A stretch of 64,000 nt of DNA from Isurus oxyrinchus (lineage: Eukaryota): contig JANJGN010000301.1 of the NCBI GenBank assembly GCA_026770705.1, forward strand, positions 496,001 to 560,000. The letters are read 5' to 3'. Each line of letters opens with the position of its first letter. Position 1 is the first letter of the stretch. Below, one piece after another: positions 1 to 64,000 of this stretch. A program made the position numbers and the translations under genes. Below the pieces are notes generated by a model that saw nothing but the letters and a program-made list of their open reading frames with translations, did not search any database and was not told the DNA's origin.

Positions 1-470
1 ACATGAGTAATGCCGCAATAAATGAGATGGGGCCTCATGTACCGTAAACAGAGACAAAGGTTACTGTAATAAAAAGAGTGACATTATCTTGTGTAATACT
101 GAGACAGGATGTTGCCTAACACTAATGGAGATGACCTCTTGCAATAGTAACTGCGATATGACCTTGGATCACATTGACAAAGATGCAATCTATTGCAAAT
201 AACTGAAAAAAGGAACAAATGCAATATAAAGTGAGATGTGCTCTAGTGTAGTTCGATTGGGGCAGTGTCTAGTGTAATATAAACATAAGCATTAAAATGT
301 TGTAGTCAGTAATAACAAAAATAGGGCCTCGTCTAACATAAGCGGAGGCAGATCTAATGCAGTAATGGCTAAGACATCATCTAGTGTAGCAGTGCAGTAA
401 TAAATGAGGCGACCTCTGGTTTAATATAAACAGAGGGATCGTACAGTGCACTAATAAATGAATAATGCTT
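1..470 (+). repeat. Degenerate copies of the 27-bp satellite
   Basis: Decayed units like CTAGTGTAATATAAAC and GCAGTAAT..CTGAGACAGG. Confidence 0.6.
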
Positions 471-1135
471 AATCCTTGAGTAACCGTGTACGATCAGGCA
501 CTGAGCTCATGCACTGAGGTGGACATCACTCAAGGCACAGTAAAGGTGCTCAGATTCCTATACCACAACTTTGTTTTATTTTAACTTGCTGTTTTTTTTC
601 TGTTAGCTGTGTGCTAATGTTTACCTTTGTTTTCCATTGTTTCCTTTAGCTTCATCCCCATTTTCCTTATTAAAATCCGCAGGATTCTCCAATGTTCATG
701 TTTCCTGGTGTCACTGAGGGGTCTACAGACTGTGTGCACGTCCCAGAACTTCAGTCAGTGTTAGTCTCTCTTGTCCATTTGTATTACACAGAGCAGTGAT
801 GATCCCTTTCCCGCAGTTCACTGCACCATGTGCCATATGGGAGAATAGCCATTACGAACTGTTTACTTTCTGTGCCTTTATATTTATAAACACATTTCTG
901 CATCAATACCCTTCTGCTTTTCTCGATTTGTACCACTAACTGTCCTCTCCTCAGCATTATACACCTCTTTCTGTTAATCTGTCTCTCTGCCACTCAATGT
1001 AATCAATCTCACCTTCATTTATGTCCCTCTATTAGTGTTTCTCTGCATTATTACCATAACGAGTGTCATTTTTATCAAACTCCCTATGCATCGCCCATCG
1101 TTCTTAATCTCAACTTTATATTCGGCATTGTGTAG

Positions 1136-1355
1136 GTGTCTGAAAGCATACAGACAGAAACAGGGCTAATCTGTAGACGAGTTACACATTCGCCTGTCAC
1201 AGCTCAATGTTTCAAATCTTTGACTAGTGCGAGCAAACGGCACGGAAATTATTCACCATGGGGACATCATTCGCTGATCTTCACAGGCAAATCTCTCAGA
1301 TCTTTTACCATTGAGGCCAGACAGGCACTGAGCCGATATACGACGGTGATGGTGG
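1136..1355 (+). pseudogene. Possible highly decayed V-domain relic
   Basis: Acceptor TGTGTAG|GT; TFAC, then GAC TAG TGC GAG CAA (W-Y-x-Q-like), FTG..FTI, and ATA TAC GAC GGT (YYC-like); needs several mutations and frameshifts. Confidence 0.25.
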
Positions 1356-2224
1356 AGGCGGCGGCGGAAGGAGGGGGTTTCACTCACCGTCACCGAACAT
1401 TGTTCAGGTTTTAAACACTCGGTATAAAGTGTGGGGCTGATGCACCGTGGAGCAGGCGGCACTCGCGTGCACAGGGACAATGTTCAGATCTTCCTTTCAA
1501 TCGCTGCCATTGCACGATTCAATAATTTTAACCCGCTCTTCTCTTTTCTGCTTCCTGCCCGGATTTGTTAACTCGATTTATTTATATCATTTCTGCTTTT
1601 ACTTATGCTTCTTTATCTCCGTCTCTCACTTCTGTTTACAATCCACAGGATCCCCCGCTGCCATGCGGTGAGAAATTCTCCGTCTATTTACTGAATTCGC
1701 TGGACTTTCTTTATATGAACAGCTGGGTTTGGGCGGCTGAGAGGAGTGAGGTGCGGGGAGTCCCCTAGAGGTTCGGGGGTTGGGGGTGTCCTGTGGGGGG
1801 AGTTGGAGTCTGAGAGGTGGGGGGACTTCCTGGGAGTTCGGGGGTGTGGAAGGAGACTCGTGGGCGTCGGTGTGGCTCTGTACAAAGTTACCCAGAAGCT
1901 AGAAGTGGTTTTAATTCTAACTTTTCCTGGGCAACTCTTGATGTCGGACAGTCGGAACCATTCGAGGTTTGCAATGTAAATTGTATTTTCTGTTTGTTCC
2001 CAGTACAGAGCAATTGCCCATGGGAAGTTTCCACTTCCCGGAGAATTGCCGTGTAAACCTTACCTGGGAACTCCAGGCGGGGTGTTCCCCGGCGCATCTT
2101 CGGTGTATCCTCCACTTACACGGCCTTGGATCTCGGAGGTCATGGCCCAGCAGAATGTTACGGTTTTCTTGCTCCGCCTGAATCTGACACTATGGCGAAT
2201 ATTTGCCCTTGTTTCCTGGTGTTT

Positions 2225-2240
2225 GAGCGCCCTCTGCTGA
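2225..2240 (-). promoter_or_regulatory. CTCF-type motif TCAGCAGAGGGCGCTC
   Basis: Matches the CCASYAGRKGGCRS core except at position 1; ~25 bp 3' of a decayed V RSS. Confidence 0.65.
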
Positions 2241-2302
2241 GTATTAACTGAGCTGCTCGTTCTGGCATTTTGAGCGGGATCCGCCGTATCTCAGCCGCAG
2301 CA

Positions 2303-2705
2303 TGCGGCTTGTGCACAGAAATACTCGGCTGCGTCGCAGATCAGAGCCTTAGCTCCGTTATCTTGGTAGTTATGTTAGATGTAGAAGAGAATTGATCAAC
2401 TGTCTTCTTGTTTTCATTCTCACCGATCAGATTATTGGGGAGCTGTGGATGTTGCTGGGGCTGCTGACTATACCAGAACAAATGGTTATGGAGCAAAAAT
2501 AAGAATAGCTGGAAAATTCTCCGCAGGTCTGACAGCATCTGCGGAGAGGAATACAGTTAACGTTTCGAGTCCATACGACTCTTTGTATGGTTATGGAGAT
2601 TTGTTTTCAAGATGCATATCACGTGGTGTTACAGGCATCATTTCAGTTTCGGCATCATTTCAGCAACCGATCCGATCACTGTGTGTGGATGGCTCCATCC
2701 TAACC
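2303..2705 (-). pseudogene. TCR V-type (beta-like) V-exon pseudogene, split by a retroelement fragment
   Basis: After removing the insert: ICILKTNLHNHLFWYSQQPQQHPQL...FSS...KITELRL / DAAEYFCAQ (YFC at 2315-2323); decayed RSS with heptamer 2296-2302, 23-bp spacer, nonamer CAAAATGCC 2264-2272. Confidence 0.75.
2494..2586. mobile_element. Short Penelope terminal-repeat fragment with 12-bp TSD
   Basis: ATGGTTATGGAG duplicated at 2482-2493 and 2587-2598; same GCTGGAAAA..CAGGTCTGACAGCATCTG motif as the ends of the Penelope copies. Confidence 0.8.
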
Positions 2706-2857
2706 TAAAGTAGTTGGGTAGATGTCATCATTGTCAGGGTCATCATCACCATTATTTCAAGTAGCTTCATCAGCGGCAGCATCACCTTACAATTAATAAC
2801 ATGTGGATTACAACAGTCAGGGGGAGAACGGATTTTTTCTGGGAAGGAAATACTTAC

Positions 2858-2904
2858 TAAGAAGTGATATAATGACGAGGACCGGGTGTGATGTAATTCC
2901 CCAT
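2858..2904 (-). pseudogene. Leader exon of the 2303-2705 V pseudogene (1-nt frameshift)
   Basis: ATG(G)GGAATT... reads MGITSHPVLVIISLL if one G is removed; followed by a GTAAGT donor (phase 1). Confidence 0.6.
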
Positions 2905-3523
2905 GATGCTCCCTGAGTCTGTAACTCTACAGTCCACCAAATCCTCTGTCAGGGCAGAAGTGCAGACCCCCAGCGCACTGTACTGTTGATCCAACCAACG
3001 TCAAACCAGGAACAGTGGAAAACAACTTTCCAAATCACAGGAAAGGCAAGGAAGGTCAGAGCGAGAGAAACGAACAGAACTATGGGGGAGGCGGCCGCGG
3101 GCACTGTTGTCACTCGTAAAATCTATCGAAATGAGCTGAATTCAAGACTAATGCGCTCAACAGAAATTATATAATTCTGCCGGTCTGTAAGGACTGCGTT
3201 ACGTTCCTAGTTATTTCAAATCTGGGCAAAACAGTCTGGCGACAGGAATTAGAGGATTGTTGTATTATTCTGTAATTACAGATACCTTCATAGTTGAAAT
3301 CAGTTAAAACAAGGGGCTGAATCTGTCGTGGGGAACAGAACAACTGGGCATCCCATCCCAATGTACTGGAGCTGTGCTGTTGATTAACACTGAAATAAAC
3401 TTCCCAATTATGGGTCTCTAAGGAAACGTCACACTAATGGGCATACATACGTGATCAAACGCAATTTCTCCTCAAGTATTTTTAAGCAACTATCTGTCAG
3501 GTGGTGGAAATCCACGGCCTGAT

Positions 3524-3537
3524 GCGCCACCTGGTGG
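3524..3537 (-). promoter_or_regulatory. Consensus CTCF motif CCACCAGGTGGCGC
   Basis: Perfect core match ~45 bp 3' of the V pseudogene nonamer. Confidence 0.75.
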
Positions 3538-3618
3538 CCGAATTTAATGAATCTTATTTTCTCTGATCTCACAAAACACGGCAATGGTGCGAGTTGCCCC
3601 GAGGCCTTTCTCACAGAG

Positions 3619-3911
3619 GGTCTCAGCACATAGTAATACACGGGGTTGTCAGCGACCTGAAGCCCAGTCAAGGTAGAAGCAGCTATATTATTGGGTATTT
3701 TTTCGAATGACTGAAAAGCGACCTTTAATGTTCTTTCCACAAGAATGTGCCCGTATTTCGAAAGCTGGAGCCGGGTTCTGGTTCTAACGATGAAGCTGCA
3801 AAAATTAATTCACGTCGGAAATTGAATAGATGCAATTTATGCTCATCGAGATTCTTTCCAGTTGTTGGGCTTCTGTTGACCACTGTCCGACTGAACCTCC
3901 GGAACTCACTC
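3619..3911 (-). pseudogene. TCR alpha/delta-type V pseudogene with decayed 23-RSS
   Basis: Acceptor TTCTGCAG|GA; GVSSGGSVGQWSTEAQQLERISMSINCIYSISDVN*FLQLHR*...GRFS /fs/ ...TLTGLQVADNPVYYYVLR; heptamer CTCTGTG 3612-3618, 23-bp spacer, nonamer ACCATTGCC 3580-3588. Confidence 0.85.
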
Positions 3912-3959
3912 CTGCAGAAATTATTTCATGGTTGACCATGGAAATATAATGAACAGCAG

Positions 3960-4220
3960 ATAACGAACAGATAGATAGATTAGATAGACGGATGGGTGGG
4001 TGGATAAATAGACAGATGGAGGGTGGACAGATGGAGTGATGGACGGATGGGCAGATCGGGGGTTGGAGAAATGGATGGATGGACGGATGTAAAAACAGAA
4101 AATGCTGGAAAAGTTCAGCAGGTCTGACAGCATCTGTGGAGAGACAACCAGTGTTAACGGTTTAGAGTCCGTATGACTCATCTACAGATGGATGAATGGA
4201 TCGGTGGAGTGTAGGTGGAT
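3960..4220. repeat. (GGAT/AGAT)n simple repeat with a nested Penelope terminal fragment (~4090-4187)
   Basis: Direct inspection. Confidence 0.8.
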
Positions 4221-4284
4221 GTGCCTGAAAAATGCTGTTCCACATTTTCACCTTTACGATTCACTGCTCCATAATTTGCCCCAG

Positions 4285-4590
4285 GCCCTTTATTCCATTT
4301 GTGTCTGTCTGATTTCAGTCCTTCCCGATTTTCTGGATCATTCCAATTCCTTGGCTGTTCACAACTGACGAGCTGAACGTCACCAAGTACAACCTGCAGA
4401 TATCCCTGCGGTGCTGATGATCCTTTTCTGGTGATGTTGAATCTTCATCTCAAAGTTAGAAAGCGGTTTCATGACTGTGATGAGAAACGGGGATTATAAC
4501 ATCTGCAACATGCGGCCTTTTCAAGTACAACAAAACACTCAGCATATCCTCAACCAAATTACTTTAATCGCAGCAGAAACATAGCAGATG
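4285..4590 (+). pseudogene. Decayed V-like relic, inverted paralog of 45686-45955
   Basis: Colinear DNA similarity to the reverse complement of 45686-45955; KYNKTLSISSTKLL*S resembles V FR3. Confidence 0.4.
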
Positions 4591-4771
4591 GTTGAATACA
4601 TACATTTTTTTTTCACATTTCCCTGGTAATTTCTTGCTGCTCTCTGATTCTGGTGCAGTCCACCCCTCTGAACACTGCGGGAAAACTGTGCATGAACTGT
4701 GAGTTTCTTAACAGCAAAATATTGATTGAAAACAGATTGTCACAATGAAATATATTCAATGGGTATTACAG

Positions 4772-6212
4772 ATTTAAAGCAGAAAACTGTGGATGCTGGA
4801 AATCCAAAACAAAAACAAAAATACCTGGAAAAACTCAGCAGGTCTGGCAGCATCTGTGGAGAGGAACACAGTGAACGTTTCGAGTCCGAATGACCCTTTA
4901 ACAGAACTAAGTAAAAATAGAAAAGAGGTGAAATATAAGCTGGTTTAGGGGGTGGGGGGCGGTGGCGTGGGGGGGTTGGACAAGAAGAGCTGGATAGAGG
5001 GCCAGCGATCGGTGGAGATAACCAAAATATGTCACAGACAGAAGGACAAAGAGGTTTTGAAGGGAGTGATATTATCTTAAGGAATGTGCTATTTAAGGGT
5101 AGAAAGCAGGACAAGCAAGGTACATATATCCCTAGTGGGGGTGGGGTAGGGGGAATGGATCGAAATAGGCTAAAAGGTAGAGATAAAATAATGGATGGAA
5201 ATACACTTAAAATAATGGAAATAGGTGGGAAAAGAAAAATCTATATAAATTATTCGAAAAAAACAAAAAGGAGGGGGAAAATCGGAAAGGGGGTGGGGAT
5301 GGAGAAAGAGTTCATGGTATAAAATTGTTGAACTCAATATTCAGTCCAGAAAGCTGTAAAGTGCCTAGTCGGAAGATTAGGTGCTGTTCCTCCACTTTGT
5401 GTTGAGCTTCACTGGAACAATGCAGCAAGCCAAGGGCGGACATATGGGCATGAGAGCAGGGTGGAGTGTTGAAATGGTTAACGAGAGGGAGGTCTGTGTA
5501 ATACTTGCGGACAGACCAAAGGTGTTCTGCAAAGTGGTCACCCAGTCTGCGTTTGGTTTCTCCAATGTAGAGGAAACCGCATTGGGAGCAGCGAATGCAG
5601 TAGTCTAAATTGAGGGAATTGCAAGTGAAATGCTGCTTCACTTGAAAGGAGTGTTTGGGCCCTTGGACACTGAGGAGAGGGGAATTAAAGGGGCAGGTGT
5701 TGTACCTTCTGCTATTGCATGGGAAGGTGCTGTGGGAGGGGGTTGAGGTCTAGGGAGTGATGAAGGAGTGGACGAGGGTGTCCCGGAGGGAACAATCCCT
5801 AAGGAATTCCGCCAGTGGGGGAGAAGGGAAGATGTGGCATCATGCTGGAGTTGGCGGACATGGTGGAGGATGATCCTTTGAATGCGGATGCTGGTGGGAT
5901 GATAAGTGAGGACAAGGGGGACCCTATCATGTTTCTGGGAGGGAGAAGAAGATGTGAGGGCGGATGGGCGGGAGATGGGCCGGACACGGTTGAGGGCCCT
6001 GTCAACTACCGTGGGTGGAAAACCTCCATTAAGGAAGAAGGAGGAGATGTCAGAGGAACTGTTTTTGAAAGTGGCATCATCAGAACAGATGCGACTGAGG
6101 AGAAGGAATTGAGAGAATGGGATGGAGTCCTTACAGGAAGCGGGGTGTGAGGAGCTGTAGTCGAGGTAGCTGTGGGAGTTGGTAGGCTTGTAATGGATAT
6201 TGGTGGATAGTC
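4772..6212 (-). mobile_element. Penelope-like retroelement (GIY-YIG endonuclease end)
   Basis: ORF 5312-5641 CIRCSQCGFLYIGETKRRLGDHFAEH...LGTLQLSGLNIEF is typical of the Penelope GIY-YIG domain; terminal repeat at 4772-4920. Confidence 0.9.
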
Positions 6213-6563
6213 AACGAGAAATCAATGTAGGAATATACAGTAATCACCTTGCCATACAAATTTCTGCTCTGAATTTATAACTTGAAACCCTTAACGAATG
6301 TTCAAAACTACAGCAATTATTATTGTTATTAATATAGTCATTATTATATTGGGGAAATGTTTTTAGGTAAACAACACAGAGTTCGTTAATACACAATTGA
6401 TCCTCCCTCATTGCAGAAGAGGATCTCTACCTTTAACGAGGATAACTACCTGCTCTGTGCCCATTGTCAATCATGTTCAATGTCCCACTATCAAGAGTAA
6501 CTTTCGTTGTGCTAACTAACAGAAACAGTGACAGACAAATGGAGAGACAGTTCCAGATCCATG

Positions 6564-7675
6564 TGTTATGGCGTAGCTGATGATATGTGGCCAGGCAGAC
6601 CAAATCCACAAGGGAAACGTGGTCACGCCATCACAAAGGTTTTCAATTTGTAATTATTATGAGAAGATGAGTGAACTGCCTTTACAGGTGACAAGTCCAC
6701 TAAGGCTTTTAGAGATTTAAAAAATTAAATTAATATATATTGACAAAATGAAAGATTTCAAAAACATGCAACTGCTATTAAACAATACTGTAGCAAATCC
6801 TAAAATTCTAAATTAACCTGACACTCAGTTACATATCCCCTTTAAGGCAGCAGTCCAAAATCATAGAATCACAGAATCTCAAAATCACACAGTGCAGAAG
6901 AGGCCCTTCGGCCCATCGAGTCTACACGGACATGGACACATGAGAAACACCTGACCTACCTAATCCCATTTACCAGCACTTGGCCCATAGCCTTGAATGT
7001 TGTGATGTGCCAAATGCTCATCCAGGTACTTTTTAAAGGATGTGAGGCAAACCAGCTCTACCACCCTCCCAGGTGGGGTGGTTTTAAATTTCAAAGAAAA
7101 CCAGCAAGATAACCCAGTAATCACTTGGCAGTGGAATTGTAAATGGTTTGCTCCAACTTCAGTTACTGGACAGAGCCGGCTTATGCACAAAAGGATGGAG
7201 GCTTCTTGAAGGCTGTTTCACACACTCCTGTTAGATCTTACATGGCTCTCGCCTCACGTAGCCTTTCATTCTCCTTTATATATTTTTATCTCTCTTTAAT
7301 ATGTACATTCTATTGCTCCAAATGACTTTGGAGCGGTACCTTTCCCATAATAAAGAAGAATTCATGTTCCAATATTATCAGTAACCTTTGGGAAAAATAA
7401 ACACACTCCTTAGCCTTGCTTAGCTGGCTACTTGTGAACTTAAAATCCATACAATCCTTTCATTTTTCTAAAAAGGCAAGCTCCCTTCCCACCCTGCATG
7501 CTAAGCCAGCACCATGTTTATTCATTAGCATTTCAAACACATTTCTACACCTAGCTTCTTTTGATAATTCCAAATGTATTTAAATCACATAGACAGAACC
7601 AGATATACTCACTCCCATAAACCTACTTTACTATAATCCAGAAAAATATTATGAAATTATTATACTTTCATAACA
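6564..7675. mobile_element. Possible solo LTR / TIR element with a nested CR1 3' end (6860-7075, -)
   Basis: Termini TGTTATG...CATAACA are inverted repeats; no clear TSD; the nested piece matches the CR1 3' end at 34650-34850. Confidence 0.45.
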
Positions 7676-7781
7676 ATAGCAGGTTGTCATATTGCAAAAC
7701 AATTTATATTTCTTGGTATTTTTGCCATTGACTGTGTTTAATAAACGTCAGCTGTGCCTCAATCTATTAATCATTTGATCC

Positions 7782-7851
7782 ATTGATAGTTCCAAACCTT
7801 CAACTTTCCCATACAATCGATGGCTTGCAACTGAATGATGTTTCTCACTGC
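7782..7851 (+). pseudogene. TCR alpha/delta-like V FR3 fragment
   Basis: IDSSKPSTF /fs/ TIDGLQLNDVSHC resembles the SKSxTLTISGLQLxDSAVYYC pattern. Confidence 0.4.
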
Positions 7852-8194
7852 ATCAATAATCCTCAACCCTTTCAGCGCTCCTAATCGATTGGTGTTTCAC
7901 AATCTATGAATGGTCTCCAATTCTTTTGTTTAAGGAAATGCGCTAGTTGGTCCACAAATCATTTGAATTACTGTGAAGTTCTGGTTAACCTGGTTGGATC
8001 TTAGAGTACAACTCACACAGTGAAGGAGCTGTACTGTTCAAGATCACACCCACAGTCAGTGCCTGTCCTACCAGCGGAACTCTACATTAGGGTTTTTGTT
8101 ACCATTGGGGCCAGGTTCAGTCTTATTTAACTATGTACCTATGTATAAAATTGAACCATTGGATGCCTGGATTTATACTTATTTATTTCATATT

Positions 8195-8520
8195 CATTGG
8201 CTCAGTTGGTAGCACTTTCCCCTCTGACATTAAGCTGGGGGCTATCTGCCCTCTCAGGTCGATGTGAAAGATCCCATGGTACTATTCCATCTGGAAGGGC
8301 AGGGAGTTATCCCCGGTGCCTTAGCATTTATCAGTCAATAAACATTTTAAAATACGCAGAGGCGCAGATTACCTGGTCATTATCACATTGCGGTTTGTAG
8401 GAGCTTGCTGTGCTCAAACAGGCTGCAGTATGTCCTACATTACAACTGTCAATACACATCCTAAGTGCATTTTTGGTTGTAAAACACTCGGAGACTTCCG
8501 GTGTTCGTGAAAAGTGCAAT
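8195..8520 (+). mobile_element. tRNA-headed SINE (DeuSINE/SacSINE-like)
   Basis: A-box TGGCTCAGTTGG; core GGAGCTTGCTGTGC..AAA; related copy at ~35570-35815. Confidence 0.65.
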
Positions 8521-9459
8521 AATATATATATATATATTCATTTTTTCCATTTTATGAAGTATAGATGCAAAATGAAAAGTGTTGGATTGAGCCAATAAGT
8601 CATAGAAATTTAGAATGAACCCGTGCTCCCAGCTGGGAAGGAGGTCATTCAGTTCCTTGGGATTGTACCAGCATTTAAAAAAATATATCGAATTTATTTC
8701 ATGCACTCTCACCACCCCCACTGCCCATTCCGCAGCCCCCTCCACCCCATCCCCCACAACCCACCCACCCCACGAACATGCTGTTTCCCCATAGCCCAGC
8801 AATTTATGCCCATTGGAGATCATGTCTTCGTTGATAATGTATCAGACTCTGTCCAGTTGTCTCACTAAAATTGCTCTGGAGCATGGGGCCTTTTATATTA
8901 TCTAAAGCTGTTTTTTTACCTATTATTTCACTACATCATACCCGAGGATTTGGAAGACATTGGGGCGAATGATGAATGTAATGGGGTAAGAAGGAATAAT
9001 GTGACAACAGAAATAGTGTGGAACTTACTGGAAAGCAGAAAGTTCTTCATTCCTTTCCAAGCAAGGGAAATAATAAATCGGGATTTTAAAACTGAGTAAA
9101 TTTATGTCAGATATAGGTAGTATCTCTTCCAAACTTATCACACCCTCAACGTTTATGTCAGGAGCTTCTATTTAATGCTGAGCGAAGCACTTAACACTAA
9201 AACGCAGAGACTGGTGTGTATATGCTCACCATCCTTGGAATAATTTAGTCCATTTTCCAACAGAATTCTCGGAACAGAGGTATTCCTTTGTAAGGGAATG
9301 CTCAGTGTATTCTCAATCAATGTTAACAACATTAAACGAACAGCAAATACATTTTCAATAAAATAAAATCTGGAACATAATAGGTAACAACGGTTATTTA
9401 TCTTTGTGGACTTCACTTGTCAGTAAATATGATGCGTTCGCTCACACACACACATTTCA

Positions 9460-9785
9460 GTTTAAGATCCCATCTTTCCTACCTCGGAGGCTCTGTAGCA
9501 CCTGCAGAATCGAAGAAAATCACCACCACCACATTTCAGGTGGTTCCATGAAGAAAAAATCTCTCCCCACTTCACACTGGTTCAGTTGGTCACTAAAGCT
9601 CCCATCATTCCCACAATGTGCGCCTTGGTCCACATTCTTCGGTTGAAACAAGATCGTCAAGAATTAATCAATAGGAATTGAGACACTTTGCTCTTCTCGT
9701 GACCTTAAAGTGCACAAATCTGCCACAGTTGCAACCATAAGTATTAGGAGTTCGCTCAGGTGGTGATGAGCCGATACATCAGTAG
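9460..9785 (+). pseudogene. Possible IgL-like V relic
   Basis: LGGSV / TCRIEEN / RWFHEEK / ATISIRS..GDE motifs in order, but W-to-FR3 spacing is longer than normal. Confidence 0.3.
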
Positions 9786-9789
9786 AAGT

Positions 9790-11050
9790 GGTTTCTTGAT
9801 AAATTAAGCCGTCATGGATCTGTTAAGGGAAAATCATGTTTAACTAACTTGACTTTTTTGATGACGTAGCAGCGATGGTTGATGAGGATAATGCTTCTGA
9901 CGTGGTTTACATGGTCTCCAAAAGACATTTGATAAAATGCCGCACAACAGACTTGTGAGCAAAGTTGGACCTCACTGGAATAAAATGGACGGTAACATCA
10001 TGGATTGGGAACTGGCTGAGTGCCAGGAAACAAAGAGCGTTTGTTTTTCGGACTTGGGGAAGGATTATAATGAAGTTCCCCAACGTTCAGTGCTACAACG
10101 CCTACTTTTCATAATATTTATTCATAAACTGGGCCTTGGTGTACAGGGCACAATGTCAAAATATACGGACGATGCGAAATGTGGAAGCATTGCGGGCCAT
10201 GAGGAGGATAGTGTAGAACTTCAAAAAGACATCGAGAGGTTGGTGGAAAGGGCGGACAAGTGACAGATGAAATTTTGGTGGGAAGAACGCAGACAGACAG
10301 TATAAAGGAAAGGGTGTGATTCCAAAGGGGCTGCAGGAGCCGAGTGACCTGGGTGTTAATGTGTATAAATCATTGAAGGTGGCAGGACAAGTTCAAAGAG
10401 CGCGATTAATAAATCATGCAACATCCTGAGCTTTATTAACAGAGGAAAGGCGTATACAAGCAAAGAGGTTATGTTAAACGTGTGTGGCACACTGGTTAGG
10501 CCTCAACTGGAGAATTGCATCCAATTCCGGGCACTACATTTTTGCAAGAATTTTAAAGCATGAGCGAGGGCACAGGAAAGATTAATGGAATTTGTTCCAG
10601 GGATGACGAACTCCAGTTATGTATAAAGAGTGGAGCAGTTGACTTTAATCTCGTTTGAGGAGAGAAATTTTAGAGGAGATTTGATAGATGTATTAAAATC
10701 ATGAAAGGTCTGTGCAGAGTAGATCGGGAGAAATTGTTCCCATTGGTGGAAGGATTGAGAACCAGACGGTTCAGGTTTAAAATAATCTGGAGAAGAAGCA
10801 ATAGAAACAAAAGGAAAAACATTTCACGCAGTGAGTGGTTAGGATCTGGAATGCACTGCCTGACAGTGTGGTGGATTGAGGGACAATTGATGCTTTCAAA
10901 TCGAAACAGGATCCTGATCTGAAAAGAAAAAAGATGCTGGACTACGGAGAGAGCTGTGGCGCAAGGTCAATTACTCCTTCAGAGGGTTAGCACAGACAGG
11001 AGTGGCCGAATGGCATCCTCCTGTGCTGTAAGAATTCTATGATACTATCA
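9790..11050 (+). mobile_element. CR1 LINE 3' portion (RT), decayed
   Basis: PHNRLVSKV, VPQRSVL, SKYTDDAK (FADD), ELQKDIERL; CR1-type 3' end. Confidence 0.9.
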
Positions 11051-11199
11051 TTAATGTCAGAAGCAGCGACTAAAATTGACATTTTCACACCATCTGCAAT
11101 AGTAGGGTCCGTCCAGTAGATGGCTGTGAAACGGCGAATACTGACATTATATGAAACAAGCACTATCTCAATCATTTCTACACTGAACCCTTTCCCTGT

Positions 11200-12810
11200 T
11201 CATATTCAACGTGACCTTTGTCTGTTTTTTTACACTCAGTGATGTGTCTGATCATATTGCAACAGGTTGTGTCTCAGTTGTTTCTATAATAGCTCAACCT
11301 CAGTCAATATACACGACAAAGTCCATGTTACACTATACATTCTCTCAGTTATCTTGGCTGACATGACAATAGTCCATATCTCAGTTGTTACTGCACTGGT
11401 ACTTGTCTCTACTTAGACGAAACCAGAACATGTTCCTGTTTACATGACACGAGGCTCTGTCTTGGTTATTGCACTACTAGACTCTGCCACGTTTATACTA
11501 AACTAGGGGATGCCTTGGCTAACGCTGCATCAGTCTATGTCTCTGTTTATATCACACGATGCCCTGTCACTGTTATTATTGTATAATACCGTGCCTCTCT
11601 CTTATTGCTGCAATTGCCCACATCTCTGCTTATATTAATTCAGGTCCTATGTTGGTAGTTATTGCACTATGCTCTGTCTCAGCTTATATTAGACAAGGCC
11701 CTGTATCAGATGAAACTACAGCAGATCCCGTGTCAGTTTCCTTTCACTAGATCCTGCCTCAGTTATTACTGAACTAGACCATGTGGTGTTCATATTACAC
11801 AAGACACTGTCTGAATTATTATTGTACTCGGCACTGCCTCACTTTTTACTCCACTACATCATGCCTCTGTTTATATTACACTAGATCACCTTTTTGCTTA
11901 TATTTTGTTAGACCCTATTTCAGTTAATATAGCACTCGACCTTGTGTCAGTTTATGTTACATTAGACTCCTTCTCAGATAATATTACACTGGAGCCCGTC
12001 TCGGTTTATATTACACTAGACCACGTCTTTGCTTCCATTACAATAGACCCTGTCTCAGTTTATATTACAATAGACCCTGTCTCAGTTTATATTACATGAG
12101 ACCCTTATTCCGTTTATATTACACTAGGCATTGAATCTGTTTATATTAAAATAGGCTCTGTCAATGTTATTTCTGTGTAGACCATGTCTCTGTTTATACT
12201 ACACAAGACCAAGTCTGTTATTACTGCACTAGACCCTGGCTCAATAATTGCTGATACTAGGCCCAGCCTTCGTTTGAATTACTGTAGATGCTGTACCAAT
12301 AATTGGTGCACTCGGCCCTGTCTCAGTATTACTGCACCAGAGCCTGATTTTGTTTATATTGAAATGGATTATGTCTATGATAATATTACACCAGTTCCTG
12401 CCTCAGTTGTTTCAATGCTCGGCCTCGTCTCAGCTGGCCCTGAATTCGTCCGTGGCTCTGGTTGTATTACGTGTGGAAAAGTCTCAGTTATTACTGCTCT
12501 CGGCCCTGTGTCTGTAAAAGCAACGCTAAACCCTGTCTTAGTTGCTGCTGCACTAGTCCATACATCTGCTTTTATTACACTCGCCCTGTCCCTATTTTTA
12601 TTCCACAAGATCATGTTTTTTGTTTATCTTACATCAGAGAGAGTCTGAGTTAATATTGCACCAGACCCTGTCTAGGATGTTATTAATCCATGTGCCGGAT
12701 CAATCATTACTGTTCTCGCCCCGAGAGATGATTAATATCAATTGACCCAGTGCTTAGTGCGCTAACCCTGCCTCAGTTATTTCTACGCTGGGCCATGTCT
12801 CTGTGATTAC
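11200..12810 (-). repeat. 27-bp satellite array (opposite orientation to the main array)
   Basis: Units CTAGACCCTGTCTCAGTTTATATTACA. Confidence 0.85.
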
Positions 12811-13919
12811 TGCAACTGTGAGTTGGAGAGATAATATTATACACAAAGATGTTGAGGTGGGTATTGTTCCCTGGCGTTGGCCTAAAACGGGCGGGATTGG
12901 ATGGCCCGTTCTTTGCAGCACCTGATAGTTATTTTTATTTAGTTTTCGTCAAAGAAATTATAGATCAGATATGGTCAGTTAAGATTAATGATGACCTTTA
13001 CCTGGATGTTTCAATATTTAATTTTATTTCATTCAAACTGTCACTGCGGATGATTTAGTGCTGCAAATATTTATTGATATCATGTTTCGTTGTGTACTTT
13101 TGCTTAGAAAGTGATGTCATATTGACACTTTTGTCACTAAGTCAAGCATGTTTATTGAATGTTTCTTCTCTCTGTCTGAGGCAGCGTCTAACTCATTGAA
13201 CCTCCTCTCTCTCTCTCTCAACCTTTCTTTCTCTCTCTCTCTCTCTATCTCTCTCCACCCACCATCTAACTCCCACCCCCCACAGCCCCGCTCTCTCTCT
13301 CTCTCTCTCTGAGACAGTCCCTTATTCATTTTGAATCTCCTGATATCTAATAACACTCTTTGGAGGATTTTTTTTCGCAATTTCTCTTCATTTCTCCCAG
13401 TGAAAACTTTCAGTCCACTCCTGCCTTCAGCGATTGTGTTCAAATCCAAAACTATGCATTTATGTAAATTGTAGATTGTTTAATACTGTAAGTATTTATT
13501 GATAACCAGTCTGTTGTGTGCATTTGTTTATAAAGTGATGCCAGACTGACGATTTCGTTTCTAAGGTGCTTTATCTGTCTCCGGTGATCAGTTTGAAAGC
13601 GGAGTAAATCACATCCAGAAGAACCAGCAGGTTATTAACAAATGATCACCTCAATATCTCTCAGAAGCTCCTGATAATCTCGAATGTGTGATGATTTGTG
13701 CAAGTGATGGCAAAAATCAAACTTTACCTACACCTGACATGAGACTAATACACCTGTAATTCTCCGATTTATTATTCCTGTTGATGGGAAAGATTGAAAC
13801 TCCTGCTGCTCTCCAGAGATTTTCATTATTTTTATTTCACTTTTTTAACTGTTATCTTCACAAATTCCACCACAACCATTCGAATCATGTTTGAATAGAT
13901 TGGTTTAACTGCAGGTTGT

Positions 13920-15030
13920 ATATTCAATGTAATAACGAAAATAAACCAGGGCCTAGTCGAGCATAAACAAAGACCGAACTTGATGTAACATAAGCAGAGA
14001 TATGGGTTACTGCATTAATAACAGAGACAGTATCTGGTTTAATATAAAAGGAGATATCGACTAATGAATTAATAACAGAGACAAGACCTTGTGTTATATA
14101 ACCAAGAATATGGGCCGGTGCAGTAATATCAGACACAGGACCTGGTGTAACATAAGCAGAGATATGGACTACTGCATTAATAACAGAGACAGTATCTGGT
14201 TTAATATAATAGGAGATATCGACTAATGAAGTAATTACAGAGACAAGACCTGGTGTTAGATAACCAGGGATATGGGCCCGTGCAGTAATATCAGAGACAT
14301 GACCTGGTGTAATATCAACACAGGTATCGGCTAGTGTATGTAATAACAGGCACAATACCTAGTGTAGTACAGACAGAGGCATGTGCTAGAGCGATGATAA
14401 CACAAATTGGCCCAAGGAGTCAAATCAGCAGAGAACTTGGCTAGTTCAGGAATAAGAGAGAGGGAGGACTTGGTATAACATTGAATGAACCGATATTTGT
14501 GTGAACATAATAACAAAAACACTGTATAAAATAACAACTGAAAGAGTTCATGGCGAAACACTAGCAGAACAGGGTCAACGTTAACAATATCAGAACCAGG
14601 TTAGTATTGAAAGCTGATCGGCACAAGGTTTTCAGAAATAATGAGAGAGGTTTTCATTAGAATTGAATGACATGTTGGCTCTTCGTGCAACCATTACAGA
14701 GACAGCGTTTTATACAATGAGATTGGATATAGGGAACAGATTAAAAACGGTAAAGCTCTGTGTAATTCGTGCAATGTTTGATGATAACAGAGGATAGCAG
14801 GTTGCAGTGCATCATTGAATACATCACTGGATCCAGTGTGATGACGAAACAGTCAGCACCTGATCCACCGAAATCGAGTTGGGCCTGATATAATAGTGTG
14901 AGACAGCGTCAATTGATACAATAGCAAATCTTTTGCCTAATGCCCAATAACAGAGTCAACCACCACTGCAATATGAATGGGATGGAGTTGGTGCAATAAC
15001 ACTGACACAGTCTAGTGTAATAGCAAATAA
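13920..15030 (+). repeat. 27-bp satellite array, degenerate
   Basis: Includes an internal ~160-bp duplication (13985-14145 vs 14146-14310). Confidence 0.75.
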
Positions 15031-15554
15031 AACCTAACATTCTGGAATTATTCTGCAGGTCAGGCAGAATCTGCGACGATAAACAGAACGTTTCATGGCG
15101 ATGACCCTTCAGCAAAACCGGCGTCATCGATTGGAAACTTTAACTCTACTTCTCTCCACAGCCACTGCACTCCTGATTGTTACAGTTGATCGTCCTCCTG
15201 CTTTTGAGCTGTAGGATTTGTGTTCAGATTCCACTCCAGGCTCCGTTGACCACGGGAAGAGTGTCCGTGTGACAGAACGCCGGTTTTTAATTAGCCTCCA
15301 AACTCCTCCCGCCTCTCCACACTTTCCCCAAGGCTGCAAAGTATATGACGATCCGGAAAACAAACAGCTCGACACCTGCTGTCTGACCTGTTGAGGATTT
15401 CCAGCACATTCGGTTTTTATTTTAGATTTCTAGCATCTTTATGTTGCCGTTGTACTAATGCAATTGGAACTGGGGATACATCATGTCAGCATTGACGAAT
15501 TAGCATCACTTTTACCTCTGGGTCAAACGGTTGTGGATTGAAGACTCGATCCAG

Positions 15555-15870
15555 AGAGCTGACCATTTAATAACGCCCAGTGCTCACAGTGAGAGTTTAT
15601 GTCAGCCTTTCTGTTCTTTTATCCATTATTTCCTCACACTCAGGAGGAGGAATTAAAAGCAGAGAAACTCTGGACAGTTTCTCCATCCAGCAAAGGACGG
15701 GGTCCTGGGACATTGTTGCTGCTTTGACCTTCCCGCCCTCTCCAAAAATACAAAACATCTCCCTCCTTGGATTTGCAAAGGGAATTCTGACTGCCGGGCC
15801 CGGGCCAGACTGGGGCCTGGTCCAATAATAATCAGAGGCCGGCTCCAGTGTGTCAGTAACAAAGGAAATC
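15555..15870 (-). pseudogene. Possible IgL/TCR-like V relic
   Basis: Acceptor CTTTATTTCAG; LLDQAP..PG..CKSKEGDV, QQQCPRTP, ADINSHCEHW. Confidence 0.35.
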
Positions 15871-16079
15871 TGAAATAAAGAGAGGCAGGGGGTCTAATAA
15901 TCTTCTGAATGTAATAGGATGTTAAAGTGTTAGTAAGCAATGATGTTTAGAGCCTTAGCGCAGCCTTCTGTGTTATGGTGAGTGACCCAGGGATTTGGGT
16001 GGTAGAAACGGAGCGGAAATATCATGCCAGAGGCCCGGGTGACTGACTCCACCTGACCGAGAGCTGTTGTACCCAAGGG

Positions 16080-16320
16080 GAGGACAATCATGGCGGACTG
16101 CAGAGATTTCTGATATCTGAGGTGTCAATGCTGCATCTGTCAGAGGAACAGAAAATAATCTGCTCCTTCTCATTCTTACCGACAGTTCTCCATTTACACA
16201 GACACGCAGGGGCCGGACCTGGCAGCTTGTAGAAACCAATGTTTAAATCTTCAGCTTGAGGCACATGATGACTGAAAGGATTAAACACCAAAACCTCACC
16301 AGAGGAAAAATCAGAGCCGA
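16080..16320 (-). pseudogene. V-set Ig-domain relic, paralog of 17716-18020
   Basis: EVLVFNPFSHHVPQAEDLNIG...CKW...TDAALT...HDC; ~125 bp of clear inverted DNA similarity to 17716-17840. Confidence 0.35.
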
Positions 16321-17219
16321 AAATGTTAAAGATAATCGTGCATTCTACTAAACGAGCTCTATTCAGTTTTATTATTTTGTACAAAGCAGTGGTTTGTAAA
16401 TTGTAGTGAACTTCTGAATGATTCCTGGCAATTATCGACACATATACACTCAAGCGCTGTCAAAAGACAGGATGAGCAGAGGACGAAAGCTGTATAATTA
16501 TTGCATTTTATTTGGGCTCAATGAGGGACAGAGGTTGATACAGAAAAGGTGCAGGGACAATGATATAGATGAGCATTTCAATTGACCCCATTCCCCATAA
16601 TCCTTCAAATTTTAACCCCTTTAAGTATTTATATAATTCATTTTACAAAGTTACTATTAGTCTGATGCCATGACCCTTTCAATCTGTGCATTCCAGTTCA
16701 GAACAACTCGCCGTGTGAAAAAAATAAACAAATATCCTCAAATCTTCCTGTTCAAAAAAGTAAATTTGCGTCCCCTGGTTACCGACCCTCCTACCAGTTG
16801 AAATAGTCTCCCTTTATTCACACTAACAAACCTTTCATGATTTTGAACGCTTCTATTTAATCGACACACAGAGAGGTGGAGAGAGATACAGAAAGAGAGA
16901 GACAGAAATAAAACTAATGGAAGGAAACTTAAATTGAACAAGGGAGATGTTATAGAGAAACAGAGGAAACACGTTTCGAGGGAAAATGTATGTTTAGGGA
17001 GTGTTTGTGCGTGGCGGGTGATGAAGAGGGGGGTTGGTGGGGTGTGGAGGGGGAGCTAGAGTGGGGGCGGATGGTGGAGCATGACAACGAAAAATGAAAG
17101 GTAGCAAGATCTCATTTCCCAGCTTCAGTGACTGACCATCCAGTTATGTCCTGGAAATGGAAGCTCTAAACAGATCACAGAGTCTCATTTGTAAATGTCA
17201 CCACAATGTGATCTGTGTG

Positions 17220-17490
17220 ACTCTGCCCTGACTCTGTGGCCAGATATAGGCCGCCTTGACAGATGTTCTCACCAGATTGTGGCCCCTGGATTTATTTTCT
17301 GCTCAGAAGTGAGATGTGCGGTTTGGAACCGGCAGCAGAGAAACAGGAAGTTGTGTTACCTGAGAATGAAACAGCAGGCGTCAGTTTCATGTTATCACCG
17401 TGAACAGTCTTCCTGCCTGTGAGGGTGAACTCACTCTGACAGCATCAAGAACAACCACACAGATTGCTGCCGGTCTCAGCATTGCATTCA
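17220..17490 (+). pseudogene. Possible TCR-like V relic
   Basis: DSALTLWP...C...VWNRQQRNRKLCYL...TL/SIKNN..HC. Confidence 0.3.
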
Positions 17491-17715
17491 CCTCCATTCC
17501 CAATTTAAATAATTAAATAAACGAGGTTATTTTCGTTATAACATATTAACTGAAGGCGAGATTGACTGATGGTTATGACTGGGAGAAATGAGGGGAAATT
17601 AAAACAATAATACCGCTCACAGGGGGTTATTCTAAAATGGAAAGTTTTAGGAGGGTTTGGTGCTTCCTGAGCGAAAAAGAGGAGAGAGGTTAAGTGAGTG
17701 AGCTGGTGTCTTTAT

Positions 17716-18020
17716 GCCACTGAATTTTCCTCTGAAGAGGTATTGGGGCTTAATCTTTTCAGTGATAATGTGCCTTAAGCAAAAGATTTAAACATTGGTT
17801 CCTCGAAGCTGCCAGATCCGGCCCTTGTGAGTCTGTGTAAGTGAGTAAAGTGAAGTCTGAGAGAGAGAAGAGAGGTTAACTGTTTTAGGTGCAGTCTGAG
17901 ACAGAGGAAGAGAGGGAAGAAGTTCAGTGAGTCATTTGAAAGATGCATTTTCCTTGACAACGGAATGGCCAGCTTGACATTACTTTCCAGAGCACTCAAG
18001 ACAACGCATTACCGATAAAT
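17716..18020 (+). pseudogene. V-set Ig-domain relic (B7/butyrophilin-like GxASLTL motif)
   Basis: EVLGLNLFSDNVP*AKDLNIG...CK*V...LDNGMASLTL. Confidence 0.35.
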
Positions 18021-18134
18021 ATTAACGGCAGCATAGGCAGCATATAGACATATTCTCAATAAACTATCGTAACATGTTGAAAAATAATTATGATGTCTTT
18101 TGAAAGCAATGAAACATGATATGTTCTAGACGTA

Positions 18135-18314
18135 CCCACACCACACATACAGCTGCACACATTCACACACACAGCCACACACACAGACACACGCACAGGC
18201 ATACCTACACACTCAGCCACGCAGACGCACAAACAGTAACACATACACACACACACATGCACACACAGATGCACAGACACACAGTGATGCACACATACAC
18301 AGGCACACACACTG

Positions 18315-18346
<32 letters not shown>

Positions 18347-18357
18347 TTTTCACACAC
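18135..18357. repeat. (CA)n-rich microsatellite
   Basis: Direct inspection. Confidence 0.9.
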
Positions 18358-18984
18358 AGGAACATTGGTTATTAGAAGCCTGTGGCCGCCCATTCGCCTG
18401 AGGATGCGGCTTCAGACCCTGTCTGTCACAATCAGTGACCACGCCAAAAGCAAACAGAAATTCCTGTTGAAAGAGGGAAAAATATCTGGAAATTAAAGAA
18501 ACCTGTGAGCAATTGTCATAGATAAAGTCAAGTATGAATCAGTCATCTCCAACACAATGCAGTTTGTGACTACGTTGTGCAGTGTGCAGTGCAATGTGGT
18601 TCACCTTTACTTATATTCCTCAATCTCATTGATGAAGGGAATGTTACAAGATTCACCACAAACTTTCAACACAAACTTTACACACATCACACTAGAGCAA
18701 TTAGAAATTGCACACAATGCCTAATAGTTAGTAACAAGACTAAATGAATTCTTCCAAAACATTTTTACCTACAGGATATTATAACATTTTAAAAATTAAT
18801 ACCCACCTGTCCACCTGGCTCTCTCTCCAACTCTATCCAGTTAGTAGAGACCTTTTATTGTGCAGTAATAACTGAGACTTGGTCTAGTGTATTAATAAAT
18901 GGGATTGGACCTTTATAATATAAGGTGAGACATAGAAGAGTACAGTGATGAATGAAGCAGCCTAAAACAGTAATATCGCAGGAT

Positions 18985-20130
18985 CATAGGATCACAGAAC
19001 TCTAACGGTACAGAAGGAGGCTATTCGGCCCAACTTGTCTGCATCGGATCTCCAAATGAGCATTCTGACCTAGTGCCATTGCCCTGGATTTTCCCCCACC
19101 CTTTTGCACTTTGTTTCTATTCAAATAATCATTTAATGCCCTTTTGAATGCCTCAGTTGAACCTGCCTTCCTCACACTACCAGGCAGTGTATTCCAGGCC
19201 GAACCACTCGCTGTGTGAAAAAGTAATTCCTCACGTCACATTTGCTTCTTTTGCAAATCACTTTAAACCTGTGCCCTCTCGTTCTTTATCCCTTTATGAA
19301 TGGGAACAGATTATTCCGCTCTACTCTGTCCAGCCCACTCATGATTTTGAAAACTTCAATCAAATCTCCTCTCAGCCTTCTCCTCTCCATGGAACACAAT
19401 CCCAGCTTCTCCAATCTCCCCTCATAACTGAAGTTTCTCATCCCTGGGAACATTCTTCTAAACCTCTTCAGCACTGTCTCCAATATATTCACATCCTTCC
19501 TATAATATGGTACAGAGAATGGTACACAATATTCCAGCTGAGGTCTAATGAGGGCCTTATATAAATTCAGCATAACCTCCCTGCTCTTGTACTCTATGCC
19601 CCTATTAATAGAGTGCAGGATACTATATGCTTTATTTACTGCTCTCTCCACCTGTCCTGGCACTTTCAATGATCTATGCATATCTACACCCAAGTCTTTC
19701 TGCTCCTGCACTCCTTTCAAAACTCCACCCCTTATTTATTTTGCCTGTCCATGTTCCTCTTACCAAAATGCATCACCTCACACTTCTCCACATTGAATTT
19801 CATCTGCCACCTATCTGCCCACTCCACCAACTTGTCTGTGTTCTCTTGAAGTTCCACACCATTCCCTTGGCAGTTTGCAAACTCCCAAGCTTTGTATCAT
19901 CCGCAAACTTTCAAATTGTCCCCCGCACACCAAGGCCTAGATGGTTAATATATATCAGGAAAAGCAAGGGTTCCACTACTGACGTGTGGGGAACTGCACT
20001 ACAAACCTTCCTCCAGCCCGAAAAACATTCATTGACCTTTACTCCCTGCTTTCACTTTTTCAGCTAATTTTGTATTCACATTGCTTCTGTCCCTTTTATT
20101 CCATGAGCTATAACTTTTCTCACAATTTGG
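18985..20130 (-). mobile_element. CR1 LINE 3' portion
   Basis: ORF 19286-19720 KDLGV...LYKALIRPQLEYC...RRRLRGDLIEVFK. Confidence 0.92.
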
Positions 20131-20419
20131 TTGTCAGATAAATCCTAATATAATACAAACGGAAGCTTTGTGCAATGCAACAGCAGCTCAGGAATTGTCA
20201 CTTGCAGTTTATATAGAGGCATGGCTATGTGCATTAATAAATGAAGCATCATATAATGTAATAGAGATAGAGACATAGTCTAGTGCAGTAATAACTGAGA
20301 AAAGGTCAATTGTAGTGTATATAGAAGCATGGTCCAGTGCATTAATAAGTTAAACTGCAGATAGCATTATATACACTGATACAATGCTGAGAGAAAGATT
20401 AAAGGAGAAATGGTAAGTA

Positions 20420-21075
20420 GTTGGGAAAACTAATAGAATGTTATAATTTATTGCGAGGGGAATTGAATACAAATGTATAGAAGTTATGCTTCAGCTGTAC
20501 AGGGCACCAGTGAGATCATGTTTTGTGTATTGTGCATGTATTGGTCACTTTATTTAAGGAAGGATGTAAATGTGTTGTAAGAGGTTCAGAGAAGATTTAT
20601 TAGACTAATACTTGGAATGGGTGGGTTGCCGACTGAGGAATGGTTGGACAAGCTAGGCTTATGTCTTCTGGGGTTTAGAAGAGTAAGAGGCGATTTGACT
20701 GAAATATATAAGATCCTGAGGGGCCTTTACAGGGTGGATGTGGAGAGGGTGTTTCCTCTTGTGGGAGAATCTGGAACTAGGGGTCACTGTTTAAAAATAA
20801 GAGGTCACCCATGTGAAATGGAGATGAGGCGAATATTTTCACTCTCAGGGTCATGAGTCTTTGGGACTCTCTCCATAAAAAGGCAGTGGAAGCAGAGCCT
20901 TGAGGCAGAGGTGGATAGATTCTTGCTAAGCAAGGGGGTGATAAGTTATCGGGTGTCAGCAGGATGCAGATTTCATGTTACTATCAGATTAGCCATGATA
21001 TTATTAAATGGTGGAGCAAGCTCGAGGGGCTGAATGGCCTACTCATGCTCATTGTTCGTATACTCGTGTGTTCGT
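20420..21075 (+). mobile_element. CR1 LINE 3' end
   Basis: LDKLGL..FRRVRGDLTEIYKIL; GGCCTACTC 3' motif. Confidence 0.88.
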
Positions 21076-21719
21076 ATGGTCCGGGACAGTCATCAGTGAG
21101 ACAAGTTCAGCAGGTCAAGGGCAGTGATAACTGAAGCATGGTTCAGTATAAAATAACGAAACACAATTTGCAGTGAAATATAAATTAAAACATGGTTGTA
21201 CTACAGTGTGAACTGGAAAAGGGTTAATTGGAGTGTGCACAGAAGCACGGCCTAATGTAGTAATAACTGGCCCATGATATGCATGATATAAACAGCAGCA
21301 GTGTCAGGTGCAGTGATAACTGGGAAAGGACCAATTGCAACACAAGTAGAGATATGGACGGCTGTAATAATAAATAAGATAAGGCCCATAGTACCATTAA
21401 CAGTGACGTTCACCTGTACAACAATAACTTAAGCTAAGTGTAATCTAGCGTTTACAGTTACAAATGAGGGTGTGAAATAAATTGAACAGGGGATGTATAG
21501 GAATTATTAAAACAGGGCCTCGATTGACATAAGCTGAGGCAGGGTCTAGTGCAGTGATTCCTGATACAGGGCCTGGATTATTATAGGCTGAGACAGGGCC
21601 TAGTGCAGTGATTACCGATACAGGGTTTAGATTGATATAAACTGAGACAGGGTCTAATGAAGTAATTACTTATACAGGGCTGAGACTAATGTCAACGGAG
21701 GAAGGGTTCAATGCAGTAA

Positions 21720-23030
21720 TATAAAACAGAAAATGCTGGAAAAATGCCGTTCCATTCTCTTAATTTGTTCACCTCCTTCGCATCTGTTCCGACGATGCCA
21801 CTATCCAAAATGATGCTTCTGACATGCCTTCCTTTTTCCTTAACCAAGGTTTCCCTCCCACTGTGGTTGACAGGGCCCTCAACCGTGTCTGACCACTCTT
21901 CTGTGTCTCTGCTTTCACGCATTCCCCTCTCTCCCAGAGTCATGATAAGGTCCCCCTTTTCCTCACATTTCATCCCACCACTCCAGCATTCGAAGGATAA
22001 TCCTCCGACTTTTCTGCCAACTCCAACATGATGCCACCACCAAACACACCTTCCCCTCACCACTCCACCCCCACCCCTGTCAACATTCCACAGGGACCAT
22101 TCCCTCCGAGACACCCTGGTCCACTCCTCCATCATCCGCAACACCTCATACCTTCCCATGGCACCTTCCCAAGTAATCAGAGAAGATGCAACACCTGCCC
22201 ATTTACCTCCTCCCTCCTCACCGTCCAAGGGCCCAAACACTCCTTTCAGGTGAAGCACCGTTTCATTGCACCTCCTTCAATTTGGTTGACTGCATTCAAT
22301 GCTCCCAATGCAGTCTCCTCTAGATTGGGAACACCAAACACAGACTGGCAGGCCGCTTTGTGGAACACCTTCGGTCTATCTGCAAGCATGACCTAGACCT
22401 TCCTGTCGCTTGCAAATTCAACACGCCATCCTGCTCTGATACCCACATGTCCCTCTTTGACCTGCTGCATTGCCCCAGTGAAGCCCAACGCAAACTGGAG
22501 GAACAGAATCTCATCTTCTGATTATGCACTTTACAGCCTTATTCATTTATTCATTATTTTATCCTCTTTTATCCCCTTTTTTGTTCATTTTTATACCGTT
22601 TTTCCCCAACCACCCCTACCACACCCCCAAAAGGGCAATCAGTTACTTGTCCCATGTTGTTCTTTCACAGTGTGTTGATTCTGGCTCTGCTGTTAACACA
22701 TTCTGCTTTCTTACCTTTATGACTCTTTAACACCTACTTTAGCCTTACTACTGCCATTAACACTCCCTTTTTCTGTTTGCCTATGATATGCTTGGCAGTG
22801 TCACCTGACTCCTCCCTATTGCTTGTCTTCTATCCAGCCTGACCTGCTCCACCCCGCTTAAACAGCAAAGATCATCACATTTCGACTTCTCTTTAGCTCT
22901 GAGGAAGGTCATACGGTCTCAGAAAGTTAGCTCTGCTTCTCTCACCACAGGTGCTGTCAGACCTGCTGTGATGTCCCAGCATTTTATGCTATTCTTTCAG
23001 ATTTCCAGCATCCGCACTATTTTGCTTTTA
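21720..23030 (+). mobile_element. Penelope-like retroelement
   Basis: RRCNTCPF...FQVKHRF; homologous to 4772-6212 in the opposite orientation; terminal repeat ~22890-23030. Confidence 0.88.
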
Positions 23031-23760
23031 TCCAGATTGATATAAACTGAGACAGTGCCTAGTGCAGTGATTACTAATGGAGGGTCTAGATTATCATGAA
23101 CTGAGACAGGGCCTAGTGCAATGCTTACTGATACATTGTCTAGATTAATGTAAACTGAGACAGGCTCACGTGCAGTGATAACTGATACAGGATCTAGATT
23201 AATATGAACTGAGACATGCTCGAGTGCAGTGATTACAGACACAGGATTTAGATTAATATAAACTGGGAAAAGGTCTGATCCAGTGTTTATTGATACAGGA
23301 TCTTGATCAATATAAATTCAGACAATGCCCTGATACAGGGTCTAGGTTGATATACATTGAGGCAAGCCATAGTGCGGTGATTATTCATAGAGGGCTGAGA
23401 TAAAAATAAACTAGGACAGGGACTAGAGAAATGATTACTGATACAGTGGGTAGATCAATATAAACTGAGAGAGTGTCCAGTGCAGTGATTAGTGATACAG
23501 GGTCTAGATTAATAAAACTTGAGATGCAGCCAAGTGCAGTGATTACTATTACCGGGTCTAGGTTGATATAAACTGATGCAAGGGCTAGTGCAATGATTAC
23601 TCATAAAGGATCTAGACTAATATAAACTGAGACAGGACCAAGTGCTATGATTACTGATCCATGGTCTAGATCAATATAAAAGGAGGCAGTGTCCAGTAGA
23701 ATGATTACTGAAACAGGGTCTTGATTAATATAAACTGAGACGGAGTATAGTGCTACGATA

Positions 23761-24095
23761 ACAAAAACAAAAATATCTGGAAAAACTCAGCAGGTCTGGC
23801 AGCATCTGTGGAGAGGAACACAGTTAATGTTTCAAGTCTGCATGACTCTTCAACAGAACAAAGGAAAAATAGAAAATGGGTGAAATATAAACTGATTTAA
23901 GGGGGTATGGTGGGATATAAGCTAATAAGATATATTTCACCCCTTTTCTATTTTTGCTTAGTTCTGTTGAAGCGTCATGCGGACTTGAAACGTTAACTGT
24001 GCTCCTATCCCCAGATGCTGCCTGTTCTGCTGAGTTTTTCCAGGTATTTTTGTTTTTGTTTTGGATTTCCAGCATCCACAGTTTTTTGCTTTTAT
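23761..24095. mobile_element. Inverted pair of Penelope terminal repeats with 14-bp TSD
   Basis: 23761-23890 is the inverted copy of 23932-24060; TATAGTGCT(A/G)CGAT at 23746 and 24096. Confidence 0.8.
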
Positions 24096-27000
24096 TATAG
24101 TGCTGCGATTACTGATATAGACTCTGGCTTGATATCAACTGAGACAGGGCATTGTGCAGTGATCATTGATACAGGGTCTAGATAAATATAAACTGGGACA
24201 GGGGCTAGTGCAATGATCACTGTTACAGTGTCTGGACTAAAATAAACTGAGGCATTCCCTAGTTCTGTCAATACTGATACAGGTTCTGGACTAATATAAA
24301 CTGAGTTAAGGTATAGTGCAGTGATTACTGATACAGGATAGGGATTGATATAAATGGAGTCCTGGCATAGTACAGTGATTACTGATACAGGGCCTCGATT
24401 AATATAAAATGCGACAGTGTCCATTGCACTGATTATGATGCATGGCCTAGATCAATATAAACTGAGATAGGGTCGAGTGCAGTGATTACTGATACAGGGT
24501 CTAAATTAATAGAACTTGAGACAGGCCAAGTGCAGTGATTACTGCTAGAGGGTTTAGATTGATATAAACTGATGCTGGGTCTAGTGCAGTGATTACTGAC
24601 ACAGGGTCTAGATCAATATAAACAGAAACAGGGGCTAGCGCAGTGATTACTGATCCAGGGTCTATATAAAAATATACTGGGATGGGGGCCAGTGCAGTGA
24701 TTACTGATACAGGGTCTGGACTCATAAACTGAGGCATTTTCTAGCTCTGTCATTATTGATACAGGTTGTAGACTAATATAAATTGAGACAGGGTCGAGCG
24801 AAGCGTTAACTTATACAGAATCTGGATTGATATAAGCTGAGGCAGGCCATAGTGCAATGATTACTGATACAGTGTCTGAATCAATATAAACTGAGACAGA
24901 GCCTAGTGCAATGATGACTGATACAGGGTCCAGATGATAAAGAGTGAGGCAGGGCATTGTGCAGAGATTACTGATACAGGGTCTAGATTAATATAAACTG
25001 AGACAGAGCCTAGTGCAGTGATTACTGATACAGGGTCTAGATTAATATAAACTGAGACAGAGCCTAGTGCAATGATGACTGATACAGGGTCCAGATGATA
25101 AAGACTGAGGCAGGGCATTGTGCAGAGATTACTGAAACAGGGACAAGGTGAATATAAAGCAGGAGAGAGGCTAGTGCAGTGATTAATGATACAGGATCAG
25201 GGTCAGTATAAACTGAGGCAGTGCCCATTGCAGTGATTACTGATACATGGCCTAAATTAATATGAACTGAGGCAGGGCCTAATGCAATGATTACTGATTT
25301 AGGGACCAGATTAATATGAAGTGAGGCAGGCCATAGTGCAGTGATTACTGATTCAGGGTCTAGATCAATATAAACTGAGACAGGGATTAGTGCAGTGATT
25401 ACTAATAGAGGGTCTAGGTTGATATAAAGTGAGGTAGGGCCTAGTGCAGTGATTACTGACACAGGGAGGAGAGCAATATAAACTAGGTCAGGGGATAGTA
25501 CTGTGATTAATGATAGAGGATGAGGATCAATATAAACTGAGACAGTGTCCATTGAAGTGATTATGGTTACAGGGTGTACATCAGTATAAACTGAGATAAG
25601 GTCCAGTGCAGTGATTAATGATGCAGGGTCTGGATTAATATAACATGAGGCAGTGTCTAGTGCAGTGATTACTGATCCAAGGTCTTGATAAATATAAAAC
25701 TAAGATCATGTCTAGTGCAGTGATTACTCATACAAGGTCTAGATTAATATGAACTGAAGCACAGCCTAGTGCAGCGATTACTGACTTAGGGACTAGATTG
25801 ATATAAACTAAGAAAGGGCATATTAAATTGATTACTGATGCAGGGTCCAGGTTAATAGAAACTGAGAGAGGGAAAAGTGCAGTGGTTATAGATTCAGGGT
25901 GCAGATTATTATAACCAGAACAGGGACGAGTGCAGTGATTACTGAAACAGGGCCTTGATTAATATAAACTGAATCAGGCTCTTGTACAGTAATCACTGAT
26001 ACACGGTCTGAACTAACATAACCTGAGACAATGCCTGGTGCACTGTTCACTGACACAGGGTCCAGATAAATATAACAGGGACAGGGGCTCGGGCAGTGAT
26101 TACCGCTGCAAGGGCTAAATTAATATAAACTTTGATAGGGCCTAGTGCAGTGATTATTGACACAGGGTCTAGACTGATTTTAAAAAACTGAGGCAAGGCA
26201 TAGTGCAGTGATTGCTGATACAAGGTACAGATTAATATAAACTGAGACAGGGCCTAGATAAATATAAGCCAGGACAAGGGCTAGTGCAGTGATAATGATA
26301 CAGGATCATGATCAATATAAACTGAGACAGTGTCCTTTGCAGTGATTACTGATACAAGATCTAGATCAATATCAATGGAGAAAGGGCCTAGTGCAGTGAT
26401 TACGGATAAAGGGTCTTGATTGATATAAACTGAGGCAGGGCATTGTGTAGTGATGACAAATGCAGGCTCTATGTTAATATAAAATGTGACAGGGTCTCAT
26501 GCAGTGATTACTGACACAGGGTCTATTTGATATAAACTGAGGGAGGGCATATTGCAGTGATAGCCTAGAGCAATATATATGGAGACAGTGTTCATTGCAG
26601 TGATTGCTGATGCAGGGTCTTGATTAGTGAAAACTGAGACACTGCAAAGTGCAGTGATTACAGACAAAGAGTCAAGGCTGATATAAACTGAGGTAGACCA
26701 TAGTCAGTGATTACTGATACTGGGTCCAGATAAATATAAACTGAGACAGGCTCGAGTGCAGAAAGAACTGATGCAAAATCTAGATCAATAGAAACTGATG
26801 CAGGGTCTAATGCATTGATGATCGACACAGGGTGTAGATTAATATAACCTGAGGCCAGGCCTAGTGCAATGATTACAGATGCAGGGTCGAGAATGATAAA
26901 AACTGAGGCAGGGCATAGTGCAGGGATTACTGATACAGGGTCGAGATTAATCTAAATTGAGACATGGTCTGGTGCAGTGCTTACCGATACAGAATCAGGA

Positions 27001-28974
27001 TCAATATAAACTGAGACAGGGCCCAGTGCAGTGATTACTGACACATGGTATCAATCAATATTAACTCAGACAATGTCCAGTGCAGTGATTACTGACACAG
27101 AGCCTAGATTAATATAAACTGAGGCAATGTCTAGTGCAGTGATTACTGATAGTGTCCAGATCAATATAAACTGAGATAGGTCCAAGTGCCACGATTATTG
27201 ATACAGGGCCTGGATTAATATAAACTGAGACAGGGCCTAGTGCAGTCATTACTGATACATGAACTAAATTAATATAAACTGAGACGGGCTCTAGTCCAGT
27301 GTTTACTGATACAGGGTCTCAATCAATATAAACTCAGACAATGCCGAGTGCACTGATTACTGATACAGGATCTAGATTTATAAAAACTGAGGCATGTTCT
27401 AGTGCAGTGATTACAGATGCAGAATCTATCTTAATACAAACTGAGACAGGTTCTTGTGCAGTAATTATTGATTCAGAGTCTCAATCAATATGAACTCAGA
27501 CAACGTCCAAAGCAGTGATTACTGATACAGGGCCGAGATAAATATAACTTGAGGCAGGGCCTACTGCAGTGATTACTGATACAGGGTCTAGGTTAACAGA
27601 AACTGAGAGAGGGCCAAGTGCAGTGATTATAGAGTCAGGGTGCAGATTATAATAACCAGAACAGGGTCGAGTGCAGTGATTACTGATACAGGGTCTTGAT
27701 TAATATAAACTGAGACAGGCTCTTGTGCAGTAATTACTGATCCATGGTCTGAACTAACATAACCTGAGACAGGGCCTGGTGCAGTGTTCATTGATACAGG
27801 GCCTAGATAAATATAACTGGCGCAGGGACTCGGGCAGTGATTACTGATACAGGGTCTAGGTTAATATAGATATTGAGATGGGGCCTAGTGCAGTGATAAC
27901 TGAAACAGGGTCTAGATTCATAAAAAAAGCTGAGGCAGGGCATGGTGCAGGGATTACTGATACCGGGCCGAGATTAATATAAACACAGAGAGGCTCAGGT
28001 GCAGTGATTGCTGATATAGGGTCCAAATTGATATAAAATGACACAGGATCTAGTGCAGTGATTACTGATACAGGGCCTAGATTGATATAAACTGAGACAA
28101 GGCCGAGGGCCATGATTTGTGTTACAAGGTTGGATGCATATAAAATGGAACAGGGTCAAGTGCAGTGATTACTGATACAGGGTCCGGATTAATTGAACCT
28201 GAGAAACAGCCCAGTGCAGTGCTTTTAGGTTCAGGGTGCAAATTATTATTGCTAGAACAGGGTTGAATGCAGTGATTACTGAATCAGGGTCTTGATTAAT
28301 ATAAACTGAGACAGGCTCTTGTGCAGTGATTACTGATACAGGGTCTGAACCAACATAAAGTGTGAAGTATTCATTGATGCAGGGCCTAGATAAATATAAC
28401 TGGTACAGGAGCTCTTGCAGCGATTACTGCTGCAGGGACTAAATTACTATAAACTGAGACTGGATCTAGTGCAGTGATTACTGATAGAAGGACTGGGCTA
28501 ATGTAAAGTGAGACAGAGTCTAGTGCAGAGATAACAGATGTGGGACCAAGATCCATATGAACTGAGACAGGGTCGAGATCAATATCAACTGAGACAGTTT
28601 TTACTGCAGTGAATACTGATACAGGGTCTTGATTAATAAACACTGAGACAGGGCCTAGTGCAGCGATTAATGTTATAGGGGCTAGATTAATATCGACTGA
28701 GAGAACCTCAAGAACAGAGATTACAGATACAGGGTCTAGATTAATATAATCTGAGACAGGTCTAGTGTAGAGATGACTGATACATGGCCTAGCTCAATAT
28801 AAATTGAGGCAGTATCCAGAGCAGTAATTACTGACACGGGGTCTTGATTAATATAAATTGCGGAGGGCACAGTGCAGTGATTCCTGATGCAGGCTCTAAA
28901 TTAATGTAAACTGTGCAAGGCCTAGTATGGTGATTACTGATACAGGGTCTAGATTGATAAAAACTGAGACAGGG

Positions 28975-29130
28975 CAGAATATAATTCAAAAATTGGCTTT
29001 CTTGTAGGAGACAGAGGATGATGACAGAAGGATGCTTTAGTTACTGGAAGCCAGTGTCCAGTGGCGTAGCACAGGGATCTGTGCTGGGTCCCCTATTATT
29101 TGTCATTTATATAAACGACATAGATGGCTA
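28975..29130 (+). mobile_element. CR1 fragment, duplicate of the 5' end of the 33765 CR1
   Basis: Same CCAGTGTCCAGTGG..CACAGGGATCTGTGCTGGGTCCCC segment and same satellite junction. Confidence 0.85.
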
Positions 29131-32100
29131 GATTAATAGAAACTGAGACAGGTTCTAGTGCAGTGTTTACTGATACATGGTCCTGATCAATATAAACTCA
29201 GACAATGTCCAGTGCAGTCATTACTAATACAAGGTCTAGATCAATAGAATCTGAGACAGGGTCCAGTTCAATGAAAACTAAAGTAAGGTCAAGATTAATA
29301 TAAACTCAGACAATGTCCAGTGCAGTGATGGCTGATACAGGGTCTGGATCAATATAAACTGAAACAGTGTCCAGTGCAGTGATTACCGAAACAGGGTCTA
29401 AATTAATATAAACTGAGACAGAGCCTAGTGTGATGATTACTAATATAGGGTCTAGACGATAAAAACAGAGGAAGGGCATAGTGCAGTGATTACTGATACA
29501 GGCTCTAGATTAATGTAAACTGAGACAGAGCCTAGTGCAGTGATTACTGATACAGGGCCGAGGTAAATATAATGCAGGACAGAGGCTAGTGCATTGATTA
29601 ATGATACTGGATCAGGGTCAATATAAACTGAGACAGTGTCCATTGAAGTAATTACTGATACATTGCCTAAATTAATATGAACTGAGGCAGGCCATATTGC
29701 AGTAATTACTGAACAAGGCTCTAGGGCTAATATAAACTGAGACAGGGCCTAGTGCAGTGATTACTGATACATGGTCTAGATCAATATAAACTGAGGCAGT
29801 GTCCAGTAGAGTGATTACTGATACAGGGTCTTGATTAATATAAACTGAGATGGGGTCTAGTGCAGTGATTCCTGATACAGGCTGTAGCTTGACAGAAGCT
29901 GACACTGGGCATTGTGCAGTGATTACTGATCCATGGTCTGGATAACTATAAACTGGGACAGGGGCTACTGCAGTGATTACTGTTACAGTGTCTGGACTAA
30001 AATAAGTGGAAGCATTCTCTAGATCTGTTATTACTGATACAGTTTCTGGACTTATTTAAACTGAGATAAGGTCTAGTGCAGTGATTACTGATACAGGATA
30101 TGGATTGATATAAACTGATGCTGGATCCAGTGCAGTGATTACTGGCACAGCGTCCAGATCAATATAAACAGAGATAGGGACTAGTGCAGTAATTACTGAT
30201 ACACGGTTGACATAAATATAAACTGGGATAGGGGCCAGTGCAGTGATTACTGGTATAGGGTCTGGACTCATGTAAATGGAGACAGGGTCCAGCAAAGTTA
30301 TTACTGATACAGGATCTGGATTGATATAAACTAAGGCAGGCCATAGTGCAGTGACTAGTGTCGCAGGGCCAAGATAAATAAAATCGAGGACAGCGGCTAG
30401 TGCAGTGATTACTGATACGGGGTCTAGAACAATATAAAGTGAGGGTGGTCATTGCACTGATTATTATGCAGAGTTTGATTTATTTAAGATGAGACAGGCC
30501 CTAATGCCAGGATTACTGATACAGGGTCTGGATCAATATAAACTGAAACAGTGTCCAGTGCAGTCATTATTGATACAGGCTCTGGATGATAAAAACTGAA
30601 GCAGGGCATAGTGCAGTGATTACTGGTACAGGGTCGAGGTAAATATAAACTAGGACAGAGGCTAGTGCATTGATTAATGATACAGGATCAATATCAATAT
30701 AAACTGAGACAGCGTCCATTGCACTGATTACTGATGCATGGCTTAAATTAATATGAACTGAGTCAGGGCCTAGTGCAGCGATTACTGATTTAGGGTCTAG
30801 ATTAATATGAACTGAGGCAGGCCATATTTCAGTGATTACTAACACAGGGACTAGATTAACATAAACTAGGACAGGGGATAGTGCAGTGATTAATGATACA
30901 GGATCAGGGTCAATATAAACTGAGACAGTGTCCATTGAAGTGATTACAGTTACAGGGTGTACATCAGTATAAAATGAGACAGTGCCTAGGGCAGTGATTA
31001 CTGATCTTAGGTCTTGATAAAAATAAAACTAAGATAGTGATTAGTGCAGTGATTACTGATACATGGTCTTGATTAATATGAACTGAGGCATGGCCTAGTG
31101 CAGTGATGACTGATTTAGGGTCTAGATTGATATCAACTAAAATAGGGAAAATTGCAGTAATTGCTGATACAGGGTTGAGATTGACATAAATTGAGGCAGG
31201 GCATATTGCAGTGATTACTGATAGAGGGTATAGGTTAATAGAAACTGAGAGAGGGCCAAGTGCAGTGATTATAGATTCAGGGTGCAGATTATTATAACCA
31301 GAACAGGGACAAGTGCAGTGATTACTGAAACAGGGCCTTGATTAATATAAACTGAGACAGGCTCTTGTACAGTAATTACTGATACACAATCTGAACTAAC
31401 ATAACCTGAGACAGGGTCTGGTGCAGTGTTCACTGACATAGGGCCCAGATAAATATAACTGGGACAGGGGCTGAGGCAGTGATTACTACTGCAGGGACTA
31501 AATTAATGTAAACTGAGATAGGCCTAGTGCAGTGATTACTGATACAGGGCCTAGATTGATAAACAAAATGACACCTGGCATATTGCACAGCATCTAGCTT
31601 AATATAAACTTCGGCAGAACCGAGTGCAGTAATTACTGACACATGATCTCAATCAATATGAACTTAGACAATGTCCAGTGCAGCGATTACTGATGCAGAG
31701 CTAGATTAATATAAGCTGAGGCAGGGCCTCATGCAGTGATAATTGATACAGGGTCTAGATTAATAGAAACAGAGAGAGGGCCAAGTGCACTGAATACTGA
31801 TAGAGGGTCTAAATTGATATAAACTGAGGTAGGCCACATTGCTGTAATTACTGATACAGTGTCCCGATCAATATAAACTGAGATAGGTCCAAGTGCAGTG
31901 ATTACCGATACAGGGTCTGGATTAATATAAAGTGAGACAGGGCCTTGTGCAGTCATTACTGATACAAGATCTAGATTAATATAACCTGAGACGGGGCTTA
32001 TTGCAATTATTACTGATAGATGGTCTGGACTAATTTAAACTGAGGCAGGCCAAAGTGCAGTGATGACTGATACAGGATCTAGATTAATATAAACTGAGAC

Positions 32101-33764
32101 AGGGTCTAGCACAGTGTTTATTAATACAGTGTCTCAATCAGCATAACTCAGACAATGTTGAGGGCAGTGATTACTGATACAGGATCCAGATTAATGTAAA
32201 CTGAGGCATGCTCTAGTGTACTGATTACAGGCACAGGATCTAGCTTAATATAAACTGAGACAGGTTCTTGTGCAGTAATTACTGATACAGGGTCTCAATC
32301 AATATAAACTCAGACAATGTCCAGTGCAGTGATTACTGATACAGGGCCAAGATAAATATGAACTGAGGCAGGGCCTACTGCAGTGATTACTGATACCGGG
32401 CCAAGATAAATATGAACTGAGGCAGGGCCTACTGCAGTGATTACTGATACAGGGTCTCGGTTAATAGAAACTGAGAGAGGGCCAAGTGCAGTGATTATAG
32501 ATTCAGTGTGCAGTTTATTATAACCAGAACAGGGACGAGTGCAGTGATTACTGAAAAAGGGGCTTGATTAATATAAACTGAGACAGACTCTTGTACAGTA
32601 ATTACTGATACAAGGTCTGGACTAACATAAACTGAGAAAGGGCCTGGTGAAGTGTTAATTGATACAGGGCCTAGATAAGTATAACTGAGATGAGGCAGTG
32701 ATAACTGATACAGGGTCTAGATTGCTAAAAAAAAACCTGAGGCAGGACATAGTGCAGGGATTACTGATAACGGGCTGACATTAATATAAACTCAGAGAGG
32801 TTCAAGTGCAGTGATTACTGGTATAAGGTCCAAATTGATATAAAATGACTTGCGTCTCGTGTAGTGATTACTGGTATAGGGTCTGGATTGATATAAACTG
32901 AGACAAGGCCTGGTGCCGTGATTTGTGTTGCAGGGTTGGATGCATATAAAATGGGACAGGGCCTAGTGCAGTGATTACAGGCACAGGTTTTAGATTAATA
33001 TAAACTGAGAAACAGTGCAGTGCAGTGCTTTTAGGTTTAGGGTGCAAATTATTAATACCAGAACAGGGTCGAGTGCAATGTTTACTGCAACTGGTTCTTG
33101 GTTAATATAAACTGAGACAGGCTCTTGTGCAGTAATTACTGATGCAGGGTCTGAACCAACATAAACTGAGACAGGGCCTGGTGAAATGTTCACTGGTACA
33201 GGGCCTAGATAAATAAAACTGAGACAGGAACTCTTGCAGTGATGACTGCTGCAGGGACTAAATTAATATAAACTGAGGCTGGATCTATTGCAATGATTAC
33301 TGATAAAGGGACTGGGCTAATATAAAGTGAGACAGAGTTTAGTGCAGATATAACTGATGTGGGGTCAGGATCAATATAAACTGAGACAGGGTCTGTTGCA
33401 ATGATTACTGATACAGGGTCTAGATCAAAGTCAACTGAGACAATGTCAATTGCAGTGATTTCTGATCCAGGGTCTTGATTGATAAAAACTGAGACAGGGC
33501 CTAGTGCAGTAAGTAATGTTAAGGGTCTAGATTAATATAAACTGAGAGAGCCTCAAGTACAGAGATTACAGATACAGGATCTAGATTATTATATGCTGAG
33601 ACAGATCTAGTGCAGAGTTTACTGATACATGGTCTAGCTCAATATAAACTGTGGCAGGGCATAGTGCAGTGATTACTGATGCTCTAAAGTAACGTAAGGA
33701 AGACAAGGTCTAGTACGGTGATTACAGATACAGGGTCTAGATTGATAAAAACTGAGGCAGGGAA

Positions 33765-34850
33765 GAATATAATTCTAAAATTGGATTAGTTGTAGGAGAC
33801 AGAGGGTGATGACAGAAAGACGCTTTAGTTACTGGGAGCCAGTGTCCAGTGGTGTACCACAGGGATCTGTGCTGGGTCCCCGATTATTTGTTATTTATAT
33901 AAACAAAAGTGGATGCCTACATGTGGGGTAGGATTAGTAAGTTTACGGAGGATACAGAGATTGGCCGGTTGGTTAACAGTGATGTTGAGTGTTTTGGGCT
34001 ACAGGAAGATATAGATGGAATGGTCAAATGGGCAGATAAGTGGCAGATGGAATTTAGCACTGAAAAGTGCGAGGTGATACACCTTGGAAGGAGTAATTTG
34101 ACTATGAATGGGATGACACTAGGAAGTTCTGAGGAACAAAGGGACCTTGGCATGTGTGTCCATAGGTCTCTGAAGGCAGAGGGGCATCTTAGTGGGGTGG
34201 TGAAAAAGGCATATGGGTCACTTGCCTTTATCAATTGAGGCATAGATTACAAAAGTAGGAAGGCCATGTTAGACTTGTATAGAACCTTGGTGAGGTCACA
34301 GCTTGAGTACCATATGCAGTTCTGGTCGCCACATTATAGGAAGGATGTGATGCACTGAAGAGGGTGCAGAGGAGATTCACCAGGATGTTGCCCGGTATGA
34401 AACATTTAAGTTATGAAGTGAGGTTGGATAGACTTGGGTTGTTTTCATTGGAGCAGAGAAGACTGAGGGGAGACCTGATTGAAGCGTACAAGATTCTGAG
34501 GTGTGTGGACAGGGTGAATAGGGAGCAGCTGTTGCCCTTAGTTGAAGGGTCAGTCACAAGGAGACATAAGTTCAAGGTGAGGGGCAGGAGGTTTAGGATG
34601 CTTTTGAGGAAAAACGTTTTTACCCAGAGGGTGGTGATGGTCTGGAATGCGCTGCCTGGGATGGTGGTGGAGGTGGGTTGCTTTACATCCTTTAAAAAGT
34701 ACTTGGTTGAGCACTTGGCACGTCATAACATTCAAGGCTATGGGCCAAGTGCTGGTAAATGGGATTAGGCAGGTAGGTCAGGTGCTTTTCACGTGTCGGT
34801 GCAGACTCGATGGGCCAAAGGGCCTCTTCTGCACTGTGTGATTCTGTGAT
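33765..34850 (+). mobile_element. CR1 LINE 3' portion
   Basis: GVPQGSVLGP; ORFs 33909-34238 and 34364-34768 are CR1 RT C-terminus. Confidence 0.93.
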
Positions 34851-36414
34851 AATATAAACTGATTACTGATACAGGTCTAGATCAATATCAAGGGAGACAG
34901 CGTCTCGTGCAGTGATTACTGGCAGAATCTAGATTAATACAAACTGTGACAGGGCCGAGTGCTGTGATTACTGACACAGGGACGAGATTATTATAAACTA
35001 GGACAGGGGCTAGTGCAGGAATTAATGATACAGGATCAGGATCAATATAAACTGAGGCAGTGTCCTTTCCAATGATTACTGTTAGAGGGTCTGGACTAAT
35101 ATAAACTGAATCAGGGCCTAGAGCAGTCATTACTAATACAGGGTCAAGATTAATAGAAACTGAGACAGAGCCTAGTGCAGTGGTTACTGATGCAGGGTGT
35201 AGATTAATATAAACTCAATGTCCAGTGCAGAGATGACTGACAGAGGGTCTAGATTAATGTAAACTGAGACAGGGTCCACTGCAGCGATTAATGATACAGG
35301 GTCTAAATTAATATAAACTGAGACAGTGTCTAGTGCAGTGATTCCTGATATATGGTCTGGACTAGAATAAACTGAGACAGGGCCAAGTGCAAGAATTACT
35401 TCATCATTGACGCCCATATCCCAAGAATGAATTAAAACACTGCAAAATACTGCATGTTTGGGAAATCTAAGGCAGAGCAAAAAATAACCACTCAGCAGGT
35501 CAGTGGGCATCAACAGAGAGAGAAACAGGTCAAACGTTCAGGCCGATGACAGGTGCAAAATCTCCCTTAGTACAAATCTATAGAGCAGGACTGTTCTCCC
35601 CACTATCCTAGTCCAGTATTCATTCTTCAACTAAAATCACATATTATCTTATCATTTTTTGCAGCTCTATTCGTGGGAGCTTGCTGTGCACAAATCACCG
35701 GATGGATTTCCAATATTACAGCAGTGACTAAACTTCAACAAATGTACATCAACGAATTTCAAGGGCTTTAGGACGTCCTGGGGTCACAAGCTGCGTTCTA
35801 TAAATGTAAATTCTTCCTAAATGTTAACATTTTAAAATGCTAGTTGTGATATGTTGAAAACTCTAAGATTAATATGATTATAGGTCGCTCCTGTGGCTGC
35901 TGTTTTAAATTATCCATTTTTAATCAGTTAAATCTTCCAACAAATTGACATTGAGTGTAATCCCAGCCTGTTCAAATATTCATCATTGATTGTGACAGTA
36001 GCACTTTCAGAATTGAATTATTAATTTAAATGTATTTTTAATTATTTGAAATAAATAACATCTGTTCTAATGGATGTTGAAAATGTTTCTAGTAATTTTG
36101 TACCAACTGTCAATATTCTTAAAATAAACCCTTGTTTTGAGTTGAAACCAATCAATAAGTGTCTGTGTTTATCTGGTTTTGCTGCCATGAACACTTCATT
36201 GAAACCAATGAGGCGTTTATGTAAATAAACACAGAAATAGAAGTCCCAGATTAGATTCTGGATACACAAAAGCACAGCAAATATTTCCCCATCAATAGAG
36301 CACAGAAATAGAGTCAAACATGCAAATACATCAACAGATTTCAGTAACAACTTTTTTTGGGCATTTTTAAAATCAGTTATATGAGAATTATGTCACGACG
36401 ATATCTATTTTCAG

Positions 36415-36640
36415 AATTAAGTAAGATTCCCACTGATCATGAAATATAATGTCAAGGCAAATGTGTTTGTAGGGATGTCCTGTATCCTCGCTCTCTCTGT
36501 GTCTCTTTCTCCTCTCTGGTACTTTGTCTTGTCTCTCCACCATGGGTCACTGTCTTTACTCCACAACATGATGTCAATGTCTAGCCAATATATTTTCTCA
36601 GCCCGATTCATACACTTCAAACTATATTGATCAAATGAAA
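36415..36640 (-). pseudogene. IgL-like V relic
   Basis: ORF track: SLKCMNRAEKIYW...KYQRGERDTER..QDIPTNTFALTL, followed by a D-S-G-x-Y-like stretch. Confidence 0.45.
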
Positions 36641-36649
36641 TGGATTATA

Positions 36650-37640
36650 ATCCGTAGAGGGAACTTTATTCTAAATCTGTTTTGAGCATTCACTGACTTG
36701 AGAGTGCTTGGTGGGAAACTGCAGATGAAACTTTACTCTGTATCTAACCTGTGTTGCAGCCAGGAGCGTAGATTTGATGTGGCCGTGCCGAAGGACCTTT
36801 CCCTGTATCTAACCCGTGCTGTTCCTGCCTTTGGCGTGTCTGATGGGACAGTGTAGAGGGAGCTTTACTTTGCACGTAACCTGCACTGTGACAGCCCTGG
36901 GAGTGTTTGATACGACTGTGTAGAGGGAGATTTACTCTGTATCTAAACTGTGCTATACCTGATTGATAGGGCCGTTTAGAGGGAGCTTCACTCTGCATCT
37001 AAACTACTCTATATTTGACATGGCTGTAGACACTGTAGAGGGGGATTTGCCCCATCTAAGCCCTGGAAATACCTGATGTGATGGTTCAGAGGCAGCTTTC
37101 CTCTTTACCTGTCCCCAGTGTCGAGCTACCTGGGAAATGTCTGATGAAGTGTGCAGAGGAAACCTTACACTGCATATAACCTTACATGCCTCAACAGTGT
37201 TTGAGCAGACAATGTAGAGGAAGTTTTACCCTGTTTCTGAACTGTGCTGCACCTGTCCTGGAAATGTTTGATGGTGACAGTGTCGAGGGAGATTCACTCT
37301 GAATCTAACCTGTGCTATACCTGCATTGGGAGATTTTCATGTGGCAATGTAAAGGGAACTTTACATTATTAATGTAGCCCCATGCTACACCTGTCCTGGG
37401 GCTGTTTGATGGAGCCGTGGGCCTTGTTTATGCATTACACTAGACCGTGTCCAACCGTATCTAACCCTTGCTGTACCTGCCCCGGGAATGTTTCATGGTG
37501 ACAGTGTCGAGGGAGTTTCTCTCTCTCTAACCCATGCTGCATCTTCCCTGGGAGTGTTCAATGTGACAATGTAGAAGTAGCTTTAAATTCTGTGCCTAGC
37601 CCCATGCTGCACTTGTCCTAGGAGTGTTTGATGGGACAGT
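36650..37640 (+). repeat. ~65-bp tandem repeat
   Basis: GTGTAGAGGGAGCTTTACTCTGTATCTAACC..TGCTGTACCTG.CCTGGGAGTGTTTGATGG units; an extra copy at ~54125-54220. Confidence 0.9.
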
Positions 37641-39005
37641 AGACCCTGTCTTGATATTGCGTTCGACCGTGACCCTGTCTCTGTTTATATTACAGTTGAC
37701 CCTGCCTCTGTTTGTATTGCACTAGGCCCTGTCCCTGTTTATATTGCATCTGACATGTATCTGTTTATATTGCACTAGATGGTGTCTCTGTTTACATTGC
37801 ACTTGGCCCTGCCCGTGTTTATATGACACTCAACATGTCTCCTTATATTCGACATGCCTCTGTTTATATTGCACTAGGCCCTGCCCTGGTTTATATTACA
37901 CTAGACCCTGTTTCTGTTTATGTTGCACTGATCCCTATTTTGGTTTACATTACATTAGACCGTGTCTCTGTTTATATTATACTAGGCTCTGCCCCTGTTT
38001 GTATTACACTTGATATGTCAGTGTTTATATTACACTCGGCATGTCTCTGTTAATATTATACTCGACATGCCTTTGTTTATTTTGCACTAGACGCTGTATC
38101 TGTTTATATTACATTAGATCCGGTCTCTGTTTATATTGCACTAGGTCATGCCACTGTTTATATTAAACTGGGCCCTGTATGTTTATAATACACTAGACTC
38201 TGTCTCTATTTATATTACACTGGACCCCGTTTCTGTTTATATTACTCTAGATCCTGTCTTTGCTTATATTAAACAAGGCCTTGTCTCTGTTTATATTATG
38301 ATTGACCTGTCTCTGTATATATTCATCTAGAACTGTCTCTGTATTTCAGTAGCCACTGTCTCAGTTCTGTGCTAGATCATATCTGTATTTAAATTACATT
38401 AGACCCTGCCTCTGTTATTACTGCACTACACATGTGCCATAATGTGGAAATTGGCTGGGGTGGAAATAGTGAAGATAAGGCAGCAAGATGGTGGGAACAA
38501 TTAACATGGGGGCCTGTTTAGATGTTATGACTTGTCCTCCCTGCATCCCAGATTTGTGTTCATGATCCACAGACCTCTCTTATATTGCAGCTGTTTAAAT
38601 TAAACCATTTAACTCCTATTTTCAGGCTCTAGTGCAATAAAGTAAGGGAATATACTAATGTAATATAAACAGAGGACAATTACATAAATATCTAAGACAG
38701 GACCTAATGTTACAGAAACAGAAACATGGACTAGAACAGTAACAAAGAGACAGGCCCAGTAAAATACTACCAGAGACATGGTAGAGAGCAGCAATAACTG
38801 AGACAGAGTCCAGTGTTACAGAAACAGAAACATGAACTAGAGCAGTAACAATGAGACAGGCCCAGTGTAGTATCAACAGAGGCTTGGTGGAGAGCTGCAA
38901 TACTTAGACAGGATCTAGTATTACAGAAACAGAATCACGGACTAGAGCAGTAACAATGAGACAGGCTGAGTGTAATATTAACAGAGACACGGTGGAGTTC
39001 AGCAA
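37640..39005. repeat. 27-bp satellite, - orientation (37640-38430) then + orientation (38625-39005)
   Basis: Direct inspection. Confidence 0.8.
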
Positions 39006-39559
39006 TATTGACACCATATTGAAGTCCCACAGAACCAGATAAGATCTGGGTGGAGATACCTCCTGGTGATTACCACCTATTGCCCTCCCTCAGCTGATGA
39101 AGCTGTACTCCATCATCTTTAGCACTGCGTGGAAGAAACACTGAGGGTAGCAAGGGCAACAAATATGCTGTGAATTTGCAAAATCAATTACCATTTGACA
39201 AGACCAAGAATGCCGGAGCTGGATGAGTCCTGAATGACGTATCTGACAGGATGGACCTGCCACAGATGGTTAGAGAGCCAACATGAGGGAAACCCTTACC
39301 TGATCTCCGGCCCACCACACTATTGATATAAATGTGATTGACCCCTGCACTGTCCTTGCGGAAACCCAGGCCGGTATTCACACTGAGCACATTCTCCATT
39401 GTGTTGTGCAGCACTGCCGCTGTGCTAAACGGGATACATTCAGAACAGATCTATCAGCTCAAAACTTAGCATCAACGAGATACTGTTGGTCATTAACAGC
39501 AGGATAGTTGCATTCAATCACACCCTGTAATCTCATGGACCAGAATATCCCTCACTCAA

Positions 39560-40250
39560 ACCTTAGTGTGCATATCCACAGATTCCTAAAGGTAGCAGAG
39601 CAGGTAGATGAGGTGGTTAAGAAGGCATATGGGTTACTTGCCTTTATTAGCTGAGGCATAAAACACAAGAACAGGGAGGTTATGCTGGAACTGTATAAAA
39701 CATTGGTTAGACTACAGCTGGAGCAATACATGCAGTTCTGGTCACCACAGTTCTAGGAAGTATGTGACTGCACTGGAGAGAGTGCAGAGGAGATTTACCT
39801 AGATGCTGTCTGGGCTGGAACATCTGAACTCTGAGGAAAGATTGGATAGGCTGGGCTGTTTTCCTTGGAGCAACGATGGTTGAGGGGCTGCTGAGAGGCA
39901 TAGGTAGGGTGGATAGGAAGGCACCTTTTCCATTAGTAGAGGGGTCAAAAACCAGAGAGCAGAGATTTTAGATAAGAGGTAGAAAGCTAAGAGGGGAGTT
40001 GAGGAGAATCTTTTTCACCCAGAGGGTGGTAGAAATTTGGAACTCACTGCCCGAAAGAGTGGTTGAGTCAGAAACTCTTGTAATATTTAAGAAAGATTTA
40101 AATGTTCACTTAAGCTGCCATAGCCTCCAGGGCTATGGGCCAAGCACGGTAAAATGGGATTAATGTAGTCAGATCTTTTTTTACCAGGGCGGAAATGATG
40201 GGCCGAATGGCCCCCATCTGTGCTGTAAACGTCAATGAGTCTATGAGTCT
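39560..40250 (+). mobile_element. CR1 LINE 3' end
   Basis: LELYKTLVRLQLE..., RLDRLGLF, FFTQRVV. Confidence 0.88.
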
Positions 40251-40254
40251 AATA

Positions 40255-41490
40255 TCCAGTCTAGGAACAATGAGGAATGCAGGCCAGCAGGTCAGAAGCA
40301 AGACCAGGCATACCTGAAAATGATGAACCATAGTGTAAAGATAGAGCGCTGTACATAATGGACAACAGATCAGGTCTGTCCCCTTGCAGCTCAATCAGTC
40401 TACTCTCAATCATCAGTAAAGTGACTGAAGGTGTCACCGACCTGCTCACCAAAGCTCAGACTGGATCCACCCGGATCAGCCAGCATCAAAGCTCATTGCA
40501 AACTTGGTCTGAACATGGACAAGAGAGCGAACTTCCAGACATGATGTATGAGTGCTTCAGTACTTGATGTGAAAGTAGCTACTAACTGAGTGTGGCATCA
40601 GGAAGCTTGGAAAGTGTCAGGTCAACGGGAATCAGGAGCAAGTCTCTCCACTGGCTGGAGTCACACCTAGCGCATATGAAGCTGTTGTGGTTGTTGGAGA
40701 CCAATCATCTCAGCACCAGTTCCAGGAGTCTCTCAGAGAAGTGTCGTTGGTCCAACCATCTTCAGCAGCTTGATCAATGACCTTCCCTTCATCACCGGGT
40801 CAGGAGTGGGGATGTTCACTCATATTTTCACAGAGTTCAGTTCCATTTATGACCTCTCAGATAATGAAACCATCCTTACTTATTGCTTCTCGAACTGGAC
40901 AAGTTTGCATTGATAAGTTGCAAGTGATATTAGCGGCACACAAGTGCCAGGCAATGACCAACTCCAACTATGAAGAAACGAAACATCTCCGCTTGATGTT
41001 CAAAAGACATAACCATCGTTGAAACCCACCATCAACGATGTGCAGGTGCCATTGAACAAAAACTGAACTGGACCAGCCGTATAAATACTGTGGCTACAAG
41101 AGTAGGTCAGAGGTTGGGAATCCTGTGACGAATAATTCACCTCCGGATTCCCCGAAGCCTTTCCACCATCTGCAAATCTGCAAGTCAGATACCTGTTAGA
41201 AATTGTTTACTTTCCTTGACGAATGTAGCTGCAGCAATACTCAAGAACCTCCACACCAACCAAGGGAAATCAGCCCCTTGATAAGCTCCTTATCCAGCAG
41301 TTAAACATTCACTCTCTTAGCCACCGATACACAGTGGCTGCAGTGTGTACCATCCACAAGATGCACTGCAGCAACTCGCCAAGGCCTCTTCAACAACACC
41401 TTCCATACCTGTGACCTCCACCTCCCAGAATAACAAGGGCAACAAGCATATGGGAACACAATGCCCTGCATCTGCCTACACATACCACTC
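40255..41490 (+). mobile_element. LINE (CR1/L2-clade) RT fragment
   Basis: ISLLSIISKV, WHQG, LHWLESHL motifs; partner of the shark SINE tail. Confidence 0.7.
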
Positions 41491-42224
41491 CGTAGGTGGG
41501 AAATTGGCATTTGGCGCCAAAACAAAACGGATATCTGAAATCTAATTCTGCTGACTGCACTGAAAATGAATATCAAGTACTGCGTAGCATATACGGCCGA
41601 TCTGATACCGTCCTTTCAGGCTACTGCCAGATACCGATTTCTAGCCTAACGTCTTTAGTTATCATATTATCTCTCCATCTCACAGAAACATGGAGTAATG
41701 CGACCATAATTTAAACAGAGGCATAGATAAAAGCAAAATGCTGCAAATGCTGGAAATCTGAAATAAAGACAGAAAATGCTGGACAAACTCAACAGGTTGG
41801 ACAGCATCTGTGGAAAGAGAAACAGAGTTAATGTTTCGAGTCCATATGCCTCTTCTTCAGAAACATAGCCTAGTGTCATAGTTACAATGACCACTATAAT
41901 GTAGACATAGTCAAGATTTAATATAACATAAACAGAGACAGGGCCTGGTGTAATATAAACAGAGAAAGAATCCAGTGCAATACAAACTGAGATGGCTTCC
42001 AGTGGAACATTAATGAGAAGGGTCATGAGGACTCGAAACATCAACTCTTTTCTTCTCCGCCGATGCTGCCAGACCTGCTGAGTTTTTCCAGGTTATTCTG
42101 TTTTTGTTTTGTTATTAATGAGATAGGGTCTATTTTAATACAAACAGAGGCCTGATCCAGCACAATAGAAATAATATAGTTCTCAGGGAATTAATAATCG
42201 AACCAGGATCCTGTATAACATGGG

Positions 42225-42720
42225 AGGGACGATCGTACAGTGGGAACGTCACTGGATCTTTAACCCAGAGATCCAAGCCTTTTCCCTGGGGATAGGGGTT
42301 TGAATCCCATTATGGCAGCATGTGGAATCCAAATTCGATTAATAAATCTGGAGTTGAAAGCTCGTCTCAATAATGGTGACCATGAAACTATAATCAATTA
42401 TCATAAATATCCACCTGGTTCACCGATGTCCTTTAGGTAAGGTAATCTGCCCTCCTTACCCAGTCAGGACTACATTTTTTGTTTGTTCATTCATGAGAAT
42501 GGGGGCGGCGCTGGCTAGGCCAGCATTTATTGCCCGTCCCTAAATGCCCCCTTGAGAACACCAGCTTGTTAGGCTGGGTTTTTACGACAATGGTTTCATG
42601 GTCATCATTAGATTTTTTGATTCAAATTTCACCACCTACCGTGGTGGGATTCAGACCCAGACCCCCAGCGATTTACTAGCCCAGTGAGAATAGCAGCACA
42701 TCACTGCCTCTCATACATAT
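42225..42720. mobile_element. Shark tRNA-derived SINE fragments (HE1-like)
   Basis: GGTTTGAATCCCA B-box; similar copies at 46110-46470 and 53495-54085. Confidence 0.6.
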
Positions 42721-43039
42721 AATTCCAGAGACACAACTTTGTGGAGCCCCATTCTCCAGTTATTTGTTTATTTGTCCACCACCATTTACAACTGGATGTG
42801 ACAGGACTGCAGAGGTAAATCTGATCGGTTTGAATTAGGAACTTCCAGACTGTGTGATATAAATATTGGTATTGACTGGTGCAGTATTAATTGAAACAGG
42901 GTACATTGAAATATAAAGACAGAGTGTTTGGTCTAACATAAAAATAAATGGAGTCCAATTTAAAAAGACAGAGACAGGGTCCCGTGCAGTATTAACTGAG
43001 TCAATGCCTGTTTTATAGAATGTGTCCATCAAGATTTCA

Positions 43040-43056
43040 TGTCCATCTGCTGGCCA
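43040..43056 (-). promoter_or_regulatory. CTCF-like motif TGGCCAGCAGATGGACA
   Basis: Near-consensus; same strand as the other two; lies 3' of a V-like relic (IRWYHEP..DYI, PGIG.RF at ~43140-43480, -). Confidence 0.45.
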
Positions 43057-43849
43057 AACTTTGCAATTGTAGCTACTGTGAAAATGTCGCTGTCAGGTTA
43101 GATCTTTGACATTATTGTATCAAGAATCCACTTCCCTAGATGTAATACCACATCGCCTTCTGCGGGAGGTGTCAAAATTTAACAAAATTCAACTAATTAC
43201 AGTTGAATGTGTTTGATTAATGCACGTTAAAGTCAGCACCAGAATAAAGCGGCCCAATTCCTGGTGATGTAACTTTGTTCATCTTGATCAAAGGGAGGGA
43301 TGTTGACCAGGGAGCTGTATAGAGTTGGCGGGAGCTTTAATATCCACCTCAACAAATATAGTCTTGGGAAGAGTTTATTGGTTCATGATACCACCTGATA
43401 GACAGTTAGGGTCATTTTCTTCAATAGTTAAGGGCTATGGAGCCTCCCAGGAAGTCAAGGTGACATCTTAAGTTGAAGCACAAGATGCCATTTTGGTCTG
43501 TGTGTGTATGAGGGAGATTGGGAGGGAGAGAAAGAGCGAGAAGCACATCACATTGTTTGCAACTGAAATTCACGAAGATTCTGGACAACATTCCATCTAT
43601 GAAAGGTCACAGACACACAATGGAAACAAACCCATTTCAGATGTGCTGATTGCTAAGGAGTTCAATCATTATGAGGCAGGCTCTGCCACAAGTGCTGCAC
43701 ATGAAGCTACAAAGTGTCGTTGTGGCTAAGTTTTTTTTCCCGGTGTTGGCCTCAATTTCCAAACCGCTTTAGCCGCTGGTCATCGTGGTGATTCATGCCA
43801 ATCCACAGGAGGTGTCGCCATTTTCCTCAGTTGTCAGTTAGTTACACTC

Positions 43850-44990
43850 AGTTGTGATAATCGATATTTAGGGCCTTCACTTTAAACAGCCTTGAAGCAG
43901 AGCTTTGGGCATCCCACTGGTTGTCTGTCTCCAGCTCCCTCACCAAACAGAAAATCCTTGTGTCTGTGACCATCTTCCATCTGCGAATGTTCACAAGCCA
44001 CAAAAATCACTTCTGTTTGATGAGTTCTTCAGCCTTAGGAGCTCTGCCTTTGAGAGTATCACTGCATTCGTGACTTTATCCAGCCAGTACATACCCATAA
44101 TGCGCAGCAGGTATTGAAGATGGAAATTGTGGAGCTTCTTTACTTGATAACGGTAAATCGCCCATGTTTCACAGCCATTCAACAAGGTGCTGAGTACACA
44201 AGCCTTAAAAGCCATCAGCTTGTTTCTAAGGGTCAGTTTGATGTTATTCCAGGGGCGTTTCATGAGTCAGGCAAAGGTGGCAGCTGCTTTCCCCATGTGG
44301 GTATCAGGTTCTTCATCAAGGAACAGGCTGCCTGCCACTGTGGAACCCAGGGAGCGGAATTTACTTCCATCCGTTTGTTATTTAGTGTGATCAATGACGG
44401 AAATGCAACACCTTTTCCCATGACCACAGTTTTCTCCATGTTTATAGGCAGGGAGAACAAGTTACAGGCTTGGGACAGTCAGTTCATCAGTCTTTGTGGA
44501 TAAGTTTCCGTTTTGATGACAGAATTATCAGCGTGGAGGAATTCTCTGATCAGGATTCAATGTGTTTTTGTCTTCGCTTTCTGTCTAAAAGATTGTGGAG
44601 CTTGCGGTCTGATCGAGTGTGTAAGTCGACTCCTTCCATATCGACAGGGAAGACAAAGATCAGCTGCATGAAAAAGGTGCCCAACAGAGTGGGAGTTGGA
44701 CACAAGCCTGTTTCACTCCATTCTTCACTCCGAATCTGTCGGAAGAAGAATCAACACTCTGTGCAGTGCAGCGCATGTTGTCATGGAAGGAGTGGATGAG
44801 ACTGGGGAGCTTTGGTGAACAGCCAATTTTCCCAAAAATCTTGTAGAGTCCTGCTCTGCTGACAGTATCTAGGGTATGGAGCAAATCATGTCCAGAGTTT
44901 ATCATCTGACACAAACATCACACTGTGCTTCAGCCTGAAACCAGATGATGTGCTTAAAGCATGACCCAAGAAATGGCCTTCTCCGTGACT
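43850..44990 (-). mobile_element. RTE-clade LINE fragment
   Basis: GVKQAC, KLTLRNKLMAFKACVLSTLLNGCETW, LRIMGMYWLDKVTN. Confidence 0.85.
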
Positions 44991-45134
44991 CTCTGAGTGA
45001 GATATGCCTGTAGATGTTGCAGTCTCACCTGTCGGCTTTGTTTTCAGATAGTGTGGTGATTTTTGTATCATTCACCTCCTGTGGAATGAATCTTATCTTT
45101 CAACAGAGAAGAAGGTCGTAAAGGCGGAGAAAGG

Positions 45135-45345
45135 CAAATAATTATAAACACCAACCTTTATCAATTCCCAAAGGTGAATAATTATATTCAAGAATTATCA
45201 TCAATTCGCAAAGATAAATAAGTATATTCACCAATTAGCATCAATTCACAACGATAAATAATTATATTCACCAATTACCATCAATTCACAAGACAAATAA
45301 TTAAGTTCAGAAATTATCATCCATTCACAAAGATTAATAATTGCA
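45135..45345. repeat. ~39-bp AT-rich minisatellite, about 5 copies
   Basis: AATAATTATATTCACCAATTA.CATCAATTCACAA units. Confidence 0.85.
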
Positions 45346-45529
45346 TGAACCAATCATTTTCAGCATTTTATTCCATTCAAATGTAATTGCGATTCATTTA
45401 ATATCATTAACATTGATTGAGATCGCATTGACCATTCTGTCAGCAATGAATTACATCTGTCCCAGAATTCAGTGGGAAATGGAATTAAATCAGACCGAGG
45501 TTAATGAGCAGCTACCCAGCAGCCTCTGC

Positions 45530-45910
45530 GCTTTATTGACAAGTAATCACCTCATCATCACACAGAAACTCCTGATATGTAACTGGAGTGTGTGAGGATT
45601 TGTAAAGTGATGGTATAAAGAAAACTACCTGGACCTGACTGTAAGTTAATGCGTCTCTCCAGTGAGTAATATATGTTACCTTCACTAATTTGGGTGAAGA
45701 TATGTTGAATGTTTTGTTGTACATGCAAGGACCACATATTTCAAATATTACAATCCTCCATCCTAAACCGAATTATGTACCCGCTTTCTGTCTGAAAGAT
45801 GATGATTTACCATCAGCAGGGAAGAATCATCAGTACTGCAGGGACATCTCCAGCCTTCTCTTGTGACTTTAGCTCGTTAGCCTGGGGATGGAATACATCC
45901 AGAAAATCTG
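45530..45910 (-). pseudogene. Decayed V-like relic(s)
   Basis: Acceptor GTCTCCAG; CSTDDSS..W*..YIIR; NKTFNISSPKL / NIYYSLER; then LQLHIRS..DDE..CQ; paralogous segments at 4285-4562 and 13573-13760. Confidence 0.4.
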
Positions 45911-47337
45911 GAGACACTGAAGGTATTAGACTCATAGAAATAAAATACTGAACCTGCTTCAAGATATTAAGTAGTCATGCACCAAGATGGGAAGGTAGAA
46001 GAGCATTTTTCAGGCGCGCCGATCCATACATCGGTCAACCCATTCATTGATTCCTTAATCAAAATATTCAGGCATCCAACTACCATTCATCCCTCCATTC
46101 TTTGGCAGATGGTTGTGTTGTATTAATGTCACTGGATAAGCAACAAAGACACGAATACAAATCCCACCATAGCAGCTGGTGGAATTTAAATTCAATAATA
46201 AATCTGGGATTGAAAGCTGGTCCAGTGAAGGAAACCGTGAAACCACCATCGATTGTGGAAAAAAACTCATCTGATTCACTAATGTCCTTCAGGAAAGGAA
46301 ATCTGCCACTGTACCTAGTCTGGCCTACATGTGACTCCAGATCCGCAGCAACATGATGGACTCTAACTGCCCTCTGAAATGGCCGAGCAAGGCATTCAGT
46401 TCAAAGGCAGTTAGAGACAGGCAACAAATGCTGGCCTTGCCAATGACTCCCACATCCCGTGAAAGAGTAAAGGGGCAAAAAAATCACACAAATGTATATG
46501 TTTGACTGTTAAAAACATGTGTCCTCTCTCTGAGTCCTCTCTAATAGTCTGTCTGTAATTCTTTCCATCCATCCATCAGACTTTTATGATGTGTTGGAGA
46601 GATCCTCCAATGAGCTATTGTTGCTAACAGGATGTCAGAGAAGCTGGATAACTTTTCTTCCCTGAGAGATGGAAACAGTTCACATAGGTTCACAACTTAA
46701 AAAATAAAACTGACTCCAGTGTTGTTGCTGGGTAGATTTGTTTATAAATAGGCCTTGTTGACAATGCTAAGGGTTTGAAGTTGGCTTGCAGCCAAGCGGC
46801 CACTTCTGAGGAAACAGATCTTTGATTAACTGCACAAACCCCCCAGATGCTTCCTGTAAACAACATCGGACATTCGAGCCTCCCTGACTGCAGCTGGCTG
46901 GCTTGCTTCCAAATACTGTGTGGGTTGGATTAGCCGGGATATGATTGAACAAAATGGTTTTAGCCATTCAAACAATAAATATTTCTGTGGCACACGAAAG
47001 GCACATTTTAAATGGTACTTCATTAAAGGAAATATTTGAATGAATGCCGTGTTCACTGTGAAATTAAACTCGATCAGAAAATATTAAATTCACCACATAT
47101 TACTTAATTTATATTATTTCTAAGTAAAGGGCATTCCAGTTATTAAAGCCGGTTTATTAAGAACTTCATGGAGTGCGAGAGAGCGATGTTGATGGTCTCA
47201 ATCCCCCAGTCTAATGAGCTAAGTAGAATGGAAAAAAATTAAAATAAATTAAATTAAAAGAACATCATAGAATTGTATTGAACCTGCAGGAATTCCTTGA
47301 ATATTCCTCCAGTTGTGCACCTCATTTAGCCTGTGGT

Positions 47338-47640
47338 GTCCCTTAAACCTCATTAGTACCGTGAACTGTACAGTTTACTTTGTGATGATTGCGATTATTT
47401 AACAGTCCCTCTCATAGCTGCCAATGAGTGGAGAAATGATAAGTTCGTGACCAGCTTCAGTGGAAGATAAAACATTTATTCTTGTGATATTGTGTAATAT
47501 GCCGCAAAGTCCTGATATCCTGTGTTCCCAATACCAGTGAATGGTAGACAGCGGGAGGCCAATAAAATTAGCTGCAATGATTTGGATGCTGAAGGATAAC
47601 TTTTCTGATCTCCGTGTCTGTTCTGATTCATTAACTTCTT
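47338..47640 (-). pseudogene. TCR-like V relic head-to-head with the IgM VH
   Basis: SIQI/CS...LSTIHWYWEHRISGLCGIL (47528-47542 = IHWYW); TAC AGT TCA CGG TAC TAA TGA GGT TTA AGG GAC resembles DSARYYCALRD. Confidence 0.55.
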
Positions 47641-47899
47641 TGTCAAAAGTTGATGTAAATTTTACGTTTCTCTGTAAACTTACTGTTGACTTATCAGGCA
47701 GGCGGGCTTCTTTTATCGCTAATTTTCACAGGACTGTCTTTGGAACTGGGCAGATCGAGAAATGCAAGGAGAGGCATTGTATAATGTGAGGAGATTCTTC
47801 TTATCTTCGGATCCAAATTGAACAGCGATAGCCACCTTGGCTGTAAATAGAATCACTTTGTTCATCCCCCGCATTTAGTTACAAAAATCAATAATAATT

Positions 47900-48300
47900 C
47901 CTATGACTGATGACGCTTAATTATTGTAGTGAGATATAGACCCGGGGTTGCTGCAAAACAGACTGACCTTTATTCCCTGATAATGTAATTTTTTTAGGCT
48001 CAACCCCGGGGGCAGTAGTGTAGAAATAAATGGACTTAATTTAGAATGGAATTAGATTTTTATTAATAGACGCTCAAATGCAATTTCGCCATTAGAACCA
48101 ATGGAGACATTACAATGAATCCATTCAGCCAAATATCCCGATACAGATAAAATTTCCACTTTTCACAATAACTTATTGTAAATATCGAGTCCATTCTGTT
48201 GGGGATTTGGAAGGTGGGGCATGGATCCAGTCGCCGCCTCCACCAGGGAATCAATAGGCGGCGCCTGGAAACCCGCCCCTTTCTGCCGGGTATTTAAATG
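47900..48300 (+). promoter_or_regulatory. IgM VH promoter region
   Basis: TATTTAAA 48291-48298, GC box CCCGCCCC 48272-48279, CRE half-site TGACG 47911-47915, imperfect octamer ATGCAATT 48078-48085. Confidence 0.6.
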
Positions 48301-48389
48301 CCACTCACTGGGGCCGGAATCCAACAGTCCGGGAGCTGGTTTGTTCACTGAGTTCTGGACAGAACCATTTTCCCCAAATGACCAAAACG

Positions 48390-48435
48390 ATGAGGTCGGC
48401 GATTTCTCTCAGTTTGTTGCTGACTTTCTTATCCC
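48390..48435 (+). CDS. IGHV: IgM VH leader exon (MRSAISLSLLLTFLS; in-frame upstream ATG at 48378)
   Basis: Hydrophobic leader, GTGAGT donor at 48436, phase 1. Confidence 0.93.
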
Positions 48436-48564
48436 GTGAGTAGTTTTTTATTGTCCAAGTCTCTCACTGTTACTGTCTCAGTGTTAGTCTCTCTCTGGAA
48501 TGTTACAGAGTCAGAAATCATTTCACCAGGATTAATCCTCGGGGTTTTTGATTTATTTTTACAG

Positions 48565-48869
48565 GTGTTCAGTCGGAGGTTGTGTTGACTCAGCCAGAGG
48601 CAGAGACCGGGCGTCCCGGAGGCTCCCTGAGACTGACCTGTAAAACCAGCGGCTTCAATCTTGGCAGCTACGGCATGTGTTGGGTCCGACAGGTTCCCGG
48701 ACAGGGGCTGGAGTGGCTGCTTTGGTACTATAGTTCATCCAGCAACAACTATGCCCCAGCAATTAAGAATCGATTCACTGCGTCCAAAGACACTTCAAGG
48801 AACATCTTCTCCTTGGACATGACGAGCCTGAAGAGTGAAGACACCGCCATCTATTACTGTACAAGAGAC
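48565..48869 (+). CDS. IGHV: Germline IgM VH exon
   Basis: TTTACAG acceptor; (R)[25 protein letters not shown]...[12 protein letters not shown]...[11 protein letters not shown], open frame. Confidence 0.98.
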
Positions 48870-48908
48870 CACAGCGAGAGGAACCAGGGCTGGACCCGAA
48901 CAAGAACA
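48870..48908 (+). other. VH 23-RSS
   Basis: CACAGCG - 23 bp - ACAAGAACA. Confidence 0.95.
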
Positions 48909-49278
48909 GATCGAGAGAAACTCAACAACTGCCATCGTAACCTGACGGTCAGTACTTGTTTTAAATGTAATATTAACTGTAATGATCAGAACCCGACAAC
49001 TAGTCGCTTCTGACCAAAGTAAAGCAGCAAATTTAACTATAAAACCTAACAAACCAATTGATATAATGGGCTGAGCTTTTGGCTGTGCTTACATTTACTG
49101 TTAATAGTTTCCACAATTACAGACATAGATATAATGTTCATTTGAATATGTCTGATACTTGGACGGGATCACTATTCATTGAGTTTTGTAAATTGCTGCA
49201 TAAATACTAAACTAGATCAGAAGTAAACGTCTATTTGAAGTAAATATTGCGAGGCAGCACTGAACAGAGAGTGGGTGC

Positions 49279-49358
49279 AGTTTTTGTGCGGGTGTATTTC
49301 ACTGTGATACTACAGGGGGTCACAGTGCTGTGCACAGCGACATCCTCTTACAAAAACT
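49279..49358 (+). other. D1 segment (coding 49307-49320) with 5' 12-RSS and 3' 22-RSS
   Basis: AGTTTTTGT-12-CACTGTG ATACTACAGGGGGT CACAGTG-22-ACAAAAACT. Confidence 0.95.
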
Positions 49359-49663
49359 TCAGAAGGAGTTTGTTCAAATTGGTGATCACTATCACAACAG
49401 GAAAAGTCAAAGAAAATGGGAGCTAAATAAAATAATGGGTATAAGTAATATTGGTTTGCAAAAATATATAAAAGTATTCCGCTTTGTGTTTACGGACACG
49501 CTAAATCTTCACAGAGGCTTTTAAAGACCTCCAGTCACATTTAAAATATAATGACCAGCACAGGCTGAAATACCTCACTGATTCACACTTAGGTGAGTCG
49601 GAATCAGGTTTTTGAGAGCGCAGTGAAATTAAATCTCTGTATTTACAGTTAACAGTCTGCCGC

Positions 49664-49732
49664 AGTATTTGACATGGTGTCTCTCACTGTGATATGCTGG
49701 ATGGCACAGCAGTTACTGTCAATACAAAAACC
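49664..49732 (+). other. D2 segment (coding 49692-49704) with 12/12 RSS
   Basis: AGTATTTGA-12-CACTGTG ATATGCTGGATGG CACAGCA-12-ACAAAAACC. Confidence 0.93.
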
Positions 49733-50061
49733 CCTCAGCACTCATTGAGTCTGCCTGGGTCAGTGCTCGCTTTTACAATCCTGCTATATTTACAATGAAG
49801 TATTATTTTTGTCCAGCACTGCCCAAAAAACCTGGTTTAAGATGGAAAAGCTGTGATAATTATCCATTCATCAATTGGTGAATTCAATAACATGTTCATG
49901 TGTTATTCTGTGAATTATAAAACTCGAGGATCATTGATGAGTAGCTACAGATATCTACAAACGCAAATATAATTTCGCGAAGATTCATCGTGACCTCCCT
50001 TTGCCTCTGACTTAGGAATATTTAAAATAATGGTGGATTTCTGTCTTTTTGGTGCAGGCAC

Positions 50062-50148
50062 AGTTATTGTATGGCACAGCCCAGGGAATGTAACACTGTG
50101 ACGGGATGGACTACTGGGGACAAGGGACCATGGTGACGGTGACTGCAG
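50062..50148 (+). CDS. IGHJ: JH segment (coding 50101-50148) with 23-RSS
   Basis: AGTTATTGT-23-CACTGTG; GMDYWGQGTMVTVTA; GTAAG donor. Confidence 0.97.
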
Positions 50149-53100
50149 GTAAGAACCACACATTTATTTAGTAACTGTTTTATTTGAGTGTTTGTTTTTT
50201 TTTGTCTATTTTAATAATTCATTCAGCCAACGAAACCTGGGTTTGATGGATTCTGTATGCAGAATTTTTACAATGTTTCATGTGATTCTGCTGAAATTGA
50301 GTTATGTAATTCCGCTGTGTCTTGATAAAAAATGTTGCTGAGGGATTGAGACCCTGGTTGTTGTGATTTGGTATTTATCTGCTGAGGATACTGTGTGGCC
50401 GGGCTTCTTGAAACATCTAACGTTTGTAAAAACAGTTCGACGTTTCTGCAATGTTTAATCTCGGTGACATCTAATGGCTGCGGGTTTTACCATCTGTTGC
50501 ACAAGGGTTTAAACAAGTTTGAAATCAAACCCAATGTTAACAAAATATGCTTAAGTTTCAATATTAATTTATTGAACATGTTCCGCCTACTCACAATGCT
50601 GTTGACATTATTCCATATTTCTGTTTAGTTTAATTATTCATTCATTTGGTGACGAGCGGTAGTCTGGATTCGATATTGAGATTTTCTTGCAATATTACAT
50701 TGGATTCTGTTGGAAGTGTTTGTAGAATTGAGCTGCTTCTCCATGAAACGGGTTTCAGCCCCTCAGTGATGTGATTTGGTGTTTTTCTGCTGAGGAGATT
50801 GTGTGTCTGGGTGACTTTGAACAAGTAGAATTTATGAAACGGTTTGGCGGTTCTGCATTGTTTCTGCTTTGTTTAAACTCGGTGATATTGAGCGGTTACA
50901 CGTTTTGCGATTGAATCGAAGCAGCCTCCGCGTTCGTATCTGCTTGAAGCGCGATTGTAGGCAGAAAACAGACAGGTTTCAGAAATGGGAAAAAAGCTCT
51001 TAAAGATGTGTTAGAACATGTTGTCTTTATTTTAAGTGATAATTGCAGATTAAACTAAACCATGGATTATGGCGCTCATTCAGAATATAATTCGTTACTG
51101 CAATCAGAAACTATATAATTACCACATTTTCAAGTTGTAGAGTAAAACTAATACAATTCAAACAATTATAATGTGGTAATATTTCTCTATATTAACTGAA
51201 CAGCTTTCATATTAACATAATTGATCATTAATCGGCCTTTCATAATTTTGTTGGGCACTGCGCACAATTAACATGCTCGGGAAAGTTTTTAGGCTGGAAA
51301 CATTTTGTGATTTATTAATGAAACAATTTCAATAAGAATATACTGATTCTACAAATTTGGTCAATTTCACATGGGATTTTGAATTATTTGTTATATCGCT
51401 GATAACGGTTGCATTGACTTAAAGAGGAGTTTGACATTTCAGTTTGGCAATGTGTCTATCCGGTTGTTACGTTCTTTCTGTGCAGCTGTAACCATATTAT
51501 TCCTTCAATGTCATTGGGATTTGGATAGCGAGACAATTGTCACTAATCTAATCTTAAACAGTTTTCTGGGGTTGGTGGGGGTGAGGGGTGGAATTCGCTG
51601 GCAGTAAATGAATTGTTCTTACGTTTTTTTGAACTGTAGGAAGGTGCAGATTGCATATGAATAGAGATTGACAAGGAAAGGCTTGAAATTAGAACAAATT
51701 AATTTAATTGCAAACATTAATGTTAGTTTTGATTTTAATAACAACATCCTGTCTATCAGAGCTGTACTGTGCACAGGTTAGGATTATAGGAGAAGAACAG
51801 ATTATATCTGAGATTCATGCTTAATTCTTATTAAATATTAAATTGAAGAACAAAATCTCGATTCAATTTGCTGATTATATTTCAGTGTCACAGATGATAT
51901 GAATGAACTGTTCTCATCAAGTTTTATATTGATCAGTTTGGATCTTCTTTCAATGAACAAAAATGTAACAATTAAAGAATAGGGATTTTTATCAAGGAAA
52001 CATTTTATTGATAATAAGTAACTGCCAGGAACATTTTCTTACATATAGTTTGGAGTTAAGAAAAGTTTCCTTTAGCAAACAGATGATATTACAGCTCATC
52101 GACACTTAATGCGATGTGAACCCGGCCAGATTTGAAAGTATTTCCAATATTCCACTGATAAATTCACCCTGTGAATTACTCGATGAGAATAGATGGAATT
52201 TATGATTTCTCAATGCGTTCGGAAACACGCATAGCTTGCAATATTGTTGGTTAAATCAGAGCAGTAGAAGTAGAAGCAAAATCGTATATCGTGCTTAGAT
52301 TTAAGTAAAATTGATACACTTGCCTGAATGTTACCATCTAGCAATTTGCAGTTTATTGTTTAACATTGTTTCAGTGTCAGGTTGATTTAAATAAACCCCA
52401 ATTATTTCACTAAGTACCAGGGAGAAACAAATTTTCAATTTTTGAAAACCATTTTTAATATTATAGAGTAGAAATCAGCTGACAAGAAAATGAGTCGGCA
52501 ATAACAAGATCATTAGCTTACAATATAATATTAGTGATAATTAATTCAACATAAATGTGCTCCAACAACTAAATAGTATAATGGTCATTATAATGAATGC
52601 AAAATCTCAATGGAGAGAATTTTTAATTGAATCCGAAATTAATTTAGAAAAGAATACTTTTCTTACTCAGCTGTGCTCAGATCGGTAAGGAATTCCGCCT
52701 TGATGTTTTTATTGGTTCTATTCATACCTAAAATCAAATCAAATCAGCGGGTAATCGGTTTTCAATATGAATGTTTCCTGATTTGTTTAATTCTTACCCT
52801 GTCATTGAGTCTCTGTTATGGACACCAAATTATCTTGAACCTGTAATTTTTGCTGTGCTCATTTTCAGGGTAACTTAAATCCTATATTATTTGGAGATTC
52901 GAGACAGATCAGAGAGAATTAGATGGACTTAAAAGGGAAGTTTGAAATGAAAATCAGATTAATTTCAAAGAAGTTATAGAATAATTGTAGTAAATTGACC
53001 GTTGATCAATTAGAATCAAACAGCTTGAGTGAAATGGACAGATTGAACAGATCTCTCTGCTGGGAACTCGCTTGTTGCACCATTTGTGTCTGTTCTGTTT

Positions 53101-54849
53101 CAGTGCGTGTGCTCATTGTGCTGGGACCAAGAATCTTCCTGACTGGTTGAAAACCGTCTGGTTCACTCTCCTGTATTTCAGGAAGTGTAATTTGATTTAT
53201 TTCTTCAAAAAACTTGTATCTGTGAGAAATGTGAAAGTTTGACTTTTTGACCAGGCACCTCAGAAATGAGATGCCGAACCCATTGTGACAGTCAGAAAGG
53301 ACAATTCAGAAATGACAGACAAACTGTTGAAGGAGATTTGGTTGATTGTAAACCAGTGATATATCTGTCTTGGGAGTGTTCGGTTAGGCAATGCAGAGAG
53401 AGTTTTATCCTCTTTTAATCCGTGCTGTAGCAGTCCTTGACCTATTTGGTTGGACAATATGGAATAAGAAATTAGCCTGTATCTTATTTTTAATCCTGTC
53501 ATAGGATGTTGGGGTCGCTGGCAAGGCCAGCATTTGTTGTCCATCCCTAATTACCCCTTGAGGAAGTGTTGAAATGCCGCCTCCTTGAATAGCTGCAGGT
53601 TCACTCACAGTGCTGTTAGGAAAGGATTTCCAGGATTTTGACATATTGAGAGTGAAGACACGGTGATATCATTCCAAGTCAGGATGGTGGGTGCCTTGGA
53701 GGGGCGCGTACAGGTGGCAGTGTTCCCAAGCACTTGCTGCCCTTGTCCTTCTAGTTAGGAGAGGTTGCAGGTTTTGACGGTGCTGCTGAAGGAGCCTTGG
53801 CGAGTTGCTGCAGTGCATCCTGTATATGGTACATACTGCTCTCACTGTGCGTCTGTGGGGGAGGGTGTGAATGTTTAAGTGGATGGGCTACCAATTCTGT
53901 GGGCTGCTTTGTCCTGGATAGTTTCGGGTTTCTTGGGGTTTGTTGAAGTTTCACTCATTGAGGCAAGTGAAAACTATTCAATCCCAGTCCAGACTTGTGA
54001 CATGTAGATGGTGGGTTGTTTTTGGGTGAATTACTCGCCAGTGAATTCCCAGCCTCTGACCACCTCTTGCAGCCACAGCATTTATATCGAAACTGGATTG
54101 AACCCTCTTCTGGGCATACTTCATAGGACAATGTAGAGGGAGTTTTATTTTATATCAAACCAGTACTGTACCTGCCCCGGAGTGTTTGGCAGTTCAATGG
54201 AGAGTTGGCTTTCTGTTGAATCCCACCCTTGCAGCTGATGACAGGAGTGTACCGGAGGAGGAGTGGGGGATTTAATCCATATCTTAACTTGTCCTGTTAC
54301 TGACCAGACAGTCTTTTCCCCGCAGATGTCAAACAAACTGAATCAGTAATTGGCTGTGAGTCCTCTAGCCAGATCTGTGAAAATAAATTGCTCCATTGCT
54401 CGCTTGAAATGACACACATTAATTGTTTTTAACCATATTTCTGGAGCGAATATGTATAAATTTTAATGAATTAATTATGTTTCAGCATTTTGAGTATCAG
54501 AAAATCATTGAATGTGAGTGAGCTGAACTTGAGCACAATTTCAGAATCAGGGAGGGACAGTGAGTTTCCAGAGGGCAGCGCCTGTTCTGATCTGATCAGG
54601 GGCTGCGAGTTATTTAAACAATTGAAATGGACAATGACCATCCTCCCGCTCCAAATAGCCAGCCGTGGGGGATTTGGGGAAAAGGAGCAGCCATCAAAAA
54701 CTGAGTCATTGGATTGCCGCCTGCAGGGGGAGGAATGAATGACAGAAATAAGGGACCAAGAGGACATTCGGCCCTTCGATCCTGTCCTCCATTCAGTAAG
54801 ATCATGGCTACTCTACCTCGATACACTCAGTGTCTTTACCACAGACCCT

Positions 54850-55581
54850 CAATCGCTCACTCTCTCTGTCACACCCGCTCTCTTTGTCACACACACACAG
54901 TCTCACATTTTCCCGCTCACACACAAATTCTCTTTAACTTGTACACATTCTGTCTCTCACACATTGCCTCTCTCTTTCACACACACTCTCACACAGACAC
55001 TCACATTCTCTCATACACATGCTCTCTCAAATATACACACTCTAACACAGGTGCACACTATCTCTCTCACACACACATGCAATCTTTCTTTCTCACACAT
55101 GCACTCTCTCTCACATTCACAAACACATGCACACTCCCTCACTTTTACGCACACCCACTCTCTCTCTCTCACATACATGCATCGTCTCTCCCACACACAT
55201 ACACACTCTCACACATGTACACACTCTCCATTCTCTCTCTCTCACACACAGAAACACAAACACATTCCCTCTCACACACACTTTCTCTCACACCTGCGCT
55301 CTCTCTCATTCTTTCTCTCTGATACAAACATTGGCTCTCTCTTTCACACACTCTTTCTCTCCCACACACACGTTCACTCTCTCACACACTTTCTCTCACA
55401 CATTTATACGACCAATCACTCACACCCCTACACACTCTCTTTCTCTCTCTCTTTCTCTCTCTAACTCTCACACACACACAGCAGCGCTCTCTTATACATA
55501 CATTTCCCTATCTCAGACACTCTCACACTTATACTCCCTATGACATGCACAGAAAAACACACTTTCCCCCTCTCACACACA

Positions 55582-55619
<38 letters not shown>

Positions 55620-55820
55620 GTCTTTCTCTCCCACACACACATTCTCCATTTCACATACTCTCACGCATATACTCCCTATCTCACACACACACACACTCTC
55701 TCTCACACACACTCCATCTCTCTCTGTCTCTGTCTCTCTCTCTCTCTTAAAAACACACAAACACTTGCATGCACTCTCTCTCTCTCTTTATCACACAGAC
55801 ACTCACACATTCTCACACAC
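54850..55820. repeat. Compound (CT)/(CA) microsatellite
   Basis: Direct inspection. Confidence 0.92.
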
Positions 55821-56217
55821 AGAAGTGGGCTGAAAATGCTAACTGCAGAATGAAAATCCGTTAAGCTGCATGCGTGTTCATTGTTCCATTTCTGATGCCT
55901 TTTTGTGTAAAATGAAATTACACAGGTGAAATCACTATATATGTGGAGAATTGCCAAGTGTTGAACCAAACACAAAGAAGCAAGGAAAGGGGAGGGATGT
56001 GACGGAGACCACAGCCGGCTGGATCCCCAATACCAGTGCACAGTTGGTGCAAGATGCATGCACGGTCCATCCTGGTTTTGCTGTAACCTTCCCCTCCAGC
56101 CCCCTCAGTCTGCCTATTCGTGTACTGACATGGGTTTCTCAAAGAAAGGCATCGGCATTAAAGCAGCTGGCCAGCGATCTACACTGCTGCCTAACTTTAC
56201 ACAGCCGGTGTTACTGA

Positions 56218-56403
56218 AAGCTGATCAATCTGGAGAATTGGGACAGGATCGATGGAAATGAAGAGGAGGAGGTGGAAGTGGTGGAGCTGAATGGAGGAGC
56301 CCCCAGCTCGGCTGTGGACAACAGGCAACGGAAAACTGAGCCGGAGCAGAAAATCATCTGGAGAAACATCACCTTGATGAGCCTACAGCACCTGGGCACC
56401 CTC
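56218..56403 (+). pseudogene. SCD: Stearoyl-CoA desaturase N-terminal fragment
   Basis: QKIIWRNITLMSLQHLGTL matches the conserved SCD motif VWRNIILMSLLHLGAL; no ATG in frame; homology ends abruptly. Confidence 0.75.
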
Positions 56404-57405
56404 ACTACCCACAATCACTCACCCTCACTCACCCTCACTCACTCACCCTCACTACCCACAATCACTCACCCTCACTCAATCTCACTCACTCACTCACCCT
56501 CACTCCCTCACACTCACTCCCTCACCATCATTTCTTCACCCTCACTCACTGGCCCTCACTCACTGGCCCTCAGCCACCCTCGCTCACCCACCATCACTCA
56601 CTCAGCCTCACTCCCTCACCCTCACTCCCTCGCCCTTACTCACTTGCACTCTCTTGCTCACCCACCCTCACTCACCCACCCTCACTCACCCACCCTCACT
56701 CACCCACCCTCACACACCCACCCTCACTCACTCACCCTCACTCACTCACCCTCACTCAGGCACCCTCAGTTATCCACCCTCACCCACCTTCACACACCTT
56801 CCTTGACTCACCATCAATTACTCACTCACCTTCACTCACTCACCCCTCACTCACACCCCTCACTCTCTCACCCATCACTCTCTCATCCATCACTCACGCA
56901 CCCTCACCATCCTCACTCACCCTCACTCAACCTCACTCCTCACTACCACTCACTCACTCTTACTCACCCTCACTCACCCTTACCCACCCAGCCGCATCCA
57001 CCCTCACTCACCCACCCTCACTCACCCTCACACACTCACCCCCACCACACCCTCATTCACTCACCCTCATTCACTCACCATCAATTACTCACCCTCACTC
57101 ACACACCCTCAGTCACCCTGACCCACCCAGCCTCATTCACACTCATCCACCCACCCTGATATACCCAGTCACCATCACTCACATATGCACCCTCACATAC
57201 CCACCAACCCTCAATCACCCACTCATCTACCCTCATTCAAACACCTGCCCTCACTCACTCATATCATTCTCACTCACCCACAATTAGACACCCACCCACG
57301 CTCACTCACTACCCACCCTCATTCACTCCTTCAATCACCCACGCACCCTCACGCACTCAGCCACCCACCCTCACTCTGTCAATTATGCACACGCTCACTC
57401 ACTCG
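56395..57405. repeat. C-rich (CACTCACCCT)n repeat
   Basis: Direct inspection. Confidence 0.92.
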
Positions 57406-57587
57406 ATCACTTTTCCTAAATCAGTGTGTGGGAGGGCGGGAACTGCGGGGAAGAGAGACTTAGAAGCGAGGCCTGAGGCCTCACAGTGTCAGAAGGTGGA
57501 GCATGGCCGAAGGGAGCGATTAGCATCAGTGGAAAGATCAGAGAGCCAGGCGAAAGCGCAGGGACCCTTAGAGTAAGTGCAGTTGGC

Positions 57588-59525
57588 TGGGGGAAAGGGC
57601 AAAGAGGCGTGGGAGATAGGGCATAGAGGGTGCAGCACGGCAGAGAGGAGGGGGAGGGGGAGGACATGGCAGAGAAGCCTGGTAGGAAGGGCAGAGAGCT
57701 GGGGAAAGGTCAGTGAGAAGTGGAGTAAGGGGCAGAGAGGCGTGTTGGGGAAAGGGCAGAGAGGGGAGGGGGAAAGGGCAGAGAGGTGGGGGGAGAAAGG
57801 GCAGGGAGTTGGGAGGGGGAAAGGCAATGAGGCGGGAAAGGGCAGAGAGTCGATGGGAAGGGCAGAGAGCCGGGGGAAAGATTGTATAGCCAGTGGAAAA
57901 GGTCAGAAAGAGGAGCAAAAGCATAGAGAGCCATGGAGTAGGTGCAGAGAACTGGGGGAGAAAGGGCAGAGAGGTGGGAGGGGGAAAGGGCAGAGAGGTA
58001 GGGGGGGGGGAGGGCAGAGAGGCGGGGGATGGGCAGAGGGGGGAGGGCAGAGAGGTGGGGGTAGGAGGGCAGAGGGGGAAAGGCTAGAGAGGCAGACAGG
58101 GAAAGGGCAGAGCGGCGGGAGGAGGAAGGGGCAGGGAGGTGGGAAGGGGAAAGGCAGAGAGGTGATGGGAAGGGCAGATAGCTGGGGGAAAGATCATAAA
58201 GCCAGTGGGAAAGGTCAGAGAGCAGAGCAAAAGCACAGGGAGCCGTGGAGTATGTGCAGAGAACTGGGGGAGAAAGGGCAGAGAGGCGGGAGAGGGAAAG
58301 GGCAGAGAGGCGGGAGGGGGAAAGGGCAGAGAGACAGGAGGGGGAAAGGGCAGAGAGGCGGGAGGGGGAAGGGCAGAGAGGCGGGAGGGGGAAAGGGCAG
58401 AGAGGCGGGAGGGGGAAGAGCAGAGAGGCGGGAGGGAGAAGGGCAGAGAGGCGGGAGGGGAAGGGTAGGGAAGCGAGGAGTGGATAGTGCAGAGAGGCAG
58501 AGAGGGAAAGGATAGAGAGTCAGGAGGGGTAAGGGCAGAGAGTCCGAAGGGGAAGGGCAGAGGGGCAGAGGTGGGAAGGGCAGAGATTTGGGAGGGGGAA
58601 AGGGCAGAGAGGTGGGAGGGGGAAAAGGCAGAGAGGCGGGAGGGGGAAAGGGAATGGAGGTAGAGGGGGGAAGGGCAGAGGGACAGAGAGGGAAAGGGCA
58701 GAGAGGCCAGAAGGGGAAAGGGAAGGGAGGTAGAGGGGGGAAGGGCAGAGAGGCAGGAGGGGGGAGGGCAGTGAGGCAGAGGAGGAAAGGGCAGGGGTGG
58801 AAAGGAGAGAGGCGGGTGGAAAGGGCAGAGAGACAGGGGAAGGGCAGAGAGACAGAGGTACGAAGGGCAGAGAGGCAGAGGTGCGAAGGGCAGAGAGGCA
58901 GAGAGGAAAGCGCAGGGAGCTAGAGGGGGAAGGGCAGGGAGGCAGAGGGGGAAAAGACAGGGAGGCGGGAGGGGGAAGGGCAGGGAGGCGGGAGGGGGAA
59001 GGGCAGGGAAACGGGAGGGGGAAGGGCAGGGAGCTGGTGGTGGAAAGGGCAGACAGGAGGGAGGGGGATAGGGCAGAGAGACGGAGGGGGAAAGGGCAGA
59101 GAGGCGGGAGGGCGAAGGGCAGAGAGGCGGGAGGGGGGAAGGCAGAGGGGCAGAAGGGGAAAGGGCAGGGGGAAGGGCAGAGAGGCAGTGGAGGACAGAG
59201 AGGCAGGAGGAGGAAGGACAGGGAGGCGGGGGTGGAAAGGGCAGAGAGGAGGGAGGGGGAAAGAGTAGAGAGGCGGGAGGGCGAAGGGCAGAGAGGCGGG
59301 AGGGGGGAAGGCAGAGGGGCAGAAGGGGAAAGGGCAGGGGGAAGGGCAGAGAGGCAGTGGAGGACAGAGAGGCAGGAGGAGGAAGGACAGGGAAGCGGGG
59401 GGGTGGAAAGGGCAGAGAGGCAAGGGGGAAAGGGCAAAGTGGCGGGGGGTGGCGGGGTGGGGGGGTGGAAAGGCAGAGAGGCCGGAGGGGAATGGGCAGA
59501 GAGGCCGGAGGGTGGGCGAAGGGCA
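57588..59525 (+). repeat. G/purine-rich tandem repeat (GGGCAGAGAGGCGGGAGGGGGAAA)n
   Basis: ~2 kb, T-poor top strand, internal block duplications (57840-57990 vs 58153-58290). Confidence 0.93.
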
Positions 59526-59974
59526 GCGAGGCAGGCTATAGCGGGGAGATCAGGGCATCAGCAGTTGTGAGCCGAGGCCCCAGGCGCCCTGGGCCCCACT
59601 CTCTCTATCTCTCTCTCTCATTGTCTCTCCTCCTCCTGAAATCCTTTCCATTCCCGGGGAAAGGCACTCAGTGCCTGGGATAGAAGGGAGACAATGTCTC
59701 TGTGCGCTTCCCCCCGGCTCCCTGCGCATTTCTCCAGCAGGTGCTCGCTGCCCCTCCAATCACAACCTGTTTGCTTCCCACTTTTACTGCTGATAGGCCC
59801 ACCAGTCAGCCTATCAGCAGTTAACGGGTAGAAGACTCGCCTGTGATTGGAGGAGCAGCTCCTTCCAGATATCTTCAACTCCACTTACCTGCCTGACCAG
59901 CATTTTGAACAACATCTCCGGGGGCCATATGGAGGGGCTTCAGGGGCTCTTATCCAGCCACAGGACACGGATTG

Positions 59975-61585
59975 GACAAGCCTGTAATGAAGGAAAATAA
60001 GGAAATGGGCGGAGAAGTTGGCCAAATATTTTGGCCTTAACGAGGTGGTTACTAAAATAGCAGAGGCATTGGTTTAATTTTCCAAACTCCCCTGGATTCT
60101 GGAAAAGTCTCATCAGATTGGAAAATAGAGAATGAGGCTTTTATATCAAATAAAAGAGGTAACGGGAAAGCAAGAACCGATAGGCCAGTTAGCTTAACAT
60201 CTGTCCGAGCGAAAATGATGGAATCTATTATTAAGGATCCTATCACGGGTCACTAAGGAAATCCAAATGCAATTACGTAGATCCATCATGGTTTTGTGAC
60301 AAGTGGAGTGCCACAGGGATCAATGCTGCGGCCTGAACTATTTACAATTTACATCAATGACTTAAATGAAAGGACTGAATGAATTTGCTAAGTTTGCTGA
60401 TGACACACAGATAGATAAGAGAGTAAGTGGTGAAGAGGGGATAAAGGTCAGCAAAGGGACATAGATAGGTTATAGGAGTGGGCAAAAAAATGACAGAGTA
60501 TAACGTGGGAAAATATAAACGTGCCCACTTTGGCAGGAAGAATACAAAAGCTGCATATTATTGAAAGGGAGAGAGATTGCTGAACTCTGAGGTACAGAGG
60601 GATGCGGATCCCTTGCTGCATGAATCACAAAAAGTTATAATGCAGGAACAGCAAGTAATGAGGAAGGCAAAGGGAATGTTGTCATTTATTACAAGGGGAA
60701 TTTATACTCTGTCATTTTTTTGCCCACTCCTATAACCTATCTGTATCCCTTTGCTGACCTTTATGCCCTCTTCACCACTTACTCTCCTATCTATCTTTGT
60801 GTCATCAGCAAATTTAGCAAATTCATTCAGTCCTTTCATTAAAGTCATTGATGTAAATTGTAAATAGTTGAGGCCACAGCATTGATCCCTGTGGAACTCT
60901 GCTTGTCACAAAACCATGATGGATCTACGTAATTGCATTTGGATTTTCTTAATGACCCGTGATAGGATCCTTAATAATAGAAAATAATATAAAAGTAAAG
61001 ATGGTTTGTAACAGTTTAACGAGGCGTCAATGCGGCCTCGTCTGAATTACTGTGTACAGATTTAGTCTCCTTTAAGAAAGGATATAAAAGCATTAGAAGT
61101 TGTTCAGAGAATGTTCATTCAACTGATACTGGGAAGTGTCATCGGTTATCTTATGAGGAAAGTTTGGATAGGCCTGTATCTATTAGAGTTTAGAAAAATA
61201 AGAACTGATTTTATTGAAACATATAAGATCCTGGAGGAAAATGACAGGGTGGATGCTGAAAGGATGTTTCCGCTTGTGGGAGAGACTAACGATAGGCAAC
61301 AGAGTTTAAAAATAGGTCTCCCATTCTGGCGGAAATGAGGAGATTTTATATTTTTCTCTAAGGGTAGTGAAAGTTTGGAACTGTCTTTCCCAGAGAGCGA
61401 TGGAGGAGGAGTCATTAATATTTCAAGGCAGAAGTAGAGAGATTCTTCATTGACAAGTGAGTCAAAGATGAGCGGAGAGTAGGCGGGAGTTAACGCCACA
61501 ATCAGATCAGCTATGATCGGAGTGAATGGTGGAGGAGGCTCAAGAGGCCGAATAGCCTACTCCTGCTACTGATCCACATGTTCAC
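59975..61585 (+). mobile_element. CR1 LINE with an internal inverted duplication
   Basis: RPVSLTSV, SGVPQGSML, KFADDT, RTDFIETYKIL; CR1 3' end. Confidence 0.9.
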
Positions 61586-62132
61586 ATGTACATACGATTG
61601 GAAAACGTCGTACTTACTGTAACTGGTATTCAATTTAGAGCTCTATGGTCACTAGTAAGGTACCATTGCAAAGGTACCTTCGGAGAGTCGTTGCTATTCT
61701 TTGTTTTGGGGGTCATGGAGCGGGGAGTAAATTTGAACATAGCCAGTTTCCAAACTGCAATGATATAAATGACGAGACAATTTCTCTATCACCAAGTGCT
61801 GTTGATTGAGAAATAAATGGTGCCAAAATAATGGGGAAGATGCTCTGCTCTTCCATTTTAATCCACTGAAAGGTACGTCATTCAGATGACATCAAAATGT
61901 TCTCTTTTAGCAATGGGATAGAAGCGGAAAAAGAGGTGTGGGTTTCTAAAGAGGGAACCGACAGGCGAGGATCACCAAATGATGGAAATAATAAATGATG
62001 AAATGTGGATGTGGGTTTTAGTTGGAATATATTTGGATATGTTTATAGTTATAGTTTAATTTCAAGTTGTTTGGTTACTTAATGATCACAATTCACAGAG
62101 TCTAACTTGTTCAATCGGCCATTCTTTCCCAG

Positions 62133-62432
62133 TGACACCGTCTTCGCCCACTCTCTACAGCCTGGTCTCCTCCTGTCAGCAACAAAACACCGACGGCTCC
62201 GTCACCTATGGCTGTTTGGCGATGGACTACTCCCCAGAAATCACAAGCTTGACCTGGAAGAAAGATGGGCAGCAGATTACCACTGGATTTAAGACATACC
62301 CGTCAGTGAGAAACCAGAAGGGAACCTACACCCTGAGCAGCCAATTAACCATCACCGAGTCAGAGGGAGAATGCAGCAAAATCAAGTGTGAGGTTCGACA
62401 CAGCGTCTCAGACAAGAGCGTTGAAATGCAAT
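62133..62432 (+). CDS. IGHM: IgM Cmu1 exon
   Basis: TTTCCCAG acceptor; [14 protein letters not shown]...[19 protein letters not shown]; GTAAGT donor; 300 bp. Confidence 0.97.
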
Positions 62433-62646
62433 GTAAGTGTTGGGGAACGTGTGAGAAACAGAAAGGCTGTGATTGACCTGTATAGGGCCTTGGTTATAAC
62501 ACATTAATAGTGCTCTGCATAGTTCTGATCCCTGGAAATTCCAGGTTAGTGTCCATTGACTGCAAAGAACCTGTTAAAATATAAGAACTCATTGTATCTG
62601 TTATCAATTTCTTCTGCAAGAAATGGCTAACCTGTGTTTTTTGAAG

Positions 62647-62961
62647 GTCCTCCTGACATCTTACATCCAACTGTTCTCCTCACCGTGAGCTCCAAGGAAG
62701 AAATCACAACGAACAAATTTGCAACCGCCGTCTGTTCAATCATCGATTTCCGTCCGAAGCCAATCACCGTGAAGTGGCTGAAAAATGGACAACCCATGAG
62801 TTCAGGAATTATCACCCCTCCCGCCTTTGAAATGAACGGGAACTTCTCGGCGACCAGTCGGCTGAAAGTCTCCGCTGGGGAATGGTTCAGCGACGCAGTG
62901 TATACCTGTCAGGTCACTCACCAAGGGGTCACCCAAAGTCGAAACGCCACCAAGTGTGAGG
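62647..62961 (+). CDS. IGHM: IgM Cmu2 exon
   Basis: HPTVLL...[16 protein letters not shown]...[14 protein letters not shown]; phase-1 splice sites. Confidence 0.96.
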
Positions 62962-63577
62962 GTAAGAAATACAAACCGTGGAAGCAATAGAGCATTCTGC
63001 ACTCCAATGTTAATCAAATCAGGAATTTATTGGAGTTAGTAGAAAGCACAGAACAACTTCTAATTTACTATCATATAGTTGGTGTTTCATTCCAATGTAA
63101 GTGCTGCATTCGGATTATTCACCATTCAGGATTTGATCACATCACGTCTCTGCATTGACGTCATAGAGTGAGTGAGGTGGACTTGATATCAGCTTTGCCT
63201 TGAGTCAGCTGATCATATTTGGAGAGGCAGAAGGTGTCTGGAACCCTTCACTGGTAACAGCTTCGAGATAGAGTGTTGGAAAGTGCTATTTATAAAACAG
63301 CTTTCAGTCCTGCATTCCAGGGCCCATGAATGATACATTTGTATTGGGACTGGGGCAACGCAGATTCATGAGAATGTTACCGGGGCTGAACGACTTAAAT
63401 TTTGAGAACAATGTACACAGACCAAGCTGGTTTTCCATTGTGTAAAGAAGATTAAAAACAATAGTTAGAGGTTGATATGTCCAAGGTGATTTATTCTCCT
63501 TCAGAGAGTGAAAGCTGAATACTGCTGTCCTGCTCCTGAAGGTGAAACTTTGGTTGATTTTCATTTCTGTCTCACAG

Positions 63578-63889
63578 GTGATCACCAATGCCACAACGAT
63601 CCCACAATTACTCTATTGCCACCTCCAATAGAACAAGTCTTACTGGAAGCGACCGTGACCTTAACCTGCATCGTTTCTAATGCTCCTTATGGAGTCCTCG
63701 TGTCCTGGACACAAGAGAAGAAGCCTTTGAAATCAGAAATCGCCGTCCAACCTGGAGAGGATCCCAACAGCGTGGTCAGCAACGTAAACATCTCGACACA
63801 AGCCTGGCTGAGTGGGGCTGAGTTCTACTGCGTGGTGAGCCATCAGGATCTGCCGACTCCTTTAAGAAGTTCCATCCACAAGGAACCAG
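63578..63889 (+). CDS. IGHM: IgM Cmu3 exon
   Basis: [21 protein letters not shown]...W...[13 protein letters not shown]; GTGAG donor. Confidence 0.96.
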
Positions 63890-64000
63890 GTGAGCGGTGA
63901 GATTGAAGCAATAAGTTGTTCGATGTGTCTATTTCCAGTGTAAGTGTAAGGATCAATATTTACTATTCATTGTATTCATGGTCTACTCTGATTAGCAATT

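Follow-up and report, generated by a model that had tools for sequence, protein, structure and literature searches.

Two probable V-set pseudogenes in repeat-rich DNA upstream of an IgM cluster of the shark Isurus oxyrinchus

According to the main text of Flajnik et al. (2025; PMC12227049), the IgH clusters of elasmobranchs show linkage to TCR alpha/delta, and V exons of TCR alpha/delta type and of a TCR/Ig-intermediate type are found in between the IgH clusters of catshark and three further species. V segments adjoining shark IgM clusters are, on that account, already published. The locus described here is similar in carrying non-VH V exons outside an IgM minicluster, and differs in that its V exons appear to be pseudogenes, which the main text of that paper does not discuss. 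TAILV and VH-delta segments in the TCR delta loci of nurse shark, frog, birds and monotremes likewise mix Ig and TCR V segments physically, but these are VH-like and functional, whereas the two segments considered here (relics A and B) are not VH-like and are probably dead. V pseudogenes of translocon loci also have stops, frameshifts, transposon insertion, decay of the recombination signal sequence (RSS) and adjoining CTCF-type motifs; unlike them, relics A and B have a minicluster-type IgH locus beside them and do not lie within a classical V array of IgH or TCR.

The window is the whole stretch of DNA analysed, 64,000 nt from Isurus oxyrinchus (JANJGN010000301.1, 496,001-560,000, forward strand). 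It contains an intact, unjoined shark IgM cluster with the following elements:

48390-50150, plus strand: IgM V-D-D-J, functional-looking
48390-48437, plus strand: IgM leader
48555-48875, plus strand: IgM VH, with a 23-RSS at 48870
49307-49320, plus strand: D1, RSS spacers 12 and 22
49692-49704, plus strand: D2, RSS spacers 12 and 12
from 50101, plus strand: JH, with a 23-RSS
62132-63900, plus strand: Cmu exons CH1-CH3, inside the window

The VH matches the Pfam V-set family (3.5e-17) and a Scyliorhinus torazame VH (86%), a homologue search with it returned 20 proteins, all of them VH, and it is the sole match of a VH-profile search in six frames. Good RSSs were found by the RSS scan on the true VH, D1, D2 and JH alike.

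The 46-kb span upstream of this cluster would be ordinary repeat-rich intergenic DNA. Half of it (50%) is repeated inside the window, and its content comprises simple repeats, a satellite of 54 nt and remains of LINE and Penelope-like elements, with reverse-transcriptase (RT) and GIY-YIG traces. The first-pass annotation had instead read thirteen islands of this span, on both strands, as V relics with ordered V landmarks, and had proposed a frameshift-aware search against a shuffled null. Such a scan was run with V profiles on both strands, with 36 shuffles and the reversed sequence as controls. The profiles were self-built from 15 VH (shark and other vertebrate) and two light-chain families. 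VH-type relics were detected in 93% of cases at 30% substitution and in 33% at 40% in a power test; the profiles contain no shark TCR or IgL V references, and TCR-type relics diverged by more than ~35-40% would be missed. Maxima were 18.3-24.8 in the shuffles and 27.9 in the reversed sequence. The real sequence gave 200.8 for VH, 33.4 for relic A, 29.2 for a Cmu domain, 27.5 for relic B and at most 22 for the rest, so that the two relics exceed the shuffled null (at most 24.8) and the other claimed islands do not. When hmmsearch was run on single frames, the shuffles were exceeded by relic A, VH and Cmu alone.

The landmarks themselves give a similar picture. In six frames across the 64 kb, the strict D-x-[AGS]-x-Y-x-C motif occurs only twice, in relic A and in the true VH, and each of the two has a W-x-x-Q lying 120-200 nt upstream; across 200 shuffles, W-x-x-Q paired with D-x-A-x-Y-x-C turned up 0.02 times per window on average and never twice. 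An ad hoc counter of landmark chains did not separate real from shuffled sequence, and the profile aligner was used instead. The two relics and their immediate surroundings are:

2309-2487, minus strand: relic A, the 3' two-thirds of a putative V exon, FR2 through Cys104, inside the claimed island 2303-2904
2494-2584, strand not assigned: dispersed repeat, the 3' tail of a shark retroelement, adjoining FR2 of relic A
3580-3618, minus strand: degenerate 23-RSS-like remnant directly behind relic B
3619-3911, minus strand: relic B, a putative full-length V-exon pseudogene

Relic A carries W-Y-S-Q-Q-P, D-Q-F-S and D-A-A-E-Y-F-C-A-Q in that order, with the Trp41 codon at 2475-2473 and the Cys104 codon at 2317-2315. 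Its V landmarks are partial, as Trp41 and D-A-A-E-Y-F-C are kept and Cys23 is lost, and its reading is broken by an in-frame stop (2343-2341) and by one frame change between 2356 and 2347. The N-terminal half is missing because the repeat at 2494-2584, which has six further copies in the window at 78-85% identity, cuts it off. A leader and FR1 had been claimed beyond the repeat, at 2585-2904 on the minus strand, and find no support: an ATG is present at 2904-2902, the in-frame reading lacks hydrophobicity, the supposed intron would be only 19 nt long and the FR1 match is at noise level (9.2 at 2799-2853). Behind Cys104, a heptamer-like CACAAGC (2313-2307) is weak (4/7), with no nonamer at 12 or 23 nt from it.

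The frameshift-aware score of relic A is above every shuffle and the reversed control, and reaches 42.1 with the light-chain profile. For both relics a joined reading was also made by reading through with X at each break, that of relic B being assembled by hand. The joined reading of relic A scored 27.8 bits against the light-chain profile, a value biased upward since the two proteins of that profile had themselves been found with relic A as query, 20.4 bits against the mixed profile and 5.7 against the VH profile; the real score was reached by 0 of 1000 permutations for the light-chain and mixed profiles and by 2 of 1000 for VH. In the PDB, 113 light-chain V domains were matched in FR2-FR3 register (best E 0.02-0.04), and the ten best named clusters of an Atlas search were all V-set (score 0.80). 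A search of representative proteins returned two light-chain V arrays and four unrelated repeat proteins among six matches, with E-values that are inflated by repeated domains and were not counted as independent.

Relic B begins at a phase-1 acceptor AG (3913-3912) and has its Cys23 codon at 3834-3832 and its Cys104 codon at 3630-3628. Its motifs are I-N-C, a decayed W-Y-R-Q, K-G-R-F-S-V and L-T-G-L-Q-V-A-D-N-P-V-Y-Y-(shift)-C-A-E, so that Cys23 and Y-Y-(shift)-C are kept and Trp41 is mutated. Three stops (3807-3805, 3786-3784 and 3690-3688) and two frame changes (near 3692 and at 3632-3631) interrupt it. Its frameshift-aware score exceeds all 36 shuffles and is equalled by the one reversed-sequence hit of 27.9. 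The joined reading gave 15.5 bits against the V profile, 11.9 against the VH profile and 10.9 against the remaining one of the three, with 0 of 1000 permutations reaching the real score in each case, and the best tblastn partner in the window was FR3 of the true VH (E 0.021). Among separate pieces searched against the PDB, the FR3 piece matched lambda light-chain FR3 in register (E 0.1-1.7) and the K-G-R-F piece matched the starts of V-domain FR3; FR1 matched only a designed coiled coil there, and its Atlas search gave no usable match. The RSS-like remnant consists of a heptamer-like CTCTGTG (5/7), a 23-nt spacer and a nonamer-like ACCATTGCC (5/9), compared with a consensus of CACAGTG, a spacer of 12 or 23 nt and ACAAAAACC directly after Cys104 plus 2-4 codons. 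It fails an RSS scan that requires CAC, and is consistent with a decayed RSS without being proof of one.

Judged by these readings, relics A and B are predicted to be non-VH V-set pseudogenes without coding function. Their similarity to the VH profile (5.7 and 11.9 bits) is confined to FR3, too little for either to be placed among VH, and the earlier claim that non-VH V relics exist upstream of IgM holds to this extent (n = 2). Stop-free pieces of the two relics matched no Pfam family, the V-set PF07686 included, in a search of low power, the pieces being short (27-126 aa) and without read-through, and homologue searches with relic pieces gave no candidate; support for both relics rests on the self-built profiles because the Pfam V-set matched no single stop-free piece. 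Relic A resembles light-chain V, with similarity to Ig light-chain V through FR2-FR3, and relic B resembles a generic V with TCR alpha/delta-like hallmarks that is lambda-like at the FR3 end only. The hallmarks are C-x-Y after Cys23 and K-G-R-F-S-V, which we take to be habits of TRAV/TRDV. The relics are not recent duplicates of each other, because alignment of the DNA of both units shows no residual similarity.

The explanation that we consider probable is that two orphan V pseudogenes lie in repeat-rich DNA as the outermost members of a neighbouring V array, and that the other eleven islands are transposon or chance. The two sit at the far end of the upstream span (2.3-3.9 kb), ~45 kb from the VH and in opposite orientation to the IgM genes, and would be non-VH V exons of the light-chain or TCR alpha/delta kind. 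Their origin would be the usual birth-and-death turnover of V segments, followed by inactivation through stops, frameshifts, a retroelement insertion in relic A and RSS decay. The array is most likely of translocon type and belongs to the antigen-receptor complex of elasmobranchs, where TCR alpha/delta V segments have IgH miniclusters beside and among them. We infer that the relics belong to a TCR alpha/delta array from the published locus map and from predicted CTCF-type motifs behind both of them:

2227-2240, minus strand: CTCF-core motif with 1 mismatch, on the strand of relic A and 67 nt beyond its heptamer-like remnant
3524-3537, minus strand: CTCF-core motif, perfect match, on the strand of relic B and 75 nt beyond its heptamer-like remnant

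The window holds three CTCF-core matches where 0.75 would be expected; the two behind the relics are among them, and the IgM VH has none.

The alternative that survives best, though it is an unlikely one, is that relics A and B derive from light-chain miniclusters (V-J-C), one or two in number and now decayed, of which they would be the V parts, and do not belong to a TCR alpha/delta V array. In FR2-FR3, the closest matches of relic A among PDB entries and representative proteins alike are kappa/lambda V, and relic B is closest to lambda at its FR3 end; some IgL loci are moreover reported in the same complex in the main text of PMC12227049. However, neither V is followed within the window by remnants of a J or of a constant domain: a J-like F-G-x-G after Cys104 is absent behind both, and the constant-domain profile found no relic in 1-47 kb. 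The two V segments are 1.1 kb apart, which leaves no space for a C exon between them. Closeness to light chains may also mirror the reference sets, which are mammalian, teleost and lizard and lack shark TCR V. Relic B has the TRAV/TRDV-like features described above, and the CTCF motifs behind the RSS remnants suggest a translocon-type array.

Far less probable is the first-pass reading that some thirteen non-IgM V relics on both strands are the fossil of an ancestral mixed antigen-receptor complex. Two relics are indeed real, very old ones (more than ~40% divergence) would escape the profiles, and one short FR3-like string (7782-7851) is suggestive by eye. Measured against a criterion set beforehand, a V-set signal higher than in the shuffled controls at loci beyond the best two, the graveyard across 46 kb nevertheless finds no support: eleven of the thirteen islands, with best frameshift-aware scores of 12.5-17.5, fall below some 20 noise peaks in the same span. 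None of the eleven contains the W-Y-x-Q or D-x-A-x-Y-x-C landmarks, no Ig-type Pfam family was found for their 20 longest stop-free pieces (readings of 75-123 aa included), and two test pieces, from 17220-17490 and 47338-47640, had no PDB match at E<=10. Moreover, six of the eleven islands are three pairs of dispersed repeat copies, and one of these adjoins a LINE RT remnant. Both real relics lie on the minus strand, which leaves the claim of relics on either strand unconfirmed, and the two found are the lower bound of the two to four that had been thought convincing. The finer labels TCR beta/gamma and B7-type find no support. A fossil of an ancestral complex is not needed, since a pair of pseudogenes bordering an adjacent V array suffices; the suggestion of a TCR-linked IgM cluster, offered as its alternative, agrees with the main text of PMC12227049.

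The rejected islands can be accounted for individually. The island at 4285-4590 (score 13.4, nothing in Pfam) is a dispersed repeat with a partner at 45686-46015 (69-74% identity over 200-343 nt), and that at 45530-45910 combines two pieces of repeats whose partner copies lie at 4223-4561, 9138-9408 and 13632-13738, again with nothing in Pfam. The islands at 9460-9785 (score 13.9) and 43140-43480 are copies of each other (partner 43215-43471, E 5e-15), the former immediately upstream of the remnant of a LINE reverse transcriptase (9944-10900) homologous to 19143-20134, which bears an RVT_1 trace. The island at 16080-16320 is an inverted copy of 17720-17843 at 84% identity, and that at 17716-18020 is the inverted partner of 16191-16314. 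On the plus strand, 7782-7851 is a 70-nt look-alike of an FR3 end (T-I-x-G-L-Q-x-x-D...C), too short to test and at noise level (10.5-14.1). No V signal was found at 15555-15870 (score 15.9, nothing in Pfam on stop-free pieces of 84-98 aa), 17220-17490 (17.5, inside the noise, nothing relevant in Pfam) or 36415-36640 (14.3, nothing in Pfam), nor at 47338-47640 on the minus strand (13.8), which had been claimed to lie head-to-head with the IgM promoter and the 108-aa stop-free reading of which gave 0 Pfam families.

It is equally improbable that the relics are exons of non-rearranging V-set receptor genes. The RSSs are poor in both, which speaks for it, but F-G-x-G is missing after Cys104, no C1 or TM exon was found near either relic, as a non-rearranging VJ receptor would have, and relic B has a heptamer-23-nonamer-like layout directly after Cys104+3. 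Just as hard to believe is that A and B, too, resemble V segments by chance and that there is no V relic at all: despite the silence of Pfam on all relic pieces and the reversed-sequence hit, relic A stands above every control, independent pieces of both relics match V domains in correct order and register, the exon length and phase-1 acceptor of relic B are right and CTCF motifs co-locate with both.

Read as a pair of border pseudogenes of an adjoining V array, the relics have a meaning that is mostly one of annotation. An over-read is corrected, as 11 of 13 relics turn out to be transposon debris or noise, and two V pseudogenes are placed at the edge of an IgM cluster, in an arrangement known for the elasmobranch antigen-receptor complex since 2025 from the main text of PMC12227049. 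As a separate observation, the predicted CTCF-type motifs are intact 67-75 nt beyond the RSS remnants of both relics, with coding frames and RSSs lost. It is conceivable, though rather doubtful, that the relics have been kept as architectural elements, anchoring loops or serving as insulators where a NAR-TCR or TCR delta V array borders on the IgM minicluster. Whether the conserved CTCF-type sites behind dead V segments mark a functional TCR/IgH boundary is the one thread worth following, and if the relics were kept as such elements, they would be relevant to the ways in which sharks allow or restrict trans-rearrangement of IgH V to TCR delta.

Two decayed V segments, relics A and B, can be recognised on the minus strand upstream of the IgM cluster, and by sequence comparison neither is VH-like. 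The first-pass annotation had proposed thirteen islands of non-IgM V relics in this span, and its claim of non-VH relics stands for these two, the other eleven islands falling within noise.

2309-2487, minus strand: relic A, FR2 to Cys104, reading H-L-F-W-Y-S-Q-Q-P-Q-Q-H-P-Q-L, then D-Q-F-S-S, then T-K-I-T
2494-2584: 91-nt retroelement tail immediately upstream of relic A FR2, with six further copies in the window
3619-3911, minus strand: relic B, full-length V exon with a phase-1 acceptor at 3913-3912

All 13 claimed islands were translated in six frames, and the named landmarks were searched for across the whole window. In all six frames of the window, D-x-[AGS]-x-Y-x-C, the strict motif for the end of FR3, matched only twice, in the true VH (the V exon of the IgM cluster) and at 2315-2335 (minus strand). 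In each case W-x-x-Q precedes the match by 120-200 nt on its strand, a pairing that averaged 0.02 per window in 200 local shuffles and never occurred twice, and this search found neither landmark in any island except that of relic A and the true VH. Past T-K-I-T, relic A carries one frame change and a TGA before D-A-A-E-Y-F-C-A-Q. The leader and FR1 also claimed for it were not borne out, as the reading from the ATG lacks hydrophobicity, the supposed intron would measure 19 nt and the FR1 profile match is at the level of noise. After its acceptor, relic B reads S-M-S-I-N-C-I-Y-S and a decayed W-Y-R-Q (L-H-R-stop), later K-G-R-F-S-V and L-T-G-L-Q-V-A-D-N-P-V-Y-Y and, following a 2-nt slip, C-A-E, with three stops and two frame changes. 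An RSS-like remnant lies 3' of it (heptamer-like, 5/7; 23-nt spacer; nonamer-like, 5/9).

No single stop-free piece of either relic gave a Pfam match, so piecewise Pfam searching is powerless here. Local profiles were built from 15 VH sequences and nine light-chain V domains. The light-chain domains were cut from two representative-search proteins, a kappa V array from hake and a lambda array from a lizard, and the profiles included no TCR V. When the six-frame translation was scanned one frame at a time with hmmsearch (stops as X), the maxima of 30 shuffles were exceeded only at the VH, at one Cmu domain and at relic A. A custom frameshift-aware profile-to-DNA aligner was also applied, with 36 shuffles and the reversed window as controls.

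Frameshift-aware scores
True VH: 200.8
Relic A: 33.4
Cmu domain: 29.2
Relic B: 27.5
All remaining loci: 22 or less
Maxima of 36 shuffles: 18.3-24.8
Maximum of the reversed window: 27.9

Against these controls relic A is clearly significant, and relic B is borderline by this score alone. Joined readings, with X at each break and joins placed by hand, scored 20.4 (mixed profile), 27.8 (light-chain profile) and 5.7 bits (VH profile) for relic A, whose light-chain references had been picked with relic A itself as query, and 15.5, 10.9 and 11.9 bits, respectively, for relic B. None of 1000 permutations reached the real score for relic A with the mixed and light-chain profiles or for relic B with all three; 2 of 1000 did so for relic A with the VH profile.

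Searched against the PDB, a 47-aa piece of relic A found 113 light-chain V domains, every one aligned in the FR2-FR3 register (best E 0.02-0.04), and the ten best named clusters of an Atlas search were all V-set (10/10). Relic A is closest to light-chain V among the sequences comparable here, the profiles holding no TCR V. For relic B, the FR3 piece matched a lambda FR3 in the PDB, the K-G-R-F piece matched the FR3 start of V domains, and the top partner within the window was the FR3 of the true VH. It also has C-x-Y after Cys23 together with K-G-R-F-S-V, which we take to be habits of TRAV/TRDV. DNA alignment of the two relic units found no residual similarity, which places them in different V families.

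The other eleven islands reached top frameshift-aware scores of 12.5-17.5 on either strand, and about 20 noise peaks in the span are higher. At E<=10, Pfam gave no family of Ig type for the 20 longest of their stop-free readings (41-123 aa), and a 108-aa reading (47402-47725) and a 50-aa reading (17295-17444) had no PDB matches at E<=10. Six of the eleven are three copy pairs:

4285-4590 and 45530-45910
9460-9785 and 43140-43480
16080-16320 and 17716-18020

The copy at 9.1-10.9 kb continues into a LINE reverse-transcriptase remnant homologous to 19143-20134, which bears an RVT_1 trace, and half of 1136-47640 has another copy within the window. With no V-set signal above shuffles beyond the two best loci, the "graveyard" of relics proposed for this span is not supported. 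In a power test, simulated VH-type relics with three indels were detected in 93% of cases at 30% substitution and 33% at 40%; given this fall and profiles lacking TCR V, further very old or TCR-specific relics may have escaped, and they have no positive support.

The repeats of the span include a Penelope-like element in two inverted copies (5312-6150 and 21692-22540) that are 76% identical over 792 nt. One copy bears a weak GIY-YIG endonuclease trace at 5312-5638 (Pfam E 0.028), and its sister is the copy at 21.7-22.5 kb. Upstream of the IgM cluster, some 12 kb of the span consists of a 54-nt satellite of two 27-nt halves, flanked on both sides by related 27-mer arrays, partly in opposite orientation; these repeats lie at 21480-35400 and also at 11860-12210 and 37670-38340.

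The window contains no N runs in its 64 kb, and its right third is taken up by a shark IgM heavy-chain minicluster, complete and still unjoined, on the plus strand:

48390-48437, plus strand: leader
48555-48875, plus strand: VH (Pfam V-set 3.5e-17)
48870, plus strand: 23-RSS of VH, from an RSS scan
49307-49320, plus strand: D1, RSSs on either side with spacers of 12 and 22 nt
49692-49704, plus strand: D2, RSSs on either side (12/12)
From 50101, plus strand: JH, preceded by a 23-RSS
From 62132, plus strand: Cmu exons

The layout over 48870-50110 is VH(23) / (12)D1(22) / (12)D2(12) / (23)JH, and the nearest VH among the collected proteins, from Scyliorhinus torazame, is 86% identical. The J-Cmu intron carries two successive repeat blocks at 54700-59520, the first C/T-rich (54.7-57.4 kb) and the second G/A-rich with a 23-nt repeat (57.6-59.5 kb; GC content reaching 64%, GC skew +0.55). 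In the same intron, directly upstream of the Cmu exons, lies an inverted repeat (60224-60503 and 60702-60981; 280 nt, 95% identity).

The core of the earlier proposal, that a TCR-linked IgM cluster has non-VH V segments next to it, is not new and is already described in Flajnik et al. (2025; PMC12227049). The earlier proposal's further reading of the locus as an ancestral fossil of a mixed antigen-receptor complex found no support. Since neither relic has a J-like motif after Cys104 and no constant-domain relic occurs anywhere in 1-47 kb, relics A and B are orphan V segments, and neither remains of complete miniclusters nor non-rearranging VJ exons. The window holds three CTCF-core motif matches against 0.75 expected, two of them behind the relics:

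2227-2240, minus strand: one mismatch, 67 nt past the relic A heptamer remnant, on the relic's strand
3524-3537, minus strand: no mismatches, 75 nt past the relic B heptamer remnant, on the relic's strand

The window scan found no such motif behind the functional IgM VH. This presence past both heptamer remnants and absence at the IgM VH suggests that both relics may once have been part of a translocon-type V array.

Follow-up and report, generated by a model that had tools for sequence, protein, structure and literature searches.

In elasmobranch fishes, TCR alpha/delta V genes, V pseudogenes and NAR-TCR genes are interleaved with IgM clusters in a complex that, in the great white shark, spans about 9 Mb (Flajnik et al. 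2025, PMC12227049). In the gene table of the same report, two of the NAR-TCR entries are found at about 39 and 42 kb from an oppositely oriented IgM gene and face away from it. Linkage between Ig genes and TCR genes as well as shared use of alpha/delta V genes have also been described elsewhere (PMC3964593, PMC5931798, PMC6795676, PMC5192425). The occurrence of TCR alpha/delta V genes and NAR-TCR between IgM clusters is thus known in outline from sharks.

In the current study, a 64-kb stretch of Isurus oxyrinchus DNA (contig JANJGN010000301.1, positions 496,001 to 560,000, here called the window) was analysed. Its setting resembles the complex of PMC12227049, as far as that is listed there, in that alpha/delta-type V exons, V pseudogenes and NAR-TCR cassettes alternate with IgM clusters over megabases. 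A broken V segment on its minus strand (2265-2904), here called V-A, had been read in a preliminary description as a TCR beta-like V pseudogene with a leader, split by a Penelope fragment. The observation of a TCR-type V pseudogene with leader, insert and dead RSS was confirmed.

Anatomy of V-A and origin of its insert

The structure of V-A was set by aligning 40 copies from the genome with three intact relatives. Leader exon 1 (2858-2904, 47 nt, minus strand like all parts of V-A) has the donor GTAAGT at 2857 and is followed by a GT..AG intron of 158 nt (2700-2857), which is of phase 1 in the intact relatives. The 5' part of the V exon (2587-2699) comprises L2, FR1, the Cys23 codon (2614-2616) and the first target-site copy (2587-2598), and FR1 contains a short tandem duplication at about 2634-2664 plus small deletions. 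A 93-bp piece derived from the 3' terminal region of a Penelope-like element (2494-2586) separates it from the 3' part of the exon (2305-2493), in which the second target-site copy (2482-2493), the Trp41 codon (2473-2475), a 10-nt deletion in FR3 and YFC (2315-2323) are found. The dead RSS (2265-2304) consists of the heptamer CATGCTG (2298-2304), a 24-nt spacer and the nonamer TCAAAATGC (2265-2273).

The target-site 12-mer ATGGTTATGGAG has exactly two occurrences in the window, those bracketing the insert. When the insert and one repeat copy are removed, V-A reads CILKTNLHNHLFWYSQQ, which restores C-x11-W as the preliminary description had stated. The repaired site (38 nt between two anchors) is equal in length to the empty site in eight sister copies.

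The Cys23, Trp41 and Cys104 codons are all present in V-A, in broken frames, and DAAEYFCA (about 2312-2335) is in a different frame from the restored stretch. A leader exon with a GTAAGT donor does lie upstream, as the preliminary description stated, but the exon is frameshifted, since it has 47 nt instead of the 46 of intact relatives; from its ATG it reads MGNYITPGPRHYITS, and the hydrophobic stretch is in another frame. Donor and acceptor of the split leader, with its phase-1 intron, are homologous to those of intact relatives by alignment. In one contig of run X1, a run taken as RNA by guess (95-99% alike), the leader of the intact member L068 is joined to the V exon with 155 nt (GT..AG) skipped, which supports the exon structure of V-A.

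The RSS remnant was missed by a consensus RSS scan and was recognised through alignment to intact relatives. Its spacer is 24 nt rather than the 23 nt given earlier, and the heptamer has lost the invariant CAC. Eleven of the 13 intact family members listed have the same spacer length, which belongs to the long-spacer (23) class and is not diagnostic against beta. Members with a 24-nt spacer include L050, L052, L053, L065, L067, L068, L069, L071, L073, L075 and L079, and read-through in the horn shark model P0017 implies the same RSS spacing. With frameshifts in leader and V exon and a broken heptamer, V-A is unable to encode a V domain. Three V fragments of the window, including one of 48 aa, gave no match in Pfam, being too short and decayed; an intact relative matched the V-set domain with 54.6 bits, above the cut-off.

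The insert is 85% identical to window positions 4810-4899, and it has matches at six other places in the window. Positions 4810-4899 sit 416 bp behind a GIY-YIG-like ORF (5312-5749), within a truncated Penelope-like element (4790-6210, minus strand) that comprises the end of the RT region, this ORF and a 3' terminal region matching the insert. In a survey of 81 long tiles (864 kb), enough sequence was available behind 14 endonuclease-like ORF ends. Behind 11 of the 14, a match to the V-A insert on the same strand was present within 700 bp, usually at a distance of about 400 bp (0.024 expected per stretch). A fuller relative of the element in L242 matched RVT_1 (E 1e-6) and GIY-YIG (E 2.5e-4), both slightly below the Pfam cut-offs.

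Penelope-like elements are described as carrying RT and a GIY-YIG ORF that is followed by a terminal repeat (Cervera and de la Pena 2014, PMC4209133). The elements found here have the same layout, and since the insert matches the terminus behind RT and GIY-YIG, the identification of a Penelope fragment was borne out. The insert differs from the published elements in that just 93 bp are present, and Rfam gave one chance match and no hammerhead. In the insert (window 2494-2586, and L247) a hairpin is followed by GAAAC, resembling half a hammerhead ribozyme. The repeat family of the insert dominates the contigs of four runs guessed to be RNA.

Among the 40 listed copies of V-A, the insertion site carries the insert in 21, is empty in 18 and holds a different insert in one. 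A different insert of about 90 bp was seen at almost the same place in L021 (C26:27,316,300 region), and its start gave the impression, no stronger than that, of being tRNA-derived.

Association with IgM and history of the copies

The IgM cluster that had been noted near V-A lies inside the same window. An IgH V-D-D-J minicluster (48552-50140, plus strand; VH at 48573-48866; RSS order 23 / 12-D-22 / 12-D-12 / 23-J) is head-to-head with V-A, and the first three IgM-type constant exons are found at 62060-63900 (plus strand). We call the latter C-mu by their place in the cluster layout and by shark IgM sequence features rather than by a named database match. Between the TCR V block and the IgM cluster, the spacer contains arrays of a 27/54-bp minisatellite (21512-38342).

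The genome holds at least 40 copies of V-A, of which 22 are on contig C26 and the others on six small contigs; some V-A-bearing contigs may be alternative haplotypes of C26. In most copies a second V segment, V-B, precedes V-A on the same strand, and a NAR-type V lies within 10 kb downstream of V-A in 16 of the 19 copies examined. Among the 40 listed copies, 33 are head-to-head with a C-mu1 exon at 44.7-63.1 kb (median 55.7), counted in a bracket of 40-70 kb that was picked after the distances were seen; random placement gave a mean of 1.7 and a maximum of 9 head-to-head pairs in 10,000 trials. Pairs in the same orientation were found for one copy in 40, and on C26 alone 19 of 22 copies were head-to-head with C-mu1. 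Two probes from the spacer were colinear in at least 29 and at least 25 of the 40 listed units.

The association is not complete on either side. Seven of the 40 listed V-A copies are without an IgM partner, two of them at contig ends. Among 62 close C-mu1 copies, 29 have no V-A partner among the matches listed, and about 50 more distant C-mu1 copies are nearly all on contigs without a listed V-A copy. Eight C-mu1 exons (on C26, C151, C152 and C301) encode an identical protein, and the V-A copies linked to them, where present, are about 8% different, which suggests that the IgM constant regions have been homogenised.

The 10-nt FR3 deletion, which causes one frameshift, is common to all 37 informative copies, the other three of the 40 having larger deletions over the site. 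V-A was therefore probably dead before it was multiplied. With the insert columns removed, the 21 copies that carry the insert group in a single clade (SH-aLRT 99; median difference 6.5%), indicating a single origin of the insert.

Distances between V-A copies and between their C-mu partners were uncorrelated (Spearman 0.10, p 0.15, n 33; on C26, -0.01, n 19), and a co-phylogeny of V-A and C-mu was unsupported for this reason. Simple co-duplication alone thus fails to account for the data, which suggest exchange between units. The window itself is a mosaic. At V-A (1.6% apart) and at a probe at 15 kb (96%) it is closest to the C140:600 kb unit, whereas at a probe at 39 kb other units are closer, and its C-mu is 11% from that of the C140:600 kb unit. 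The switch of closest paralogue falls across the 27/54-bp minisatellite (21.5-38.3 kb), and exchange between units within the minisatellite would be a likely cause of the mosaic.

Taken together, we are highly confident that V-A is a dead TCR V of alpha/delta type at the edge of an alpha/delta V and NAR-TCR block which faces away from an IgM cluster, and that it was probably multiplied passively within a duplicated unit of IgM and TCR V genes. In the proposed sequence of events, one ancestral V copy would have been inactivated by the 10-nt FR3 deletion and then amplified along with its IgM neighbour. A fragment of a Penelope end may later have been retroposed into one descendant, producing the 12-bp duplication, and this lineage would have expanded to at least 21 copies. 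Units may subsequently have exchanged sequence by crossover or gene conversion, perhaps within the 54-bp minisatellite, so that the IgM side was swapped against the TCR V side.

We lean, by a modest degree, towards a wider reading in which the duplication unit in this shark is more than the IgM minicluster, namely a chimeric amplicon made up of an IgM cluster, a minisatellite spacer of about 45 kb and a divergent TCR alpha/delta V and NAR-TCR block. Recombination would reshuffle the two sides, and turnover of antibody clusters would cause the repertoire of T-cell V and NAR-TCR segments to expand over about 17 Mb. If this is true, the dead V and its insert would be a neutral marker that makes the history traceable.

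Selection on regulatory DNA near V-A, for example on behalf of the NAR-TCR cassette, would be another way to fix the position of V-A relative to IgM. Position and orientation were kept despite the shuffled sequence histories, and the NAR-type V found downstream in most copies examined would fit such a role, but the colinear spacer DNA accounts for the fixed distance without selection, V-A gathers insertions and deletions freely, and the seven copies without an IgM partner (two at contig ends) also argue against a required arrangement. We therefore regard selection as an unlikely substitute for passive hitch-hiking.

Class of the V-A family

The preliminary description had assigned V-A to TCR V-beta from the motifs HNxLFWY and YFCA. 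HN-x-L/M-F/Y-WY is a CDR1/FR2 motif of V-beta genes. It is absent from the intact relatives of V-A, which were found by a protein search of the genome and start with EWSHQDTVEQ, so it was not inherited in V-A. At this site the relatives read TSDPNPYVYWY (C-x12-W) and the V-A lineage has lost 3 nt, which turned a C-x12-W ancestor into HNHLFWY. YFCA is the ending of the V-A family itself (AVYFCAM), which has intact members within the IgM/TCR alpha-delta region. The assignment to V-beta fails, since V-A nests among intact V genes of alpha/delta type, as follows.

After excision of the insert, and with no repair of frames, V-A was compared by blastn with 89 candidate V exons from the genome, one of them a V-A paralogue. 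It matched 13 intact family members (E 3e-22 to 4e-7, 59-69% identity), and the best V-beta was at E 0.054. DNA profiles scored V-A at 96.8 bits for the family versus 13.8 and 6.2 bits for two V-beta sets. In PDB, the best 60 rows for the family profile included 22 single TCR alpha chains and no single beta chain, besides 5 single-chain TCR fusions and 33 antibody constructs; a control search with a V from contig C31 gave 4 beta and no alpha chains.

A protein tree was built from 68 of 69 rows, with no V-gamma and without the VH of L246, and with pseudogenes frame-projected on a family member. V-A is nested in a family clade of 21 rows (100/93) that includes intact alpha/delta-type V genes, and the 13 V-beta rows form a separate clade (96/94). 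The family, V-beta and several alpha/delta rows arise from one open fork. Because the deep forks are open, V-gamma is absent and the pseudogenes are projected, the tree backs family membership more than deep relationships. An AU test rejected the window V-A forced with V-beta (p 0.011); the same constraint on all four pseudogenes stayed above rejection (p 0.074). VH, VL and NAR V are all remote from the family in the tree, and V-A as a VH/TAILV, a light-chain V or a NAR V was rejected by its placement in the tree.

Members of the V-A family were also found in horn shark, catshark, bamboo shark and a ray. The catshark member is annotated as TCR alpha-like, the best named relatives of the family are TCR alpha chains, and gene models of horn shark and elephant shark (P0001, P0006) join a member to an adjacent canonical V-alpha in one fusion. 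When an intact member was used as the query, two homologue searches each yielded a single protein, neither of which had a constant domain, and the best 16 of 150 matches of a family profile search were germline gene models, none of which had a constant domain. No junction of the family with J-alpha or J-delta was seen in the run X1 contig or in the four runs guessed to be RNA, and these four runs gave only repeat matches on the J-alpha region. Judged by its sequence, V-A is best classified as a TCR V pseudogene of alpha/delta type, and the claim of a beta type is unsupported.

V-B (3612-3911, minus strand) is a second broken V of alpha/delta type, with the heptamer remnant CTCTGTG. It has lost Trp41 and contains stops and a frameshift, and no leader exon was identified for it. 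There is no significant nucleotide match between V-A and V-B, and the two are in separate starred clades in the tree, so V-A does not belong to the family of the V at 3619-3911, in agreement with the preliminary description. The single-chain TCR entries that V-B matches in PDB are of alpha or delta type, and one row among them bears the name 'beta chain' (4qrr_D). The proposal of two different TCR V classes about 0.7 kb apart was wrong because V-A is not a V-beta, and V-A and V-B, both of which give alpha/delta matches, are two families of one class.

The segments to which V genes of either class could be joined were found on two other contigs. A search for J-segment patterns gave 16 J-alpha-type segments on C242, which also has D and J-delta segments, C-delta with the transmembrane exon LRLLFFKSIAFNVMMT, C-alpha with LRLLFLKSIVFNILMT, two V-A copies and a C-mu1. 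C31 carries a D-beta core (GGGACAGGGGG), J segments, C-beta, the transmembrane exon YLILICKSIFY and V-beta genes. We take the D, J and transmembrane motifs on these contigs to be class signatures; they were used because PDB searches with C domains gave no TCR class, such searches being dominated by multi-domain antibodies. None of the 62 V-A matches listed is on C31. Intact family members would be expected to rearrange to the D-delta/J-delta or J-alpha segments of C242.

Several V-type segments were seen on these and other contigs. At C31:0.84-1.60 Mb, V-beta genes lie on both sides of D-J-C-beta and are mostly oriented towards it, and a second array of beta-type V segments (CAASE/CAAGE ending) is present on C163, C1134 and C1481. 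Unusual V-like exons (QLQLEQTPASE..., SSFLEKPEAE...) lie at C242:558-585 kb (L128-L131), together with a VH-like segment just upstream of D-delta that may be a TAILV-type gene. C8:68.008-68.025 Mb (L240-L242) contains a pair of divergent V-type exons together with a C1 exon and an exon of transmembrane-like type, which by appearance are not TCR gamma.

The contig of V-A (C301) is unjoined to C242 or C26 and carries NAR-TCR and V-alpha segments. A NAR-TCR leader-V-D-J with VNAR matches starts on the same strand about 3.2 kb past the V-A RSS and is followed by a supporting V-delta. About 20 more V-like segments, the majority broken, are found at C301:416-496 kb. Since the NAR-TCR cassette and these segments adjoin it, V-A is the edge of an alpha/delta V field. 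This cassette, which lies just outside the start of the window at C301:490,598-495,123 (L227), comprises a leader, a NAR V, a single D, a J and the supporting V-delta; its V, J and supporting V are stop-free in translation, and the supporting V-delta has a consensus 23-RSS, behind which at least five tandem 23-RSS-like repeats occur (490,230-490,540, contig coordinates).

V domains whose sequence is intermediate are mentioned for this region in PMC12227049, and the V-A family could be a V class of its own, 'intermediate between TCR and Ig' or V-gamma-like, that is not used with C-alpha or C-delta. The 24-nt RSS spacer of most intact members is unusual and the comparison set contained no V-gamma reference, but the best named relatives are TCR alpha chains, the family is distant from VH, VL and NAR V, and the fused gene models of horn shark and elephant shark join a member to a canonical V-alpha neighbour, which makes a separate class very unlikely. 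That V-A is a true V-beta, or of a beta-derived family, stranded in the IgH/TCR alpha-delta complex as a relic of ancient beta/delta linkage draws on the surface motif, the open deep fork, the AU result for all four pseudogenes and a great white shark V between two IgM genes that Table S1 of PMC12227049 lists as 'TCRbV' (LOC121270145; its NCBI description is TRAV14/DV4-like), yet we hold it to be the least credible reading, and rejected it, as the motif is missing in intact relatives and is the product of a 3-nt deletion, V-A lies outside the V-beta clade, the beta locus on C31 has no V-A match among those listed, and the DNA profiles, the PDB chains and the AU test of the window copy all oppose it.

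Comparison with known systems

A V-beta beside IgM would have surprised models of the separation of TCR loci; with that reading unsupported, V-A is a real but ordinary pseudogene of an alpha/delta-type V, in an arrangement of a published kind, and it does nothing itself. The remaining interest lies in the amplicon and its shuffled history. The shared frameshift and the single retroposon insert date duplications that carried IgM clusters together with TCR alpha/delta V and NAR-TCR blocks, and the marker provides a handle on the growth of the shark antigen-receptor complex and on the ready exchange of segments between Ig and TCR delta. A literature search found no description of a fixed IgM-plus-TCR-V amplicon, and earlier work may already cover the family or the spacing.

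The V-A family resembles human alpha/delta V domains in that its closest single-chain structures are alpha/delta, and in its split leader, long-spacer RSS and YFCAM ending. The PDB rows behind this comparison are named no more closely than TCR alpha or delta chains, and their human counterparts are presumably V domains of the TRAV14/DV4, TRAV38-2/DV8, TRAV19 and TRDV1 types. The family differs from the human genes in its shark-type EWSHQDTVEQ start and its mostly 24-nt spacers, and the V-A copy is dead.

The supporting V-delta of NAR-TCR follows the NAR V-D-J and has no leader of its own. V-A is in the same block and on the same strand, but it possesses a leader, is located upstream of the NAR V and belongs to another clade, and it was rejected as a supporting V-delta on these grounds; the actual supporting V-delta sits some 4 kb downstream of the NAR V.

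With respect to the great white shark, PMC12227049 lists gene models, and its listing does not extend to a repeat unit of fixed spacing, to a dead V common to the units, to an insert that dates them or to a discordance between the histories of the two sides. The arrangement studied here agrees with the great white shark table of that report in that NAR-TCR faces away from an IgM gene on the opposite strand.

Follow-up and report, generated by a model that had tools for sequence, protein, structure and literature searches.

VH promoters of the horn shark carry CRE-like, TCR-like elements. Shark IgH promoters that lack the octamer are described in PMC2435157, and Flajnik et al. (2025, PMC12227049) have already published V exons of TCR-alpha/delta type that stand between the IgH clusters of elasmobranchs. 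In the latter account, TCR-type V segments are interleaved with IgM miniclusters in an antigen receptor complex, an arrangement that is also observed in the genome of the shark Isurus oxyrinchus. Unlike those recognizable V exons, the V-like sequence considered here lies at the detection limit, stands 0.9 kb from a VH exon, is inverted and has been multiplied with the IgM unit. A sequence-only reading had taken it (47338-47640) for a TCR-like V relic head-to-head with the IgM promoter, and had proposed that part of this promoter may be derived from, or have been shared with, a TCR-type V. No earlier description of the relic, or of the upstream element at 46722-46980 discussed below, was found in the literature searched, in which shark immunogenetics is thinly covered. 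Our own reading, held with little more than even confidence, is that the sequence is a long-dead V segment, probably of TCR alpha/delta type, inverted to VH and copied with the IgM clusters as a probable passenger; it is probably not the source of the antibody gene's promoter signals.

The window, i.e. the whole stretch of 64,000 nt analysed (GCA_026770705.1, contig JANJGN010000301.1, 496,001-560,000 of the forward strand; G000:C301:496001-560000), contains a shark IgM minicluster (Table 1), the C-mu exons of which start at about 62150. The leader-to-VH splice is seen in RNA-type contigs (contig start at 48330), and both the VH exon and the splice are real. TCR-type V genes, some intact and others broken, are packed densely together with NAR-TCR-type cassettes into the 100 kb preceding the window and on the matching chromosome, C26; these family labels are our assumption from their motifs, Pfam assigning V-set only. 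Directly 5' of the window (G000:C301:486001-496000, locus L195), the minus strand carries three V sequences: one of NAR-TCR type with an RSS, one of supporting type and a further one that is broken. Degenerate 27/54-base minisatellite arrays (21500-35400 and 37670-39000) occupy much of the interval that separates the IgM cluster from the TCR-type relics, and a 40-base repeat at 45160-45350 differs in copy number between clusters. In the JH-C-mu intron, positions 56400-59450 hold pyrimidine-rich and then purine-rich simple repeats with a strong strand skew, a pattern reminiscent of a putative switch-like sequence.

Table 1. Positions of the features discussed in the text, in coordinates of the window
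Feature	Position	Strand	Evidence or remark
Decayed TCR-type V segment	2306-2578	-	RSS remnant; about 2490-2585 matches a dispersed repeat
Decayed TCR-type V segment	3621-3896	-	23-spacer RSS remnant; amplified region yields 22 distinct copies
Upstream element common to both IgM families	46722-46980	+	ETS cores, E-box, forkhead-like motif; candidate enhancer
Likely decayed V-type exon	47347-47646	-	Single frame; broad V-profile alignment
Heptamer-like site	47357-47363	-	Two mismatches in window, one in ancestor; 173 bases after Trp codon
IHWYW motif	47528-47542	-	First Trp in conserved Trp column of V domains
First V cysteine column	47570-47572	-	Ala in window and paralogues, Cys in P0001
Leader-like hydrophobic peptide	47824-47874	-	ATG codons at 47874 and 47865; about 180 bases upstream of the relic
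CRE half-site TGACG	47911-47915	+	16/51 copies, not in ancestor
Octamer-like ATGCAATT	48078-48085	+	7/51 copies, window's own clade
Conserved core promoter of the window's IgM family	48170-48377	+	GC boxes and TATA-like box 48291-48299 (44/51 copies)
IgM leader exon	48378-48435	+	Sequence; splice joint 48435-48565 in RNA-type contigs
IgM VH exon	48565-48869	+	Pfam V-set, E 3.7e-17; 23-spacer RSS at 48870
D1, D2, JH and recombination signals	49278-50151 (ends approximate)	+	RSS scan

The window also holds two V segments whose decay is beyond doubt (3621-3896 and 2306-2578), which can be set beside the relic. They too have been duplicated as broken V frames within this amplified region, but their scores are 36 and 30 against -1 for the window copy of the relic. 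Both retain Tyr-Tyr/Phe-Cys and remnants of a 23-spacer RSS, at a distance of 44 kb from the VH. A consensus of the copies of 3621-3896 restored much of the V domain. From window copy to consensus, the score on our first profile rose from 21 to 47 for this segment and from 7 to 18 for 2306-2578, against a change from -14.6 to -13.0 for the claimed relic, which is much the faintest of the three. Pfam searches of the relic in six frames and of its paralogues returned only a colicin match (E 0.13-0.27), a blank that weighs little because Pfam is also blind to the two true decayed segments.

Profile comparisons were more informative for the minus strand. Against a broad V profile built from 65 V sequences, many of TCR-alpha/delta type, an ancestor inferred from 51 paralogous copies (which are non-independent, near-duplicates from unplaced contigs being included) aligns in one frame over 99 columns with one gap. 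It reaches z 6.7 (0/500 residue shuffles), or z 4.95 with IHWY fixed, and the window copy reaches z 4.6 (0/500 residue shuffles), or z 3.6 with IHWY fixed (1/500), all values being inflated by the trial of about 20 profiles with several gap settings and by the original choice of the site for its V-like look. On the same profile, eight of 1247 natural low-stop frames outscore the ancestor, all eight being real V-set exons. None of 1254 ordinary window frames attains the score of the window copy or the ancestor, the nearest lying more than 6 points below the window copy, and the best shuffle-based z among these frames is 3.8. Half-samples of the broad profile gave z 2.8-7.1 (n=14). A second profile, built independently, places the ancestor at the top of 2580 frames, ahead of two real C-mu exons; above the window copy it places two C-mu exons and a simple repeat. 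In frameshift-aware scoring under four gap settings the ancestor's score was reached by 0/214 tiles and 0/500 shuffles, and hhalign recovered the same register over 30-31 gapless columns (P 4e-4 to 5.5e-4, probability 30-34%). The V-likeness of this single frame is of moderate strength and, on these scores, appears statistically supported; we consider it reasonably probable that 47347-47646 is a real V-type exon relic.

The hallmarks of a V segment are preserved unevenly. The framework 2 Trp-Tyr is present at 47531-47536, in a word kept as an exact 15-mer in 36 of the 51 copies. Where the first cysteine is expected, 11-14 residues before this Trp, the window and its paralogues have Ala or Gly; Asp-x-Ala-x-Tyr-Tyr-Cys in frame with the Trp is likewise absent, with a stop at the Asp column and Val at the Cys column, and an out-of-frame Cys codon precedes the heptamer-like site. 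The distance from the Trp to that site falls within the 171-199 bases of real V genes in the locus (n=18). No 23-spacer nonamer was found after it, a 5/9 nonamer lying at 13 bases, and the relic has no proper phase-1 splice donor and a weak acceptor. Of 703 stop-free ATG 14-mers, one equals the score of the leader-like peptide against 35 real leaders. A single homologue, P0001 (ENA, 122 residues), was found in the protein collections searched; it represents the relic frame without stops and is 55% identical. It alone has Cys at the predicted first-cysteine column and, without an Asp, an in-frame Tyr-Cys-Ala two residues before the His (CAC) at the heptamer position, a Tyr-Cys-Ala/His pattern that occurs in 2.5% of shuffles with WY fixed. 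A metagenome scan for P0001 DNA gave no match, PDB sequence searches gave none for P0001 or A3, and the AlphaFold model of P0001, which has a pLDDT of 46 and matches no known fold at E 0.001, is uninformative.

It is nevertheless possible, though in our judgement unlikely, that there is no relic at all, and that a long open frame with an IHWY word in ordinary non-coding upstream DNA resembles a V domain by chance. The frame is open for 108 codons (47402-47725), with two stops near its 3' end, but equally open frames are common, being found in 24-68% of shuffles and in most real tiles. On the first, narrower profile, 55-75 of 504 tiles score as well as the relic site (top 11-15%) in frameshift-aware alignment, a combination that finds V genes decayed by 20% and is unreliable at decay of at least 30%. 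The low hhalign probability and the missing RSS nonamer and splice donor point the same way, as do the V-like motifs competing in incompatible frames. The gapless register matches only three of seven near-invariant V residues, with its signal in the N-terminal half, and the same bases in a second, incompatible frame yield other V-like motifs, including a framework-3-like motif, which indicates that such motifs arise easily. Searches with nhmmer and hmmsearch using own-genome V profiles found no match at the relic, the ESM Atlas search of its frame gave no usable match, and the weak PDB matches, VEGFR1 at E 0.59 and internalin at E 0.03, concern unrelated proteins and are read as noise. A V reading of the plus strand, suggested by an RFSG word, was rejected at z 1.6 at most. 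Chance resemblance is harder to reconcile with an ancestor that outscores both the window copy and the natural frames tested (except the eight V-set exons on the broad profile), with a leader-like peptide and a heptamer at fitting distances, and with a homologue, unseen in the sequence-only reading, that has cysteines at the predicted columns. The gain over the window copy on reconstructing a consensus across clusters, which that reading had offered as the test of its relic, does exist but is modest: it is matched by 2/600 random mutants on the broad profile and by 39/600 on the second, and amounts to only +1.6 on the first.

If a relic it is, its assignment to the TCR side is a relative matter. 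Type-specific profiles give z 3.5 for TCR-alpha/delta, 0.8 for IgH and 1.7 for IgL, so that the label 'TCR-like' stands as a preference, but no single family fits, and none was significant after the many trials. A TCR type is favoured only relatively, from the profile z values and the neighbourhood. Among the candidates set aside, the QFPTAR family reached a best z of only 2.7-3.1, and an intron match to the ADPVTQSP family (z 5 on two genes) was gone with the family profile (169/300 shuffles). NAR-TCR V segments resemble the relic in the leader peptide, and CGTCA stands 28-35 bases before the ATG in eight NAR-TCR-type rows, but their V protein profile does not fit the relic frame (z 0.25) and their DNA profile gives no match; IgNAR was likewise rejected.

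The relic recurs only with VH genes. A VH lies about 0.9 kb away in 30/30 first loci and 19/19 further loci, and on chromosome C26 the relic is found at 38 of the 39 VH places of the window's IgM family, all 38 copies being accompanied by a VH. About 4 kb of upstream DNA is co-duplicated with it at 80-89% identity, so that recurrence alone is uninformative about function. A dispersed repeat was rejected as an explanation: 68 of 69 matches fall on the IgH chromosome or related unplaced contigs, and the remaining one (E 1.3) has no DNA similarity. The relic, with the same variants, is also present in contigs from three runs, B, C and D, that bear the labels of other organisms.

The substitution pattern is neutral. 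Omega is 1.05 for the long frame (26 new stops) and 1.21 for 47338-47640 (17 new stops), values that do not indicate purifying selection in a test that is weak, the VH control giving 0.89 overall and 0.61 in framework 3. Indels occur within 47338-47640 in 20 of the 51 copies; a 118-base deletion affects the relic of two copies with an open VH, and an 89-base insertion is present in three copies. Divergence between copies amounts to 0.093 within the relic, to 0.117-0.128 in the flanking DNA and to 0.063 in the core promoter (0.115, 0.121-0.143 and 0.075, respectively, in a more divergent subset). To judge from these substitutions, the relic frame evolves neutrally and is not used as a coding frame. 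The idea that the long open frame is a live gene or a receptor-kinase retrocopy was discarded, the frame being neutral and its openness no rarer than chance, and one unstranded 248-base contig over 47454-47698 (depth 2.2, one run) is uninformative either way. Positions 47400-47499 show a divergence of 0.061 over all 51 copies, level with the core promoter, and of 0.093 in the divergent subset; the low value perhaps reflects conversion among close copies.

As regards the promoter, the spacing of about 0.65 kb between relic and TATA-like box given in the sequence-only reading is correct, with TATTTAAAT at 48291 lying 651 bases from 47640. The two motifs on which its proposal leaned are also present in the window, but the CRE half-site recurs in only 16/51 copies and is absent from the ancestor, and the one-mismatch octamer recurs in only 7/51, against 44/51 for the TATA-like box; a promoter derived from or shared with a TCR-type V finds no backing in motifs so poorly conserved. 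The best conserved windows (48170-48370) lie about 300 bases or more past the leader-like ATG of the relic. In contrast to the CRE-like element of shark promoters, no CRE is conserved in the window's family; what is conserved there is a TATA-like box with GC boxes and, farther upstream, the ETS/E-box element. Even among real TCR-type V promoters in the locus, few have a CRE-like word within 150 bases. No exact octamer occurs between 46900 and 48600, in keeping with the lack of the octamer in the shark IgH promoters described in PMC2435157.

A second large IgM family, located off the IgH/TCR chromosome (L215, L216 and L222-L226; contigs C38, C42, C49, C88, C20 and others), allows the upstream region to be compared. 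It has in common with the window the leader, VH, D-J spacers and one upstream element, and is about 50% identical in VH, 70% in C-mu2 and 91% in C-mu3, the last two values differing in a way that may reflect conversion between IgM families. Its upstream DNA holds no V-like frame (best -27 vs -5). The relic is thus not universal upstream of IgM VH genes, and IgM clusters exist without it. Nothing in the second family can be aligned to the segment 47045-48375 of the window, which includes the core promoter, and both flanks of this segment do align (E 2.4e-22 and 5.8e-37; V-D-J spacers 64-68%), which suggests replacement of the proximal 1.3 kb rather than slow drift.

The 260-base shared element itself aligns with E 2.4e-22 over 46721-47044. 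It lies 1.85 kb from the VH exon in the window and 2.1 kb in the second family, where 22 of 24 fetched copies have a VH at that distance. Its divergence of 0.073 equals that of the core promoter. TTCCTG is kept in 20/20 copies of the window's family and 24/24 of the second, CAG(A/G)TG in 20/20 and 23/24, and GGAAAC in 19/20 and 24/24; by their consensus sequences, we take these to be putative ETS and E-box sites. On the strength of this conservation, 46722-46980 is a better regulatory candidate than the relic region, and a candidate IgM enhancer.

The missing counterpart of 47045-48375 between aligning flanks would also fit a more far-reaching account, which we regard as improbable: an older promoter gave way to an inverted TCR V and some 0.7 kb of the DNA upstream of that V, and the VH genes are driven by TCR-derived sequence running backwards. 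A 25-base piece (48206-48230) matches NAR-TCR-type V upstream DNA close to the diagonal expected, and among leaders it is one of NAR-TCR type that the leader-like peptide resembles most, but the failure of the NAR-TCR DNA and protein profiles speaks against such an origin, and the consensus match is equalled by 60/300 shuffles. The poor conservation of the CRE half-site and octamer and the rarity of CRE-like words in real TCR-type V promoters also weigh against it, and it would take an outgroup to show which of the two IgM families has changed. That one IgM family gained its 1.3-kb proximal region in this way, by capture of an inverted TCR V wedged between an older enhancer-like element and the leader, leaving about 40 VH genes TCR-driven, seems to us quite unlikely. 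Were it true, exactly these VH genes could be active in T cells and open to IgH-to-TCR-delta trans-rearrangement.

An origin of the relic from a non-rearranging immunoglobulin-superfamily exon (an I-set or V-set receptor) is very improbable: although the long frame's only PDB match is VEGFR1, in a Gly-x-Pro-x-x-x-Ile-x-Trp register, and the V profile gives real C-mu exons almost the same score, the divergent copies and P0001 have Gly-His-Arg and not Gly-Leu-Pro, the z value is 0.1 on a profile made from three non-rearranging V-set exons, a search for a parent gene found none, and a rearranging V is what the heptamer-like site and the leader geometry fit.

If the sequence is, as we prefer, a long-dead V carried along with the IgM unit, an ancestral IgM cluster would have adjoined, or taken up, an inverted TCR-type V in a mixed IgH/TCR locus. 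By the time the clusters multiplied, this V would already have been without its cysteines, splice signals and RSS nonamer, and it would then have been amplified in its decayed state as their passenger. IgM transcription would rest on the GC-box/TATA-like core, and likely also on the older shared element, and not on the CRE half-site and imperfect octamer. A real relic would be a fossil marker of an IgM cluster and a TCR-type V standing within one kilobase of each other before the IgM family multiplied, would separate two IgM families with unrelated proximal promoters, and bears on the reasons for the use of shark VH in T-cell receptors. The more usable outcome is testable regulatory DNA, namely the core promoter and the 260-base shared element, in a setting where IgH promoters lack the octamer.

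Some VH-like sequences of the genome depart from these arrangements. At C26:24432881 (L129), a VH has promoter DNA only from the equivalent of 48278 on and no relic; it runs into JH-like sequence without D spacers, and is possibly a germline-joined or processed copy. At C242:584701 and C26:29933862 (L206 and L207), pairs of divergent VH-like segments, about 58% identical and 2.1 kb apart, stand without the IgM upstream region and are possibly TCR-associated VH-like segments.
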